DNA of 46,096 nucleotides from an uncultured Candidatus Saccharibacteria bacterium (GCA_964554645.1 CAZKPK010000004.1:1-46096); one strand, 5' to 3'. Counted from the stretch's first letter, positions 1 to 46,096 are shown. Notes: a model not told the origin generated them from the letters alone. A program made the numbers and translations.

Positions 1-2332
1 TTGGATTAAGCAGATTGTTATTTTTATCTTTATATTGGGCGGAAGATTTATAGGTCACATCAACCCTTCCGCCAGTGGGAAGAGCGATTTGTTTTAATAG
101 ATCCATAGGAGTTTTAACGGCGTTTAAAAGCACTCGTCCGTCTTTAAACATATCTGGCGATCCGTCAGCATTCATATCTATCGCCGATCTATCATATATA
201 GTTCGATACACATCATAGCTAAAAGACGAGGTTGTAAAACTTTTGCCTTGATTAATATAAATATGATAACCTTCTCCCCCTTCGGGGGCTAAAAGATCAT
301 TTAAGCCGTCATTGTTAAAATCAGCAATCATAACTTTATAATTATAATTTCTGTACTCTCCGCTAAAAAAATATGTAAAATCTGGCGGAAGAACATAACT
401 TGAATCTAATTGCCATGAAGAACCATTATTAATGTATACTTTTTGAATCATAAAGGAACTCAACCGATCCACATATATCGACGATTCAATAATATCCGAC
501 AAATTATCGCCGTTGATGTCAAACATTAGATACTTGCTGTTCGTGCTATCTCCGATGAAATCAGGCGTGTAGGCATAAGCCGCAGTGCCAGTGTTTGTTC
601 CTCCTGTATGATTATCTATTGAAACATAATCAAAACCGTTTCCATTATTTAGGGATGTCTTGGTATTATAATAAAGTTCTGTGCTAGAAGTAGAACGCGG
701 AGAACTATCTTGGATATAGTCAATTAATCCGTCTCCGTTTAAATCTTGAGAATAAAGAGTATAATTGGGGCTTTCAACATAATTCACATTATATTTCAAA
801 TCATTGTTTGGTATATTAGTCCATCCGTTTCCATTATTTATTTCTTTATCGTGTTTCGCGTAACTGGATCCAAATGGTGTTCTGATTAAGTCATTTTTAC
901 CGTCGCCATTTACATCTAAAAGTCTTGTTCCTCCATCAAAACCGCTTCTACTTTGTGTGTAGTTCATTATATCAGAGGGCACTGTATAATTTATGCTTAA
1001 TTTGAATGAATTTGTTACGGGGTCATATAAATATATATTTTTGTCAGAAAAGTAATTGTAAAACACATATTCATATGCTTTTACCACATCTGGGTATGCA
1101 TCTCCATTTACATCGCCCATAATAATGCCATAACTTTGGCTATTATTCCCACTGTACCCGACAAAAATGGGCGAATTACCTCCTATTGTATTGGTTAATC
1201 CTACTGCATCTGCTTGAAATATTGGGTCTCGATGCGCAGTGTAATCAAATGTTGTTGCCGGCAAAATTGTACCAACATTGTTTGCATCGTAACCTATTTC
1301 GGTAATTGATTGAAGCAGTGATCTTACTTTATTGTTGCCAGTTGTATAGACAAGCACATATTTTTTTGTAAGCGTATTTGAAACTTTTGTTTGAATTTCT
1401 GAAATGCGACTGCTCGCTGTCACAGAAAACGCGAAGGCATAACTTGTCAGCATATCTATCCTCGTTTCCCTCAGAAATTCAATTTCAAAAATACCATCAG
1501 TGTCCACATTGCCTGTGTATTTTATTTTTTCAGGATAAATCTGGCCGGTATCTTTATAATATTCATACGTTATATAATTATTATTTGTATCTCTCGTCTC
1601 TGCCAGCATCCATTTATAAATATGAGCTGAATTTTCGGAATCATCTTGTCTAGTAGAAGAATCGGAGCCAAATTTATATGTCGTCCCTTGCTTATCAGTC
1701 ACCAGCCATTGGTTATTTGTGAAAGCATAGCTGGAAAAATTTCCAGACTCTGTTTTGGGCATGAATTTTCCCCCGCCTTGAGAGACTAATTCCCCAGCGA
1801 GCGAAGAATAGAAATAATTTTCTGAATAAAGTTTGTCGGTACCCGTTTTATTTATTCTTTCAATATATGGGAGATTGATATTCCAACCATAACCAAAAAT
1901 ATTATCGTTGTTTTTGTTGTTGCTATTGTATTGAAGTTTAAGGTCTGGAGTGAGACCATTTCTCCACGGAGGAACGGCTATTGGATAATCAAAGGTTAAA
2001 GCCCCACTATTTAAATCAGTCTTTGGTTGCAAGGTTTTTTGAGCACTGGATGTATTAGATGATTCTGTTGTCCCCTGACTAACTGTGCTGGCTGTAACAT
2101 TGCTTTGTGATTTTTTTGTAATCTTGCCTGCTACGGATTTATCGGTTTTTGACACAGAAGAAACAGCCGCGGAAGTTTTAGACGCTGTTTTTGAAGAAGA
2201 ATTTACAACCTTGGCGGGCGTAGATGCAGTATTCGATGTTGCCTTTTCAGCCAAGACAAAAGAAATTGGTTGAAAGACCAAAAATGCGATGATTAAGATA
2301 GAAATTATTTTGAATTTTGGATTAAGTGACAT
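1..2332 (-). CDS. Partial CDS (N-terminal part; continues past the left edge): secreted SpvB/TcdB-N-terminal + FG-GAP/VCBS-repeat protein, TcB/RHS toxin-complex family
   Basis: The minus-strand frame is open from ATG at 2332-2330 to position 1; it is absent from the ORF track because no stop lies in the window. Hand translation gives MSLNPKFKIISILIIAFLVFQPISFVLA (signal peptide), then LTFDYPIAVPPWRNGLTPDLKLQYNSNN..GYGWNINLPYIER (SpvB/TcdB N-terminal signature). Repeated DxNGDG-type motifs follow: DVNGDAYPDVV, DVNGDGKNDLI, DLNGDGLIDYI, DINGDNLSDII, DFNNDGLNDLL, DMNADGSPDMF. Confidence 0.8.
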   Translation of the reverse strand, partial: MSLNPKFKIISILIIAFLVFQPISFVLAEKATSNTASTPAKVVNSSSKTASKTSAAVSSVSKTDKSVAGKITKKSQSNVTASTVSQGTTESSNTSSAQKTLQPKTDLNSGALTFDYPIAVPPWRNGLTPDLKLQYNSNNKNNDNIFGYGWNINLPYIERINKTGTDKLYSENYFYSSLAGELVSQGGGKFMPKTESGNFSSYAFTNNQWLVTDKQGTTYKFGSDSSTRQDDSENSAHIYKWMLAETRDTNNNYITYEYYKDTGQIYPEKIKYTGNVDTDGIFEIEFLRETRIDMLTSYAFAFSVTASSRISEIQTKVSNTLTKKYVLVYTTGNNKVRSLLQSITEIGYDANNVGTILPATTFDYTAHRDPIFQADAVGLTNTIGGNSPIFVGYSGNNSQSYGIIMGDVNGDAYPDVVKAYEYVFYNYFSDKNIYLYDPVTNSFKLSINYTVPSDIMNYTQSRSGFDGGTRLLDVNGDGKNDLIRTPFGSSYAKHDKEINNGNGWTNIPNNDLKYNVNYVESPNYTLYSQDLNGDGLIDYIQDSSPRSTSSTELYYNTKTSLNNGNGFDYVSIDNHTGGTNTGTAAYAYTPDFIGDSTNSKYLMFDINGDNLSDIIESSIYVDRLSSFMIQKVYINNGSSWQLDSSYVLPPDFTYFFSGEYRNYNYKVMIADFNNDGLNDLLAPEGGEGYHIYINQGKSFTTSSFSYDVYRTIYDRSAIDMNADGSPDMFKDGRVLLNAVKTPMDLLKQIALPTGGRVDVTYKSSAQYKDKNNNLLNP

Positions 2333-2386
2333 TGGTTTGATTTAGGATTGATAATGATTGATGTTATTGTCTCATATTTTTTTAAT

Positions 2387-2683
2387 TCACCAAAATTCAA
2401 TATTCTTTTCTCTCGTTTCTTTTAAAAAATTAATAAGCCAATCGGGCACAGGGATTGCTTCTTTTGATTTTATGTCATACCCCAGATGATCCACTATATA
2501 GCTTGCACGGAAAGCATCTATGTCGTTATGAATTTCTAAAATCATGTCAGTAAATTTTTTAGGGTAATTATCAAAATCGTCAATGATTTTATAAATAAGT
2601 TCAACAAGATTATTTGTTGCAACCTTTTGCTCTATTGAAAAATCTATTTCTTTGCAAATTTCTTTAATTATTTTTTTAGACAT
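2387..2683 (-). CDS. Putative immunity protein for the upstream RHS C-terminal toxin (small cytoplasmic acidic protein)
   Basis: 98-aa ORF starting 1 nt after the stop of the RHS-core gene on the same strand. No signal peptide. Position is typical of a cognate immunity gene. No family recognised. Confidence 0.4.
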   Translation of the reverse strand: MSKKIIKEICKEIDFSIEQKVATNNLVELIYKIIDDFDNYPKKFTDMILEIHNDIDAFRASYIVDHLGYDIKSKEAIPVPDWLINFLKETREKNIEFW

Positions 2684-2684
2684 A

Positions 2685-3809
2685 TTATTTTACTAATTTA
2701 GTGATAAACTTCGCTGCAGATGAAATCGTGGGTAGCGCCTGCATTGCTCCAGAAGAAATATATTGTTGAAGTTTAGGTACACTACCTAACACCCCAGAAG
2801 AAATTATCTTCGAAGCATTTGGCGTAGTTGTAATTCTAATAACTTTATCTCCTACATTTGCGGTATTGTTTATCTTGCCTAAGTTTTGAGGCCTCATCTC
2901 AACTAAAGACTTTCCTGTATTTTGTATAGTCTGAATTGCCTCTGTTTTTGTCAAACCTGTTGCTTTTTGAATTGCATCAAAACCTTTATTTACTAGTGTA
3001 TCAACCCTGTCTGCCATCGGTAATTGACTTAATGTTCCAAGCCTTATACCCGTCATTATTTGCGTACCAGCAATGGTTGCACCATATACCGCAAGAGGTG
3101 TCACACCGATAATTCCCGGTACATAAGGATGTTCCATCGCTGTCTGCCAACCGTTACTCATATATTGTGTCGCTTCTCCAACTTCTCCTGAAAAATCATT
3201 CCAGGATTGCTTCCCGGTTAAGTATTCCTCGTACCATTTCCCCTCCGAATCACTCAAGGTGATTGGATTGTTCTTGGCGTAGGAATATGAATTTTGGGAT
3301 TGTGGATCGGTCAGGAAGGTGTTGAAGATTTCTTTGCCTTGGGATTCTAGATTTAGAAATACTGGATCTTGGCTCAAGAATTTTCCCGCGCTTGAATCAT
3401 AATACCTCGCATTCAGATAGTTGAGTTTAGTCGTTTCGTCATACTCCTGTCCGATGTATTTCCTCTGTTCTGAAAAAGCGTTTTCTTTTTTATCCACCCT
3501 AACACCGCCAAAGGGTAAGTAGTCCAAAGTTTCCACAACCGCTCCAGTCTCGTCAGTCACCACATTAGTTGAGCCCAGATTATCAGTGTGAATGTAATTA
3601 ACCTTGGCCGCACTACCTGTTCCTTCAATTGTTGCCACTTCCACGCCATTAGCAAAAATGTGTTTCGTGACTTTGCCATTGGAATCAATGTTGTAATACT
3701 TGGAGGGGTAGGTGGTGGTGGTTGCTTCTTGAGCAGAGACAGAAGTAAAAGGAGTTAGAATGAAGGAGAAAGCCAATAGGGCTACGCTTAATTTTCTGAT
3801 TGATTTCAT
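2685..3809 (-). CDS. Short secreted RHS repeat-associated core domain protein with a variable C-terminal (toxin) domain
   Basis: Signal peptide MKSIRKLSVALLAFSFILTPFTSVSAQEA. RHS core motifs YIHTDNLGSTNVVTDETGAVVETLDYLPFGG and RKYIGQEYDETTKLNYLNARYYDSSAGKFLSQDP. The core ends around NNPITLSDSEG, followed by about 190 aa of unrecognised sequence. Confidence 0.8.
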   Translation of the reverse strand: MKSIRKLSVALLAFSFILTPFTSVSAQEATTTTYPSKYYNIDSNGKVTKHIFANGVEVATIEGTGSAAKVNYIHTDNLGSTNVVTDETGAVVETLDYLPFGGVRVDKKENAFSEQRKYIGQEYDETTKLNYLNARYYDSSAGKFLSQDPVFLNLESQGKEIFNTFLTDPQSQNSYSYAKNNPITLSDSEGKWYEEYLTGKQSWNDFSGEVGEATQYMSNGWQTAMEHPYVPGIIGVTPLAVYGATIAGTQIMTGIRLGTLSQLPMADRVDTLVNKGFDAIQKATGLTKTEAIQTIQNTGKSLVEMRPQNLGKINNTANVGDKVIRITTTPNASKIISSGVLGSVPKLQQYISSGAMQALPTISSAAKFITKLVK

Positions 3810-3888
3810 TGCTCTTACTATATATGATTTAAGAGAATTGTCAAGGTTTTTAGTGGGTTTTGCGTTAGGTCTTGCCTAACGCAAGACC

Positions 3889-3900
3889 TTTGATGCGGTG
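3889..3900 (+). repeat. Degenerate copy (tttgatgcggtg) of the attggatgcggta motif, preceded by overlapping alternative hairpins
   Basis: Shares gcaaga-N2-tt-N-gatgcggt with the copy at 6053-6071. gcgttagg/cctaacgc (3862-3882) and ggtcttgc/gcaagacc (3868-3888) are mutually exclusive 8-bp stems. Confidence 0.5.
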
Positions 3901-3929
3901 AAACAATAAATATTGGGTCCCACGTCACA

Positions 3930-3957
3930 TTGACATTTTTGTTGGACTTGCTATACT
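3930..3957 (+). promoter_or_regulatory. Sigma70-like promoter upstream of the antitoxin gene
   Basis: TTGACA (3930-3935), 16-nt spacer, TATACT (3952-3957). It lies 29 nt upstream of ATG 3986. Confidence 0.5.
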
Positions 3958-3985
3958 ATATATGTTTTGTATATAAAAAAACTAT

Positions 3986-4279
3986 ATGACTACACAAGTA
4001 ATTTTCACAATAGATAAAAGACTAAAAAATGAAGCTATGCGCAAAGCTCGTTCTTTCGGTTTGCCATTCTCTTCAGTGCTCAATCTTGCCACTCGCGCTT
4101 TTGTAGACGGTAAAATAAATGTGGGGGTAATAAATAATCCGCCTTTAAATAATAAAACACGCCGCGAACTTATTAAAATTTCCAGTGATATAAAAATGGG
4201 TAAAAATCTTTTCGGCCCTTTTGACTCTAGTGAAAAAATGGATAAATTTCTTAACTCATTAGCATCGCATGCAAATTGA
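3986..4279 (+). CDS. RelB/DinJ-like (ribbon-helix-helix) antitoxin
   Basis: 97 aa. N-terminus VIFTIDKRLKNEAMRKARSFGLPFSSVLNLATRAFV resembles the DinJ/RelB RHH. Overlaps the downstream toxin gene by 11 nt. Confidence 0.6.
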   Translation: MTTQVIFTIDKRLKNEAMRKARSFGLPFSSVLNLATRAFVDGKINVGVINNPPLNNKTRRELIKISSDIKMGKNLFGPFDSSEKMDKFLNSLASHAN

Positions 4280-4526
4280 ATTACATAGAAATTTCTTAAA
4301 GGGTTATATCAAACTTCCCAAGAAGATAAAGGAGAAATTTAAGGAAAGAAAAAGTTTATTTATTAAAAACAGTTTCCATCCAATCTTGAATAACCATTCA
4401 ATCGAATCGACTTACCCAAAGTGGCGAAGTATAAATATTACTGGTGATTATCGCGCTCTTTTTGAGGTGAAAGAAAAAAATATAGTCGTGTTTATGAAAA
4501 TTGGCACACATTCTGAGTTGTATTAA
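4269..4526 (+). CDS. RelE/YafQ-family mRNA interferase toxin
   Basis: 85 aa. LNNHSIESTYPKWRSINITGDYRALFEVKEKNIVVFMKIGTHSELY matches the RelE/YafQ C-terminal pattern (H-x-L..R-x-I-x-I..D-x-R..G-x-H-x-x-x-Y). Confidence 0.75.
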   Translation: MQIELHRNFLKGYIKLPKKIKEKFKERKSLFIKNSFHPILNNHSIESTYPKWRSINITGDYRALFEVKEKNIVVFMKIGTHSELY

Positions 4527-4565
4527 AATCAAAGGTCCAGACAAGGGTTCTGCGTTTTTTGTGGA

Positions 4566-4578
4566 ATTGGATGCGGTA
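4566..4578 (+). repeat. 13-nt motif attggatgcggta (copy B)
   Basis: Exact 13-mer, also at 6059-6071 and 6557-6569. Copies B and C share tgcgtt-N9-attggatgcggta. Confidence 0.6.
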
Positions 4579-4657
4579 GTTTAAAAACATTTTTTACTTC
4601 TGGACAACCCTTTTTTTCATTTTTGTGATAAGATAACTGTGAAAGGAAACAGTACAA

Positions 4658-4792
4658 ATGAAAGCAAGAATGAGTAAAATGAGTAATCAGAAACGCAGGC
4701 ACGTTAGGCGGGTTAAGACTAGTTTCAAGTCATCTAGCCGAAATATAATCCGAGCCATTCGGGAAAATGAAAGTTACTTTCATCATGATTAA
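4658..4792 (+). CDS. Candidate small, highly basic protein (44 aa)
   Basis: Not in the ORF track (below its size cutoff). ATG 4658 is preceded by aaaggaaac (AGGA about 10 nt upstream). Translation: MKARMSKMSNQKRRHVRRVKTSFKSSSRNIIRAIRENESYFHHD. An intrinsic terminator follows at 4837-4864. Confidence 0.3.
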   Translation: MKARMSKMSNQKRRHVRRVKTSFKSSSRNIIRAIRENESYFHHD

Positions 4793-4836
4793 GAGAGGAG
4801 GTGGTTAATATCTTCGCGAGACTAATCCTCTCGCCC

Positions 4837-4864
4837 GCCAGCGAATTTTCGCTGGCTTTTGTTT
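4837..4864 (+). terminator. Intrinsic terminator
   Basis: gccagcg-aatttt-cgctggc hairpin followed by ttttgttt. Confidence 0.6.
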
Positions 4865-4949
4865 CCCCCATTCTGACTGTGTTTGCGAAAACAAGGCTTC
4901 CGCGAGTTAAGAAACCACCCTTGTGAGATTCACAATTCCATTTTCGTGT

Positions 4950-4955
4950 TATAAT
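4950..4955 (+). promoter_or_regulatory. -10 box (TGtTATAAT) 6 nt upstream of ATG 4962; leaderless-type arrangement
   Basis: tgttataat gatcta ATG. Confidence 0.4.
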
Positions 4956-4961
4956 GATCTA

Positions 4962-5657
4962 ATGACTTTTTGGAAAAAAATGCCGTATTGGCTGAAAGTA
5001 ACAATAATTTTAGTAGGAATCGGGATAGTTCTTTTTGGACTATTTTTTATTGACGCTATCTTTTCCTGGAAAACGCCGATTTTTAGCTCAACAAATTATG
5101 AAGGAGTACGAAAAAAAGCAATTGAGACAAAAGATCCGTCCAAATGCGAGAAACTTGCAACAAATCTGGGAGACTTCAACCCACGGTCTAATTGTTACAG
5201 TGAATCCATCTTCGCAATAGGAGATGTATCACTGTGCGATCAATATCCCGTTAATAGGCTTATTTGTCGGTACAAAATAGCAGTTAAGCACTCGGATATA
5301 TCCCTCTGTACATTCACTGATCCAAACCAATATAATTTCTGCATATACCAAGTTGCGGCGGGAAGCAGAAATAGCACAATATGTGATTCGCTTAAGGAAA
5401 GCACTAATTACTCAAAACCAAGATGTATTCTTGGTATTATAGAAGATAATAATCAACACATTCCTGCGGCATTTTCTGTGCAAGACGCTTTGCGCATCTG
5501 CAACTTCATTCAGGATAAATACCTTAAAGATGTCTGTATTGGAAATATTCTCATTATGAGTAAAGATGCTTCCTTGTGTACTATGTTCAGTAACATCTCT
5601 AGTTTAAATGGTTATTTTGCAGTCGACGGCACTCCTGTGTTAGATGTTTGCAGATAA
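4962..5657 (+). CDS. Membrane-anchored Cys-rich repeat protein (unknown function)
   Basis: The ORF-track frame begins at GTG 4923, but ATG 4962 (MTFWKKMPYWLKVTIILVGIGIVLFGLFF) sits just after a TATAAT. One N-terminal TM helix. 12 Cys in recurring D/S-x-S-L/I-C units (VSLCDQY, ISLCTFT, STICDSL, ASLCTMF). Confidence 0.5.
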   Translation: MTFWKKMPYWLKVTIILVGIGIVLFGLFFIDAIFSWKTPIFSSTNYEGVRKKAIETKDPSKCEKLATNLGDFNPRSNCYSESIFAIGDVSLCDQYPVNRLICRYKIAVKHSDISLCTFTDPNQYNFCIYQVAAGSRNSTICDSLKESTNYSKPRCILGIIEDNNQHIPAAFSVQDALRICNFIQDKYLKDVCIGNILIMSKDASLCTMFSNISSLNGYFAVDGTPVLDVCR

Positions 5658-5689
5658 ATAAAAAGAGCCTCCGCCTAGACGGAAGCTCT
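5657..5689 (-). terminator. Intrinsic terminator (T-run on the minus strand) after the gene fragment; sits between convergent genes
   Basis: Hairpin agagcctccg-cctaga-cggaagctct. On the minus strand it is followed by ttttatt. Confidence 0.55.
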
Positions 5690-5702
5690 GTGATGATAAC
5701 TA

Positions 5703-6026
5703 TCAATATCCAACTGCCCGATAAAATCTGGTAGCCGGATTTGTTGATTGTCTGTCCACAAACGGCACTGTGCCATTCGTGTTGATGAGAACCGCCATTG
5801 TTTGCCAGTCAACGAGGTTCGAGGAGGTCTCAACTGAATAGCTGAAACCCGATGGCCCGGTTAGTTGAAACATCGCAAACCCGTTCGTGTCTTTCCCAGT
5901 GAGGGAGAGACTAAACGAATCTGGTATGCCGACAAAACCAAGAGAGACGTTTGTGATATTGACGCTGGACTGAATTTCGGAGAACGTGTCGAGACGGAGC
6001 CCGAGTGTTCGAGTGCCACCATCCAC
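5703..6026 (-). pseudogene. 5'-truncated paralogous fragment of the C-terminal domain of the 6429-8843 protein
   Basis: The 107-aa ORF aligns along its length with the last ~105 aa of the 822-aa ORF (LGLRLDTFSEIQSSVNITNV..FSLSLTG..SSNLVDWQ..NTNGTV.F.D..STN....FYRAV versus LGFRLDPFTNIQSVVTVTNV..FSLSLAG..STNLVNWT..NTNGAV.F.D..STN....FYRAV). The upstream catalytic domains are missing. The frame opens only 7 codons before the homology starts. Confidence 0.6.
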
Positions 6027-6058
6027 AATTTCCGGAAGTGGCTTGCGTTAGGCAAGAT

Positions 6059-6071
6059 ATTGGATGCGGTA
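6059..6071 (+). repeat. 13-nt motif attggatgcggta (copy C), at the truncation boundary of the gene fragment
   Basis: Exact 13-mer, preceded by the cttgc-gttag-gcaag hairpin. Confidence 0.6.
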
Positions 6072-6082
6072 AAAGAATAGTG

Positions 6083-6088
6083 TATAAT
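6083..6088 (+). promoter_or_regulatory. -10 box TATAAT 9 nt upstream of ATG 6098
   Basis: gtgtataat ataataagt ATG. Confidence 0.4.
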
Positions 6089-6097
6089 ATAATAAGT

Positions 6098-6364
6098 ATG
6101 AAAAAATATAAAAATGTTTTACTTGCGTTGGGATCTATTATAATTGCTTTCATCTTAATTTTTTCATTTCGTTTAATAGGCACAGGATATTTATTTATAT
6201 TTTATATATTCGCATTTATTGGAATATTTTTTGCTTATAAAAGCAATAAGGAAAAGGAAGCATCGTTGGTAAGTAATATTATGATTATAATTGCAGTATT
6301 AACTTTACTATATCCAGTTTTAGATGTACCTATTGCTTTTATAATTGATTCAATATTTCGATAA
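6098..6364 (+). CDS. Small 3-TM membrane protein (unknown function)
   Basis: Internal ATG of ORF 6005..6364: MKKYKNVLLALGSIIIAFILIFSF... The upstream part of the tracked ORF overlaps the fragment on the other strand and is GC-rich, unlike this AT-rich gene. Confidence 0.45.
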   Translation: MKKYKNVLLALGSIIIAFILIFSFRLIGTGYLFIFYIFAFIGIFFAYKSNKEKEASLVSNIMIIIAVLTLLYPVLDVPIAFIIDSIFR

Positions 6365-6380
6365 ACTGTAAATTTATAAT

Positions 6381-6407
6381 AAAAAAGAGCCCGCCGAAGC
6401 GAGCCCT
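6381..6407 (-). terminator. Intrinsic terminator of the FGE-domain gene
   Basis: On the minus strand, gggcucgc-uucg-gcgggcuc (with G-U pairs) is followed by tttttt. Confidence 0.55.
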
Positions 6408-6428
6408 GTGCTTTGATAACTGATCTGT

Positions 6429-8843
6429 TCAATACGGCGCAACTGCCCGATAGAATATCGTCGGGTAGTTCGTCGAGTCTTGGTCGAAGAAGCGAACTGC
6501 TCCATTCGTATTTACCAAGGTGATGATGTCCGTCCAATTCACCAAATTGGTCGATGATTGGATGCGGTATTCGAAGCCTGCTTCTCCTACCAATTCGTAC
6601 ACTAATGCTCCGTTGGCTGTGCTTCCCGCTAGAGACAGCGAGAACGGCTGGCTTACGCCGACTTGGTTAAGAACAACATTCGTTACTGTTACTACGGACT
6701 GGATGTTCGTAAACGGGTCTAGACGGAATCCCAGAATGTGACTGCTGTTTGCTGTCGCATTCGGGAATTGAAACATGTAATGATTCGTGTTAACAACCCG
6801 TTCGTCAATCAACCCGATGATTTGCTCGTCCCACAGAACCGATAGCAGTCCTTGCGCTCCATCGACACTTGTGAACTTAGCGTCGAAAGAAACCACATTG
6901 ACCGGATTGGTGTTAGAAACGACCATCGCAAGCCACACCAGCGATCCGCTAGATAGTTTGAGTGCGTCAAGCCATTTTTGAATCGTACCAGTGTCGCTCT
7001 GGATTGTCGGTGATTGAGTGAAGTCAATCAGCGTATCCACCCATGCTGGCGGTGTTATCTTGACTTCTGTAAGACACACAGAGTCTGGAGTGCCTAAGAT
7101 GTGAGCTGGATCATTCCCCGGCATATAAATAGCCAAGGTAGGACTCCAATCGCCACCTTCCTTACCTAATGCAAATCCAAACCCTGCGTAATCCGATGTG
7201 ACACCACTGCCTGTGATGGTATTCATGTAGAAGTCTATCGGCCAACCGTGCGATGTGAATGTTTTGATGCAAGGTTCCATCTCGCCAGTTACGGACGAGC
7301 GGAATTTGGTTCCAACATGCTTGTTTGGGTCAAGCGGAGTTACATCCACATTGTAGGCGTGATTGAGAAGACTTTCTGTGACAGGTCCTGATATTATCGT
7401 CTCCGAATCACGCGAGAAGTAATTCTCTGCCCAATCTGCGCCACTTCCATAGTTTGACACCCCTGCATAGTCAGAACCGACAAAGGGGTCAAGAAATGTG
7501 CAGTGAACCGTCGTGCTTGGTGACAAGGCTTTAATCTTTTCTGAAACTGCTTGAATCAAACCTGCTCCAGCGCTGTGAGCAATCAGATGAACATGCGCCC
7601 ATCCTTGTTTCGCAATATGATCTCCCAAAACCTGACCCTCCTGTTTTGCATTGTTGAGTGCATCAGATGGAAAAAACTTTTTTGCACCATCTACCCACTT
7701 ATATCCACAAACTTGCCAACTAATAAGACTGTTAGCTGTTAGATATTGAACTATCGAGTCCAATATTGAATTTACCCATGCTATCGATGAATCAACCGAT
7801 TGAGCCGGCCGTATCCACCCATGCGTAACCAACACCAAGCTATCTTTACCCAACTCTTTCGTCGGATAATCTCCATAGATTGGCTGGACAGGCTGTGTCT
7901 CTATCGCTTGTCTCCATGTGGAAGTCGACGGCAAGACAGAACGGAAACCTAAACGGAAGTCTGCATCCACCGGATAGATTGAGTGGGCACGGACTACTAC
8001 TCGACAACCGAACGCACCATTGTCCCAAGCGCCACCCCGAAACACGCGGATTGAGCCTGAGGCGGGTCCATGAGGGTCAGTTTGCGAATCGCTCGAATAC
8101 TTATCATACCAATCCCAGCACCATTCCCACACATTCCCAGCCATATCGTAAAGTCCGTAACCATTGGCCGCAAAATATCCCACCGGACTGTTGTATGGAT
8201 AAACTATATCATTGAATGTAGGGTGATAACCACGCGTCGGGCTGACGTCGTAGACATCTCTGGTTGCGCTGTAGTAATTCGCCCGACTGTGCGTAATGGT
8301 ATCTGCATCCGACCACGGAAACCGGTGGCCACTACTCGCCCCGCCTCGCGCCGCCTTCTCCCACTCCGCTTCGGTTGGTAGACGAAAACCGGAGTTCCAG
8401 TTCACATACGGTGCTACTTGCCCCGTTTTGTAAACCACCGTTAGTCCAGCATCCATGTAATACGCTGGTGTTTTGCCTTCTTTTTGAGAACGAGCATTAC
8501 ACCATTTAACCACGTCATACCACCTTACACTGTGAATCGGATGATTAGCCGCTTTACCTACGCCGGGATTATCAAAGCTGTAGTTGTTAGCAATCGCCCA
8601 CTGATACACCTCATCCCACAACGCTTTTGTCACTTCATACTTGTCCATGAAAAAACCGCTGACATAGACCGTATGTGTTGGAAGTTCCTCGGGAAGGCCC
8701 TCGCTAAAGGTGTTACCCATCACAAAATTCCCCGGTGGAATCCAACTCATGTTCACTGGTGTCCCTTGTCCATTCATTTCTTCTGTGTTCACTAACAGCA
8801 CTGCGAAAAATAATGCTCTGTATTTTTTTAGTTTTGTTTTCAT
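6429..8843 (-). CDS. Secreted multidomain protein: FGE-sulfatase (SUMF1-like) domain + alpha/beta-hydrolase-like domain + beta-rich C-terminal domain
   Basis: GNVWEWCWDWY and RVFRGGAWDN..FRLGFRSV are FGE-sulfatase motifs. HLIAHSAGAG is a GxSxG-type nucleophile elbow after LVLVTHGW. The likely start is ATG 8843 (MKTKLKKYRALFFAVLLV signal peptide) rather than TTG 8897. GC content is clearly higher than in neighbouring genes. Confidence 0.8.
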   Translation of the reverse strand: MKTKLKKYRALFFAVLLVNTEEMNGQGTPVNMSWIPPGNFVMGNTFSEGLPEELPTHTVYVSGFFMDKYEVTKALWDEVYQWAIANNYSFDNPGVGKAANHPIHSVRWYDVVKWCNARSQKEGKTPAYYMDAGLTVVYKTGQVAPYVNWNSGFRLPTEAEWEKAARGGASSGHRFPWSDADTITHSRANYYSATRDVYDVSPTRGYHPTFNDIVYPYNSPVGYFAANGYGLYDMAGNVWEWCWDWYDKYSSDSQTDPHGPASGSIRVFRGGAWDNGAFGCRVVVRAHSIYPVDADFRLGFRSVLPSTSTWRQAIETQPVQPIYGDYPTKELGKDSLVLVTHGWIRPAQSVDSSIAWVNSILDSIVQYLTANSLISWQVCGYKWVDGAKKFFPSDALNNAKQEGQVLGDHIAKQGWAHVHLIAHSAGAGLIQAVSEKIKALSPSTTVHCTFLDPFVGSDYAGVSNYGSGADWAENYFSRDSETIISGPVTESLLNHAYNVDVTPLDPNKHVGTKFRSSVTGEMEPCIKTFTSHGWPIDFYMNTITGSGVTSDYAGFGFALGKEGGDWSPTLAIYMPGNDPAHILGTPDSVCLTEVKITPPAWVDTLIDFTQSPTIQSDTGTIQKWLDALKLSSGSLVWLAMVVSNTNPVNVVSFDAKFTSVDGAQGLLSVLWDEQIIGLIDERVVNTNHYMFQFPNATANSSHILGFRLDPFTNIQSVVTVTNVVLNQVGVSQPFSLSLAGSTANGALVYELVGEAGFEYRIQSSTNLVNWTDIITLVNTNGAVRFFDQDSTNYPTIFYRAVAPY

Positions 8844-9013
8844 ATTTTCAGGATTTTCAATTTTCAACGTACTTGTTTTTGTTTTAACTTTCAACAAACC
8901 TGCTCACACGAGCGGTTGTTTTGTGTGAAGTATAGTAAATTTAAGTAATTTAAGCGAATCTTGAATACTAGGAATGTAAGACAAGGTTAAACCTTGTCTT
9001 TGTGAATTTATAT

Positions 9014-9895
9014 TTATTTTTTCACCCGGCTGGAAGCCAAGCGGAGCATTATTTCTTGCGCGGCATTTTCGGTGTTGGTGATAATGACAGAAGTATCGTT
9101 CGCTAAAACATACATCATTACTATTTTATTGTCATTATCATAAAGAATGCGCGCGTTTTTGTTTCCTACGATAGCATCTTTAAATTCGGCGGTCAGGAGA
9201 TAGTTCGTTTCCGATGAAATATTTATCCCAAAAAATCCGCGCAAATCGAAGAACATCTTATTTTCCCAAAGGCGCAAGGAATCAAAAACATCCGGCAAAG
9301 AGCGCGCTTTAAGCAAAATAAAAAAGTCTTTTGTTTCAGCCTTCACCACACCCAGCAGAAAATTATCGCTGACAAAAACATCATCGGCGGGCAGATCGGT
9401 CCGAAGCTGGTCGGCTTTGGGCTGAAAATTTCCTTTGATCAACGCTATGAATTTTCTCAAGCCTATTACCTTCTTATCAGAAGTGAGATAAATCCCCTCC
9501 ACTCCTCCATCTTTTACTTTTGTCGCATTGACTGCGTTAAAAACAGTTTGCGCTATTTCTTCCTTTTTCAAATCTTTGACTTCAAAAAAAACACTCTGGT
9601 CATTGAAAATAAGCGGCGTAAATTGTTTTCCTGCCGGGACAACAGAATTATCTTTTTTTGCAGGGATGTAAAAAAACAAAGTAATTAAACCAAGCAAGAT
9701 GCACAACAAACTCACCAGCATAAAAAGCTTGTTTCTTTTTGACTCCGGAGACAGATTCATTTTTTCTATCTCATGCTTTTCTTCTCCCTGAATTATTTTT
9801 TTGACTAGTCCGCTTTTGTCATCTTCAATCACCTTCGCCATATCTTCAGCATAAGTTCGGACAATTTTAGATTTTATTTTAGAATCTTGTTCCAT
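9014..9895 (-). CDS. Hypothetical single-pass membrane protein
   Basis: 293 aa. One TM helix (LFMLVSLLCILLGLITLFFYI). Starts 3 nt after the pnp stop, so probably co-transcribed. Confidence 0.5.
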   Translation of the reverse strand: MEQDSKIKSKIVRTYAEDMAKVIEDDKSGLVKKIIQGEEKHEIEKMNLSPESKRNKLFMLVSLLCILLGLITLFFYIPAKKDNSVVPAGKQFTPLIFNDQSVFFEVKDLKKEEIAQTVFNAVNATKVKDGGVEGIYLTSDKKVIGLRKFIALIKGNFQPKADQLRTDLPADDVFVSDNFLLGVVKAETKDFFILLKARSLPDVFDSLRLWENKMFFDLRGFFGINISSETNYLLTAEFKDAIVGNKNARILYDNDNKIVMMYVLANDTSVIITNTENAAQEIMLRLASSRVKK

Positions 9896-9897
9896 AT

Positions 9898-12060
9898 CTA
9901 TTTATTTCCGCCTGAGACGAATCCACCTTTGGCGGAGAAAAAATCTTTATCCGCCCCCTTGATCGACAGACCGATTCGGCCTTTTTCTCTGTCAACAGAT
10001 ATGACTTTGACGGGCACAATCATTCCTTCCTTTATTATATCGCTAACTCGTTCTACGCGAAACGGCGCCAATTCCGAGATATGCACCATCCCGTCGGTAA
10101 AAGCATTGAGCTGAACAAAAACCCCGAAATCAGCTAATTTTACAACTTTCCCTTTTAACACCTCTCCCACCGCGTATTCATGCGTCATCTCTAAAACTAT
10201 CGACTTGGCTTTCTCAGCCGATTCGCCCTTGCCTGTAAAATACACCGTTCCGTCATCTTCAATAGTTATTTCCGCTCCAGTTTTTTCCTTAATTTCTTTT
10301 ATAGTTTTGCCACCGCCACCGATTATCATTCCGATCATATCCGGCTTAATTTTAATAATCAGTATTTTTGGAGCGTTGGAAGATATATCTTTACGCGGAG
10401 CTGAGATCTCTTTTTCAATTCTGTCTAATATCGACACTCGGGCGCTTTTTGCTTGCCTCATCGCTTCACCTAATATTTTTATTGGCACTCCTTCCACTTT
10501 CACATCAAGCTGGATAGCAGTGACCCCCGCTCTTGTGCCGGCAACTTTAAAGTCCATATCTCCATAATGATCTTCCGGTCCTTGGATGTCGGTTAAAATT
10601 TTGTAGGCGATCTTCTGTCCGCCAGAGGCGGATTTCGTTTCACTCAACATTAGCCCCATCGCTATGCCTGCAACCGGCGTTTTGATCGGCACTCCGCCAT
10701 CCATAAGCGCGAGAGTTGAAGCGCAGATTGAAGCTTGAGAAGTGGATCCGTTTGAAGCCATTGATTCGGAGACCACTCGGATGGTATATGGGAATTCAGT
10801 CAGAGAAGGCAGGACCATTGCGAGCGCTTTTTCAACCAACGCGCCATGACCGACTTCCCGGCGATTGGTGAACCCCGCGCGCCCAACTTCTCCCCCCGAG
10901 TAAGGCGGAAAATTATAATGATGCATAAATCTTTTTTCCATTTTTGTCTGCATGCCATCAACCATATGTCTGTCTTCCGGTCCGCCCAATGTAAGCACCG
11001 AGAGGACATGGGTTCCACCGCGATAAAAAATTCCAGAGCCGTGCAACACAGAAGACACGCCGCCGGCTTGCGCAAAGAGATCGCGAAGTTCGTCCATTTT
11101 TCTGCCGTCTGCTCGCTTATTCTCGTTTATAGCTTTATTATGTAATATGTTATTTTCGGTGTCGTCAAACAGGCTGTCCTCCAAACTAAAATCTTCTCTT
11201 CCCGGATATTTATCCGCAATCATTTTGTTCCAAACACTATGCAGATCATCTATCTTTTTTTTACCCGCTTCGCCAAAGATAGTGTCAGACATTTTGGGTA
11301 AAATATTTTCATTAAAAAGTTTCACCGATTCATCTGATATTTTTTCTTTTTCTATCGCTCTTTTTTCTTTGCCTATTTCAGAAACAATTTTCTTTTGGAA
11401 ATTTTCTAATTTGGCAATTTCTTCACTTGCTCTTTTCAGCGCTTCTTCCAATTCTTCTTCCTTGGTCTGGTGAGCCGACGCCTCAATCATATTGATATTT
11501 CCATTTTTGCCGCACACCGTGAGATCAAATTTATATTTCGAGTCATCTTCCCGCAGACTTTGGGAAGGATTTATTTTCAAATTTTCGTCATTATATTTAC
11601 CAGTACGCACACAGCCAATAGGCCCATTCCAGGGGATATCAGAAACTGCCAACGCCAACGAGGCTGCATTTACGGCCAAAATAGTGGGGTCGTTGTCGTC
11701 AACAGAAATAACTGTCACGATTACCTGCACCGCGTGGCGAATTGCTTGGTCAAAAAGCGGGCGAAGCGTTCGGTCAATCACTCGACTAGCCAAGATGGCG
11801 TCTTCTGACGGTTTGCCCTCGCGCTTGACGAAACGAGAACCGGAAATTTTCCCGGAGGCATAAAATCTTTCTACATAATCAACCGTCAAATTAAAAAATC
11901 CCAGACCATTTTGCTGGTCGTGAGACATACAAACAGTCGCGAGCACTATCGTCTCGCCATATTTCAACATCACCGAGCCATGGGCTTGTTCCGCCAAATC
12001 GGTAAAAATAGCCGTTAACATTTTTCCACCGATCTCCACCCTATATTCTTTTTTTTGCAT
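9898..12060 (-). CDS. pnp: Polyribonucleotide nucleotidyltransferase (PNPase)
   Basis: Two RNase PH-like domains (FTNRREVGHGALVEKAL; GDMDFKVAGT), a KH motif (IGGGGKTIKEIKEKTGAEI) and an S1 domain (GEVLKGKVVKLADFGVFVQL). Confidence 0.97.
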   Translation of the reverse strand: MQKKEYRVEIGGKMLTAIFTDLAEQAHGSVMLKYGETIVLATVCMSHDQQNGLGFFNLTVDYVERFYASGKISGSRFVKREGKPSEDAILASRVIDRTLRPLFDQAIRHAVQVIVTVISVDDNDPTILAVNAASLALAVSDIPWNGPIGCVRTGKYNDENLKINPSQSLREDDSKYKFDLTVCGKNGNINMIEASAHQTKEEELEEALKRASEEIAKLENFQKKIVSEIGKEKRAIEKEKISDESVKLFNENILPKMSDTIFGEAGKKKIDDLHSVWNKMIADKYPGREDFSLEDSLFDDTENNILHNKAINENKRADGRKMDELRDLFAQAGGVSSVLHGSGIFYRGGTHVLSVLTLGGPEDRHMVDGMQTKMEKRFMHHYNFPPYSGGEVGRAGFTNRREVGHGALVEKALAMVLPSLTEFPYTIRVVSESMASNGSTSQASICASTLALMDGGVPIKTPVAGIAMGLMLSETKSASGGQKIAYKILTDIQGPEDHYGDMDFKVAGTRAGVTAIQLDVKVEGVPIKILGEAMRQAKSARVSILDRIEKEISAPRKDISSNAPKILIIKIKPDMIGMIIGGGGKTIKEIKEKTGAEITIEDDGTVYFTGKGESAEKAKSIVLEMTHEYAVGEVLKGKVVKLADFGVFVQLNAFTDGMVHISELAPFRVERVSDIIKEGMIVPVKVISVDREKGRIGLSIKGADKDFFSAKGGFVSGGNK

Positions 12061-12285
12061 TTTTTTGCTTGCCCCGAGCGTAGTCGAGGGGAGTTCGTAT
12101 TCAGACTACAGTGTTGTTCCCGTAAATTGGAACACTACTTTGTGTCTAAAGGCGAACCCGATTAACTAATAAATATAAATAATAGATTTATGTTAGCATT
12201 TTTAGACCGAAATGCAAGAAATTTGGTGTTAATCACAGAAATTTCTAGGTCTCGCCTAGCAATATTACTTTCCGCCCAAGGCGGA

Positions 12286-12801
12286 TCAGCCTCGGGCTGA
12301 CACCCCAATTAAATATTTTCGAGGATTTTCGGAGAGATCCACGAAGTCATCCGCCACTTCGCGAAGCTTGGCGGAAGTGGATTTGCCAAAGGAAATCACT
12401 TCCACTTGCGTCATCGTCTGCAAATATTCCACCAATGGCACAAAATCTCCATCGCCCGAAACGAGCACGATGGTGTCCAGTCGCGGAGCCGTTTTCAGCG
12501 CATCCACCGCCAAGCCGACATCCCAGTCCCCTTTTTTGGTGCCAGTATGAAAAACTTGCAAATCTTTTATTTTTGTTTCAATGCCCAATTTCTCCAGCGC
12601 TTCGAAAAAATTCTTTTCATCTCCGGCTTCGGTCTTGATGACATAAGCCACCGCGCGCACCAGCTTCCGGCCCGCTACCGCATCCTTTAAAACCGCGCCG
12701 AAATTCACCCGCGCTTGATATAAATTCCGAGCCGAATGATATAAATTTTGCGTATCGATAAAAACCCCCACTCTTTGTTCTTTATGTTTTATTACAGTCA
12801 T
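12286..12801 (-). CDS. NYN-domain (LabA/DUF88-like) protein
   Basis: RVGVFIDTQNLYHSARN ... VLVSGDGDFVPLVEYLQ, the typical NYN/LabA signature. Located between rpsO and pnp. Confidence 0.85.
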   Translation of the reverse strand: MTVIKHKEQRVGVFIDTQNLYHSARNLYQARVNFGAVLKDAVAGRKLVRAVAYVIKTEAGDEKNFFEALEKLGIETKIKDLQVFHTGTKKGDWDVGLAVDALKTAPRLDTIVLVSGDGDFVPLVEYLQTMTQVEVISFGKSTSAKLREVADDFVDLSENPRKYLIGVSARG

Positions 12802-12947
12802 ATATATAGTATAACAGATATTAAAATTCGTTGCAGGCGCACTTTTTAGAAAGCCTTGCGCAGGCTGGCGAGCCGAGCAGTTCGCTGGCGTAGCAACGCC
12901 AGATAGATTGCTTTATAAAAAGTCGTGCCAAGAAAGAATTTTAATAC

Positions 12948-13211
12948 TTAAACAAGTTCAATTTTCTTCATCAAAGCATTGTAACGAGACTTGCTTGTCT
13001 TTTCTAAATATTTTAAATGGGTGCGCCTATCTGCCACCATCTTGATGAGACCCCGGCGAGAATGATTGTCTTTTTTGTGTTTCTTTAAATGCTTCGCCAA
13101 TTCATCAATGGCGGCAGAAATAATGGCTACCTGCACCTCCGGAGAGCCTGTATCTTTATCATGAACTTGATTTTTCTTAATAATCACCTGCTTTTTCTTG
13201 GTTGCTAACAT
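12948..13211 (-). CDS. rpsO: 30S ribosomal protein S15
   Basis: MLATKKKQVI..GSPEVQVAIISAAIDELAKHLKKHKKDNHSRRGLIKMVADRRTHLKYL. The internal ATG at 13211 gives the canonical 87 aa; the tracked 106-aa start is unlikely. Confidence 0.95.
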   Translation of the reverse strand: MLATKKKQVIIKKNQVHDKDTGSPEVQVAIISAAIDELAKHLKKHKKDNHSRRGLIKMVADRRTHLKYLEKTSKSRYNALMKKIELV

Positions 13212-13236
13212 ACTCGTGATATTAGCATAAAACAGG

Positions 13237-13242
13237 TATAAT
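13237..13242 (+). promoter_or_regulatory. -10 box TATAAT 6 nt upstream of ATG 13249 (leaderless-type)
   Basis: ggtataat tgcaat ATG. Confidence 0.45.
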
Positions 13243-13248
13243 TGCAAT

Positions 13249-14175
13249 ATGTCCCTGAAACAGCTCAAAACTCAATTTTTGGAATATATGGAAATAGAAA
13301 AGGGCCGGGCTCTTCGAACTGTCGAAAATTACGACCATTATTTGACGGTATTTCTGGAACAGACAAAAATCACTGACCCGAAAGACATAACAGACGACAA
13401 AATCCGGAACTTTCGTATTTGGCTCAACCGCCAATCGACTGGAAACAACCGCGCCACGGGAGATACGATAAAAAAGAAAACGCAGAATTATTATTTGATT
13501 GCTCTTCGGACTTTTCTTAAATTTCTGGCAAAAAGAAACATTACTTCCCTTCCCGCTGATCACATAGAACTCGCAAAAATCGGCGAAAGACAAATTGATG
13601 TCATTTCGCAAGAAGAATTGAAAAGGCTTTTAGATGCTCCAAATGGAGAAAAGAATTTGGAGAGAAGATCTCGCGATAAGGCAATTTTAGAAATGCTTTT
13701 TTCCACTGGCTTGCGCGTTTCAGAACTTTGCTCGCTTAAAAATGACTTGGATTGGCGTTTAGACGAATTTCCGATTCGCGGGAAAGGCGGAAAAGTGCGA
13801 GTCGTTTTCTTGTCGAAAGAAGCCAAAAAGGCGGTGAAAGATTATTTGGCTTTGAGAAAAGATATGTCGGACGCCCTTTTTGTAAAAATCCCAGAGGTCA
13901 GACCTATGGGAAAACTGACCTCAGAGGCTCTCACTCGCCGTTCAATTGAAAGAATTGTAAAAAGATACGCCACTATTGCGGGCATCTCTAAAAAAGTGAC
14001 TCCGCATGTGATTCGACATTGCTTTGCGACCGACTTATTGAGTAACGGCGCAGACATTCGTTCCGTCCAAGCCATGCTCGGCCATGCCAACATCGGCACG
14101 ACCCAAATCTATACGCACGTCACAGATAAACACTTGCGCGACATACACAAAAAATTCCATAATAAGAAACAATAA
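13249..14175 (+). CDS. Tyrosine recombinase, XerC/XerD family
   Basis: N-terminal SAM-like core-binding domain. Catalytic region GLRVSELCSL, HVIRHCFATDLL, GHANIGTTQIYTHV. Confidence 0.9.
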   Translation: MSLKQLKTQFLEYMEIEKGRALRTVENYDHYLTVFLEQTKITDPKDITDDKIRNFRIWLNRQSTGNNRATGDTIKKKTQNYYLIALRTFLKFLAKRNITSLPADHIELAKIGERQIDVISQEELKRLLDAPNGEKNLERRSRDKAILEMLFSTGLRVSELCSLKNDLDWRLDEFPIRGKGGKVRVVFLSKEAKKAVKDYLALRKDMSDALFVKIPEVRPMGKLTSEALTRRSIERIVKRYATIAGISKKVTPHVIRHCFATDLLSNGADIRSVQAMLGHANIGTTQIYTHVTDKHLRDIHKKFHNKKQ

Positions 14176-14943
14176 ATGAAAATCATCAGTTGGAACACAA
14201 ATGGTTTGCGGGCGACGGTAAAGCAAGGATTTTTTACTCCCCTGTTCAAAGATGAGAAGCCGGATATTTTGTGCCTGCAAGAAACCAAAGCCACGCCAGA
14301 ACAGCTGGAAGAGGAAACACGAAATGTCCCCGGATATTTTTCTTTTTTTTCCTATCCTGAAATTAAAAAAGGCTACAGTGGAGTGGCAATTTATTCAAAA
14401 GAAAAACCAAAAGAAGTTTTTTACGGTGTGGGAATAAAAAAGTTGGATGATGAAGGCCGTTTGCTTGGCGCCAAATACAAAGATTTTACTTTAATAAATG
14501 TGTATTTTCCAAACGGCGGTCAAGGACCGGAAAGATTAAAATATAAATTGGATTTCTATGACGCTTTTTTAAAGTTTATCCTGAAATTGCGAAGGAATGG
14601 AGAAAATGTAATTTTTTGTGGAGATGTGAACACCGCGCATACAGCTATCGATTTAGCTCGGCCAAAAGAAAATGAAGAAAATACGGGATTCTTGCCCATT
14701 GAACGCGCTTGGATTGATAAATTAATAAAAAATAATTTTTTAGATGTGTGGAGATACTTTAATCCAAATAAAATAGAGACCTATACTTATTGGGATATGA
14801 AAACGCGAGCTCGAGACAGAAACATCGGCTGGCGCATTGATTATTTTTTTGCAGATGAAAAAATATTGCAAAAAATAAAAAATGCTGAAATGCTCACTAA
14901 TTACATGGGTTCTGACCACTGTCCTATCACGCTTGAAATATAA
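14176..14943 (+). CDS. xthA: Exodeoxyribonuclease III (AP endonuclease)
   Basis: MKIISWNTNGLRA, CLQETK, GDVNTAH, GWRIDYFF, GSDHCPITLEI. Confidence 0.93.
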   Translation: MKIISWNTNGLRATVKQGFFTPLFKDEKPDILCLQETKATPEQLEEETRNVPGYFSFFSYPEIKKGYSGVAIYSKEKPKEVFYGVGIKKLDDEGRLLGAKYKDFTLINVYFPNGGQGPERLKYKLDFYDAFLKFILKLRRNGENVIFCGDVNTAHTAIDLARPKENEENTGFLPIERAWIDKLIKNNFLDVWRYFNPNKIETYTYWDMKTRARDRNIGWRIDYFFADEKILQKIKNAEMLTNYMGSDHCPITLEI

Positions 14944-14949
14944 ATATGA

Positions 14950-14955
14950 TATAAT
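14950..14955 (+). promoter_or_regulatory. Extended -10 (TGaTATAAT) 7 nt upstream of ATG 14963
   Basis: tgatataat aaagtgt ATG. Confidence 0.45.
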
Positions 14956-14962
14956 AAAGTGT

Positions 14963-15598
14963 ATGAATCACACAAGGTTAGATCAGCTTTCAGACGGAAT
15001 CTTCGCTATCGTGATGACAATCCTCGTTTTTCAGATAAAGTTACCAGATATCTGGGGACCGATAGACAACGCAGGACTTTGGTCGGAAATTGAAAAATTG
15101 CTCCCGGTATTTTTGAGCTATGCTTTGAGTTTTGCTTTGCTCTTCACTTACTGGCGGGCGCATCATTTTTTTGTTTCCATTTACGCGAAAAATGTTGATT
15201 CAACGCTAATAAATATCAACGGGCTATTTTTTATGCTCATAAGTTTGGTTCCCTTTTCAGCGAGCATCCTCGGAGAATTTAGCCGAAACGAATTATCAGT
15301 TATAATCTTCGGCATCCATATCATTTTAATCGGTCTCTGCTTATACTGGATGCGCAGATATGTATTTTTTTCTGAACACATTAAAAATCCGGAAATAAGC
15401 CAACATGAAATCCGCGGTAGCACGGTGCGCACTCTCGCTCCAGTAGTTTTCGCGCTGATTGCCATACCACTCTGTTTTTGGAGTATAAAACTTTCCCTCA
15501 TTTTGTTCACTCTAGCCGTTATTTTCAATCTCTCTTCTTCCAGCACTAAACTTTTTGAGAAAATATTGTCATCTGTGCGTAAAGTGGAAAAAAGTTAA
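14963..15598 (+). CDS. TMEM175/DUF1211-family membrane protein (putative K+ channel)
   Basis: RLDQLSDGIFAIVMTILVFQIKLP is the DUF1211 signature helix. Six predicted TM segments. The start is set at ATG 14963, not 14882, which overlaps xth. Confidence 0.75.
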   Translation: MNHTRLDQLSDGIFAIVMTILVFQIKLPDIWGPIDNAGLWSEIEKLLPVFLSYALSFALLFTYWRAHHFFVSIYAKNVDSTLININGLFFMLISLVPFSASILGEFSRNELSVIIFGIHIILIGLCLYWMRRYVFFSEHIKNPEISQHEIRGSTVRTLAPVVFALIAIPLCFWSIKLSLILFTLAVIFNLSSSSTKLFEKILSSVRKVEKS

Positions 15599-15636
15599 TT
15601 TAGCATTAGTGAGCGACCGCTGCTTAATGCTAAATT
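15597..15636 (+). terminator. 40-nt palindromic repeat/terminator, copy 1 (contains the stop codon)
   Basis: aatttagcattag-tgagcgaccgctg-cttaatgctaaatt. 39/40 identical to 19614-19653. A second hairpin atctacgc-ttat-agcgtagat follows at 15641-15661. Confidence 0.7.
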
Positions 15637-15679
15637 CTCAATCTACGCTTATAGCGTAGATGTAATTTTCTAAATAAGA

Positions 15680-16462
15680 TTATTTAGTTGATTCTTTATC
15701 CAACCTTTTCGCTTCCGCCCAAGCCAGTTCATAAATTTTTTTCATACTATCGGCTATCTCCTTGCTTTCTATAATAATTCCCAATTTTTCTTTCCAAGAA
15801 GCAATCATCACTTTGTTGTCGTAAATATTTATTTCCGGAGAAAAATAAAAAGAGCTTTTCGGCACTAGCGCCGTTTCGCGCATTTCTTCGCTGTCCAAAG
15901 CCTGGCGTTCCCTTCCCGCTTCCGTATCCGGAATGATCGCGCGTATGGCAATGCCTTTTCCCGCCCTTCTTTTATAATAGTCTGGAAAATATCCCGGCAA
16001 ACCCGCATGCATATCCCCGACGCTGGCATAAGCCCGAATCGGCTCGGTCGAAGTCAAAGTATCTTCGTAAACTTTCTCCAGTCCTTCCCTGCCTTCATAA
16101 AATCTAATGCGAGGACGGTTTTGTTTCGCATGAAGAAGCTCGAGTTCTGGAATAATGATTTCTGATTTTTTTATATGTTCCGCCGTGTCTTCTGCCACTT
16201 TTTTTAAATAGGTCGTAATTGCTTCTGGTGGTTCAACCGCATATTCTGATTTGGGTTCTTTACCGGAAATGGTGACCAATCCTTTATTTGATAGAGATCC
16301 TAAAATATCATAGCAGGTTGTTCTGTTTATCCCAGCTTTACTACTGATTTGCCTAACCGTTCCCTTTCCTAATTCTAAAAGAGCGACATACACAATCGTT
16401 TCTTTTTCGCTAAAGCCAAAAGATTGGAAATTTAATTTAAGTTGTTCATTGGCATCTTTCAT
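15680..16462 (-). CDS. TrmB-family transcriptional regulator
   Basis: N-terminal winged HTH (FGFSEKETIVYVALLELGKGTVRQISSKAGINRTTCYDILGSLSNKGLV) plus a TrmB-like C-terminal domain. Confidence 0.75.
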   Translation of the reverse strand: MKDANEQLKLNFQSFGFSEKETIVYVALLELGKGTVRQISSKAGINRTTCYDILGSLSNKGLVTISGKEPKSEYAVEPPEAITTYLKKVAEDTAEHIKKSEIIIPELELLHAKQNRPRIRFYEGREGLEKVYEDTLTSTEPIRAYASVGDMHAGLPGYFPDYYKRRAGKGIAIRAIIPDTEAGRERQALDSEEMRETALVPKSSFYFSPEINIYDNKVMIASWKEKLGIIIESKEIADSMKKIYELAWAEAKRLDKESTK

Positions 16463-16613
16463 ACACCCATTCTAATCCAAAATATATTCTGTGTCAATCT
16501 TTTTCCACAAAAATATGTTGATAACTATAATCATATTGGTATATATAACTTATTTAGTTATTTTATTGACGAGATATATTGACAATGTAACCTAATCTGT
16601 ATATTGTTACAGC

Positions 16614-16892
16614 ATGATTAAACAGATAGAAAGTGGAATATCGGGAAAAGGTTTGGGATTTCACTATCTTCAGTGGATCAAAAATCTAGGCATTCAATTC
16701 CAAGTAAAAGGCATCGTCTTTACAAGACCTGATGGTAGTATTAAGGTTGTAGCAAAGGGGGAAGAAAGAGATCTGACAGAATTTGCAAATAAGCTTGAAA
16801 GAGAAGGCAATTCTCGTGAAATAGAAAATTTTTATGTAAAGTGGGGTGAGCAAAATAAAGAATTAGAAAGTTTTTATGTAGTAACTAATTAA
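16614..16892 (+). CDS. Acylphosphatase-like domain protein
   Basis: 92 aa. GKGLGFHYLQWIKNLGIQFQVKGIVFTRPDGSIKVVAKGEE resembles the acylphosphatase pattern V-x-G-x-V-Q-G-V-G-F-R ... G-x-V-x-N-x-x-D-G-x-V. Confidence 0.55.
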   Translation: MIKQIESGISGKGLGFHYLQWIKNLGIQFQVKGIVFTRPDGSIKVVAKGEERDLTEFANKLEREGNSREIENFYVKWGEQNKELESFYVVTN

Positions 16893-16902
16893 AAATATAA
16901 AT

Positions 16903-17925
16903 GTGTTAACAAAAGAAGAAAAAGAAATATTAGCTAAAATTGTGGTTGCTTCAGAAAATGACCCTCGTCGTCCAGAATTTCCGGCGGACAATCCTAAATT
17001 TCCAGCAACGCCAACATATAAAATATATATTCCGGGTTTTTCTGATGTTTGGCTTAAAGATGAATCCCACAATCCTACTGGTACCCATAAAGACAGAATG
17101 GCTTGGGAAATTGTTGTAACTTATCGAGATTTTCTCTTGTCAAAAAAACGAGGACAATTAGTCGGAAATTTACCGCAAGCATCTATAATTTCATCCGGTT
17201 CTGCCGCTATAGCAATCCAGACACAGTTAAAAAAATACCATTTGCCAAATTTAAAAGTTCTGATAGACAACACGACGAGCGAAAAGATAAAAAAGAGCCT
17301 CAAATCTATAGGTTGTGAAATTTTTTCAACAGATTTATCAAAAAAAGCCTTAAATACGAAGGAAATTTTAAAATTAACAAATAACGAAAATGGTTTTGAT
17401 ATTACTTCCTCGGAATCTTTGGCTCCGACAACACGTTTTTATGACTGGCTTTCTTACGAGATCATAAACAGTTCTCCGGAATATTGTTTTATCCCCTTCG
17501 GAAGCGGACATTTGTATGAAAATATTTTAAATATCAATAAAAGAGAGGTTTCAACAAAATTTCATGACCCTAGATTTTCCGGCAATGTAGAAATATTGCG
17601 CAATTGTAATTTTATCGGCGCGACCACGAACAACAAACACAGCAAGGCGGCGGAGAAATTGTATTCTCCGCATCTGCCTTTCGTGCATTACGACGAACAA
17701 TGGATAAAATTATACAAGCACACCGGTTTTTGCGGAAAAGAATCGACTGTCTACAATCTGGAAGAAAAATTTTTGGACGAGGCCTTAAAAATCGCCAAGG
17801 AGGAGAAAATAGAATGCGAACCTTCCGGAATAACCGGTCTGGCTATGCTCTTGCAAATGAAAAACAAAATTCCAAAAGACGCAAAAATTTTAATTATTAA
17901 CACGGGAAAAACGAAAGTAGTATAA
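16903..17925 (+). CDS. PLP-dependent enzyme, tryptophan-synthase-beta superfamily (threonine/cysteine-synthase-like)
   Basis: LKDESHNPTGTHKDRMA matches NPTGSFKDR, which contains the PLP lysine. ISSGSAAIAIQ. GTG start. Confidence 0.7.
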   Translation: MLTKEEKEILAKIVVASENDPRRPEFPADNPKFPATPTYKIYIPGFSDVWLKDESHNPTGTHKDRMAWEIVVTYRDFLLSKKRGQLVGNLPQASIISSGSAAIAIQTQLKKYHLPNLKVLIDNTTSEKIKKSLKSIGCEIFSTDLSKKALNTKEILKLTNNENGFDITSSESLAPTTRFYDWLSYEIINSSPEYCFIPFGSGHLYENILNINKREVSTKFHDPRFSGNVEILRNCNFIGATTNNKHSKAAEKLYSPHLPFVHYDEQWIKLYKHTGFCGKESTVYNLEEKFLDEALKIAKEEKIECEPSGITGLAMLLQMKNKIPKDAKILIINTGKTKVV

Positions 17926-17935
17926 TGAAATTTAT

Positions 17936-19615
17936 ATGCAAAAAGTTTGCCAAACATGTAAAAAAGATTTTGAGATAGAGCAAGAAGACTTAAACTTTTA
18001 TGAAAAGATGAAAGCTTTGGCTCCCAATTATTGTCCGAATTGCAGAATAGCCCGAAGACTTTGCTTTCGCAATGAAAGAACTTTATATAAAAGAACTTGC
18101 AGTAAAAGCGGCAAACCGATAATTTCCATATATCCGGAAAATACCCCCTTCCCTGTTTATGAACAACATATCTGGTGGGGCGACGAATGGGAAGCAAAAG
18201 ACTACGGGCAAGATTACGACCCAAGCCGACCGTTTTTTGAACAATGGCTGGAACTACGCAATAAAATCCCGCGCATCTCAATGCTTAATATAAATTCGAT
18301 AAATAGCGACTATTGCAATAATGTAGAGGACCACAAAAATTGTTATTTGATATTTGCCGCGCAGAAAAATGAAGACTCCATGTATGGCAGGCTGGTGTAC
18401 AGGAGTAGATTCGCCCTTGATTCCGATTTTATTCAAGATTCCGAACTTTGTTATGAATGCATTGACTGCAGGAAATGTTCCAATTGCCTCTTTTCCGACA
18501 ATTGCGAAACAAGTATTGACTTGATTTTTTGTTTTAATTTGCGTAATTGCCAAAACTGTATATTTTCAACAAACCTAAGAAATAAAAATTACCATATTTT
18601 TAATCAGGTTGTTTCTAAAGAAGAATACAAAAAAATAAAAAAGGAAATTTTTGCTTCACAAGAAAAATTAGAAGAAGCTAAACAAAAGTATGAAAAATTA
18701 AAAGAAAAAGTTCTTGTAAAATACGCACACCAAGTAAAATGCCACAATGCCACCGGAGACTATCTGTACAACAGCCATGATACAGCGTATGGTTTTGACG
18801 CGGAAAATACAAAAAATTGCAAATATATTGCAGACGCAGAAGGAACTATTGATTGTTGGGATATGAATAATACTTACTATAAACCGGAACTTTGTCTAGA
18901 TAGTATGGGCACGCTTCAAACATATAATATAAAACATTCAGTGTATATGATGTACACAAGCAATTCGGAATATTCAGATAGCCTGCATAATTGTGAGAGC
19001 TGTTTCGGCTGTATTGGATTAAAAAAGAAAAAGTACTGCATCTTAAATAAGCAATATGAAAAAGAAGAATACGAAAAACTAAAGGAAAAAATTATTGAGA
19101 GTATGAAAAAAGAAGGTGTATATGGAGATTTTTTACCACCTTCACTTTCTCCTTTTGGCTATAACGAGACATTAGCCCAAGAATATTTTCCACTGACCGA
19201 ACAGGAGGCGAAGGAAAAAGGATTCAACTGGCAGAAACAAACCACCGGCACTTATGGCAAAGAAACAATCAAAGAAAAAGATATGCCTCAAACCATACAG
19301 GAAGTAACAGAAGATATTTTGAAAGAAATACTGGTATGTAGTGATTGCAAAAAGAATTTCCGCATCACGAAATCTGAACTGGATTTTTATAAAAGAATGA
19401 GTCTTCCTCTGCCCCACAAAGATTTTGAATGCCGGCATCAAGACCGCATGAAAAAACGCAATCCGCGCAAACTCTGGCATCGTTCTTGTATGTGTGAATT
19501 AGAAAATCATCTTCACAGCATAGAAAAATGTCCCAATGAATTTGAAACCTCATACTCCCCCAATAGACCAGAAATCGTGTATTGTGAATCCTGCTATCAA
19601 GCCGAAGTTTCTTAA
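17936..19615 (+). CDS. Large Cys-rich zinc-ribbon protein (unknown function)
   Basis: 559 aa. CxxC zinc-ribbon modules with a D-L-x-F-Y-x-K/R-M motif occur at both ends (CQTCKKDFEIEQEDLNFYEKM..CPNCR and CSDCKKNFRITKSELDFYKRM..). The central region has CxxC/CxNC repeats (CYECIDCRKCSNCLFSDNCE..FCFNLRNCQNCIF). Confidence 0.5.
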   Translation: MQKVCQTCKKDFEIEQEDLNFYEKMKALAPNYCPNCRIARRLCFRNERTLYKRTCSKSGKPIISIYPENTPFPVYEQHIWWGDEWEAKDYGQDYDPSRPFFEQWLELRNKIPRISMLNINSINSDYCNNVEDHKNCYLIFAAQKNEDSMYGRLVYRSRFALDSDFIQDSELCYECIDCRKCSNCLFSDNCETSIDLIFCFNLRNCQNCIFSTNLRNKNYHIFNQVVSKEEYKKIKKEIFASQEKLEEAKQKYEKLKEKVLVKYAHQVKCHNATGDYLYNSHDTAYGFDAENTKNCKYIADAEGTIDCWDMNNTYYKPELCLDSMGTLQTYNIKHSVYMMYTSNSEYSDSLHNCESCFGCIGLKKKKYCILNKQYEKEEYEKLKEKIIESMKKEGVYGDFLPPSLSPFGYNETLAQEYFPLTEQEAKEKGFNWQKQTTGTYGKETIKEKDMPQTIQEVTEDILKEILVCSDCKKNFRITKSELDFYKRMSLPLPHKDFECRHQDRMKKRNPRKLWHRSCMCELENHLHSIEKCPNEFETSYSPNRPEIVYCESCYQAEVS

Positions 19616-19653
19616 TTTAGCATTAGTGCGCGACCGCTGCTTAATGCTAAATT
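19614..19653 (+). terminator. 40-nt palindromic repeat/terminator, copy 2 (contains the stop codon)
   Basis: aatttagcattag-tgcgcgaccgctg-cttaatgctaaatt, between convergent genes. Confidence 0.7.
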
Positions 19654-19679
19654 TGACGAAAAAGCCTTTTTCTATAAGC

Positions 19680-21353
19680 TTATTTTCTTACACCATGTTT
19701 TTCGTGAAGTTTCGCAACTTCTTCTTCTTCCAATTCCTCTTTTTTTTCTTTTCCGCGATCACCCAGCGCTTTGAGTTCTTTGTCGCCGAGCATATTTAGA
19801 GATTTAACCAATTCTGAAAGATGTTCCACGGTATTTTTCTCCGGAGCATCCAGCACTTCTTCAAGCAACGCGTGCAAAATCCATCCCATTCTGGGTCCGG
19901 GTTTGATACCAAGTTCTTTGATCATAAATTCTCCGCCAATTTTCAGCTGTCCGACCGATATCGGGTCTCTTAACGCTTCTTCAATCATCGCGAAATATTT
20001 TCGCAGACGATAGGGCGCTTCTTTTTTCTTCATTCCTACCCTATCGCACTCACGGACATTCATTAAAAACCAAATATTTTCTGTACCCACTTTCGCAATG
20101 ATTCTGCGCACGGCAGAGAGAGTTATTAATTCCGTATCCGAGAAAAACATATGGTTACGAACAAGTTTTTCCACTAATTCAATTTCTTTTTTAGAAAATT
20201 TTAATCTCTCCATTATTTTTTTCGCCATCCGCGCTCCAACAACTTCGTGACCGTAAAAAGTAAATTTTTTCTTGACGGAAATAGGAGCCTTCCTTGACAA
20301 AAATTCTAGGAGCCGTGGGTCCCCTGTCCTCTTGTCTCCGAGGGCGAAGGTGGAGGAATTTTTCGTCGGGGAAAGCTCTGCCAATCTCCTTGTCTTCGGC
20401 TTCCCAATATCGTGAAAAAGCGCAGAAAGCCTTACTTCTAAAGGCCAATTTTTTTCTGCGGCATGCTGAAGAGCGTGCAACAAATGCTCCCAAACATCAT
20501 AAATATGTTCACCTAATTGTTCGCATCCTATCCCCTCTTCCAATTCCGGAATTATATTTTTTAGCAATCCAAATTTTTGCAACATAACAATTCCACTGGC
20601 GGGATTTTTGGACATAATTATTTTTACCAATTCATCACGAATTCTTTCTCCCGATATTTTTTTTATTAAATCGGCATTTTTAAAAATACTTTCGGAAGTT
20701 TCATACGACACAGAAAAATCAAGTTGGCAAGCGAAACGCACTGCGCGTAACATTCTAAGAGCATCTTCCTTAAAACGATCATCCGGATCTCCAACTGCTT
20801 TTAATGTCTTGTCCTTTATGTCCTTTAGACCATCAAACATATCTATCAGATGCTTGCCCGACTGAATGTCCTTTAGACTTTCGACAGGTCCTTTTCTTAA
20901 TGCCATAGCATTAACTGTAAAATCGCGTCTTTTTAGATCATCTTCTAATTTATTACTGAATTTTACCTTGTCTGGATGTCTAAAATCGCTATATTTTGCT
21001 TCAATTCTGTAGGGTGTAACCTCTATAATGCTATATTCTAGTGTTGTTTCACGAATAATATCAGAATCAACAGATGTTTCTTGTGAAACATAGTTTTTGG
21101 GTGTTTCACACGGAACATACACTCCAACGGTACCAAAAGTATTTTCATAAACAGTTTTTTCAAAAAGTTTAATAATTTGTTCTGGTTTAGCATTAGTTGT
21201 CACATCCCAATCTTTAGGGATTTTATCCATTAAAAGATCCCGAACACAACCGCCGACTAAATATGCCTCAAAACCAGCCTGTTCAAGTGTATCCGTTACA
21301 TGTGAAACCTCTTTGGGAATCTTTAATATTAAGTTTTTATAGTTTTCTTGCAC
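19680..21353 (-). CDS. cca: CCA-adding enzyme / poly(A) polymerase-family tRNA nucleotidyltransferase with HD domain
   Basis: AYLVGGCVRDLLMDKIPKDWDVTT, RDFTVNAMA, HD motif LFHDIGKP. The tracked GTG start at 21365 overlaps tRNA-Arg by 5 nt, so the next in-frame GTG (21353) is given. The start is uncertain. Confidence 0.9.
   Translation of the reverse strand: MQENYKNLILKIPKEVSHVTDTLEQAGFEAYLVGGCVRDLLMDKIPKDWDVTTNAKPEQIIKLFEKTVYENTFGTVGVYVPCETPKNYVSQETSVDSDIIRETTLEYSIIEVTPYRIEAKYSDFRHPDKVKFSNKLEDDLKRRDFTVNAMALRKGPVESLKDIQSGKHLIDMFDGLKDIKDKTLKAVGDPDDRFKEDALRMLRAVRFACQLDFSVSYETSESIFKNADLIKKISGERIRDELVKIIMSKNPASGIVMLQKFGLLKNIIPELEEGIGCEQLGEHIYDVWEHLLHALQHAAEKNWPLEVRLSALFHDIGKPKTRRLAELSPTKNSSTFALGDKRTGDPRLLEFLSRKAPISVKKKFTFYGHEVVGARMAKKIMERLKFSKKEIELVEKLVRNHMFFSDTELITLSAVRRIIAKVGTENIWFLMNVRECDRVGMKKKEAPYRLRKYFAMIEEALRDPISVGQLKIGGEFMIKELGIKPGPRMGWILHALLEEVLDAPEKNTVEHLSELVKSLNMLGDKELKALGDRGKEKKEELEEEEVAKLHEKHGVRK
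20296..20367. repeat. 72-nt inverted-repeat element inserted in frame in cca
   Basis: Arms gacaaaaattc / gaatttttcgtc (11/12). GC-rich core containing tgggtcccct, whose reverse complement is in the rsmA element at 28705-28795. Encodes TKNSSTFALGDKRTGDPRLLEFLS within a region that is otherwise typical of the family. Confidence 0.5.
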
Positions 21354-21360
21354 AATATTG

Positions 21361-21432
21361 TGCACCCGGGGGGACTCGAACCCTCAACGACAGTTCCGAA
21401 GACTGTTGTGATATCCATTTCACTACGGGTGC
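21361..21432 (-). tRNA. tRNA-Arg (anticodon UCG)
   Basis: GCACCCG acceptor stem paired with CGGGTGC + A. Anticodon arm ACAGT-CTTCGGA-ACTGT. T-loop TTCGAGT. One A-C mismatch in the T stem. No encoded CCA. Confidence 0.85.
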
Positions 21433-21587
21433 AAAATTATTTTAAATAATAATATTAGTATTTTATACTATTTCAAAAATATTCGCAAATAACGCTTATT
21501 TTATAAGCTAATTGTATAATTGCGTTAGTGTCAATAAAATACTATAATAAAAAAGCTTTTGAATTATAAAAAATAAAAAAATTAATC

Positions 21588-21658
21588 GCGGCCATGGTTT
21601 AATGGTAGAACAACTGGTTGCCAATCAGTTGATAGGAGTTCGATTCTCCTTGGCCGCA
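21588..21658 (+). tRNA. tRNA-Gly (anticodon GCC)
   Basis: GCGGCCA/TGGCCGC acceptor stem. Anticodon arm ACTGG-TTGCCAA-TCAGT. T arm AGGAG-TTCGATT-CTCCT. No encoded CCA. Confidence 0.9.
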
Positions 21659-21922
21659 CAAAGTGATGTCCTTTACTAAATTTTAGTAATATCTTGTTAA
21701 ATAAAGCTTTTATTAAAACTGTGGATAACTATGTTAGTAATGTTGATAAAGGACATAATAAAGTATTGTCTCTTAGAATCATTTTCGCTAAAAAAGTATT
21801 GAAAAATAAGCCTACCTGCCGGCGGGCAGGGATATTATTATAAAAGACACTAAAATTTAAAATATGAGTTTCACGTGAAACATGCTTAATAATGATAATG
21901 TTATTCGTGAAACCTAGGTAAA

Positions 21923-22306
21923 ATGCCAAAAGTATTTACTTCAGAAACACAAAAGATAGGAGAAATTGGTGAAAATATAGCTGTAAAGTTTCTCATGAAA
22001 CACAATTTTTCGATATTAGATCGGAATTACACAAAAAAGTGGGGTGAAATAGATATTGTAGCTAAAAAAGATGAAAAAATATATTTTATTGAGGTAAAAA
22101 GTGTTTCACATAGAACAAATGACAACACTAGACCCGAAGATAATATGCATCCTTGGAAATTAAAACGATTATCACGCGTGATCCAAACTTATCTTTTATC
22201 TAAAAAGTTAGACGAGAAAGAATGGCAGGTAGATTTGTTGGTTGTGTTTTTAAATCTAAAGGACAAAAATGCAAAAATAAAAGTGGTAAGTGATATCATT
22301 CTGTGA
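21923..22306 (+). CDS. yraN: YraN-family (UPF0102) endonuclease-like protein
   Basis: GEIGENIAVKFLMKHNFSILDRNYTKKWGEIDIVAKKDEKIYFIEVKS is the typical UPF0102 motif. Confidence 0.85.
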   Translation: MPKVFTSETQKIGEIGENIAVKFLMKHNFSILDRNYTKKWGEIDIVAKKDEKIYFIEVKSVSHRTNDNTRPEDNMHPWKLKRLSRVIQTYLLSKKLDEKEWQVDLLVVFLNLKDKNAKIKVVSDIIL

Positions 22307-22405
22307 TATACTCGCAAAAGTTTTCCGGGCCTAGGCGGGCATTGGCCTCGTCGAAGCTACGCGAAGCTCGCCTTTGCTCTTTAAGAGCTTTGGTGGAGCG
22401 AAGAT

Positions 22406-22455
22406 GGGCTGTAGTATATCAGTTGTACAAGTGCCCTTTATTAAGAGAGCATTTA
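22406..22455 (+). pseudogene. Degenerate partial copy (5' half) of tRNA-Pro
   Basis: gggctgtagtataTCAGTtgtacaagtgc..gcattta parallels gggctgtagtataCCGGTagtacaagtgc..gcattta of the intact gene 91 nt downstream. It lacks the T arm and the 3' acceptor strand. Confidence 0.55.
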
Positions 22456-22496
22456 AATGCTGAAATAAAGGACTTTGTGTGTTTAGTGTTTTAAAT

Positions 22497-22567
22497 CGGG
22501 CTGTAGTATACCGGTAGTACAAGTGCTTTGGGAGCATTTAGACTGGGTTCAATTCCCAGCAGCCCGA
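22497..22567 (+). tRNA. tRNA-Pro (anticodon UGG)
   Basis: CGGGCTG/CAGCCCG acceptor stem. Anticodon arm AGTGC-TTTGGGA-GCATT. T arm CTGGG-TTCAATT-CCCAG. No encoded CCA. Confidence 0.9.
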
Positions 22568-22568
22568 C

Positions 22569-22979
22569 ATGACAACATTGGCCTTACTTTTTACTCTTTC
22601 AGCAATCGGAATAAGCGAAACTGTTTATCTTATTCAAAAAAGAATCTCTTTTGAAAAACCAATCTGTCCGATTGGCGATGACTGCGAAGTTGTATTGAAA
22701 AGCAAGTACAATAAAATTTTCTTCATCCATAACGATATTTTAGGTCTGTTGTCTTATATAATAATTTCGCTTATCGCCGCCTTTTTGGTGATTGAAGTTG
22801 CGCCAATATCCTTTTGGAGTTTTATTATCAAAATCCTTATAGGCGTCGCTTCTGTTATGTCTTTTATTTTTACCTATCTTCAATGGCACGTTATCCGCGC
22901 CTGGTGCTTCTGGTGCTTAATGTCAGCATTTACAATTTGGCTGATGGCAATTATAATATTGGTGAGTACAACAATTTAA
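22569..22979 (+). CDS. Vitamin K epoxide reductase (VKOR) family membrane protein
   Basis: 136 aa, 4 TM segments. Loop cysteines CPIGDDC and the CxxC active-site motif in a TM helix (AWCFWCLMS). Confidence 0.75.
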   Translation: MTTLALLFTLSAIGISETVYLIQKRISFEKPICPIGDDCEVVLKSKYNKIFFIHNDILGLLSYIIISLIAAFLVIEVAPISFWSFIIKILIGVASVMSFIFTYLQWHVIRAWCFWCLMSAFTIWLMAIIILVSTTI

Positions 22980-22982
22980 AAT

Positions 22983-23366
22983 ATGAACAAAACTTCATTT
23001 CACATTTTGAGAGTCGGATTGGCTGTAACTTTTTTATGGATTGGTATTTTAATTTTTAAACAACCGGAAGCTTGGGGAGGGTATTTGGCACCATGGGCTT
23101 TTAATCTGTTGCCTGTGTCTCTTCCGCAAGCTATGATGGGAACGGCGATTTTAGATATTGCAATTGGTGTTTTGCTTTTATTTGATTCTTTGGTGTGGCT
23201 CGCGGCTTTAATCGGGACAATTCATTTGATTATTGTTCTCACGGTCAGCGGCATTACCGATATCACAGTCAGAGACATTGGAATTCTAGCAGCGACTGTA
23301 GCCCTGATGGTGGATTCTTTGCCAGAAAAATTTATTACTAGTTTAAATTTAAAAAAATATGAATAA
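22983..23366 (+). CDS. Small 4-TM membrane protein (DoxX-like)
   Basis: Hydrophobic profile and the N-terminal HILRVGLAVTFLWIGILIF motif. Weak family assignment. Confidence 0.4.
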   Translation: MNKTSFHILRVGLAVTFLWIGILIFKQPEAWGGYLAPWAFNLLPVSLPQAMMGTAILDIAIGVLLLFDSLVWLAALIGTIHLIIVLTVSGITDITVRDIGILAATVALMVDSLPEKFITSLNLKKYE

Positions 23367-23817
23367 AAAAAATAGTATTATTGTTATTGTAGTCCTCATT
23401 GCTCTAGTCGGTTACTTTTGGCTGAAAAATAAAGAAGCGCAAGCGCCGGGAGGGGAGACTTCTCAAACCTTAACATCGCCTTCCGATGATTCTGCTTCAA
23501 CTAGTCAAAACATGGTCACTTATAGCGATATGGGTTATTCACCAAGCACACTTTTAGTGAAAGTTGGCACGACCCTAAATTTCAAAAATAACAGCTCTCT
23601 TTCCATGTGGACAGCTTCCGCTCTCCACCCTAGTCATATTGTTTATAGCGGGACTTCTTTGCAAGAACATTGCCCCGATACTGCGGGAGTGGCTTTCGAC
23701 TCTTGCGCCAGCACTCAGCCCGGAGATTCTTGGAGTTTTACTTTCAACAAAGAGGGAACTTGGAAATATCACAATCACGTAAATCCCAGCCATTTTGGAA
23801 CAATCATTGTTGAGTAA
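23359..23817 (+). CDS. Membrane-anchored cupredoxin-fold domain protein
   Basis: N-terminal TM helix. YSPSTLLVKVGTTLNFKNNSS ... GTWKYHNHVNPSHFGTIIV resembles cupredoxin-like beta-sandwich proteins. No canonical Cys-His-Met copper-ligand set is obvious. Confidence 0.45.
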   Translation: MNKKNSIIVIVVLIALVGYFWLKNKEAQAPGGETSQTLTSPSDDSASTSQNMVTYSDMGYSPSTLLVKVGTTLNFKNNSSLSMWTASALHPSHIVYSGTSLQEHCPDTAGVAFDSCASTQPGDSWSFTFNKEGTWKYHNHVNPSHFGTIIVE

Positions 23818-23977
23818 TTTAAAAAATAAAAACTATTTTCTTTTTTCCACTATCTTTTACATATGTTGGAGATAGTAGAAATTCAAGATGTAAACATTGT
23901 TTTTAATGTTTTTCTGGGGTATAAATTTAACTGTGCAGTTAGAGTTGGCGGGCTTGCCCGCCGTAGCTTTAGCGAAG

Positions 23978-24048
23978 GCGGGATTAGTTTAATGGTAAAA
24001 TAACAGTTTTCCAAACTGTGGACAGGAGTCCGATTCTCCTATCCCGCA
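23978..24048 (+). tRNA. tRNA-Gly (anticodon UCC)
   Basis: GCGGGAT/ATCCCGC acceptor stem. Anticodon arm ACAGT-TTTCCAA-ACTGT. T arm AGGAG-TCCGATT-CTCCT, with C at position 55. No encoded CCA. Confidence 0.85.
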
Positions 24049-24049
24049 C

Positions 24050-24799
24050 ATGACAACAATATATCTTTATGCATTTGGAAGCGTCGTAGTGGTTAGCTGT
24101 ATTTCCTTTATCGGAATTTTTACTCTTTCTCTTAAAGAGGAGATTCTGCGCAAATATATTTTCATCTTCATCGGCCTAGCAGTGGGAGCTCTTTTGGGAG
24201 ACGCTTTGATACACCTAATTCCAGAAGCGTTTGAAAATTCTACTAACGTAACCGTAACAAGTATTTTAGTCATTGCGGGTATTCTTTTCTTTTTTATTTT
24301 AGAAAAATTTCTCCACTGGCACCATCATGGAGAAGACAAGGAAGAAGAAAGCATCCATCCCGTCGGCAGATTGATTCTCTTCTCCGATGGAATACATAAT
24401 TTTATGGATGGAATAATTATTGGGGCAAGTTTTTTGGTCAGCATCCCCATTGGATTGGCTACAACCCTGGCTGTAATATTACATGAAATACCCCAAGAAG
24501 TTGGCGATTTTGCCGTGCTCTTGCACGCTGGCTATACTAAGGGGCGGGCATTGTGGCTTAATTTTTTGTCAGCGCTCTTGGCAATTCTTGGTGTTGTAGC
24601 GCTGTTTGCTGTTGGCGAAATAGCCGAATTGTCATCTTCTTACTTTTTGCCTATTGCCGCCGGTGGATTTATATATATCGCAGTAGCGGATCTAATACCA
24701 GAACTTCATAAGACAAAAGAAGCTAGTCATTCCATATTGCAGATAGTAGCAGTCATCGCCGGGGTGTCGGCTATGGTTGCTTTAACTTTTGTTGAATAA
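24050..24799 (+). CDS. ZIP-family divalent metal transporter
   Basis: HEIPQEVGDFAVLL signature, a His-rich loop (HWHHHGEDKEEES) and multiple TM helices. Confidence 0.9.
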   Translation: MTTIYLYAFGSVVVVSCISFIGIFTLSLKEEILRKYIFIFIGLAVGALLGDALIHLIPEAFENSTNVTVTSILVIAGILFFFILEKFLHWHHHGEDKEEESIHPVGRLILFSDGIHNFMDGIIIGASFLVSIPIGLATTLAVILHEIPQEVGDFAVLLHAGYTKGRALWLNFLSALLAILGVVALFAVGEIAELSSSYFLPIAAGGFIYIAVADLIPELHKTKEASHSILQIVAVIAGVSAMVALTFVE

Positions 24800-24835
24800 A
24801 AAAGAAAAAACTCTAAAATTATATTTTTAGGGTTT

Positions 24836-26020
24836 TTAATTCGCCCAAGACCAATCCGCCCCCGGATTTCTAGCATTGAAAACTTCAAAATGAAGATGCG
24901 GTCCGGTAGAGCGGCCCGTAGAACCGACATAGCCGATAATTTCGCCTCGAGACACCGAAGCGCCAGTCTTGGTGCCTAATTTAGTCATATGCGAATAAAG
25001 AGTTTTAGTATTATTAGGATGCTGTATGATGACCATATTTCCATAACCCCCGCTCCAGCCTGTCTTAGCAATAAGAACCGTACCAGACGCAGACGCATAA
25101 ATCGGAGTGCCTTTCGGCGCGCCGATATCTATACCGCGGTTCCCCGGACCATGAAGACCTTGGGTTTTACGCCCAGTAGGCAGAGGGTTGATAAAATACC
25201 CGGCAATATTCTGTATCGTCGGACGAGTGTCATAATAATTCTTGTCTCTGGCCGGAGCCGATCCCAAATTCGGAGCAGGCTTGTCGCCTCCTTCGTCAAT
25301 CATATCGCCGCCAGGAATCATAAGTTTGTCCCCGATTACAAGCTTGGCATTTGAAGCAAGATCATTGTAAAAAGCAATGTCATTTATATCTACTTTGTAA
25401 AGTTTAGCGATACTCTGCAGTGTTTGCCCTTTGGCAACAGTATGTTCAAGGCCAGAAATGGGTAAAATGAAAAGCACATCACCTTCCATAATTTTGTCAT
25501 TTTTTTTCATGTCATTGGCCGCAAGAATTGTATTGACAGAAACACCAAACATACTGGCGATGGCGGACAAGGAATCTCCCTTCCTTACCACATAAACACT
25601 TGTTTCGAGAGAAGAAGAATCTAAAATATCCTTCCCGTCGGAAACACCCATTGGACCAGTTGCAGGTAAAAGGGCTTTGTTGGAAACTATATTGAGATTT
25701 GCACTTAGATCAGTTTTGTCGTCTTTCTTGCTATCCTTTTGCTTGTCATTTTTATCTTGAAAAACTGAGGCAGAAGAAACATTGGCCTGGAGAAGTTCCA
25801 TGGTCCCTGAAGTCTGGCTAGGTTGAGTCGAATCAACAGCGGTGGTATCTGCATAGACATCACCACCTAAAATTGAAGAGAAAAATCCAGCCTTTGCTTG
25901 CAAAGGTATAAATAAAAACACAAACAAAGCCCCGAACAATAAAAGGGAAAAAGCCAGAATAGAGCTGAATATTTTAGGTAAAGTTCTCATGATGGTACCA
26001 TCGTCCCTGATTTCAATCAT
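24836..26020 (-). CDS. LysM-domain M23 metallopeptidase (peptidoglycan hydrolase)
   Basis: Two LysM repeats (YVVRKGDSLSAIASMFGVSVNTILAAN; HTVAKGQTLQSIAKLYKVDINDIAFYN). M23 motifs HGPGNRGIDIGAP and GSTGRSTGPHLHFEV. The start is ambiguous: 26134 (tracked), 26020 or 25990. The TM helix follows MRTLPKIF. Confidence 0.85.
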   Translation of the reverse strand: MIEIRDDGTIMRTLPKIFSSILAFSLLLFGALFVFLFIPLQAKAGFFSSILGGDVYADTTAVDSTQPSQTSGTMELLQANVSSASVFQDKNDKQKDSKKDDKTDLSANLNIVSNKALLPATGPMGVSDGKDILDSSSLETSVYVVRKGDSLSAIASMFGVSVNTILAANDMKKNDKIMEGDVLFILPISGLEHTVAKGQTLQSIAKLYKVDINDIAFYNDLASNAKLVIGDKLMIPGGDMIDEGGDKPAPNLGSAPARDKNYYDTRPTIQNIAGYFINPLPTGRKTQGLHGPGNRGIDIGAPKGTPIYASASGTVLIAKTGWSGGYGNMVIIQHPNNTKTLYSHMTKLGTKTGASVSRGEIIGYVGSTGRSTGPHLHFEVFNARNPGADWSWAN

Positions 26021-26171
26021 TCTCTTTCTTAATCTGCCATTCAAAGGTACCCCCATAGAATAGTCAAAAATATGCCAAAAGTCAATTGTCGTGTGGATAA
26101 CCGATCTTGGGAAAAACATATATTTTTGCCCCAATAAAAAGGTTTTTTTCCTGTGTGCTAATATGGTATAA

Positions 26172-28280
26172 GTGGAAAATCATTTAAAAGGATTAAATAA
26201 AGAACAAAAAGAAGCAGCGACTCATACAAAGGGTCCGCTCCTTATTGTCGCTGGAGCGGGCGCGGGGAAAACTAAAACAATAACGCACAGAATCGTGAAT
26301 TTAATAAAGAAAGGGGTTTCTCCAGAACGCATTTTAGCTGTCACTTTCACCAATAAAGCAGCTAAGGAGATGCGGGAACGCATTGTGGCGGAAATTAAAA
26401 AAAATGCAAAAGGCCAAGAAAAAATTCCATTTGTCAGCACTTTTCACTCTCTGGGAGTTTATATCATAAAAGAAAATGCCAGATTGTTGGGATTAACGAA
26501 GTATTTTACTATTTTGGATGAAGGAGACACAACTTCGCTCATAAAAGAAACACTGAAAGAGCTTGAAATAGATCCAAAACAATACGATCCCCAGAAAATA
26601 AAAAATATAATCAGCCGGGAAAAAGGGAAATTTGTGCATTCATTCGACTACGCGGAAAAGGAAAATAGTGGGACAAATCCATTTCTAAAAATTGTGGCGC
26701 AAGTTTGGAACTTGTATGAAAAGAAAAAAGCCAAAGAGAATTCATTGGATTTTGATGATCTGCTTTTAAAAGCCACAAAGCTGTTGGAAGAAAATAAGGA
26801 CATCAGAAAAATATATCAAGAAAAATGGGAGTATATCCATATCGATGAATATCAAGATACCAATGAGGTGCAATATTTGATGTCCAAAATGTTGGCGGAG
26901 AATAACAAAAATATCTGCGTGGTGGGAGATGCCGATCAAAATATATATTCTTGGCGCGGGGCAAATTTAAAAAATATCTTAAGTTTTGAAAAAGATTATC
27001 CGAATGCCAAAATAATTTTATTGGAAGAAAATTATCGATCAACCAAGAATATTCTGGAAGTGGCGAATGAAATAATAAAAAAGAATGTATCTAGGCCGGA
27101 TAAAAATTTATTTACAAAAAATAAAAACGGGGAGAAAATCGGCCTTTACGAAGCGCTGAATGAAAATGACGAAGCTGATTTTGTCGCGACAAAAATTTTG
27201 GAAATATCGGATAGTGAGCCGGATTCTATTTTGTCGGGGTCGCTGTCTCCGCGTGCTCGCGGAGCGCTGCCTCTCGGCCCGTCGACCTGCGAGACACCCC
27301 GCCAAAACAAATCCGGCTCACTATCCGAAATCGCTGTCCTTTACCGCGCGAATTTCCAATCCCGAGCGCTGGAAGAAGCGATGCTTCGATACAATATCCC
27401 ATATCAAGTTCTGGGTATTAAATTCTTTGAAAGAAAAGAAATTAAAGACACTTTGGCATATCTGCGCGCGGCATTAAACAGAGACAGTCTTTCCGACATA
27501 AAACGAATAATAAATTTTCCGACGCGAGGTATTGGCAAAGTTACTTTACTTAAAATTTTTGCTGGTGAAAAAGAAAGTCTGCCGATAAAAGTAAAAATTA
27601 AAATTGATAATTTTTATAAAACACTAGAAGAGATAAAAGAAAAAATCCATACTTCCAAAACAAGCGAAGTAATAAAATTCGTAGTCAAAAAATCCGGCAT
27701 TGAAGCAGAACTTTCTTCGGGCACTGAAGAAGACAGAGAGAGGCTTGAAAATATAAAAGAACTCGCCACACTGGCGCTTAAATACGACAGTCTAGAAAAT
27801 GCAAAAGAAAATGCTCAAGGCATAGAAAAGCTTTTAGAGGACGCTTCTCTGGCATCAGATCAAGACTCATTAATCATTAATAGTGAGCAAGGGGAGTCCT
27901 TGCTCAAAAATAATGCCGTGAAGCTGATGACTGTGCATGCTTCAAAAGGGCTCGAATTTAAGCGCGTTTTTATTACGGGATTGGAAGACGGGCTTTTTCC
28001 TCACCAAAGACGTGATAAAGATAGTCCCGCCTCCGCTCAAGGCTTCGGCGAGGCGCAGGAAGAAGAACGCAGGCTTTTTTATGTGGCAATTACTCGCGCC
28101 AAAGAAAAATTATTTCTTTCGTTTGCGAATTTTCGCGCCATTTTCGGCTCACGCATTATCAATACTCCATCAGAATTTCTTTCGGATATTCCAGCAAATT
28201 TGTTGGAAAGGGACCTGCCCGCCAAAGCCTTCGGCCTTAGGCGATGGCAGGCGGGAGGAGAAAAAGATATTAATTTTTAA
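26172..28280 (+). CDS. uvrD: UvrD/PcrA-family ATP-dependent DNA helicase
   Basis: Walker A AGAGAGKTKT, DEYQDTN, VGDADQNIYSWRGA, VHASKGLEF, YVAITRAKEKL. GTG start. Contains an in-frame palindromic insert (27207-27328). Confidence 0.93.
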   Translation: MENHLKGLNKEQKEAATHTKGPLLIVAGAGAGKTKTITHRIVNLIKKGVSPERILAVTFTNKAAKEMRERIVAEIKKNAKGQEKIPFVSTFHSLGVYIIKENARLLGLTKYFTILDEGDTTSLIKETLKELEIDPKQYDPQKIKNIISREKGKFVHSFDYAEKENSGTNPFLKIVAQVWNLYEKKKAKENSLDFDDLLLKATKLLEENKDIRKIYQEKWEYIHIDEYQDTNEVQYLMSKMLAENNKNICVVGDADQNIYSWRGANLKNILSFEKDYPNAKIILLEENYRSTKNILEVANEIIKKNVSRPDKNLFTKNKNGEKIGLYEALNENDEADFVATKILEISDSEPDSILSGSLSPRARGALPLGPSTCETPRQNKSGSLSEIAVLYRANFQSRALEEAMLRYNIPYQVLGIKFFERKEIKDTLAYLRAALNRDSLSDIKRIINFPTRGIGKVTLLKIFAGEKESLPIKVKIKIDNFYKTLEEIKEKIHTSKTSEVIKFVVKKSGIEAELSSGTEEDRERLENIKELATLALKYDSLENAKENAQGIEKLLEDASLASDQDSLIINSEQGESLLKNNAVKLMTVHASKGLEFKRVFITGLEDGLFPHQRRDKDSPASAQGFGEAQEEERRLFYVAITRAKEKLFLSFANFRAIFGSRIINTPSEFLSDIPANLLERDLPAKAFGLRRWQAGGEKDINF
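27207..27328. repeat. 122-nt imperfect palindromic element in frame in uvrD
   Basis: Arms tcggatagtgagccggatt...ttttgtcggggt / accccgccaaaa...aatccggctcactatccga. Inner stem ctccgcg-tgct-cgcggag. Encodes SDSEPDSILSGSLSPRARGALPLGPSTCETPRQNKSGSLSE. Confidence 0.65.
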
Positions 28281-28284
28281 AATT

Positions 28285-29346
28285 ATGAAAATCCATAAAC
28301 CAAAAAAATCACTGGGGCTAAAAACCATAAACGGTTTCTCCCGAGCCAAAAAGGCTTTAGGGCTAAAAACCATAAACGGTTTCGCCCGAGCCAAAAAGGC
28401 TTTAGGGCAAAAAACCATAAACGGTTTCGCCCGAGCCAAAAAGGCTTTAGGGCAAAATTTTTTGAAGTCAGAAATAGCGTTGCAAAAAATTATTGAAGCG
28501 GGAGAAATAAAAAAAGACGATGTGATCTTGGAAATAGGACCAGGTCGGGGAGCGCTCACGGAGAAGTTGTTAGAAAGAACCAATTGTGTTATTGCTGTAG
28601 AAAAAGACCGCGAGCTTTTTGAATTTTTAAAAATAAAATTTAAAAAAGACATCGAGAACAATACTCTCATACTAGTATGCGAGGATATACTCCAATTTAA
28701 TATAAGCGAAACGGTTTCAAGTTTTTTGAATGGTCTGGCTGGGGTAGGGGACCCAGAGAACCGAGGACCTGAAAAAAATTTGAAACCGTTTCGCTACAAA
28801 ATTATTGCCAACATTCCTTATAACATTACTGGAGCGATTTTAAAAAAATTCCTAACAGAAAAAAACCAGCCAAAAGTTATGGTGCTGATGGTTCAGCACG
28901 AAGTCGCGATGAGAATACTCGCCCGCGATCGGAAAGAAAGCCTGCTTTCAATTTCAGTCAAGGCGTATGGGGAACCAAAAATGATTGCGAAGGTTGATAA
29001 AAGATATTTCAAACCGGCGCCAAAGGTGAACTCGGCAATAATCTCCATAAAAAATATTTCTCGCAGGATATTTAATTCTCCTCTTGAGGAGTACCCTTTA
29101 GGGGGAGGAGGACGAATTCTTCCACCTCGACCCGATGGTCATCGGGTCACCCCTCAAGAGGGGAATGTCAACGAAGAAAAATTTTGGGAAATAGTGAGGG
29201 TGGGTTTTGCGCACAAGAGAAAAAAGCTTTCCAGCAACCTGAAAATCTTACTAAAAAACGGAAGCCTTGCTTCCGTTTTAGACCTAGGAAATAAAAGAGC
29301 GGAAGATTTGACGCTTGCAGACTGGATTTCTTTGGCTAAAGCCTAG
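28285..29346 (+). CDS. rsmA: 16S rRNA (adenine1518/1519-N6)-dimethyltransferase RsmA/KsgA, with three in-frame repeat insertions
   Basis: KKALGQNFL, ILEIGPGRGALTEKL (SAM motif), IIANIPYNIT, FAHKRKKL. The start is set at ATG 28285; the tracked start at 27937 lies inside uvrD. Confidence 0.92.
   Translation: MKIHKPKKSLGLKTINGFSRAKKALGLKTINGFARAKKALGQKTINGFARAKKALGQNFLKSEIALQKIIEAGEIKKDDVILEIGPGRGALTEKLLERTNCVIAVEKDRELFEFLKIKFKKDIENNTLILVCEDILQFNISETVSSFLNGLAGVGDPENRGPEKNLKPFRYKIIANIPYNITGAILKKFLTEKNQPKVMVLMVQHEVAMRILARDRKESLLSISVKAYGEPKMIAKVDKRYFKPAPKVNSAIISIKNISRRIFNSPLEEYPLGGGGRILPPRPDGHRVTPQEGNVNEEKFWEIVRVGFAHKRKKLSSNLKILLKNGSLASVLDLGNKRAEDLTLADWISLAKA
28316..28450 (+). repeat. Tandem repeat, 3 x 45 bp, in frame at the RsmA N-terminus
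   Basis: Units 28316-28360, 28361-28405 and 28406-28450 (ggc[t/a]aaaaaccataaacggtttc[t/g]cccgagccaaaaaggctttag). They encode G[L/Q]KTINGF[S/A]RAKKAL three times, directly before the conserved GQNFL. Confidence 0.9.
28705..28795. repeat. 91-nt inverted-repeat (MITE-like) element in frame in rsmA
   Basis: Arms agcgaaacggtttcaagtttttt / aaaaaaatttgaaaccgtttcgct (16 perfect bp plus a T/A run). GC-rich core ggggtaggggacccagagaaccgagg. Encodes ETVSSFLNGLAGVGDPENRGPEKNLKPF. Confidence 0.7.
29074..29166 (+). repeat. Palindromic repeat element family, copy 1 (93 nt = 31 codons, in frame in rsmA)
   Basis: aattctcctcttgaggag...gacccgatggtcatcgggtc...cccctcaagaggggaat. The termini are inverted repeats. 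Encodes NSPLEEYPLGGGGRILPPRPDGHRVTPQEGN. Confidence 0.8.
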
Positions 29347-29435
29347 CGCCTAAAGCCTAATTGGAGTATAATTAACCCATAACTAAATTAGATTGGTTAA
29401 AACAAAAGAGAACACTTTGGATTGCTTTTGCAGTA

Positions 29436-30323
29436 GTGTTTATTGTTGCGCTTTTTCTTCTAAAAACGACATCAGTATTTGAAAACAAGGAAACATATAA
29501 GGGAGCTGGTCAAAAAAACGGGTTAACTTATGGCAATGTCACAATCAAAGATTTAGTAAATAAAGATACCGACGGCGACGGAATATTGGATTGGGAAGAA
29601 AGCTTGTGGGGAACGGATCCAGCTAAAAAAGAAACCACTCCCGGAACACCGGATAAAGTGGCAATAGAAAATCTAAAAAAACAAACGGGACAAAACCAGC
29701 AAGGACTACCCTTGCTGAAAGAAAATAGTCAAGGTATAGAAAATTTAACTAAAACCGACCAGTTTTCCAGAGAACTTTTTAGCACCATCGCCACCTTGAA
29801 CCAAAATGGAATTGTGGACCAAGCGACCATAGATAAATTGGGAGCTTCTTTGGCCGAAAAAATCCAAAATCCCGTCATTAGAAAAGTTTTTTCAATTTCC
29901 GAAATGAAGATAATAAACGACAACAGTATTCAAGCTTTTACAAATTACAGTAATACTTTAAATAGCATTTTCCAAAAATACCCAACCACTTATTCAGTAT
30001 TGGATGTATTGCAAGAATTTATAATTGATGAAAACAATGTTGATATTAGCGCGCTAAAAAAACTTGACCCAATTGTGGAACAATCAAATAAAGTGATAAT
30101 TGCGATGATAAAAATGAGTGTGCCACAATCCATTTCAATAGCACATTTAAATTTCATAAATGCGCTGGAAAGATTAGTGGAAAATGTAAATGACATAAAA
30201 CTTTATGAGACTGACGCTATCGTGGCTTTGGGTGGCATAAGTAAATATCAAGAAAAGACCACTCAATTAGAATCAAGCCTCAATAATCTCATAAATGCAA
30301 TCGAACAAAAATTGAAGAACTGA
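29436..30323 (+). CDS. Hypothetical membrane-anchored protein with a DxDxDG calcium-binding-like motif (first gene of the T4SS-like cluster)
   Basis: GTG start inside a hydrophobic segment. The frame is open from 29376 (..KQKRTLWIAFAVVFIVALFLL) but holds no canonical start upstream. DTDGDGILDWEESLWGTDP motif; the rest appears helical. Confidence 0.45.
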   Translation: MFIVALFLLKTTSVFENKETYKGAGQKNGLTYGNVTIKDLVNKDTDGDGILDWEESLWGTDPAKKETTPGTPDKVAIENLKKQTGQNQQGLPLLKENSQGIENLTKTDQFSRELFSTIATLNQNGIVDQATIDKLGASLAEKIQNPVIRKVFSISEMKIINDNSIQAFTNYSNTLNSIFQKYPTTYSVLDVLQEFIIDENNVDISALKKLDPIVEQSNKVIIAMIKMSVPQSISIAHLNFINALERLVENVNDIKLYETDAIVALGGISKYQEKTTQLESSLNNLINAIEQKLKN

Positions 30324-30350
30324 GTGAAAAATCATATAATAAATGACAAA

Positions 30351-32822
30351 ATGACAGCTAAAAATAAAACAATAAAACTCATTTCCGCTTTTCTGATTAT
30401 CTCTATGATCGCGCCCACTGTTTTACTTTCTGTACCTAAAAAAGCAAACGCATTCGGCTTTATAGTATATGATCCAACGAATACAGCTGTAGCCACAAAA
30501 AATTCAATTGGTAACTGGATATCCAAAGCCTTTAACGCTATAACCTCAAAAGCAACGACAATAAGTGCCCTAAAAGACACTAAAGAATGGGCGGCGTGGC
30601 TTCTTACTACGACACTTAGAACAGTCGCAAAAGCAGTCTTAGCAAGAATGACTCAAGCCACCATAAACTGGATTAACTCCGATTTCCACGGTTCGCCTCT
30701 TTTCATAGAAAATCCAGAATCTTTCTTTAGAGACATAGCTAAATCAGAATTGAGGAGGTTGGTAGATGCGATCGGTTACGATACTTTTAGATTTCCTTTC
30801 GGTAAACAAACCGCGCTCAATGTCATATCAAGTTATAAAAGACAACTTGCGGACAATGCGGCATATACATTGAGTAATGTAATAAACGACCCCGACCTGC
30901 TTCGCCAATACAGAAATGATTTCAATTACGGAGGGTGGAATGGATTTCTGATAAATACGCAGTATCCACAAAATAATTATTTAGGATTCAATATGATTAT
31001 AGAGCAAAATCTCGCAAGTAGACTGCAGGGAACATTGGTGGCGCCGGCGCAGAAAATACAAAATCTCTTGCAACAAGGAATGGGCTTTTTGTCTCCGCAA
31101 ACTTGTCCAAGCAATCCAAGATATAACAATGGTGTAAATGAATTTTTACAACCGAGCTTTAATGATTCTAAATATGACAAAGAGCATCCTTTCGACCCAA
31201 GCACAGGGGCTAGCGGATCTTTGCAATGGTCTAACGCAAAAGACCAAGCAAAAGCAAGGTGGACTTTTGATAATACCTGCCCAGGCGGTTTAGTAAATAC
31301 TACTCCCGGTTCGGTGGCGGCAAATCAAATAATGACTGCAATGAGTTCAAATTTTAGACAAAGCGAACTCGCGACAGCATTTGGTAATAGCTTATCAGCT
31401 ATTTTTGACGCTCTGATAAATCACTTTTTCGATAAAGGATTAAACGCGCTTGCAGAAACAATCAGCCCCGCGCCTTCGGAAGACAACTGGAGTTATGACG
31501 GAAGCACTCTCGGTGGCGCGACAACATACACCGCTCCTGGAATCAGCGCTTTAAGAATCCCGCAAAATGTTACCGCCACTGTCGGTCAAGTAACCAGCAC
31601 AATGATATCCGGTGGCACCGCGCCTTATAGAATTCAAGATTTTGAACGAAACCGAATAAATCCATCAGTGGCAACCGCCCAAATTTCTGCTTCCGGTCCT
31701 TCCGGCCCCACTCTCACGGTCACTGGCATCGCGCCGGGTCAAACTCTTGTTGTAGTTGAAGATTCATCTAATCCAGTCCAAACTGTTACCGTGCAAATTG
31801 CAATAAATGCTATCGGGGCTTTAACAGTGATCCCACACGATATTTTAACCGATCTTAGTCATCCAATTAGCGCAATCATCTCGGGCGGTGAAGGACCTTA
31901 TTTTCTGCGAATAGGCCCCAATGAAGCGGTGGCCATAGCGGACTTTGCCGGCGCGAACTTGATCGTAAGCGGTATTGAGAGGGGTAATACTTTTATGGTA
32001 ATTGAAGATTCGTCTTTCCCAATCAAAAAAACTACCACTGTCCAAATTACAATAAATGGTCCTGGAGATTTAATCATTCCACAAAATGTTTTGGTTAATG
32101 TTGGTCAGGTGACCAGCGTACCCATAACTGGCGGCACAGAACCTTATCTTGTCACGGACCAACAAGATATCAGAATAGCAACTGGTCAAATCTTTAACGC
32201 TGTTCAAAACACTCCAGCCGCTCTTAAAATAACCGGTATTACGGCGGGCGAAACAGCAATCGTCATTAAAGATTCATCCAGTCCGATTAAAATCGCCAAC
32301 ATAAATATTACAGTAATTGACAATAGAACTTTAATAGTCACTCCGCAAAATATTTCAGCCAGTGTCGGTCAAACGACCATTGCAACCGCATCCGGCGGCG
32401 CGGCGCCTTACAGCCTAAAAACTTCGCCGAATGAAACAGTGGCAACCAGCCAAATTTGGGGTTCCAATATCTTGATCGCCGGTGTCGCTCCGGGTCAAAC
32501 TTCGGTTATCGTTAAAGATTCGTCAACACCCGCTCAAACTGTTACTGTTCCAATCATTATCGGATCGCTGATGATCGCCCCGCAAAATGCTTCTTTTGGC
32601 ATCAGTCAGGCAACTAGCCTAACCATCTCCGGCGGTATGGCGCCTTACAGCATAGAAACTCCGCCCGGCGCGGAAGTGGCGACTGCTCAAATTTTCAATA
32701 ATGGCCAAAGCGCCTCCGCCACCCTCACGATTGTTGGCGTTGCGTCGGGCCAAACTTCGGTTATCGTTAAAGATTCGTCAACACCCGCCAAGACCGCCGG
32801 CATCCAGGTGGTGATAAATTAG
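30351..32822 (+). CDS. Large surface protein: N-terminal TM/signal, ~400-aa domain, then five ~83-aa Ig-like tandem repeats
   Basis: ATG 30351 (MTAKNKTIKLISAFLIISMIAPTVLLSVPKKANA); the tracked GTG at 30324 directly abuts the upstream TGA. Repeats from about 31557 each contain PQN..VGQ.T...SGG.APY ... G.APGQT.V.V.DSS.P. Confidence 0.6.
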   Translation: MTAKNKTIKLISAFLIISMIAPTVLLSVPKKANAFGFIVYDPTNTAVATKNSIGNWISKAFNAITSKATTISALKDTKEWAAWLLTTTLRTVAKAVLARMTQATINWINSDFHGSPLFIENPESFFRDIAKSELRRLVDAIGYDTFRFPFGKQTALNVISSYKRQLADNAAYTLSNVINDPDLLRQYRNDFNYGGWNGFLINTQYPQNNYLGFNMIIEQNLASRLQGTLVAPAQKIQNLLQQGMGFLSPQTCPSNPRYNNGVNEFLQPSFNDSKYDKEHPFDPSTGASGSLQWSNAKDQAKARWTFDNTCPGGLVNTTPGSVAANQIMTAMSSNFRQSELATAFGNSLSAIFDALINHFFDKGLNALAETISPAPSEDNWSYDGSTLGGATTYTAPGISALRIPQNVTATVGQVTSTMISGGTAPYRIQDFERNRINPSVATAQISASGPSGPTLTVTGIAPGQTLVVVEDSSNPVQTVTVQIAINAIGALTVIPHDILTDLSHPISAIISGGEGPYFLRIGPNEAVAIADFAGANLIVSGIERGNTFMVIEDSSFPIKKTTTVQITINGPGDLIIPQNVLVNVGQVTSVPITGGTEPYLVTDQQDIRIATGQIFNAVQNTPAALKITGITAGETAIVIKDSSSPIKIANINITVIDNRTLIVTPQNISASVGQTTIATASGGAAPYSLKTSPNETVATSQIWGSNILIAGVAPGQTSVIVKDSSTPAQTVTVPIIIGSLMIAPQNASFGISQATSLTISGGMAPYSIETPPGAEVATAQIFNNGQSASATLTIVGVASGQTSVIVKDSSTPAKTAGIQVVIN

Positions 32823-32867
32823 AGAGTTACCGTCGGGCTTTTTAGCCCGCTGGTAATTTGAAAAAAT

Positions 32868-33284
32868 ATGAAAATAAATGTGAAACAAGATAATGATGAT
32901 TTTGACAAATGGAATGGCATTAAGAAAAATCTTAATGCACGGGAAGTTAATTCAGTATTGTTTCCACAGTTGGGAGAAATTTGGATGTGTGCTCTTGGAA
33001 AAAATATAGGACGCGAACAAAATGGGGGTGGTCAAAATTTTTCTCGTCCAATGCTCGTTATTAAGAAGTTCAATAACGAAATTTTTTGGGTTTTACCACT
33101 ATCTACTAAACAAAAGAAAATAGATTTTTATTATAATTTTATAGATAAAAATAATCAAAATGTTTCAATTGTCATTTCTCAGATCAGACTGATGCATATC
33201 AAAAGATTTGAAAGAAAACTTTACGATATGAAGATGTCAGCTGTTATAGAAATCAAAAAACGATTGCAGGAATATTTAATATAA
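32868..33284 (+). CDS. PemK/MazF-like toxin-fold protein, with no adjacent antitoxin
   Basis: LGEIWMCALGKNIGREQNGGGQNFSRPMLVIKK matches the MazF/PemK pattern G-D/E-I-W...G-x-E-Q-x-G...R-P-x-L-V-I/L. Confidence 0.55.
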   Translation: MKINVKQDNDDFDKWNGIKKNLNAREVNSVLFPQLGEIWMCALGKNIGREQNGGGQNFSRPMLVIKKFNNEIFWVLPLSTKQKKIDFYYNFIDKNNQNVSIVISQIRLMHIKRFERKLYDMKMSAVIEIKKRLQEYLI

Positions 33285-33440
33285 AATCGAAACCCCGCCA
33301 AAAGGCGGGGGATCTCGGAGCCCGAAGGCACTGTATATATCAAATATAACAAACTGAAAATAAATGTCAAGGAAAAAGAGTGGAATTTGGGTAAATAGTG
33401 TAAAATAGAGTTATAAAGTCTGTAAAGTTCATAAAGTAAA

Positions 33441-35669
33441 ATGCAAAACAAAGTAAAAAAAATAATTCCATACTGCCTGATACTACTTATCCTGGTCGGA
33501 CTGTTTAGCCCGCTGGCGGAGGTGAAGGCGCAAATCACCCCAGGAATAGAGCCATCAGCAATAGCAAAAGCACAAGCGGCGGCGCGAGCGGCTTATGAAG
33601 CAGAACAGGTGAGATTAAAGGCAGCGCCGACTGGTGACGCATTTAAGGACGAAGTTTTTGGGGACTGTGGCATTAAACCCTGGACCTGGCCAGCTTGCTT
33701 TTTATCGGTAGGATTCTATTACACCATTTTCCAACTTCCATCTTGGATTCTTTGGCTATCAGCACAATTTTTTGATGTGATGATCAATCTTGGAATAGAT
33801 AGTTCTGTGACGAGAGCTTCAGGTTTTATCCCCGCTGCCTGGGGGGTTACTCGAGACTTTTCAAATATATTTTTCATACTTATTTTACTTTATGTCGCTA
33901 TCCAAACAATCTTGGGAATGGGTCACGAAACTAAGAAAATAATAGTCCGAGTGATAATTATGGCGTTACTCATAAATTTTTCTATGTTTTTTACGAAAGT
34001 GGTTATTGATTCTTCTAATATCTTGGCTTTAGTTTTTTATAACAAACTTGAAATAAAAAATGCAGATGGAACATCTAGACCAAAAGACCCAGCACTTCAA
34101 ACAGGAAAAGATATATCTGGTGCGATGTGGAAAACTTTTGATGCCACTCAATTGATGACACCAAAAACTATAACACTACTAAAAACAACCACAGTTGAAG
34201 GTATTACAAAAGAAGGAAGCACCATACCTCTTTCTTTAAGACTTGGAATAATGGTAATTGCTGGATCCATTATGCTTTTTGCCGCTTATGCATTTTTTGT
34301 AGCTGGTCTTATGTTTATAGGAAGATTAATTGAACTATGGGTCTTAATTATATTCTCCCCTTTTGCATTTATGTCTTGGCCCATACCACTATTAAGAGGT
34401 ACTGACTATATAGGATGGGATAATTGGTCAAAAAGATTGATTGCGACCTCTTTTATGGCGCCGATTTTTATGTTCTTTATATACTTTATATTTATGCTGT
34501 TGCCAAAAATATCTGAATTTACCAGAGGAGATACAACAACAATATTAGGAACTATCTTGGCTATCTTAATCCCAGCAATGATAGTCTTGGCTCTTCTTCT
34601 AAAGGCAACTCATTTTGCAAAGAAAGGTGGTGGACGGTTTGGAGAATTAATCATGAAAGGCGCAAAAATAGCCGGTGGGCTTGCGGTAGGCGCGGCAACG
34701 GGCGGGACGGCGATGCTGGCAGCGGGGACTATAGGAAAATTTGCTTCAAGTATTGCGAACAACGACGCATTAAAAGCAAAAGCTGCTGCGGGAGACAAGG
34801 GGGCGCAAAGAAAACTTGCATTAGCGAATTCTTTTGCAAACAAGAGCTTCGATCTTCGTCAAACTGGATTAGGAAAATTTGTGGGAACCAAAACCGGCAT
34901 GGATTTCAATAAAGGAACAGGAGTTCTGGGATTAGATACAAAGAAATTTGAGGGCGGACGCAAGGCGCAAGAGGAACGTAAAATAGAAGAAGAACAAAAG
35001 AAACAGAAAACATATGAATTAAGTGGAGATGCTGCAATAAAACAAGTTAATCGTAACGCACAATATGAAGAGGATAAAAAAGTTGCTAAACAAGCTGCGC
35101 AAGCCTATGGTTTTGAATTTAACGAAAAAAACTTTAGGGAAGACTATGAAAAGGGAGGAGATATGGCTTCGCACGGATTAAATAAAACAGTTGATAAAGG
35201 AAGCGTTGGAACTACTGCAGAAATTAACGCTGAACGCAGAACAGCTTATGCAAATAGTTTAGACACCCAACGTGAAAAGGAAAAAGCACAAGGAGCAATG
35301 AAAACATTCTGGGAGGAGTGGAAAAAAGGTGCAAAGAAAATGGTAACAACACCGGGCGGTCTCGCAACAACAGCTACACTGGGAGTTACAACTATGGGAA
35401 TAGGAGCTGTGGCATCTATTATAGGTGGAGGATTTTTGCATGCGCTTAAACAAACACTCAGTGTTCGTGCAACAAATGCTGAAGTGGTGGCAGGAGTACG
35501 TAGAGGAGAAGATAAAGATAAAAAACTTTTAAAGTTGCTAGACGAAAGGAGAAAAGAACATGAAGCAGAAACTCACACAGCACCAGCACACCCACCAGCA
35601 ACGCCGACAGCACCAGCTAATTCAGCCCCATCGCATCCATCGGCAGGAAGTGGAGGTGGGCATCCTTAA
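33441..35669 (+). CDS. TrbL/VirB6-like polytopic membrane protein with a Lys/Ala- and Pro-rich C-terminal tail
   Basis: Signal peptide MQNKVKKIIPYCLILLILVGLFSPLAEVKAQ, about 7 TM helices, and a long hydrophilic tail ending in APAHPPATPTAPANSAPSHPS. Lies in a cluster with PrgI/VirB4. Confidence 0.6.
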   Translation: MQNKVKKIIPYCLILLILVGLFSPLAEVKAQITPGIEPSAIAKAQAAARAAYEAEQVRLKAAPTGDAFKDEVFGDCGIKPWTWPACFLSVGFYYTIFQLPSWILWLSAQFFDVMINLGIDSSVTRASGFIPAAWGVTRDFSNIFFILILLYVAIQTILGMGHETKKIIVRVIIMALLINFSMFFTKVVIDSSNILALVFYNKLEIKNADGTSRPKDPALQTGKDISGAMWKTFDATQLMTPKTITLLKTTTVEGITKEGSTIPLSLRLGIMVIAGSIMLFAAYAFFVAGLMFIGRLIELWVLIIFSPFAFMSWPIPLLRGTDYIGWDNWSKRLIATSFMAPIFMFFIYFIFMLLPKISEFTRGDTTTILGTILAILIPAMIVLALLLKATHFAKKGGGRFGELIMKGAKIAGGLAVGAATGGTAMLAAGTIGKFASSIANNDALKAKAAAGDKGAQRKLALANSFANKSFDLRQTGLGKFVGTKTGMDFNKGTGVLGLDTKKFEGGRKAQEERKIEEEQKKQKTYELSGDAAIKQVNRNAQYEEDKKVAKQAAQAYGFEFNEKNFREDYEKGGDMASHGLNKTVDKGSVGTTAEINAERRTAYANSLDTQREKEKAQGAMKTFWEEWKKGAKKMVTTPGGLATTATLGVTTMGIGAVASIIGGGFLHALKQTLSVRATNAEVVAGVRRGEDKDKKLLKLLDERRKEHEAETHTAPAHPPATPTAPANSAPSHPSAGSGGGHP

Positions 35670-35721
35670 GCAACAAATATTAAAAAGTCGATTATAAAAA
35701 ATACAATACAGTTATAAATAC

Positions 35722-36060
35722 TTGACAACGTATATGCCCCACGCTACAATTAAAAATGAGAGCGGCCGAATATTAAAAGAAGTCTCTGGCTTTGAATGGG
35801 ATGCCGGAAATAGGCAGAAAAGCCTTGTAAAACACGAAGTCAGCAACGAGGAATGTGAGGAAACTTTTTTCGATTATAATAAAGAGATACAGAAAGACAT
35901 TTTGCATTCCATAAATGAAGAACGTCATGTTTTAATAGGACAGACCAAAAAAAGGAGATTATTGTATCTAATATTCACCATAAGGAAAAATAAAATAAGG
36001 GTTATCTTTGCCAGAGACCTTAACAAAAAAGAGCGAAAATTATATGGAGAAAAAAATTAA
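35722..36060 (+). CDS. brnT: BrnT-family toxin (DUF497)
   Basis: FEWDAGNRQKSLVKHEVSNEECEETFFD ... ERHVLIGQT..RLLYLIFTIR.NKIRVIFARDLNKKERKLY fits BrnT. TTG start; ATG 35734 is an alternative. Confidence 0.8.
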   Translation: MTTYMPHATIKNESGRILKEVSGFEWDAGNRQKSLVKHEVSNEECEETFFDYNKEIQKDILHSINEERHVLIGQTKKRRLLYLIFTIRKNKIRVIFARDLNKKERKLYGEKN

Positions 36061-36310
36061 AATTCCAAAATTTAAAAATGAAGACGAGGAAAGAAATTTT
36101 TGGCTGAAGTTGGATCTGTCCAAACATTTTGAGAGATTTGACTTTGAGAGAGTATCGTTCCCCAATTTAAAACCTTCTTCTCGGCCTATTTCATTACGCC
36201 TGCCGTCACATTTAATCGCGCGGGTCAAAGAACATGCAAATGAGATAGATATGCCCTATCAGTCATTGATGAAAAAATATATCGCTCAAGGAATATTAAA
36301 AGAAATCTAA
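36044..36310 (+). CDS. brnA: BrnA-family antitoxin
   Basis: ISLRLPSHLIARVKEHANEIDMPYQSLMKKYIAQGI is a CopG/RHH-like BrnA C-terminus. ATG 36044 overlaps the end of brnT. Confidence 0.75.
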   Translation: MEKKIKIPKFKNEDEERNFWLKLDLSKHFERFDFERVSFPNLKPSSRPISLRLPSHLIARVKEHANEIDMPYQSLMKKYIAQGILKEI

Positions 36311-36317
36311 ATATTTT

Positions 36318-37037
36318 ATGGACGATAATATAACAAAAATAATAAAGGAAAAGTTCGATGCCCTACCACAAAGCATTCAGGAAATGATTCTGTCCACCAA
36401 TTATCAAGACACTCTGATAGAAATCGGGAAACAATATCAGTTGAATGTAGAACAAATGGGTATTCTTGAAAGGGAAACCACCCTTGTAATGATGGGGTTA
36501 ACACCCACCAAAAATTTTGAAGTTGAACTAACGCGTGAACTTCATGTTGATAAATTTAAAGGGTCTCAAATCGTCAAAGATATAAATGAAAAAATATTTT
36601 TAAGAATTAGAGAATTATTAAAACTAATGAATACCCCGAAAGGGGAAGAACCATCGCTCGAAAATTCTCCTCCTGAGAAGTACCCCTTAGAGGGAAGTGG
36701 ACAAATCTATCCACCCCGGCTTTCAGCCACCCCTCAAGAGGGGAATAAAAATGATACAACAATTCTAAACAAAGCCGGCATTGAAATTATTCCGGGAAAG
36801 TTAGAACTCGCGAATGGAGAAAAACCAATAGAAAATAGAGAAGACATCTTAAAAAAAATAGAAAAGCCGGAAGAAGTGCATCCGATACTAGCGCAAAAAT
36901 TATCTGGCTCTTTACAAACCCCAGTAATAAAAACAGAACATTCTCTGGAAAATCTTACAAAGACAAACACGCCAATACCACAGAAACCGCAAACCTATCC
37001 TAAAAACTTGGATCCGTATCGCGAAATGCCAGAATAA
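36318..37037 (+). CDS. Hypothetical protein carrying an in-frame palindromic element
   Basis: 239 aa, no family recognised. The element copy lies at 36663-36746. Confidence 0.45.
   Translation: MDDNITKIIKEKFDALPQSIQEMILSTNYQDTLIEIGKQYQLNVEQMGILERETTLVMMGLTPTKNFEVELTRELHVDKFKGSQIVKDINEKIFLRIRELLKLMNTPKGEEPSLENSPPEKYPLEGSGQIYPPRLSATPQEGNKNDTTILNKAGIEIIPGKLELANGEKPIENREDILKKIEKPEEVHPILAQKLSGSLQTPVIKTEHSLENLTKTNTPIPQKPQTYPKNLDPYREMPE
36663..36746 (+). repeat. Palindromic repeat element family, copy 2 (84 nt = 28 codons, in frame)
   Basis: aattctcctcctgagaagtaccccttagagggaagtgg...ccacccctcaagaggggaat. Same orientation and reading frame as copy 1; encodes NSPPEKYPLEGSGQIYPPRLSATPQEGN. Confidence 0.8.
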
Positions 37038-37114
37038 TTACGAATTATCAATTAATGTTCTATAATGAAGTGTGGCTGTTGATTATTCGTAATTGTTAAT
37101 TCGTAATTAATTTT

Positions 37115-37528
37115 ATGCAGTTTAAGGTTCCACAATTTTTGGACATAGAGGATAAGATTTTCGGTCCGTTCACTTTTAAAGAGTTCGTTTATTTGGCGGG
37201 CGGAGCGGGTTTATGCTTCGTGCTTTATAAATTATTGGGACTGGTCCTGGGCGCCATACCAATCTTAGCGGTGGCGGGGCTTTCCATCGCTCTGGCCCGC
37301 TATCGGCCAAACAACAAACCTTTCATCAATATGATTGGAGCGGGATTTAATTATTTTGCGCAGAATAAGCTCTACATCTGGGAAAGACGCAAGAACACAA
37401 TTAAGAATGACAAGTCGCGAATTGCGAGTGAAAATAAAAATATTATTGATAGAGAGACAGTAAGATTGGGCGGGAACAAGCTGCGGGATTTGGCTTGGAG
37501 CTTAGATGTGCTAGATTTAAAAAAATAA
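37115..37528 (+). CDS. PrgI-family (VirB3-like) T4SS membrane protein
   Basis: MQFKVPQFLDIEDKIFGPFTFKEFVYLAGGAGLCFVLY is the characteristic PrgI N-terminus followed by two TM helices. Lies directly upstream of VirB4. Confidence 0.7.
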   Translation: MQFKVPQFLDIEDKIFGPFTFKEFVYLAGGAGLCFVLYKLLGLVLGAIPILAVAGLSIALARYRPNNKPFINMIGAGFNYFAQNKLYIWERRKNTIKNDKSRIASENKNIIDRETVRLGGNKLRDLAWSLDVLDLKK

Positions 37529-37583
37529 TATTTTTTTAAATCAGTTATAAAGTAAAAAAAAGTTTATAAAGTAGAAAAAGAAA

Positions 37584-38222
37584 ATGTTAAAAGCAAAAGC
37601 AACTCAAGAGTTTGTGCCAATCAAGGAAGTCCGCGACGGAGTAATTGTGCTGAAAGATGGCGGACTGCGGGCAATTATACTTGCCAACTCGGTCAATCTA
37701 TCTTTAAAATCGGACGATGAACAAAAAGCGACCATCCTTCAATTCCAGAGTTTTCTTAATACTTTGGATTTTGCCATCCAAATATCAGTCCAATCAAGAA
37801 GACTGGATATCCGACCTTATCTTTTGCTTTTGGAAGACAGGGTAAAAGTGCAAAGCGAGCCCTTGCTTAAGTTGCAGACCAAAGAATACATAGAATTCAT
37901 TAAGAATTTCACCGATTCAGTGAGCATAATGACCAAAAGTTTTTTTGTGGTAGTTCCATATACTCACACGATCCTGAAATCAGATTCCGGAATATTAAAA
38001 CGTTTCTTTGGGAGAAAAAATAAAGAAGAGGAAAAAATAGCCAAGCAAGAAGATTTTGAGGAAAAGAGGTCTCAGTTGGAAGAAAGGGTAAGCGTAATCC
38101 AGCAAGGGCTCAGTCGCTGTGGCATAAAATCCGTCCAGTTGGGCACCGAAGAGGTGGTGGAGGTGTTTTATAAAGTTTTCAACCCGGGAGAAGTGGAGGG
38201 GAAAATTAAGCTAGAAGCTTAA
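37584..38222 (+). CDS. VirB4-like ATPase, N-terminal domain encoded as a separate ORF
   Basis: ATQEFVPIKEVRDGVIVLKDGGLRAIILANSVNLSLKSDDEQKATILQFQSFLNTL matches the N-terminus of Gram-positive VirB4 (Tn916 Orf16/CD1110-type: QDTIPY..V..NGII....G.....Y.L..INF.....EEQ..I...Y...LN). Confidence 0.6.
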   Translation: MLKAKATQEFVPIKEVRDGVIVLKDGGLRAIILANSVNLSLKSDDEQKATILQFQSFLNTLDFAIQISVQSRRLDIRPYLLLLEDRVKVQSEPLLKLQTKEYIEFIKNFTDSVSIMTKSFFVVVPYTHTILKSDSGILKRFFGRKNKEEEKIAKQEDFEEKRSQLEERVSVIQQGLSRCGIKSVQLGTEEVVEVFYKVFNPGEVEGKIKLEA

Positions 38223-38239
38223 TTTTCAAGTAAAAATAT

Positions 38240-40081
38240 ATGTCAATATTGGATAAACTGTTCAAAAAAAGTAGCGCAAATATAAGTAATGATGTAAAAG
38301 TATCAGTCTTGGCGGTCTTGCCGGAACAAATCTATGAATCGGCCAGCTTGGAACTTCAAGATGTCATCGCGCCTTCGGCGCTCAAAATTGAACCAAAATC
38401 CATAAACTTGGGCGACAAAATCGCCCGCACATTTTTCATAATATCTTACCCGCGATTTTTGACGGATAACTGGTTTTCCCCAATAATCAATTTGGACAAG
38501 GTTTTTGATATTTCAATTTTCATCCACCCAATTGATACATCTTTGATGTTGCGACAATTCCAGAAAAAAGTCGCGGAAGTGCAAAGCCAAATAAGTGTGC
38601 GGGAAACAAAAGGGATGGTGCGCGACCCGATGCTGGACACCTCTTACCAAGATCTGGAAAGGCTTCGCGACAGCTTGATTCAGGCGCAAGAAAAAATGTT
38701 TGATGTGGGTATTTATATAACTATCTATGCTGATAACGACTTGGAATTATTCAAAACGGAAAATGAAATAAAATCAATGCTGGAATCAAAACTGATCTAC
38801 ATCAAACCGGCACTTTTTCAGCAGGAAGACGGCTTCAAGAGCGTGATCCCGACCAACACTGATTTGCTGAATATCCACCAGAAATTAAATTCGGAACCGC
38901 TTTCCAGCGTTTTCCCATTCATCTCTTTTGATCTTACCTCCGATAAAGGAATACTTTACGGCATCAACCGGCACAATTCAAGTTTGGTCATTTTTGACAG
39001 ATTTTCTCTGGAGAATTATAACTCGGTGACATTTGCCAAGGCTGGTTCGGGCAAATCATACGCGGCAAAATTGGAAATTCTTCGATCTTTAATGTTTGAC
39101 ACGGATGTGATAGTCATCGATCCGGAACGAGAATATGAATTCTTGTCGGAAGCGGTGGGTGGACGATATTTTAACATTTCACTTTCTTCCGATCACCATA
39201 TCAATCCTTTTGATCTGCCAATACCGCGCGAAGACGAAACAGCCGAAGACGTTTTGCGCTCAAACATTATCAACTTAGTCGGACTTTTCCGATTGATGTT
39301 GGGAGGACTCACGCCCGAGGAAGATTCAATGGTGGATCGAGCCATTTCCGAAACTTATGCCATCAAGGATATTACTCCGGAATCAGATTTTTCCAATATT
39401 AAGCCTCCGCTTCTTTCAGATTTTGAAATGGTGCTGGGAGGAATGGAAGGAAGCGATTCGGTTGTGCAACGTTTGGTAAAATACACAAAGGGCTCTTGGG
39501 CAACCTTTTTAAATAGGCCAAGCAATGTGGATATCAACAAAAAGTTTATCGTTTTTTCAGTTCGCGATATGGAAGATGAATTAAAACCGGTCGCAATGTA
39601 TATAATTATGCATTACATCTGGAATGCGATACGGAAAAATCTAAAAAAACGTTTATTGGTTGTTGATGAAGCTTGGTGGATGATGAAATCTGAAGACACC
39701 GCTTCTTTCCTTTATTCTATCGCCAAAAGAGGCAGAAAATATTATTTAGGCCTTTCCACGATCACCCAAGACGCGGCTGATTTTATGAATTCTCCTTATG
39801 GCGTGCCGATAATCACCAACTCTTCCATCCAACTCCTCTTGAAACAGTCGCCTACCACGATTGATATTTTGCAAAAAAGTTTTAATTTGACTGATGAAGA
39901 AAAATATCTTCTTTTGGAATCCGGCATCGGGGAAGGCATATTTTTCGCGGGCTTAAAACATGTTGCCATAAAAATAATCGCCTCTTATACGGAAGACCAG
40001 ATTATAACCTCTGATCCTTCGCAAATATTATCTAATAGAAAAGCGAAAGAAGAACAAGAAATGGCAGAGATGAAAAGTTAG
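38240..40081 (+). CDS. VirB4/TraC-like T4SS ATPase (central and ATPase domains)
   Basis: IARTFFIISYPRFLTDNWFSPIINLD, Walker A FAKAGSGKSYAAK, Walker B RLLVVDEAWWMM, STITQDAADF. Confidence 0.88.
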   Translation: MSILDKLFKKSSANISNDVKVSVLAVLPEQIYESASLELQDVIAPSALKIEPKSINLGDKIARTFFIISYPRFLTDNWFSPIINLDKVFDISIFIHPIDTSLMLRQFQKKVAEVQSQISVRETKGMVRDPMLDTSYQDLERLRDSLIQAQEKMFDVGIYITIYADNDLELFKTENEIKSMLESKLIYIKPALFQQEDGFKSVIPTNTDLLNIHQKLNSEPLSSVFPFISFDLTSDKGILYGINRHNSSLVIFDRFSLENYNSVTFAKAGSGKSYAAKLEILRSLMFDTDVIVIDPEREYEFLSEAVGGRYFNISLSSDHHINPFDLPIPREDETAEDVLRSNIINLVGLFRLMLGGLTPEEDSMVDRAISETYAIKDITPESDFSNIKPPLLSDFEMVLGGMEGSDSVVQRLVKYTKGSWATFLNRPSNVDINKKFIVFSVRDMEDELKPVAMYIIMHYIWNAIRKNLKKRLLVVDEAWWMMKSEDTASFLYSIAKRGRKYYLGLSTITQDAADFMNSPYGVPIITNSSIQLLLKQSPTTIDILQKSFNLTDEEKYLLLESGIGEGIFFAGLKHVAIKIIASYTEDQIITSDPSQILSNRKAKEEQEMAEMKS

Positions 40082-40120
40082 TCATCAACTTAAAAGTGCA
40101 AAGTTGTAAAGTGAATATGA

Positions 40121-40126
40121 TATAAT
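40121..40126 (+). promoter_or_regulatory. Extended -10 (TGaTATAAT) 6 nt upstream of ATG 40133
   Basis: tgatataat taaact ATG. Confidence 0.45.
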
Positions 40127-40132
40127 TAAACT

Positions 40133-41119
40133 ATGAGGTTAAAATTCTTATCGTTATATTTGATTGCAACATTCGCGTTATTGGGGGTAATTCTCATGCC
40201 CCAAACAGGCACTGCCCAATCTAGCGGCATCTTGGTTAACATCGCACCTCCCAGCCCAGCTCCATATGAAAACACCAGTATTACTTTGAAAAGTTATGAG
40301 TATAATCTGGATACTGTTTTGATCGCTTGGTCGGTGGATGGTAAAAGTGTTTCGTCCGGGATCGGAAAAAAATCTTTTTCTGTAAACGCTCCCGGCGCCG
40401 GCTTGGAAACAAGCGTCAGCGCCACGCTATCTCTGCCAGATGGAGTAGTGGAAAAAAAAATAACAATCAAGCCGACCATTATGGTATTGCTTTGGCAAGC
40501 GAACGATTCTTATGTCCCGCCATTTTATAAAGGCAAGGCTTTGCCGACACCCGACAGCGAAGTAAAAGTGATCGCGATGCCCGAAATAAGAGCTGGTTCT
40601 GGCTTAGTTGATCCACAAAATATGACTTATTCTTGGAAAAAAGATTATACCAACAATGTGGACGGCTCAGGTTATGGTAAAAACTTTTTTCTTTACATTA
40701 ATGATTATTTGGACGATTCAAATAATATATCGGTGGCAGTTTCAACCGTGGATCAGAACTATTCAAGCCAGGCAAACATAGATATAGGAACGACGCAGCC
40801 GAAAATACTGTTCTACAAAAACGACAATATATTCGGAACTCTTTGGAATATGGCGCTGACCGATACCTATAAAATACAAGGAGAGGGGATAGTGGAGGCG
40901 GTGCCTTATTTTATCTCGCCAAAAGAAATCCAAAATCCGACGTTAATATGGAGCTGGTCTATTAACGATAGCCCAGTAAGCTTAACAAGCTTCAAAAAAA
41001 ATTTAATGCCGCTTCAAGTAGAAGCGGGAACACACGGGACATCTAAACTAGGGCTTAGTATTGAAAATCAAGACAAAATTTTTCAGACAACCAACAAGGA
41101 AATAAATATAGAATTCTAA
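40133..41119 (+). CDS. Secreted beta-rich hypothetical protein of the T4SS-like cluster
   Basis: Signal peptide MRLKFLSLYLIATFALLGVILMPQTGTAQS. No family recognised. Confidence 0.45.
   Translation: MRLKFLSLYLIATFALLGVILMPQTGTAQSSGILVNIAPPSPAPYENTSITLKSYEYNLDTVLIAWSVDGKSVSSGIGKKSFSVNAPGAGLETSVSATLSLPDGVVEKKITIKPTIMVLLWQANDSYVPPFYKGKALPTPDSEVKVIAMPEIRAGSGLVDPQNMTYSWKKDYTNNVDGSGYGKNFFLYINDYLDDSNNISVAVSTVDQNYSSQANIDIGTTQPKILFYKNDNIFGTLWNMALTDTYKIQGEGIVEAVPYFISPKEIQNPTLIWSWSINDSPVSLTSFKKNLMPLQVEAGTHGTSKLGLSIENQDKIFQTTNKEINIEF
41099..41119 (+). repeat. Left 21-nt direct repeat flanking the NYN cassette (3' end and stop codon of the preceding gene)
   Basis: gaaataaatatagaattctaa versus gaaataagtatagaattctaa at 41724-41744 (20/21). 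Confidence 0.75.
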
Positions 41120-41125
41120 TTTTTT

Positions 41126-41647
41126 ATGAAAAATGTAAATAAAAATTATGCCTTCATAGATGCTCAAAATGTTCATTTAGGTATTTTGGAGTTCGGTTGG
41201 AAAATTGATTGGAAGAAATTTAGAATTTGGCTTAGAAATAAATTCGGCATTGAAAAAGCTTTAATATTTATCGGATATAATAAAGGCAATGAAAGTCTCT
41301 ACGCTTTTTTACAACATGCCGGATTTGTCTGCATTTTCAAACCAACTCTTGCATACAAAGATGGAACGGTGAAAGGCAACTGTGATGCAGAACTAGTTTT
41401 ACATTCTGCCGCTATTGAATTTGAAAATTATAATAAAGCTGTTATAGTTTCAGGTGATGGCGATTTTGCCTGCTTAATAGAATTTTTACAAGAAAAAAAT
41501 AAACTTGAAATGCTTGTCGTGCCAAACGAAAATAAATACTCCGCCTTGTTAAAAAGATTCAACACATCGAAGAAAAAATTTATTTTATTTCTTAACAGAG
41601 AAAGAACGAAAATAGAATATAGTCCCACAAATGAAAAGGGCGCATAA
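41126..41647 (+). CDS. NYN-domain (LabA-like) protein, second copy of the fold in the window
   Basis: YAFIDAQNVHLGI ... VIVSGDGDFACLIEFLQ. Confidence 0.8.
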   Translation: MKNVNKNYAFIDAQNVHLGILEFGWKIDWKKFRIWLRNKFGIEKALIFIGYNKGNESLYAFLQHAGFVCIFKPTLAYKDGTVKGNCDAELVLHSAAIEFENYNKAVIVSGDGDFACLIEFLQEKNKLEMLVVPNENKYSALLKRFNTSKKKFILFLNRERTKIEYSPTNEKGA

Positions 41648-41723
41648 AGCATAAAGCCATATGCAGCCTTCTCGTGATGATGCAACCATTATACACCAGT
41701 ATGAAAATAAAAGTCAAGCAAAT

Positions 41724-41744
41724 GAAATAAGTATAGAATTCTAA
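41724..41744 (+). repeat. Right 21-nt direct repeat flanking the NYN cassette
   Basis: See 41099-41119. It still reads ..EISIEF-stop in frame, like the gene end EINIEF-stop. Confidence 0.75.
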
Positions 41745-41758
41745 GTAGTTATAAAGTT

Positions 41759-41764
41759 TATAAA
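41759..41764 (+). promoter_or_regulatory. -10-like TATAAA 6 nt upstream of ATG 41771, within the duplicated gttataaagt/tataaagta motif
   Basis: gttataaagtttataaagtaaaa ATG. The same motif lies upstream of ATG 33441 and ATG 37584. Confidence 0.4.
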
Positions 41765-41770
41765 GTAAAA

Positions 41771-42556
41771 ATGCAAAGAAAAATAATATTATACATTTTA
41801 ATACTCATTATGTTGGTTGGACTGTTTAGCCCGCTAGCGCAGATACATGCACGAACTCTGACACAAGCAGAACAACAACAAATAACTTCTCAGCAGGCAA
41901 TATTAGATTCAACTAAAGCAGAATATGTTAGTTTGGGTAATGCATCAGGGGGAACAGCGGCACAACAAAAGGCGCGCACTCAAAGATATAATGAACTACA
42001 AACAATAAGGGATGCTGCTACTGCAAAGATAAATTACATACAGAACATGGCTAAAAAAGACTTACGGCCGGAAACAATACAGCAAAATCTCAATCCTAAA
42101 TCAGCAACTCCTGCTCCAACACCTGCAATAACTCCCTCAAACACGAATTATCAGCTTTTAGCTCCGCTACCCGACCCCAATAAATCAAATGAATTAGTCA
42201 GGGAGTTTGATACCGCGGGGGGGCTAGGTAAATATTTAAACCAAATAATAAAAATTTTTATTGGCTTAGCTGCGGTTTTGTCGGTAGTGATGATTGTGGT
42301 GGGCGGACTGGAATATATGACCAGTGAATTACCGGGGTTAAAAAGCGAAGGCAAGGAAAGAATAATCCATGCAATTTTAGGACTCCTAATTGCCCTCGGC
42401 GCTTACGCGCTTCTTTTTACCATAAATCCCGACCTGCTTAAATCTGATGTAGATAAAAAGATAGCGCCTACAACCGTTACTCCGCCTGCAACCGCTAAGC
42501 CTGCAGTTACAACGCCTTCATTACAACCAGTTGTTTCACCACCTGTTATTCCATAA
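41771..42556 (+). CDS. T4SS pilin-like (VirB2/TrbC-like) protein
   Basis: Signal peptide MQRKIILYILILIMLVGLFSPLAQIHA. C-terminal module LGKYLNQIIKIFIGLAAVLSVVMIVVGGLEYMTS...GKERIIHAILGLLIALGAYALLFTI, which is two hydrophobic helices typical of T4SS pilins. Pro/Thr-rich tail. Confidence 0.65.
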   Translation: MQRKIILYILILIMLVGLFSPLAQIHARTLTQAEQQQITSQQAILDSTKAEYVSLGNASGGTAAQQKARTQRYNELQTIRDAATAKINYIQNMAKKDLRPETIQQNLNPKSATPAPTPAITPSNTNYQLLAPLPDPNKSNELVREFDTAGGLGKYLNQIIKIFIGLAAVLSVVMIVVGGLEYMTSELPGLKSEGKERIIHAILGLLIALGAYALLFTINPDLLKSDVDKKIAPTTVTPPATAKPAVTTPSLQPVVSPPVIP

Positions 42557-42673
42557 TAAATTTTACCTGTCCCGTAACTAAATTTTAGATTAAAAAAATA
42601 TTAAATAAATATAAAAATAGGATATAATAAGTTAAATAAATAATGATAATTATAAATAAATTTTAGTACTGGG

Positions 42674-43924
42674 ATGCCAAAAAGAAATTTCATACTTTTA
42701 ATAATAATCTTGAGTTTAGTAATAATAGCGGTCTTTGGATTTTTATATTTTCAAAAAGAGCCGAAGGTTCCGGAAGACAGCAGTGTGGGCATAAATTTTA
42801 TTTCGCAATTCAATCCATTCGCAACCAAACTAAAACCTCCGGCGGTAATCCCTCCAGCTGATATCTCAAATCAGTCTCCCCCTGAAACAGTGGGAGAAAA
42901 ACTAACCAAGGTTTCCAGTATGCCTGTAGCGGGATTTATAGTATTTGTAAAGGAAAGATTAAAAGATGAAGGGACTGAATTTGCGCCGGCTTTAAGATAT
43001 GCAGAAAAAGCGAGTGGGAACATCTATCAGACTTTTGCGGATAAAATAGAAGAACAAAAGTTCTCAAAAACTTTAATTCCTAAAGTGCACGACGCATATT
43101 TTGGCAATCGCGGGGAGTCTGTGGTTATGCGATATTTAAAGGAGGACGGGAAAACCATCGAAACTTTTGCTGGCGCTCTGCCAAAGGAATTGTTGGGGGG
43201 GGAGATAATAGGAAACAATGAAATTAAAGGGTCTTTCCTGCCCAACAATGTAAAGGACCTAAGCGTATCACCTGATGGCTCAAAAATATTCTATTTGTTT
43301 ATTAGCGGGGAGAATATGGTGGGTACGATTTTAAACTTAGCAAACAATAAAAAAGTTCAGGTGTTCGATTCTCCTTTTACCGAGTGGCTGTCGCTCTGGC
43401 CGGCTAAAAATATCATCACTTTCACAACGAAGCCTTCTGCGAACATTCCCGGATATATGTATAGCGCTGATGCAGCTGGAAAAAATTTGACTAAAGTATT
43501 GGGTGATATAAATGGACTAACCACGCTTATGAGCCCAAATGGAAAATTGGTTCTTTCTGGTGACAACAATCTTTCATCATATATCTATCATCTGGACAGC
43601 AGAAATTCGGACCCGTTGGGAGTAAAGACTCTGCCCGAAAAGTGCGTCTGGAGTAAAATGAGCGACGTTGCTTACTGCGCCGTGCCAAAATCAATCAACC
43701 CGGGCGAATATCCAGATGTCTGGTATCGGGGAGAAATGTCTTTCAGCGATCAATTTTGGAAAATAGATATTAAAACCGGAAATGCGACCCTGTTGTTGGA
43801 TCCGGTTGCTAGCGCGGGGGGAGAAGAAATTGATGGCATAAAGCTTGCCCTAGATGAAAACGAAAATTACTTATTTTTTGTGAATAAAAAAGATTCTTTC
43901 CTTTGGAAACTGGAACTCAAATAA
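42674..43924 (+). CDS. Membrane-anchored protein with PD40/TolB-like beta-propeller repeats
   Basis: N-terminal TM helix; SPDGSKIFY and SPNGKLVLSGDNN repeat motifs. Confidence 0.45.
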   Translation: MPKRNFILLIIILSLVIIAVFGFLYFQKEPKVPEDSSVGINFISQFNPFATKLKPPAVIPPADISNQSPPETVGEKLTKVSSMPVAGFIVFVKERLKDEGTEFAPALRYAEKASGNIYQTFADKIEEQKFSKTLIPKVHDAYFGNRGESVVMRYLKEDGKTIETFAGALPKELLGGEIIGNNEIKGSFLPNNVKDLSVSPDGSKIFYLFISGENMVGTILNLANNKKVQVFDSPFTEWLSLWPAKNIITFTTKPSANIPGYMYSADAAGKNLTKVLGDINGLTTLMSPNGKLVLSGDNNLSSYIYHLDSRNSDPLGVKTLPEKCVWSKMSDVAYCAVPKSINPGEYPDVWYRGEMSFSDQFWKIDIKTGNATLLLDPVASAGGEEIDGIKLALDENENYLFFVNKKDSFLWKLELK

Positions 43925-44054
43925 AATTTCCCTCTTGAGGGGTGACCCGATGGTCATCGGGTCGGGGTGGATACACCTCACCCCAGCCCTCTCCTGAAAG
44001 GAGAGGGGGAATTCATCCACCTCCCCCTCAAGGGCACTCCTCAAGAGGAGAATT
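43925..44054 (-). repeat. Palindromic repeat element family, copy 3 (130 nt, intergenic, opposite orientation, with an extra nested palindrome)
   Basis: The reverse complement starts aattctcctcttgaggagtgcccttgagggggaggtgga and ends gacccgatgaccatcgggtcacccctcaagagggaaatt. It carries the additional ccctctcct-ttc-aggagaggg. It fills the whole spacer between two convergent stop codons. Confidence 0.8.
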
Positions 44055-44547
44055 AAATGCCCCCCACGTACTTAATCACCACTCGACGAGTGTGCCCTAT
44101 GCCCATTGATTCAGTTTTCAGATCGGTTGCATTAGATAAAAACTCATGCACAATTCGGCGCTCGAAAGCCGACATTGGATTAACTTCTATGCTGGATTTA
44201 AAATATCTAGCTCGTTCTCCCATCATGTGAGCTATGGCGCGGATATTTTCTACATGCTTTTTCTGAAAACCATTTATATCAATTAAAATATTATTATCCC
44301 CAAAGACGGTCATCGGGGAATCCCCGATGACCGTCTTTGGGGTTCTGTTTTCAATAACTCTGCGCACAAGGTGGTTTAACGCATAAAGCGCCTCACCATC
44401 ATGTCCAATAAAAAAATGCGGTTCACTAACCTCAACGGAAAACCAGGTGTTGCTTGGACCATCTTCCGTAATAATAATTTTGGTTGTTGCTATTCCGGTT
44501 TTTTCAATTAATTCTTTTATTAAATTTTGGATTTCTTCTTTTTTCAT
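44053..44547 (-). CDS. jag: Jag/KhpB-like RNA-binding protein (KH + R3H domains)
   Basis: Position downstream of yidC. R3H region MSAFERRIVHEFLSN..LKTESMG.GHTRRVVI. Contains a 45-nt perfect palindrome in frame. Confidence 0.85.
   Translation of the reverse strand: MKKEEIQNLIKELIEKTGIATTKIIITEDGPSNTWFSVEVSEPHFFIGHDGEALYALNHLVRRVIENRTPKTVIGDSPMTVFGDNNILIDINGFQKKHVENIRAIAHMMGERARYFKSSIEVNPMSAFERRIVHEFLSNATDLKTESMGIGHTRRVVIKYVGGI
44298..44342. repeat. 45-nt perfect palindrome (22 + 1 + 22) in frame in jag
   Basis: ccccaaagacggtcatcgggga a tccccgatgaccgtctttgggg. Encodes PKTVIGDSPMTVFGD. Its core gacggtcatcgggg resembles gatggtcatcgggt of the element family. Confidence 0.85.
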
Positions 44548-44551
44548 AAAA

Positions 44552-45289
44552 TCATTTAATTACAACCTTGAAATTTTTTTCCTTTTTGACATAAATTTGC
44601 TGACCCACCATAAACAAATTGCTGGTGATCCAATAGAGCGCAACTGCTCCGGAAATACTGTAAGCGATGAAAGCGACAACAAATGGGAAAATATATTTCA
44701 TCTGCATGTGCATACTTTTGGCAAAACTTTCTGAAAAAGAGACGATGGAACCGTTCGCATTTTTTGAAGAGGTGGAAGGTTTTGGCATAAAATGCGCCTG
44801 CAAATATTGAGACACTCCCGCCAGAATTGCCAAAACCAGGCTTTTCTTGCCTATATCAAGAACTCCCAAGAAAATCATATTTATCTGTTCGGGAGTATGG
44901 ACAAAAGAATAAAGTAAATCATTTTGGAAATTTATTCCTTTAAAAAAGACATAATATAGGGCAAAAATTATAGGAATCTGGATTAAAACCAAAAGACATC
45001 CGGAAAAAGGATTCACCTTATGTTTTTTGTAAAGCTCAAAAGTTTGCCTTGCCTGTTCTTCTTTGCTTGCTCCGCTTGCCTTGATTTTATTAAGTTCAGG
45101 AGCAAGGATATTCATTTCGGCCTGACTTTCAATGGATTTTTGGGATAAGGGCAAGAGGATTAACTTGACTAAAATGGTAAGAACAACAACCGCAACACCA
45201 ACATCCCCGCCAGGAACGATAGAAACTAAAAAAGCCAACGCGTTTATTAATGGCTCATACAAAAGGGTATTCCAAATATAACTGAACAT
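44552..45289 (-). CDS. yidC: Membrane protein insertase YidC (short Gram-positive/Oxa1-type)
   Basis: 245 aa, 5 TM segments. PLSQKSIESQAEMNILAPELNKIK.., KVNPFSGCLLVLIQIPIIFALY. Synteny rnpA-yidD-yidC-jag. Confidence 0.92.
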   Translation of the reverse strand: MFSYIWNTLLYEPLINALAFLVSIVPGGDVGVAVVVLTILVKLILLPLSQKSIESQAEMNILAPELNKIKASGASKEEQARQTFELYKKHKVNPFSGCLLVLIQIPIIFALYYVFFKGINFQNDLLYSFVHTPEQINMIFLGVLDIGKKSLVLAILAGVSQYLQAHFMPKPSTSSKNANGSIVSFSESFAKSMHMQMKYIFPFVVAFIAYSISGAVALYWITSNLFMVGQQIYVKKEKNFKVVIK

Positions 45290-45359
45290 CCTTTTATCTT
45301 ACCCTGAAGTAAAATTTTTAGCAAAATTTACTACGGGGCAAGTATTAAAATATGATTAC

Positions 45360-45581
45360 CTAATTTAATGGGTCTAGATGATTTTTCTGCCACGGATGAC
45401 AGCGCAGAATGCGAAAAAAACCCAAATAAGCGCCTTTTAAAACTCCATATTTTTCTACCGCCTGTTTTGTATATTCAGAACAAGAAGGATAAAAAACGCA
45501 ACTTGGTTTTATAAAAACAGAAATATGCTTCTGGTAAAAATTAATTAATTTTATTGAGTATATTCTTAATTTCATTTTCAA
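45360..45581 (-). CDS. yidD: Membrane protein insertion efficiency factor YidD
   Basis: LINFYQKHIS....CVFYPSCSEYTKQAVEKYGVLKGAYLGFFRILRCHPW. Confidence 0.9.
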   Translation of the reverse strand: MKMKLRIYSIKLINFYQKHISVFIKPSCVFYPSCSEYTKQAVEKYGVLKGAYLGFFRILRCHPWQKNHLDPLN

Positions 45582-45864
45582 TCACTAAAATATCTCCCTG
45601 ATATTTTTTAAAAACAAAAACACCAAGAAGGCTGGAAGGGGATTTATTAATGTGTTTTTCTAGCGCTTTGTATCCGCAACGCCTCAGGTAATTTCGCTTT
45701 ACGGCACTTTTAGCAACACTCTTCGGCGCGATAAAAGAAATTTTTATTTCTCTACTATTATTTTTAAAATATCTAAAATTTAAACTGGGGGAATTGATAA
45801 ATTTCCCTAGTTTAAACAAAGAATCTATATCTTTTTTGTTGGCTCTGTTTTTTTTAGAAAGCAT
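45541..45864 (-). CDS. rnpA: Ribonuclease P protein component
   Basis: Basic 107-aa protein between rpmH and yidD: LSKKNRANKKDIDSLFKLGK...AVKRNYLRRCGYKAL. Confidence 0.88.
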   Translation of the reverse strand: MLSKKNRANKKDIDSLFKLGKFINSPSLNFRYFKNNSREIKISFIAPKSVAKSAVKRNYLRRCGYKALEKHINKSPSSLLGVFVFKKYQGDILVIENEIKNILNKIN

Positions 45865-45865
45865 A

Positions 45866-46000
45866 CTAAACAGATAATTTTTTTCTCCCTTTTCTTCTCC
45901 TCCTTCTTAGCGCAATCTTCCCTGTCTTAATTCTGGATCTGACCAAAAACCCGTGGGTCCTGGCTCTCTTTCTTTTTTTTGGTTGATATGTAAATGACAT
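45866..46000 (-). CDS. rpmH: 50S ribosomal protein L34
   Basis: Not in the ORF track (44 aa). Hand translation: [44 protein letters not shown], with the canonical TYQP.KRKR..THGF motif. Confidence 0.9.
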
Positions 46001-46096
46001 ACAACGTAGTTTATAACATTCGAAGGTAGAAATCAATTCACCGTTCTAGCTCATTAAAACTGTTACCAACAAAGGAGTGGATAGCTCATAAATAGG

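What the first reader, a model, noticed from the sequence alone, without database searches (positions are those of the whole stretch)
29074..44054. A dispersed palindromic element family inserted in frame in protein-coding genes (RPE-like)
Three copies of one element share inverted-repeat termini (aattctcctcttgagg.. / ..cctcaagaggggaat) and internal blocks. The copies are at 29074-29166 inside rsmA, at 36663-36746 inside ORF 36318-37037, and at 43925-44054 in the spacer between two convergent genes, in reverse orientation. The two genic copies are 93 and 84 nt, both multiples of 3. They start on a codon boundary, have the same orientation, and use the same element reading frame. Their peptides are NSPLEEYPLGGGGRILPPRPDGHRVTPQEGN and NSPPEKYPLEGSGQIYPPRLSATPQEGN. 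In RsmA the insert falls between the methyltransferase domain and the C-terminal helical domain. The intergenic copy has an additional nested palindrome (ccctctcct-ttc-aggagaggg). In-frame selfish palindromic repeats of this kind are established for Rickettsia palindromic elements. I am not aware of an equivalent description for CPR-type genomes, and that statement is unverified.
Basis: partly seen in the sequence, partly recalled or inferred. Interest (0 to 1): 0.75.

Follow-up and report, generated by a model that had tools for sequence, protein, structure and literature searches.

The report
In-frame palindromic selfish repeats, nuclease-linked
Three copies of a small GC-rich palindromic selfish DNA element sit in this Patescibacteria (CPR) window, two of them translated inside genes; relatives of the element in other bacteria carry a small DUF559 nuclease gene between the same two arms, which may be the long-missing mobility factor for this widespread kind of repeat.

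Summary
Three copies of one 84-130-nt imperfect palindrome are present: in rsmA, in ORF 36318-37037, and between two convergent genes. The RPE-like reading is supported. Forty-five of 120 close RsmA homologues lack any insert at this site, and others carry different palindromic families there. Distant solved RsmA structures lack the insert, and the model shows a disordered interdomain loop. Across related genomes, ten of eleven full-length genic copies are multiples of 3 read in one frame.

Going further:
- Each arm is a BoxC/PIT/TM-type three-block "intrastrand triplex" motif, already known from E. coli. The right arm is conserved across many phyla and has a covarying inner hairpin.
- Two contigs identical elsewhere differ by a sister element plus co-converted flanks, which indicates spread by homologous recombination.
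- In an independent sample, DUF559 (Vsr-like) nuclease genes are flanked by such arms (71% against 3-10% in controls). They form discrete units of about 480 nt. E. coli ycjD has a BoxC/TMECO copy about 180 nt downstream of its stop and a partial C-block-plus-hairpin at the stop.

I read the window copies as ORF-less derivatives of nuclease-bearing elements. That last step is inferred; no DUF559 gene lies in the window.

The parts
28285..29346 (+). rsmA (16S rRNA dimethyladenosine transferase), the host gene of copy 1
   Evidence: PF00398 homologues. The 353-aa gene product is P0001. Matches to solved RsmA structures.
29074..29166 (+). Family-A element, copy 1 (93 nt), in frame in rsmA. It encodes NSPLEEYPLGGGGRILPPRPDGHRVTPQEGN.
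   Evidence: Modelled as a coil loop of low confidence. Absent from 45 of 120 homologues.
29074..29112 (+). Left arm of copy 1: hairpin CTCCTC-TT-GAGGAG (29078-29091), small variable hairpin CCCTTTAGGG (29094-29103), and G-rich third block GGAGGAGGA (29104-29112).
   Evidence: Alignment of 25 family copies. In the family consensus (GAGGTG; copies 2 and 3 and most relatives) the third block mirrors the purine arm; in copy 1 itself the block reads GAGGAG/GGAGGAGGA. Read directly from the sequence; rule tested at scale.
29120..29166 (+). Right arm of copy 1: C-rich block TTCCACCTCG, variable hairpin ACCCGATG-GT-CATCGGGT (29130-29147), terminal hairpin CCCCTCAAGAGGGG (29150-29163), then AAT.
   Evidence: This module recurs in 119 or more loci from many phyla. 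The inner hairpin covaries.
36318..37037 (+). Hypothetical CPR protein gene, the host of copy 2. The insert lies in a variable acidic linker.
   Evidence: Homologue alignment. The identical protein is found in 4 independent sequencing-run assemblies.
36663..36746 (+). Family-A element, copy 2 (84 nt), in frame. It encodes NSPPEKYPLEGSGQIYPPRLSATPQEGN.
   Evidence: Most homologues lack it. One homologue (P0132) has a copy at a slightly different junction.
43925..44054 (-). Family-A element, copy 3 (130 nt), between convergent genes. Its last bases supply two nucleotides of the TAA stop codon of ORF 44053-44547(-).
43972..44008 (-). Nested single BoxC/TMECO-like triplex motif (CCCTCTCCT-TTC-AGGAGAGGG-CT-GGGGTGAGG), inserted in the central spacer of copy 3.
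   Evidence: Gap in the alignment. Mirror third block detected. The same nesting position occurs in L102 and in RsmA inserts P0052 and P0055. Fits the pattern published in PMC4666352.

Best explanation
The three sequences are non-autonomous, ORF-less copies of a selfish palindromic element, here called family A. Each arm is a BoxC/PIT/TM-type three-block motif: a pyrimidine arm, a purine arm, and a third block that mirrors the purine arm. A small variable hairpin sits in its second loop. The two arms face each other across a short AT-rich spacer. Full-length relatives carry a gene of about 115 codons in that spacer, encoding a DUF559 (Vsr-like PD-(D/E)XK) nuclease. I propose that this nuclease, supplied in trans, makes the break or nick that lets the element be copied by recombinational repair. 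Copying would go both into new AT-rich sites and, through homologous flanks, into the same site of orthologous genes in other cells. Inside genes, only copies that fall in tolerant linkers and keep the host reading frame (mostly a length divisible by 3, read in the frame that gives NSPLEEYPLGGGG...TPQEGN) survive. They are then translated as a disordered Gly/Pro-rich loop. Shown: family membership, in-frame tolerance, presence/absence polymorphism, a recombination patch with co-converted flanks at the rsmA site (for a sister family), three-block covariation, and the statistical and structural association of such arms with DUF559 genes. Inferred: that DUF559 is the mobilising enzyme, that it acts on the window copies, and that the copies are translated.
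For: Element and family.

Inner hairpin: 106 distinct sequences, nearly all forming 3-8 bp stems. All 5 pairs show double changes, in 36 cells against 11.2 in shuffles (0 of 500). Pairing is 94.5% against 52% or less when slid.

Three-block rule: 300 of 742 hairpins have a mirror copy of the purine arm within 50 nt on the 3' side. By comparison, 64 have a direct copy there and 40 have a mirror copy on the 5' side. The left and right arms of family A differ by coordinated changes in all three blocks.

In-frame copies: ten of eleven full-length genic copies have lengths 81-93 nt divisible by 3 and are read in frame +0; the eleventh (L118, 89 nt) shifts frame in its right arm. Only 5 of 20 intergenic copies are divisible by 3.

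Polymorphism.

Recombination patch: L123 and L124 are 100% identical for about 960 nt upstream and 480 nt downstream. They differ only in the element plus about 30 and 20 nt of flank, which carry 21 clustered mismatches.

DUF559 link:
- The ORFs are confirmed as PF04480.
- L036 and L089 (intact under genetic code 25) carry the gene between A-type arms, and L190 has the A-type left/right asymmetry.
- In 80 independently sampled DUF559 loci, a C/G hairpin lies within 150 nt upstream in 52 of 73 and downstream in 52 of 73. Controls give 20 of 597 random windows and 7 of 67 windows downstream of other ORFs.
- Seven loci share 79-89% identity over only the ORF plus roughly 10-130 nt beyond it on each side (typically 50-75), in mostly unrelated contexts.
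- E. coli ycjD has a TMECO/BoxC copy about 180 nt downstream of its stop, beyond a duplicated ycjD 3' end, and a partial C-block-plus-hairpin at the stop. It is present in only 3378 of 5426 genomes.
Against: - No DUF559 gene lies in the 46-kb window, and I could not scan the rest of the genome.
- No DUF559 gene with exactly the family-A left arm was found. The closest cases are L036, L089 and L190.
- The co-conversion patch was seen for a sister family (C), not for family A.
- A nuclease alone cannot insert DNA, and no target-site duplication or defined target was found.
- DUF559 genes might instead be secondary invaders of the elements' central spacer, as the nested BoxC-like motif is.
- The hairpin next to the start codon could partly be an expression signal.
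- Holder et al. saw no mobility genes near E. coli TM sites.
- Translation of the inserts is inferred from the frame constraints only.
Confidence: 0.55

Rival explanations
1. The elements are selfish palindromic repeats, but the DUF559 genes are unrelated passengers. On this view DUF559 genes are free-standing homing-endonuclease-like genes that prefer to insert into the central spacer of pre-existing palindromes. The repeats themselves would spread by another route, such as host recombination, replication slippage at hairpins, or an unknown enzyme.
For: The central spacer is a recurrent insertion point for other small motifs (window copy 3, L102, P0052 and P0055). Some DUF559 loci show arm arrangements that look like junctions of adjacent elements. 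Arms of very different sequence families flank DUF559 genes.
Against: The conserved unit shared by seven loci ends at the outer edges of the arms, not at the ORF. The A-type left/right asymmetry is kept both in ORF-bearing and in ORF-less forms. Seventy-one per cent of DUF559 genes have arms on each side, within tens of bases of the start and stop codons.
Confidence: 0.2
2. The motif is mainly a host-useful structured DNA or RNA signal, in the way REP sequences or triplex motifs have been proposed to be. It might act as a terminator, an mRNA stabiliser, a supercoiling site or an instability-promoting site. On this view it is kept by selection and moved only by ordinary homologous recombination and horizontal transfer.
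For: A 19-mer is perfectly conserved across phyla and the hairpin covaries. In a Bacillota MAG the terminal hairpin is followed by T runs. TM motifs form triplexes in vitro and mark unstable intergenic regions in E. coli (PMC4666352). Copy 3 sits exactly between convergent stop codons.
Against: The element occurs in frame inside unrelated housekeeping genes, and genic copies show a strong bias to lengths divisible by 3 and to one frame (10 of 11), whereas intergenic copies do not. Presence varies between near-identical genomes. No Rfam family matches. Maher and colleagues found no promoter or terminator activity for PIT elements, as cited in PMC4666352.
Confidence: 0.12
3. The elements are REP/REPIN-like units, or IS-derived MITEs, mobilised by a tyrosine (RAYT/IS200-type) or DDE transposase encoded elsewhere in the genome.
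For: The architecture is a head-to-head dimer. The inner hairpin of the right arm often carries a CGTC head and a CCA tail, like the CGTC-tagged REPs that include RPE-4 and RPE-6 (PMC3733652). On the opposite strand the loops are mostly GNA triloops, typical of stable single-stranded DNA hairpins (the stability is from my own knowledge).
Against: Among the 119 loci no transposase gene is shared. There is no GTAG tag. Di Nocera et al. themselves found no transposase linked to CGTC REPs. No target-site duplication is seen. The window copies carry CGAC or CGGC rather than CGTC. CCCGTC/GACGGG occurs in only 4-6 of 73 DUF559 flanks.
Confidence: 0.08
4. The block is a functional protein module of RsmA and the other hosts, or else an assembly artefact.
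For: The peptide is conserved among many RsmA homologues.
Against: The insert is absent from 45 of 120 close homologues and from all solved RsmA structures. The same DNA element occurs in intergenic positions and in unrelated genes. It is modelled as a low-confidence coil. The identical ORF 36318 protein was recovered from four independent sequencing-run assemblies, and the element from dozens of MAGs.
Confidence: 0.03

Closest known systems
Rickettsia palindromic elements (RPE; Ogata et al. 2000 and 2002, as summarised in PMC10969869)
   Same: Both are dispersed palindromic repeats of about 100 nt in a small AT-rich genome. Both are inserted in frame in unrelated housekeeping genes and encode a conserved peptide that sits in a tolerated loop. 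No transposase is known for either. Di Nocera et al. report that RPE sequences end in a CGTC tag, which the cross-phylum right arm here often shares.
   Different: The host phylum is different (Patescibacteria). The arms have a three-block BoxC/TM-type architecture. The right arm is conserved across many phyla. Here there is a candidate protein partner (DUF559) and direct evidence of allele replacement by recombination. Sequence homology to RPE consensus sequences was not tested.
BoxC / PIT / TMECO intrastrand triplex motifs (Hoyne et al. 2000; Holder et al. 2015, PMC4666352)
   Same: Both have a C-rich arm, a G-rich arm and a third G-rich block that mirrors the second. Both are GC-rich islands, highly conserved, multi-copy, widespread, and associated with variable loci. 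The nested 37-nt element in copy 3 fits the published TMECO pattern closely.
   Different: TMECO was reported as always intergenic and without any mobility gene nearby. Here the motifs are dimerised and carry an extra hairpin in loop 2, so they fall outside the 1-6-nt loop definition. They are translated inside genes, and they flank DUF559 genes. In E. coli K-12, ycjD has a TMECO copy about 180 nt downstream of its stop.
CGTC-tagged REPs and REPINs (Di Nocera et al. 2013, PMC3733652; REP/RAYT literature)
   Same: Both are short hairpins with an unpaired head and a CCA-like tail, arranged mostly as head-to-head dimers. Intragenic copies are known. The CGTC class 'apparently lacks a dedicated transposase'.
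   Different: Stems here are 3-8 bp, against 8-9 bp in the published families. The window copies have CGAC or CGGC heads. The hairpin is embedded between conserved C-rich blocks that the paper does not describe. No RAYT is present.
Mobile GC clusters of yeast mitochondrial DNA (for example GC42; PMC4478555)
   Same: Both are GC-rich palindromes in an AT-rich genome with optional presence. GC clusters are recombination and gene-conversion hotspots, and intron-encoded endonucleases have been proposed as helpers. In-frame copies of GC clusters in var1 are from my own knowledge.
   Different: The yeast case is organellar and eukaryotic. There is no sequence relation, and no dedicated small nuclease gene lies between the arms.
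Vsr-like (EDxHD) homing endonucleases such as I-Bth0305I (PMC3239194, PMC2677866; grouped with DUF559 in PMC3424549)
   Same: The nuclease fold clade is the same. These are selfish genes that spread by break-induced gene conversion with co-conversion of flanks.
   Different: Those genes reside in introns, inteins or split-intein loci and have extra DNA-binding regions. DUF559 proteins here are bare domains of about 115 aa, flanked by structured repeats, and they have abundant ORF-less derivatives.

Membership tests
Rickettsia palindromic elements (RPE) | Dispersed palindromic repeat of about 100-150 bp, multi-copy in the genome | tested here: met
   Three copies of 84-130 nt in 46 kb. Many further copies in related MAGs.
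Rickettsia palindromic elements (RPE) | In-frame insertion in unrelated protein-coding genes, encoding a conserved peptide | tested here: met
   Hosts are rsmA, ORF 36318, purD, pheT, tgt and an FAD-oxidase gene.
Rickettsia palindromic elements (RPE) | Insert located in a surface loop compatible with the host fold | tested here: met
   Coil with block-mean pLDDT 49-69 between the two RsmA domains. Corresponds to a 10-residue linker in the solved B. subtilis RsmA. This rests on a model only.
Rickettsia palindromic elements (RPE) | Sequence homology to one of the RPE consensus families of Rickettsia | not tested
The only link is the CGTC tag reported in PMC3733652.
BoxC / PIT / TM intrastrand triplex motif | Three consecutive blocks, the third being a mirror of the purine arm (G.G:C and A/T.A:T triplets) | tested here: met
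   Met by the nested element and the right arm of copy 2. The left arm (GAGGAG/GAGGTG) and right arm (GAGGGG/GGGGTG) were checked by hand on the alignment. The right arm of copy 1 has one mismatch.
BoxC / PIT / TM intrastrand triplex motif | Short loops (1-6 nt) between blocks; TMECO pattern CCCTCNCCC-N3-6-GGGNGAGGG-N3-GGGNGAGGG | tested here: not met
   The nested element nearly fits the pattern. The family-A arms do not: their stems are 6 nt and their second loop holds a 10-20-nt hairpin.
BoxC / PIT / TM intrastrand triplex motif | Actual triplex formation | not testable with these tools
   This needs CD, NMR or footprinting, as done in PMC4666352.
CGTC-tagged REP | Unpaired CGTC (or TGTC/CCTC) head, stem of 8-9 bp starting with A/T pairs, 4-5-nt loop, CCA tail | tested here: inconclusive
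   The head and tail are present in most cross-phylum modules. However, stems are 3-8 bp with triloops, and the window copies carry CGAC or CGGC.
REP/REPIN mobilised by RAYT | GTAG tag and a RAYT gene flanked by the repeats | tested here: not met
   No GTAG tag is present. No shared transposase-like gene was found among the 119 loci.
Classical IS-derived MITE | Terminal inverted repeats plus a target-site duplication and a parent IS with the same ends | tested here: not met
   Inverted arms are present, but no duplication was seen in 30 copies. No IS transposase carries these ends. The only ORF found between such arms is DUF559.
Homing-endonuclease-driven element | Nuclease gene inside the element | tested here: inconclusive
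   True for relatives (L036, L089, and 80 metagenome loci). The window copies are ORF-less, and no DUF559 gene lies in the window.
Homing-endonuclease-driven element | Spread into the same site of homologous genes, with co-conversion of flanks | tested here: met
   L123 against L124 at the rsmA site, for sister family C. Insert classes are interspersed on the RsmA tree.
Homing-endonuclease-driven element | Nuclease cleaves the empty target site | not testable with these tools
   This needs biochemistry.

The most novel reading that the evidence does not exclude
Several 'orphan' bacterial repeat classes may be the ORF-less progeny of one ancient and widespread class of minimal selfish elements. 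The classes are BoxC/PIT/triplex motifs, the family described here, and possibly CGTC-REPs including some RPEs. The only gene of the parent element would be a DUF559 (Vsr-like) nuclease set between two structured arms. Such elements would spread by break-induced gene conversion rather than transposition. In CPR bacteria they would routinely remodel essential proteins by in-frame insertion.
Probability: 0.3. Interest if true: 0.85.

Novelty: new variant of a known kind. Interest (0 to 1): 0.72.

Why it matters
In-frame selfish palindromes have been a near-unique curiosity of Rickettsia. Finding them as a common feature of Patescibacteria shows that proteins in tiny, AT-rich genomes are repeatedly remodelled by selfish DNA. 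The hosts here include rsmA, purD, pheT and tgt, and one linker is hit by at least four element families. This also warns annotators that Gly/Pro-rich blocks in CPR proteins can be repeat-derived.

The wider lead concerns mobility. Two published surveys state that BoxC/triplex motifs and CGTC-REPs have no known mobility gene. The strong flanking association with DUF559 genes gives a concrete candidate that can be tested directly. E. coli ycjD is part of that evidence. It also suggests a function for a large domain family of unknown function.

Tried and rejected
- **Rfam.** A gathering-threshold scan of the window and E-value scans of the element and of five non-CPR loci found nothing apart from tRNAs.
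- **Full-text search for the core sequence.** No hits.
- **Shared neighbouring genes.** Clustering all ORFs of the 119 loci showed no transposase. The top clusters were host genes such as rsmA, a helicase, rplJ and rplL.
- **Target-site duplication.** None was seen. The 5' flanks are T-rich and the 3' flanks A-rich.
- **Source contig for RsmA.** Not on record.
- **Peptide searches.** A concatenated 60-aa query found only 2 proteins, a wasted search. A profile search of 1.84 billion representatives found 24 clusters, nearly all without Pfam domains.
- **Viral contigs.** One hit only, so phage carriage is not supported.
- **CGTC tag as a general feature of DUF559 arms.** It is present in only 4-6 of 73 flanks, against 2-3% of controls.
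- **An empty ycjD site in E. coli O157:H7.** The locus is rearranged and not informative.
- **tRNA-like or ribozyme readings of the cloverleaf.** Rejected: there are no Rfam hits, the outer stem is 15-17 bp, and triloops dominate.

Full report
**1. The observation**

The terminal 17-mer occurs five times with up to 3 mismatches, against 0.10 expected. Copies 1 and 3 are 91-92% identical over both arms. A profile built from 25 family members finds no further copy in the window.

Copy 3 fills the whole spacer between two convergent stop codons and supplies two bases of the TAA stop of ORF 44053-44547(-). It also carries a 36-37-nt nested insert.

As single-stranded DNA, copy 1 folds into a four-way cloverleaf with z = -5.5, and copy 3 gives z = -5.3 to -6.2.

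The RsmA and ORF 36318 homologues place the organism among Patescibacteria of the Nomurabacteria/Paceibacteria type.

**2. It is an insertion, not part of RsmA**

I examined 120 RsmA homologues that are 56-78% identical to the window protein. At exactly this site they divide as follows:
- 45 have only a four-residue linker (EENK, KENN and similar).
- 32 carry this family (NSPLEEYPLGGGG...TPQEGN).
- 14 carry a second family (TSPQPSPYKGEGG...).
- 10 carry a third family (PPLLVEEGVGGGDSK...).
- 3 carry a fourth family.
- The rest carry mixtures, nested forms or other inserts.

These classes are thoroughly interspersed on a neighbour-joining tree built without the insert columns.

Solved RsmA structures from distant phyla have about 10 residues where the window protein has 39. 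An AlphaFold model built on the 120-sequence alignment places residues 264-294 in a coil with block-mean pLDDT 49-69. The coil lies between strand 250-256 of the methyltransferase domain and helix 297-307 of the C-terminal domain.

The second host protein shows the same picture. The insert sits in a variable acidic linker that most of 82 homologues fill with unrelated sequence. The identical protein was assembled from four separate sequencing runs, so the junctions are not chimeras.

**3. In-frame copies in other genes**

Among the full-length family-A copies in those loci, the genic ones lie in these hosts:
- rsmA, in five further genomes;
- purD, in two genomes;
- pheT;
- tgt;
- an FAD-linked oxidase gene.

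Single arms are in frame in a second position of one rsmA gene and in a TatD-like gene.

Ten of the eleven full-length genic copies are 81-93 nt long, divisible by 3, and read throughout in frame +0. The oxidase copy is 89 nt and changes frame in its right arm. Only 5 of 20 intergenic copies are divisible by 3. Frames +1, -0 and -2 are free of stop codons in about half of the copies, so the exclusive use of one frame is only partly explained by stop codons.

This is the RPE pattern as summarised in PMC10969869. Literature searches found no description of it for CPR genomes.

**4. Anatomy**

The family alignment gives this layout:
- Left arm: AATT-CTCCTC-TT-GAGGAG-TA-[small variable hairpin]-GGAGGTGGA.
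- AT-rich spacer of 5-8 nt.
- Right arm: TCCACCCCG-[variable hairpin]-CACCCC-TCAA-GAGGGG-AAT.

The right arm is the widely conserved part. It occurs as a single unit, in dimers and in arrays. Hosts include Patescibacteria, Gracilibacteria, Saccharibacteria, a termite-gut Bacillota MAG, Thermotogaceae, Ignavibacteria/Kapabacteria and Bacteroidota. They also include Nitrospirota, Verrucomicrobiota, Hyphomicrobiales, Desulfobulbaceae, Sulfurovum, Bdellovibrionales, Cloacimonadota and a Simkania MAG.

Its inner hairpin has 106 different sequences, nearly all of which pair. On a gap-free set of 29 sequences:
- all five pairs show changes on both sides;
- 36 compensatory cells are observed, against 11.2 in shuffles (0 of 500 shuffles reach the observed value);
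- 94.5% of cells are paired, against 52% or less when the partner column is slid.

Each arm also obeys a three-block rule: the G-rich block is the mirror image of the purine arm of the terminal hairpin, with A replaced by A or T. Across all fetched loci, 300 of 742 suitable hairpins have such a mirror block within 50 nt on the 3' side. By comparison, 64 have a direct copy there and 40 have a mirror copy on the wrong side.

In the family consensus the left and right arms of family A differ by coordinated changes in all three blocks: CTCCTC/GAGGAG/GAGGTG against CCCCTC/GAGGGG/GGGGTG. Copy 1 itself departs from this by one base in each third block.

This is the architecture published as BoxC, PIT or 'TM' intrastrand triplex motifs (PMC4666352). 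The nested insert of copy 3 (CCCTCTCCT-TTC-AGGAGAGGG-CT-GGGGTGAGG) fits the published TMECO pattern closely. The family-A arms depart from the published definition, because a hairpin occupies the second loop.

That inner hairpin often has a CGTC head and a CCA tail. These are the tags of the CGTC-REP superfamily, which Di Nocera et al. say includes RPE-4 and RPE-6 (PMC3733652). However, the stems are shorter, and the window copies read CGAC or CGGC. I therefore leave that membership open.

No Rfam family matches.

**5. How it spreads: recombination**

Two contigs from sister assemblies, L123 and L124, are 100% identical for about 960 nt upstream and about 480 nt downstream of the rsmA site. 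They differ only in a patch of about 150 nt. The patch consists of a 96-nt element of the third family plus about 30 nt and 20 nt of flanking coding sequence, which carry 21 clustered mismatches. The native seven-codon linker is replaced.

This is allele replacement with co-converted flanks, not a clean insertion. Together with the patchy tree, it explains why one linker is occupied so often. Once an element sits in a conserved gene, it can move between lineages through the conserved flanks.

Family-A junctions in rsmA also differ by a codon or two between genomes. No target-site duplication is seen at 30 copies.

**6. The candidate partner: DUF559**

Clustering all ORFs of the 119 loci showed no shared transposase. 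However, the small ORFs of one cluster proved to be DUF559 (PF04480, E = 1e-24 to 5e-36), and each lies between two arms:
- L036 and L089 lie between A-type modules. L089 is from Gracilibacteria and is intact when TGA is read as Gly.
- L074 is a decayed copy.
- L061 lies between second-family arms.
- L054 has two copies between arms identical in peptide to the RsmA inserts P0085 and P0086.

I then sampled DUF559 genes independently of any repeat, taking 80 metagenome loci chosen by protein similarity only. A perfect C/G hairpin of at least 6 bp lies within 150 nt upstream in 52 of 73 loci, and downstream in 52 of 73. The controls are far lower: 20 of 597 random windows in the same loci, and 7 of 67 windows downstream of other long ORFs.

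Seven loci share 79-89% identity over only about 410-550 nt, namely the ORF plus roughly 10-130 nt beyond it on each side (typically 50-75 nt). Their surroundings are mostly unrelated, so the arms and the ORF form one discrete unit. L190 shows the A-type left/right asymmetry around a DUF559 gene.

In E. coli K-12, ycjD encodes a DUF559 protein. It has an inverted repeat at its start, a partial C-block-plus-hairpin spanning its stop codon, a duplicated 3' end, and a full TMECO/BoxC copy about 180 nt downstream of the stop. The gene is present in 3378 of 5426 complete E. coli genomes. The TM-like 49-mer occurs 1-30 times in every genome.

DUF559 belongs to the Vsr clade of PD-(D/E)XK nucleases, which also contains the homing endonuclease I-Bth0305I (PMC3424549). 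Both repeat surveys state that no mobility gene was found near these repeats. None of 25 papers that mention DUF559 links it to repeats.

**7. Interpretation and limits**

I read the window copies as ORF-less derivatives of nuclease-bearing elements. Selection would keep them inside genes only where a disordered loop is tolerated.

What is shown:
- the family and its anatomy;
- the in-frame constraints;
- the polymorphism;
- one recombination patch;
- the association with DUF559.

What is not shown:
- that DUF559 acts on the arms;
- that a DUF559 gene exists in this genome (none lies in the window);
- how new, non-homologous sites are colonised;
- that the inserts are translated.

The main rival is that DUF559 genes are secondary invaders of the central spacer.

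**8. Verdict**

It is a new variant of a known kind: RPE-like in-frame palindromes built from BoxC/TM-type motifs. It comes with a testable lead on what mobilises a widespread class of orphan repeats.

Noticed in passing
window 28315-28457: A 45-nt tandem repeat (3.2 copies, 96% matches) duplicates the 5' end of rsmA in frame (KKALGQ/KTINGFARA). It gives a 50-residue N-terminal extension of low model confidence. The unit contains TAAACGGTTTCGC.
   Followed up: partly
window 28705-28795: A second palindromic insert lies inside rsmA. Its 23-nt inverted termini read AGCGAAACGGTTTCAAGTTTTTT (96% complementary) around a 45-nt core. It sits in a region that varies among homologues and has block-mean pLDDT 58-66. 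Its core 13-mer recurs in the tandem repeat upstream.
   Followed up: partly
window 44298-44342: A perfect 45-nt palindrome (CCCCAAAGACGGTCATCGGGGA-T-TCCCCGATGACCGTCTTTGGGG) lies in frame in the Jag/KhpB-like ORF 44053-44547(-), encoding TPKTVIGDSPMTVFGD. It may be another in-frame palindromic insert of a different family.
   Followed up: no
window 15595-15636 and 19612-19653: A 42-nt hairpin repeat (98% identical) starts right at the TAA stop codons of two different genes. It looks like a terminator or REP-type element.
   Followed up: no
L123 1900-2180 and L124 1005-1213: Two near-identical contigs differ only by a palindromic element plus co-converted flanks in rsmA. This is direct evidence of allele replacement by recombination.
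   Followed up: yes
L019 (Nomurabacteria) rsmA, locus about 7029-7112 and 7567-7612: This rsmA carries two inserts. One is a full family-A copy at the interdomain linker. The other is a single right arm in frame inside the methyltransferase domain (ISTPLPQAGAPLKRGM), read in a different frame.
   Followed up: partly
L210 2030-2850 (E. coli K-12, ycjD region): ycjD (DUF559) has an inverted repeat at its start and a partial C-block-plus-hairpin across its stop codon. A partial duplicate of its own 3' end follows, then a full TMECO/BoxC motif about 180 nt downstream. The gene is absent from 38% of complete E. coli genomes.
   Followed up: partly
L036 1-600: The DUF559 element with A-type arms is bracketed by a 21-nt direct repeat (CCAAGTTTTTGGTGTTGGAGT). 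This could be a long target duplication or an insertion into a repeat.
   Followed up: no
L190 1360-1945: The whole DUF559 element, arms included, is free of stop codons in one frame for 580 nt. No ATG, GTG or TTG start lies between the left arm and the nuclease domain. The nuclease may be expressed as a read-through or fusion product.
   Followed up: no
L005, L034, L041, L056, L091, L105 (Bacillota MAG WRLT01): These loci hold tandem arrays of the right-arm module and of partial modules (ttctttCCACCCCGTC...). The terminal hairpin is followed by T runs, as in intrinsic terminators.
   Followed up: no
window 30324-32822 and 32868-36310: The large ORF 30324-32822 has internal repeats of about 250 nt (families D1 and D2). 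Upstream of ORF 36318 the same genome encodes PemK-like and BrnT/CopG toxin-antitoxin genes, and downstream a TraC-like gene.
   Followed up: no

Follow-up and report, generated by a model that had tools for sequence, protein, structure and literature searches.

The gene cluster at positions 29436-43924 of the stretch of DNA analysed here (the window, 46,096 bases, apparently a whole contig) is, with high probability, a T4SS of Patescibacteria type from a Nomurabacteria/Paceibacteria-like CPR bacterium, that is, an origin-proximal, vertically inherited and non-conjugative descendant of the MPF-FATA systems which would serve interaction with a host. An earlier sequence-only reading of the window had likewise taken the cluster for a chromosomal T4SS-like machine with a function other than conjugation, and HMM matches, synteny in 80 relatives and the literature (PMC12102498, PMC10633639) all support this view.

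Organisation of the locus

The cluster lies between rsmA and the jag-yidC-rnpA-rpmH block, a placement read from the sequence at the outset and borne out by both the ORFs and the HMM matches of the flanking genes. All 14 ORFs originally counted in the cluster are present, each on the + strand, but four of them prove to be toxin-antitoxin or nuclease insertions. The features are as follows.

27937..29346, + strand: rsmA/ksgA (16S rRNA dimethyltransferase), upstream flank; RrnaAD 177.5 bits, residues 166-378
29436..30323, + strand: u295, conserved cluster protein; TSP3_bac 22 bits, under the cut-off of 25
30324..32822, + strand: large secreted surface protein, 832 aa; signal peptide, N-domain, five Ig-like repeats
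32868..33284, + strand: PemK/MazF-type toxin gene; PF02452 38 bits
33441..35669, + strand: polytopic membrane protein at the VirB6/PrgH position; TM scan, gene position
35722..36310, + strand: BrnT toxin (35722-36060) and CopG/BrnA-type antitoxin (36008-36310); PF04365 67.5 bits, PF12441 85.2 bits
36318..37037, + strand: u239, cytoplasmic protein; no TM helix or signal peptide, no family match
37115..37528, + strand: PrgI/VirB3-like small membrane protein; PF12666 28.8 bits against a cut-off of 27
37584..38222, + strand: TrsD-like, VirB4 N-terminal domain as its own gene; matches to N-terminal VirB4/TrsD models
38240..40081, + strand: VirB4 ATPase, MPF-FATA / CD1110 type; NF045971 362.2 bits against a cut-off of 325, model positions 183-733
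40133..41119, + strand: u328, membrane-anchored or secreted protein; N-terminal hydrophobic helix
41126..41647, + strand: NYN-domain (PIN-like RNase) gene; PF01936 47 bits
41771..42556, + strand: VirB2-type pilin; PF18895 (T4SS_pilin) 30.8 bits against a cut-off of 26.6
42674..43924, + strand: u416, single-pass membrane protein; TM helix 6-24
44053..46000, - strand: downstream flank, with jag (44053-44547), yidC (44552-45289), rnpA (45541-45864) and rpmH (45866-46000)

The true start of rsmA probably lies downstream of 27937. On the other side of the cluster Jag (R3H) and YidC (60KD_IMP) were matched by HMM, and RpmH was read directly as an L34 sequence. In one relative (L010) dnaA-dnaN come after rpmH, and the cluster is therefore considered origin-proximal. 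Its GC content is typical, scans for promoters and terminators returned no more than the shuffled expectation, and a scan against Rfam found four tRNAs and nothing else. The same contig also encodes a Tc/RHS-like polymorphic toxin-type protein, an Xer-type recombinase (at 13249, 15 kb from the cluster) and an M23/LysM peptidase (24836-26134), the last encoded 3 kb before the cluster on the other strand; VirB1 homologues containing M23/LysM have been reported near virB4 in Paceibacteria (PMC12102498).

The motor

In addition to the match listed above, the VirB4 ORF matches P-loop_TraG (83 bits), retains intact Walker A (AGSGKS) and Walker B (LLVVDEAW) motifs in its sequence and aligns over residues 43-571 with residues 228-772 of pCF10 PrgJ (E 2e-38). 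The N-terminal ~180 residues are absent from this ORF and are supplied by TrsD, the product of the preceding gene, which matches NF041427 TrsD (E 1.6e-6), VirB4_plasma at positions 102-238 (E 3.7e-10) and VirB4_CagE at positions 4-185. The TrsD-like protein covers the N-terminal part of the VirB4 models only (E 4e-10 to 1.5e-4), and its scores lie far under the full-length curated cut-offs, as is expected because the protein is domain-sized. In all 79 relatives compared the gene forms an ORF that ends in a stop of its own, and virB4 then begins at a fresh ATG (spacers 1-673 nt; median identity of the TrsD-like protein 74%). Since the pair is separate in every one of them, a reading of the split VirB4 as a frameshift or pseudogene was rejected, and the split is ancestral; what had been described as VirB4 in two ORFs (37584-40081) is thus, by HMM, a gene pair of TrsD and VirB4.

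The PrgI/VirB3-like protein, kept in all 47 full-flank relatives with an identity of 41-79%, is the membrane anchor for VirB4. The HMM check proposed together with the sequence-only reading placed VirB4, PrgI and T4SS_pilin over their curated cut-offs, so that the PrgI/VirB3-like call at 37115-37528 and the VirB2-like pilin call at 41771-42556 both hold.

The pilin and the polytopic protein

The pilin, retained in 58 of 59 full-flank relatives, has a signal peptide, a Q/A/P-rich insert of ~100 aa, a YQLLAPLP motif, two TM helices detected by the TM scan (159-177 and 198-216) and a Pro/Thr-rich tail. Matches to TrbC/VirB2 (21 bits) are sub-threshold, and the Mbov_0395 pilin-like model gives an E of 3e-5. 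In short pilin orthologs the Y-x-LLAPLP motif comes straight after the signal peptide.

The product of 33441-35669 begins with a signal peptide, crosses the membrane with about 6-7 TM helices (residues 86-386) and ends in a hydrophilic K/E/A-rich tail of 300 aa, an architecture resembling that of an 'extended VirB6'; it is kept in 47 of 47 full-flank relatives beside VirB3/VirB4, and holds the same gene position as PrgH in pCF10. The initial description as a TrbL/VirB6-like polytopic protein stands as regards the polytopic topology, which the TM scan confirms, but not as regards family models, since neither the protein nor any of 45 orthologs gave a TrbL/VirB6 (PF04610) match at E<=0.5 in Pfam and NCBIfam. 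Likewise, a profile search of the PDB and a tblastn search of 72,556 plasmids returned no match. In a comparison by hhalign with a profile of the PrgH family, whose members carry PF04610, residues 290-399 aligned with PrgH 150-265 at a weak and not significant level (probability 2.1%, E 0.023), with the family-invariant R295/P307 falling on the PrgH-invariant R155/P167, such that the R-x11-P spacing is in register. The same region aligns, again weakly and not significantly, with two independent single VirB6-position templates (hhalign). Together the topology, the gene position and the weak, register-consistent PrgH match only weakly suggest membership of the VirB6 family.

Conservation and inheritance

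The relatives comprise 80 species-level Nomurabacteria/Paceibacteria genomes with a virB4 locus. The gene-order comparison that had been proposed at the outset showed the cluster to be syntenic across all of them, with a recurring ten-gene core in the order rsmA-u295-Ig832-B6-u239-PrgI-TrsD-VirB4-u328-pilin-u416-jag/yidC/rnpA, of which all ten core ORFs are intact here. VirB4 is 75-92% identical to the VirB4 of these genomes and is the most conserved protein of the region (median identity 86% vs 46-69% for PcrA, RsmA, Jag, YidC and RnpA), while its divergence correlates with that of the same five proteins (rho 0.66-0.90). Against the 2,511 plasmid records compared its identity never exceeds 35%, and, with identity as a proxy for a tree, it groups with Patescibacteria and not with the VirB4s of plasmids or ICEs. 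The shared gene order, the co-divergence and the conservation of VirB4 therefore argue for vertical inheritance and against an ICE, and the identities are evidence that VirB4 is under stronger constraint than the adjacent housekeeping genes.

The three inserted cassettes present a different picture. The PemK/MazF gene occurs in only 2 of 80 relatives, the BrnT/BrnA pair in 1 of 80 and the NYN gene in 2 of 80, at other positions; the NYN gene is moreover flanked by a direct repeat of ~50 nt (at 41096 and 41721). These cassettes, accounting for 4 of the 14 ORFs, are recent strain-specific insertions and lie outside the machine.

The 832-aa surface protein

The start of the large surface protein is likely the ATG at 30351, the start also used in public data, which gives a protein of 823 aa. 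The claim of an 820-830-aa surface protein with five Ig-like repeats was correct: the repeats, each of ~85 aa, occupy residues 418-832, with 23-39 identical positions of ~77 per pair, and a T2SS-T3SS_pil_N match falls within one of them. The N-domain is ~360 aa long, conserved and all-alpha. A first AF2 model of the protein (38 sequences) was poor, with a pLDDT of 60.8 and no fold matches; a second, of the N-domain (109 sequences), is of moderate confidence (pLDDT 70.5, pTM 0.45), and Foldseek against the PDB returned for it nothing better than spurious helical matches at E 0.67, with no VirB5 entry listed. Nor did the N-domain have a Pfam model or a sequence match in the PDB. Its family numbers 5,919 representative clusters (50% identity) at E<=1e-3, in which the domain is always N-terminal and is followed by C-terminal parts of varying length, the repeat region ranging from 356 to >2,000 aa among relatives. 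The gene is present in 39 of 47 full-flank relatives, immediately upstream of that for the polytopic protein, and its product may be an adhesin or take part in recognition of the host.

The suggestion that the N-terminal region recalls VirB5/TrbJ found no support. HMM searches for VirB5/TrbJ gave no match in the protein itself, and among 38 orthologs DUF4141 matched two, at best with 24.8 bits (below the cut-off of 30) and over the signal peptide and first residues, while TrbJ matched one (E 0.03). With neither an HMM match nor support from the fold, a VirB5/TrbJ identity was rejected as unsupported.

Other envelope and cytoplasmic proteins

Four further proteins had been described as secreted or membrane-bound, and for three of them, those at 29436, 40133 and 42674, a predicted TM or hydrophobic helix agrees. 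The fourth, u239 at 36318, is predicted to be cytoplasmic because it lacks both a signal peptide and TM helices. It combines a conserved helical N-domain of ~100 aa with a variable tail of low complexity, in which a palindromic repeat element is read in frame (a copy at 36680-36746), and is found in 36 of 47 full-flank relatives, immediately upstream of PrgI.

The N-terminal TM helix of u295 is partly encoded upstream of the GTG and is followed by a TSP3-type calcium-binding repeat, DTDGDGILDWEE, and an alpha-helical C-domain, its orthologs having a YLPSK-TM-TSP3 architecture; of 47 relatives whose upstream flank is complete, 33 have it, in every case lying between rsmA and the gene that follows. 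Both u328 and u416 are conserved envelope components, each present in 58 of 59 full-flank relatives and each yielding no credible PDB match in a profile search. The former, always straight after virB4, contains about three Ig-like beta-sandwich domains, with weak Ig_3, BiPBP_C and PKD_3 matches in 4-7 of 45 orthologs. The ectodomain of u416 is a probable beta-propeller (PD40/TolB-like), as judged from its sequence family, in which weak PD40 matches occur in 4 of 45 orthologs and one ortholog is fused to PG_binding_1 (E 5e-11).

Relation to known systems

A survey of T4SSs in 3,035 Patescibacteria genomes (Quinonero-Coronel et al. 2025) recovered 2,425 VirB4 proteins as a Patescibacteria clade nested in MPF-FATA, with TrsD as the commonest partner, pilins near virB4, relaxases nearly absent and, in Paceibacteria, ksgA, rnpA, rpmH and dnaA as neighbours of virB4 (PMC12102498). 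The present cluster is similar in its MPF-FATA VirB4, its separate TrsD, the PrgI/VirB3 and VirB2-like pilin genes beside virB4, a polytopic VirB6-type protein, the lack of a relaxase and of an adjacent T4CP, and its chromosomal, origin-proximal position by ksgA, rnpA, rpmH and dnaA. It differs in having a single pilin gene, whereas S. epibionticum, whose T4SS is SEML1_0006-0019 (Wang et al. 2023, PMC10633639), has an array of six, and in the Ig-like protein of 40133 after virB4 in place of the peptidase/lysozyme genes of the Patescibacteria-clade systems. The accessory set (29436, 30324, 36318, 40133, 42674), conserved among the Nomurabacteria/Paceibacteria examined, is not individually described in PMC10633639 or PMC12102498, and the 2025 survey reported no adhesin found (PMC12102498).

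With the MPF-FATA systems of pGO1/pSK41 (Trs; TrsC-TrsD-TrsE) and pCF10 (Prg/Pcf; PrgH-PrgI-PrgJ-PrgK-PrgL) the cluster has in common the order VirB6-like, VirB3-like, (TrsD), VirB4; its VirB4 is 25-35% identical to those of conjugative MPF-FATA systems, and the split into TrsD and VirB4 matches the pGO1 subclass (PMC12102498). Conjugative MPF-FATA systems, however, reside on plasmids or ICEs, have no VirB2 pilin, and carry MobC, a relaxase, VirD4 and a VirB1-type hydrolase right after VirB4, as well as a VirB8-like protein, none of which is recognisable in this chromosomal, pilin-encoding cluster. The Brevibacillus and pCF10 plasmids, for example, have MobC-relaxase-VirD4 beside the same VirB4 family. 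A Pfam scan of the large ORFs of the window gave no match to relaxase, MobC or VirD4, nor to an integrase within the cluster, in keeping with what had been noted from the sequence, and tblastn with MobC, relaxase and VirD4 came back empty both for the window and for the sequence up to 10 kb from virB4 in the 80 relatives. Likewise, the cluster contains no recognisable VirB1-like or VirB8-like protein. With no coupling protein, relaxase or integrase beside it, the machine is probably not conjugative.

Proposed operation of the machine and direction of transport

On the preferred reading, VirB4/TrsD would dock on PrgI and the polytopic protein and power the extraction and polymerisation of the pilin, which would form a VirB2-type tube across the monoderm wall. 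The Ig-like protein of 40133, the putative propeller of 42674 and the TSP3/helical protein of 29436 would scaffold the passage through the envelope, and the 832-aa protein, whose tail of Ig repeats varies, would make contact with the host surface, such that the whole machine would serve epibiotic interaction with a host cell rather than transfer of a plasmid or ICE.

Two importers derive from T4SSs, ComB of H. pylori and Ced of archaea (both cited in PMC11665869 and PMC12102498); they make do with VirB2/3/4/6-type parts, have neither coupling protein nor relaxase, and employ the pilus or channel to take material up instead of donating it. Because the cluster resembles them in its parts list, our tentative preference is that the machine brings in cytoplasmic material of the host, above all nucleic acid; export of protein effectors comes second and an adhesive pilus third, although this preference is itself rather less than an even bet. 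No cargo, effector or nucleic-acid-binding component was identified in the cluster. ComB includes an outer-membrane core (B7, B9, B10) and delivers to ComEC. For epibiotic growth S. epibionticum needs the T4SS genes and the pilin array, while comEC is dispensable (PMC10633639, PMC12857230), and the import route would therefore differ from that of ComB; the evidence on essentiality was obtained in Saccharimonadia and not in Paceibacteria. Acquisition of nucleotides via the T4SS has been proposed (PMC11665869), and tubular structures and uptake of host RNA have been observed in a cultured member of the Microgenomatia (bioRxiv 10.64898/2026.06.21.733656).

An outward-working machine, injecting or releasing protein effectors or toxins that subvert or permeabilise a host bacterium, is possible, if on the unlikely side. 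Wang et al. suggested that the system 'may instead export proteins' (PMC10633639), effector delivery is a common speculation (PMC11665869), T4CP-independent exporters exist in the form of Ptl and Brucella VirB (PMC12102498), and this contig encodes the Tc/RHS-like polymorphic toxin-type protein. The known exporters of this kind, however, depend on an intermediate in the periplasm and on a core complex in the outer membrane, neither of which a monoderm has, neither the cluster nor the sequence up to 10 kb from virB4 in the 80 relatives encodes a coupling protein, and the conserved set contains no recognisable effector-like or chaperone gene. In most Patescibacteria genomes VirD4-like genes do occur, far from virB4 (PMC12102498), and such genes elsewhere in this genome may keep an export role open, the lack of a coupling protein being a statement on the scale of the contig.

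It is distinctly improbable that the cluster builds an adhesive pilus only, with the 832-aa Ig-repeat protein as its adhesin and no substrate moved. Both the pilin and this large protein are conserved members of the cluster, and the strong variation in repeat-tail length is what host-specific binding would lead one to expect, but VirB4 is more strongly conserved than its housekeeping neighbours and the conserved polytopic protein suggests transport. Finally, an ICE or its decaying remnant, with relaxase, coupling protein and integrase lost or lying off the contig, is largely refuted and most improbable, for although the VirB4 family is typical of Firmicute conjugative elements, VirB4 occupies two ORFs, three TA/nuclease cassettes lie inside the cluster and an identical 20-nt GACCCGATGGTCATCGGGTC flanks it at 29129 and 43944, the reading from flanking repeats and TA genes was rejected by the synteny and chromosomal position in 80 species, by the co-divergence with neighbours and by the finding that the 20-mer forms part of a palindromic element that is dispersed and also lies inside u239, while the core ORFs are intact with VirB4 the most conserved protein of the region, the TrsD/VirB4 split is ancestral, the GC content is unremarkable, the cassettes are nearly absent from relatives (1-2 of 80 each), and dnaA follows rpmH in relatives, rpmH being at the contig end here.

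Returning to import, a more specific proposal, which we regard as speculative and improbable as a whole, is that the N-domain of the 832-aa protein is the missing extracellular part of the Patescibacteria T4SS, that the Ig tail sets host specificity and that the pilus so capped imports host RNA or DNA. At the tip of the pilus the N-domain could then do the work of VirB5, or it could be a module penetrating the wall or host envelope, the importing cells would be nucleotide-auxotrophic and the Ig-repeat tail would be fast-evolving.

Significance

This kind of system is already known, its existence, composition, missing relaxase and origin-proximal site having been published in 2023-2025 (PMC10633639, PMC12102498), and the match of the cluster to it therefore makes the present result mainly a rediscovery. 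New for Nomurabacteria/Paceibacteria are the ten-gene syntenic core, the apparent constraint on VirB4 and the recognition of the TA/nuclease genes as recent insertions; the remaining novelty resides in the uncharacterised accessory proteins, chiefly the all-alpha N-domain family of 30324-32822. Nearly all ultra-small Patescibacteria (CPR bacteria) carry such a chromosomal, relaxase-free T4SS near the replication origin, and it is probably vital for life on a host cell. Essential in the single species tested, this machine is among the most interesting open problems of host-dependent ultra-small bacteria, and its conserved, unannotated envelope proteins are sensible structural and genetic targets for understanding how epibionts tap their hosts.

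Gene content and conserved order of the cluster

Between rsmA and the minus-strand jag-yidC-rnpA-rpmH block lie 14 plus-strand ORFs, and the sequence-only reading of this interval as a T4SS-like cluster is confirmed by three components, VirB4, PrgI/VirB3 and a pilin, each called by HMM matches above curated thresholds.

Features of the T4SS-like cluster and its flanks
27937-29346, plus strand: rsmA, upstream flank
32868, plus strand: PemK/MazF gene, insertion
35722-36310, plus strand: BrnT/CopG-antitoxin pair, insertion
37115-37528, plus strand: PrgI/VirB3 protein (HMM 28.8 bits, cut-off 27)
37584-38222, plus strand: TrsD-like protein of 212 aa (TrsD model; several VirB4 models, over their N-terminal ~200 positions only)
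38240-40081, plus strand: VirB4 ATPase, CD1110 family (HMM 362 bits, cut-off 325)
41126, plus strand: NYN gene, insertion
41771-42556, plus strand: T4SS pilin (HMM 30.8 bits, cut-off 26.6)
44053-46000, minus strand: jag-yidC-rnpA-rpmH, downstream flank

The VirB4 match covers positions 183-733 of the CD1110-family model; the protein also matches the TraG P-loop domain (83 bits), and its Walker A (AGSGKS) and B (LLVVDEAW) motifs are intact. The pilin has two TM helices. Within the cluster, nothing resembling VirB8 or VirB1 can be recognised. A peptidase that combines an M23 domain with two LysM domains is encoded 3 kb upstream on the opposite strand (24836-26134, minus); as VirB1 homologues containing M23/LysM have been noted near virB4 in Paceibacteria by a 2025 survey (PMC12102498), it may be the wall-opening enzyme of the T4SS. 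At the upstream flank, the longest rsmA ORF (469 aa, start region 27937-28430) overlaps the end of pcrA/uvrD (26172-28280) by ~340 nt, and ~165 residues, including KKALGxKTINGFARA tandem repeats, precede its methyltransferase domain; the true start is probably much further downstream.

To assess conservation of gene order in related genomes, the window VirB4 protein was used to retrieve 80 loci (75-92% identity) from species-level genomes, each of which carries the label Nomurabacteria, Paceibacterota or Patescibacteria, and all window proteins were compared with these loci by tblastn. One order dominates (ORFs being named by start coordinate): rsmA, 29436, 30324, 33441, 36318, PrgI, TrsD, VirB4, 40133, pilin, 42674, jag/yidC/rnpA. 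Where flanks are complete, the polytopic protein 33441, PrgI and TrsD are each present in 47 of 47 loci and 40133, the pilin and 42674 each in 58 of 59, with 30324 found in 39, 36318 in 36 and 29436 in 33 of 47. Ten genes thus form a syntenic core into which three cassettes are inserted, and because the PemK/MazF, BrnT/CopG-antitoxin and NYN genes occur in just 1-2 of the 80 loci, they are strain-specific insertions and not parts of the machine. The NYN gene is bracketed by a ~50-nt direct repeat (41096-41145 and 41721-41770, 76% identity) that duplicates the end of ORF 40133, an arrangement that would fit insertion as a cassette; two of the 80 relatives have NYN genes, at other positions.

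TrsD and VirB4 as a gene pair

VirB4 had been described as occupying two ORFs, and two there are, constituting a TrsD and VirB4 gene pair, the arrangement that the 2025 survey reported as the most frequent T4SS feature in Patescibacteria (PMC12102498). VirB4, with 613 aa, can be aligned with PrgJ of pCF10 over PrgJ residues 228-772 (E 2e-38), so the 212-aa protein supplies the N-domain absent from VirB4. A frameshift is ruled out, as a TrsD stop codon is followed by VirB4 with its own ATG in all 79 loci holding both parts; the spacers range from 1 to 673 nt, the frame differs in 57 loci, and some spacers contain small inserted genes. The split is therefore ancestral. Among the relatives with listed spacer observations (L061, L067 and L073, also L005, L010, L011, L039 and L054), the first three contain an inserted small ORF of ~110-130 aa; heptad-like (C/T)TAG/TAAAG repeat runs, with stops in several frames, occur in the spacers of some relatives.

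Vertical inheritance of the cluster

The evidence runs against an integrated conjugative element. The median identities of VirB4 (86%) and TrsD (74%) across the 80 species exceed those of the adjacent housekeeping proteins (PcrA 69%, YidC 64%, Jag 57%, RsmA 47%, RnpA 46%), and the divergence of VirB4 follows that of all five neighbours (Spearman rho 0.66-0.90). In the relative L010, dnaA and dnaN directly follow rnpA-rpmH, which points to an origin-proximal cluster. The claimed lack of VirD4, relaxase and integrase held: a Pfam scan of the large window ORFs found no relaxase, MobC, VirD4 or integrase, the sole recombinase among them being a Xer-type gene at 13249, and neither the window nor any of the 80 loci gave a tblastn match to the MobC, relaxase and VirD4 of a Brevibacillus plasmid. 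The absence of a coupling protein holds for the contig, of which the window is seemingly the whole. Plasmids with the same VirB4 family carry MobC-relaxase-VirD4 and a hydrolase beside VirB4; in most Patescibacteria genomes VirD4-like genes are present, usually distant from virB4 (PMC12102498). Taken on co-divergence, location and gene content, the cluster appears to be inherited vertically.

The cluster lies between two identical copies of a 20-mer, GACCCGATGGTCATCGGGTC, one at 29129 and the other at 43944 (by chance, 0 would be expected). This 20-mer is ruled out as an att site because it belongs to a dispersed GC-rich palindromic element, present in three copies: in frame in rsmA (29090-29166), in frame in ORF 36318 (36680-36746) and between ORF 42674 and jag (43925-44053).

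Accessory proteins

The five Ig-like repeats attributed to the 832-aa protein (30324-32822) are real. For its conserved N-domain (residues ~85-400), neither a family match nor a PDB sequence match was obtained; a first AF2 model was poor, a second, from 109 sequences, was all-alpha (pLDDT 70.5, pTM 0.45), and Foldseek with this model returned spurious long-helix matches alone (best E 0.67). The suggested VirB5/TrbJ resemblance is unsupported, since the motif after the signal peptide, often P-V-x-D in the relatives, was accompanied among 38 orthologs only by sub-threshold DUF4141 matches in two (24.8 bits, cut-off 30) and a single TrbJ match at E 0.03. The N-domain family, searched exhaustively with a profile, numbers 5,919 representative clusters at E<=1e-3 (3,234 at the stricter limit of E<=1e-30), and in all cases the domain is N-terminal, in proteins of 356 to 2,150 aa. 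No adhesin was reported for Patescibacteria T4SSs by the 2025 survey (PMC12102498), which makes the protein a reasonable new candidate adhesin.

The polytopic protein (33441-35669), previously called TrbL/VirB6-like, is indeed polytopic, with a signal peptide, ~6-7 TM helices and a hydrophilic tail of 300 aa, and occupies the position of PrgH in pCF10; the family assignment itself found no Pfam or NCBIfam match in the protein or any of 45 orthologs, nor did the protein match PDB or plasmid sequences. A profile built from PF04610-carrying homologues of PrgH aligned weakly with residues 290-399 (hhalign probability 2%, E 0.023), a region also aligned with two single templates; two residues invariant in the family, R295 and P307, coincide there with R155 and P167, which are invariant in PrgH. 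Homology to VirB6 is more likely than not.

The polytopic protein and the pilin (33409-33534 and 41747-41855) have a common upstream motif, AAAGTTnATAAAGTAAAA, found also before trsD at 37559, and nearly identical signal peptides (..ILILVGLFSPLA..). Across 51 genomes their N-terminal similarity is higher within genomes than between them (median score 32 versus 28, p=0.002), and the window is the most extreme of them; the two leaders may thus have undergone conversion from time to time.

Four further proteins had been described as secreted or membrane-bound. This stands for 40133, which has an N-terminal hydrophobic helix and orthologs with weak Ig-like matches, and for the single-pass 42674, which has weak PD40 propeller matches and one ortholog fused to a peptidoglycan-binding domain. 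It extends to 29436, in which a helical domain accompanies a TSP3-type repeat, through the TM helix with which its orthologs start, but not to 36318, which has neither TM helix nor signal peptide and is predicted to be cytoplasmic. The reading frame of 29436 is open from 29376, and LWIAFAVVFIVALFLL, upstream of the GTG at 29436 that is its only canonical start, is the first half of the TM helix that orthologs have in full; the gene may use a non-canonical start codon.

Mechanism and direction of transport

All features tested at the locus agree with those published for the Patescibacteria T4SS: a VirB4 clade derived from MPF-FATA, the monoderm conjugation class, a separate TrsD, VirB3/PrgI, VirB2-like pilins, near-absence of relaxases and a non-adjacent T4CP; with Paceibacteria T4SSs the locus has in common proximity to ksgA, rnpA, rpmH and dnaA. 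In S. epibionticum, T4SS genes and a pilin array are essential for epibiotic growth, and the authors, noting no coupling or relaxase proteins, inferred a non-conjugative role (PMC10633639). The sequence-only interpretation, a chromosomal non-conjugative T4SS-like machine, is thus correct and already in the literature.

The set of parts, how well it is conserved and that it is not mobile are established. A mechanism can be fitted to this, in which VirB4/TrsD, seated on PrgI and the polytopic protein, would power the building of a VirB2-type tube that crosses the monoderm envelope, the Ig-like (40133), propeller (42674) and TSP3 (29436) proteins would scaffold that tube, and the large Ig-repeat protein of 832 aa would work at the host interface.

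As to direction, we tentatively favour import of host material, because the parts list is similar to those of H. pylori ComB and archaeal Ced, importers without a T4CP, and because these organisms lack nucleotide synthesis. Import is also favoured because S. epibionticum needs its T4SS but can do without comEC (PMC10633639, PMC12857230), because the T4SS has been proposed as a route for acquiring nucleotides (PMC11665869), and because a 2026 preprint describes tubular connections and host-RNA uptake in a cultured member of the Microgenomatia (bioRxiv 10.64898/2026.06.21.733656). A polynucleotide phosphorylase gene is present on the contig (9898-12060, minus); feeding on host RNA in this phylum has been connected with PNPase and the T4SS in a 2026 preprint. 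Export of effectors is a rather doubtful alternative, and a role in adhesion only is improbable.

At the contig start, fragments of large secreted protein (2-2332 and 2685-3809, both minus) contain SpvB, FG-GAP, TcdB_toxin_midN and YD-shell (RHS/Tc-B/C-like) domains, by which they appear to represent a polymorphic-toxin-type protein in a host-dependent bacterium.

The interest of the locus is modest, and comes from the accessory proteins, which are uncharacterised, and not from the cluster itself.
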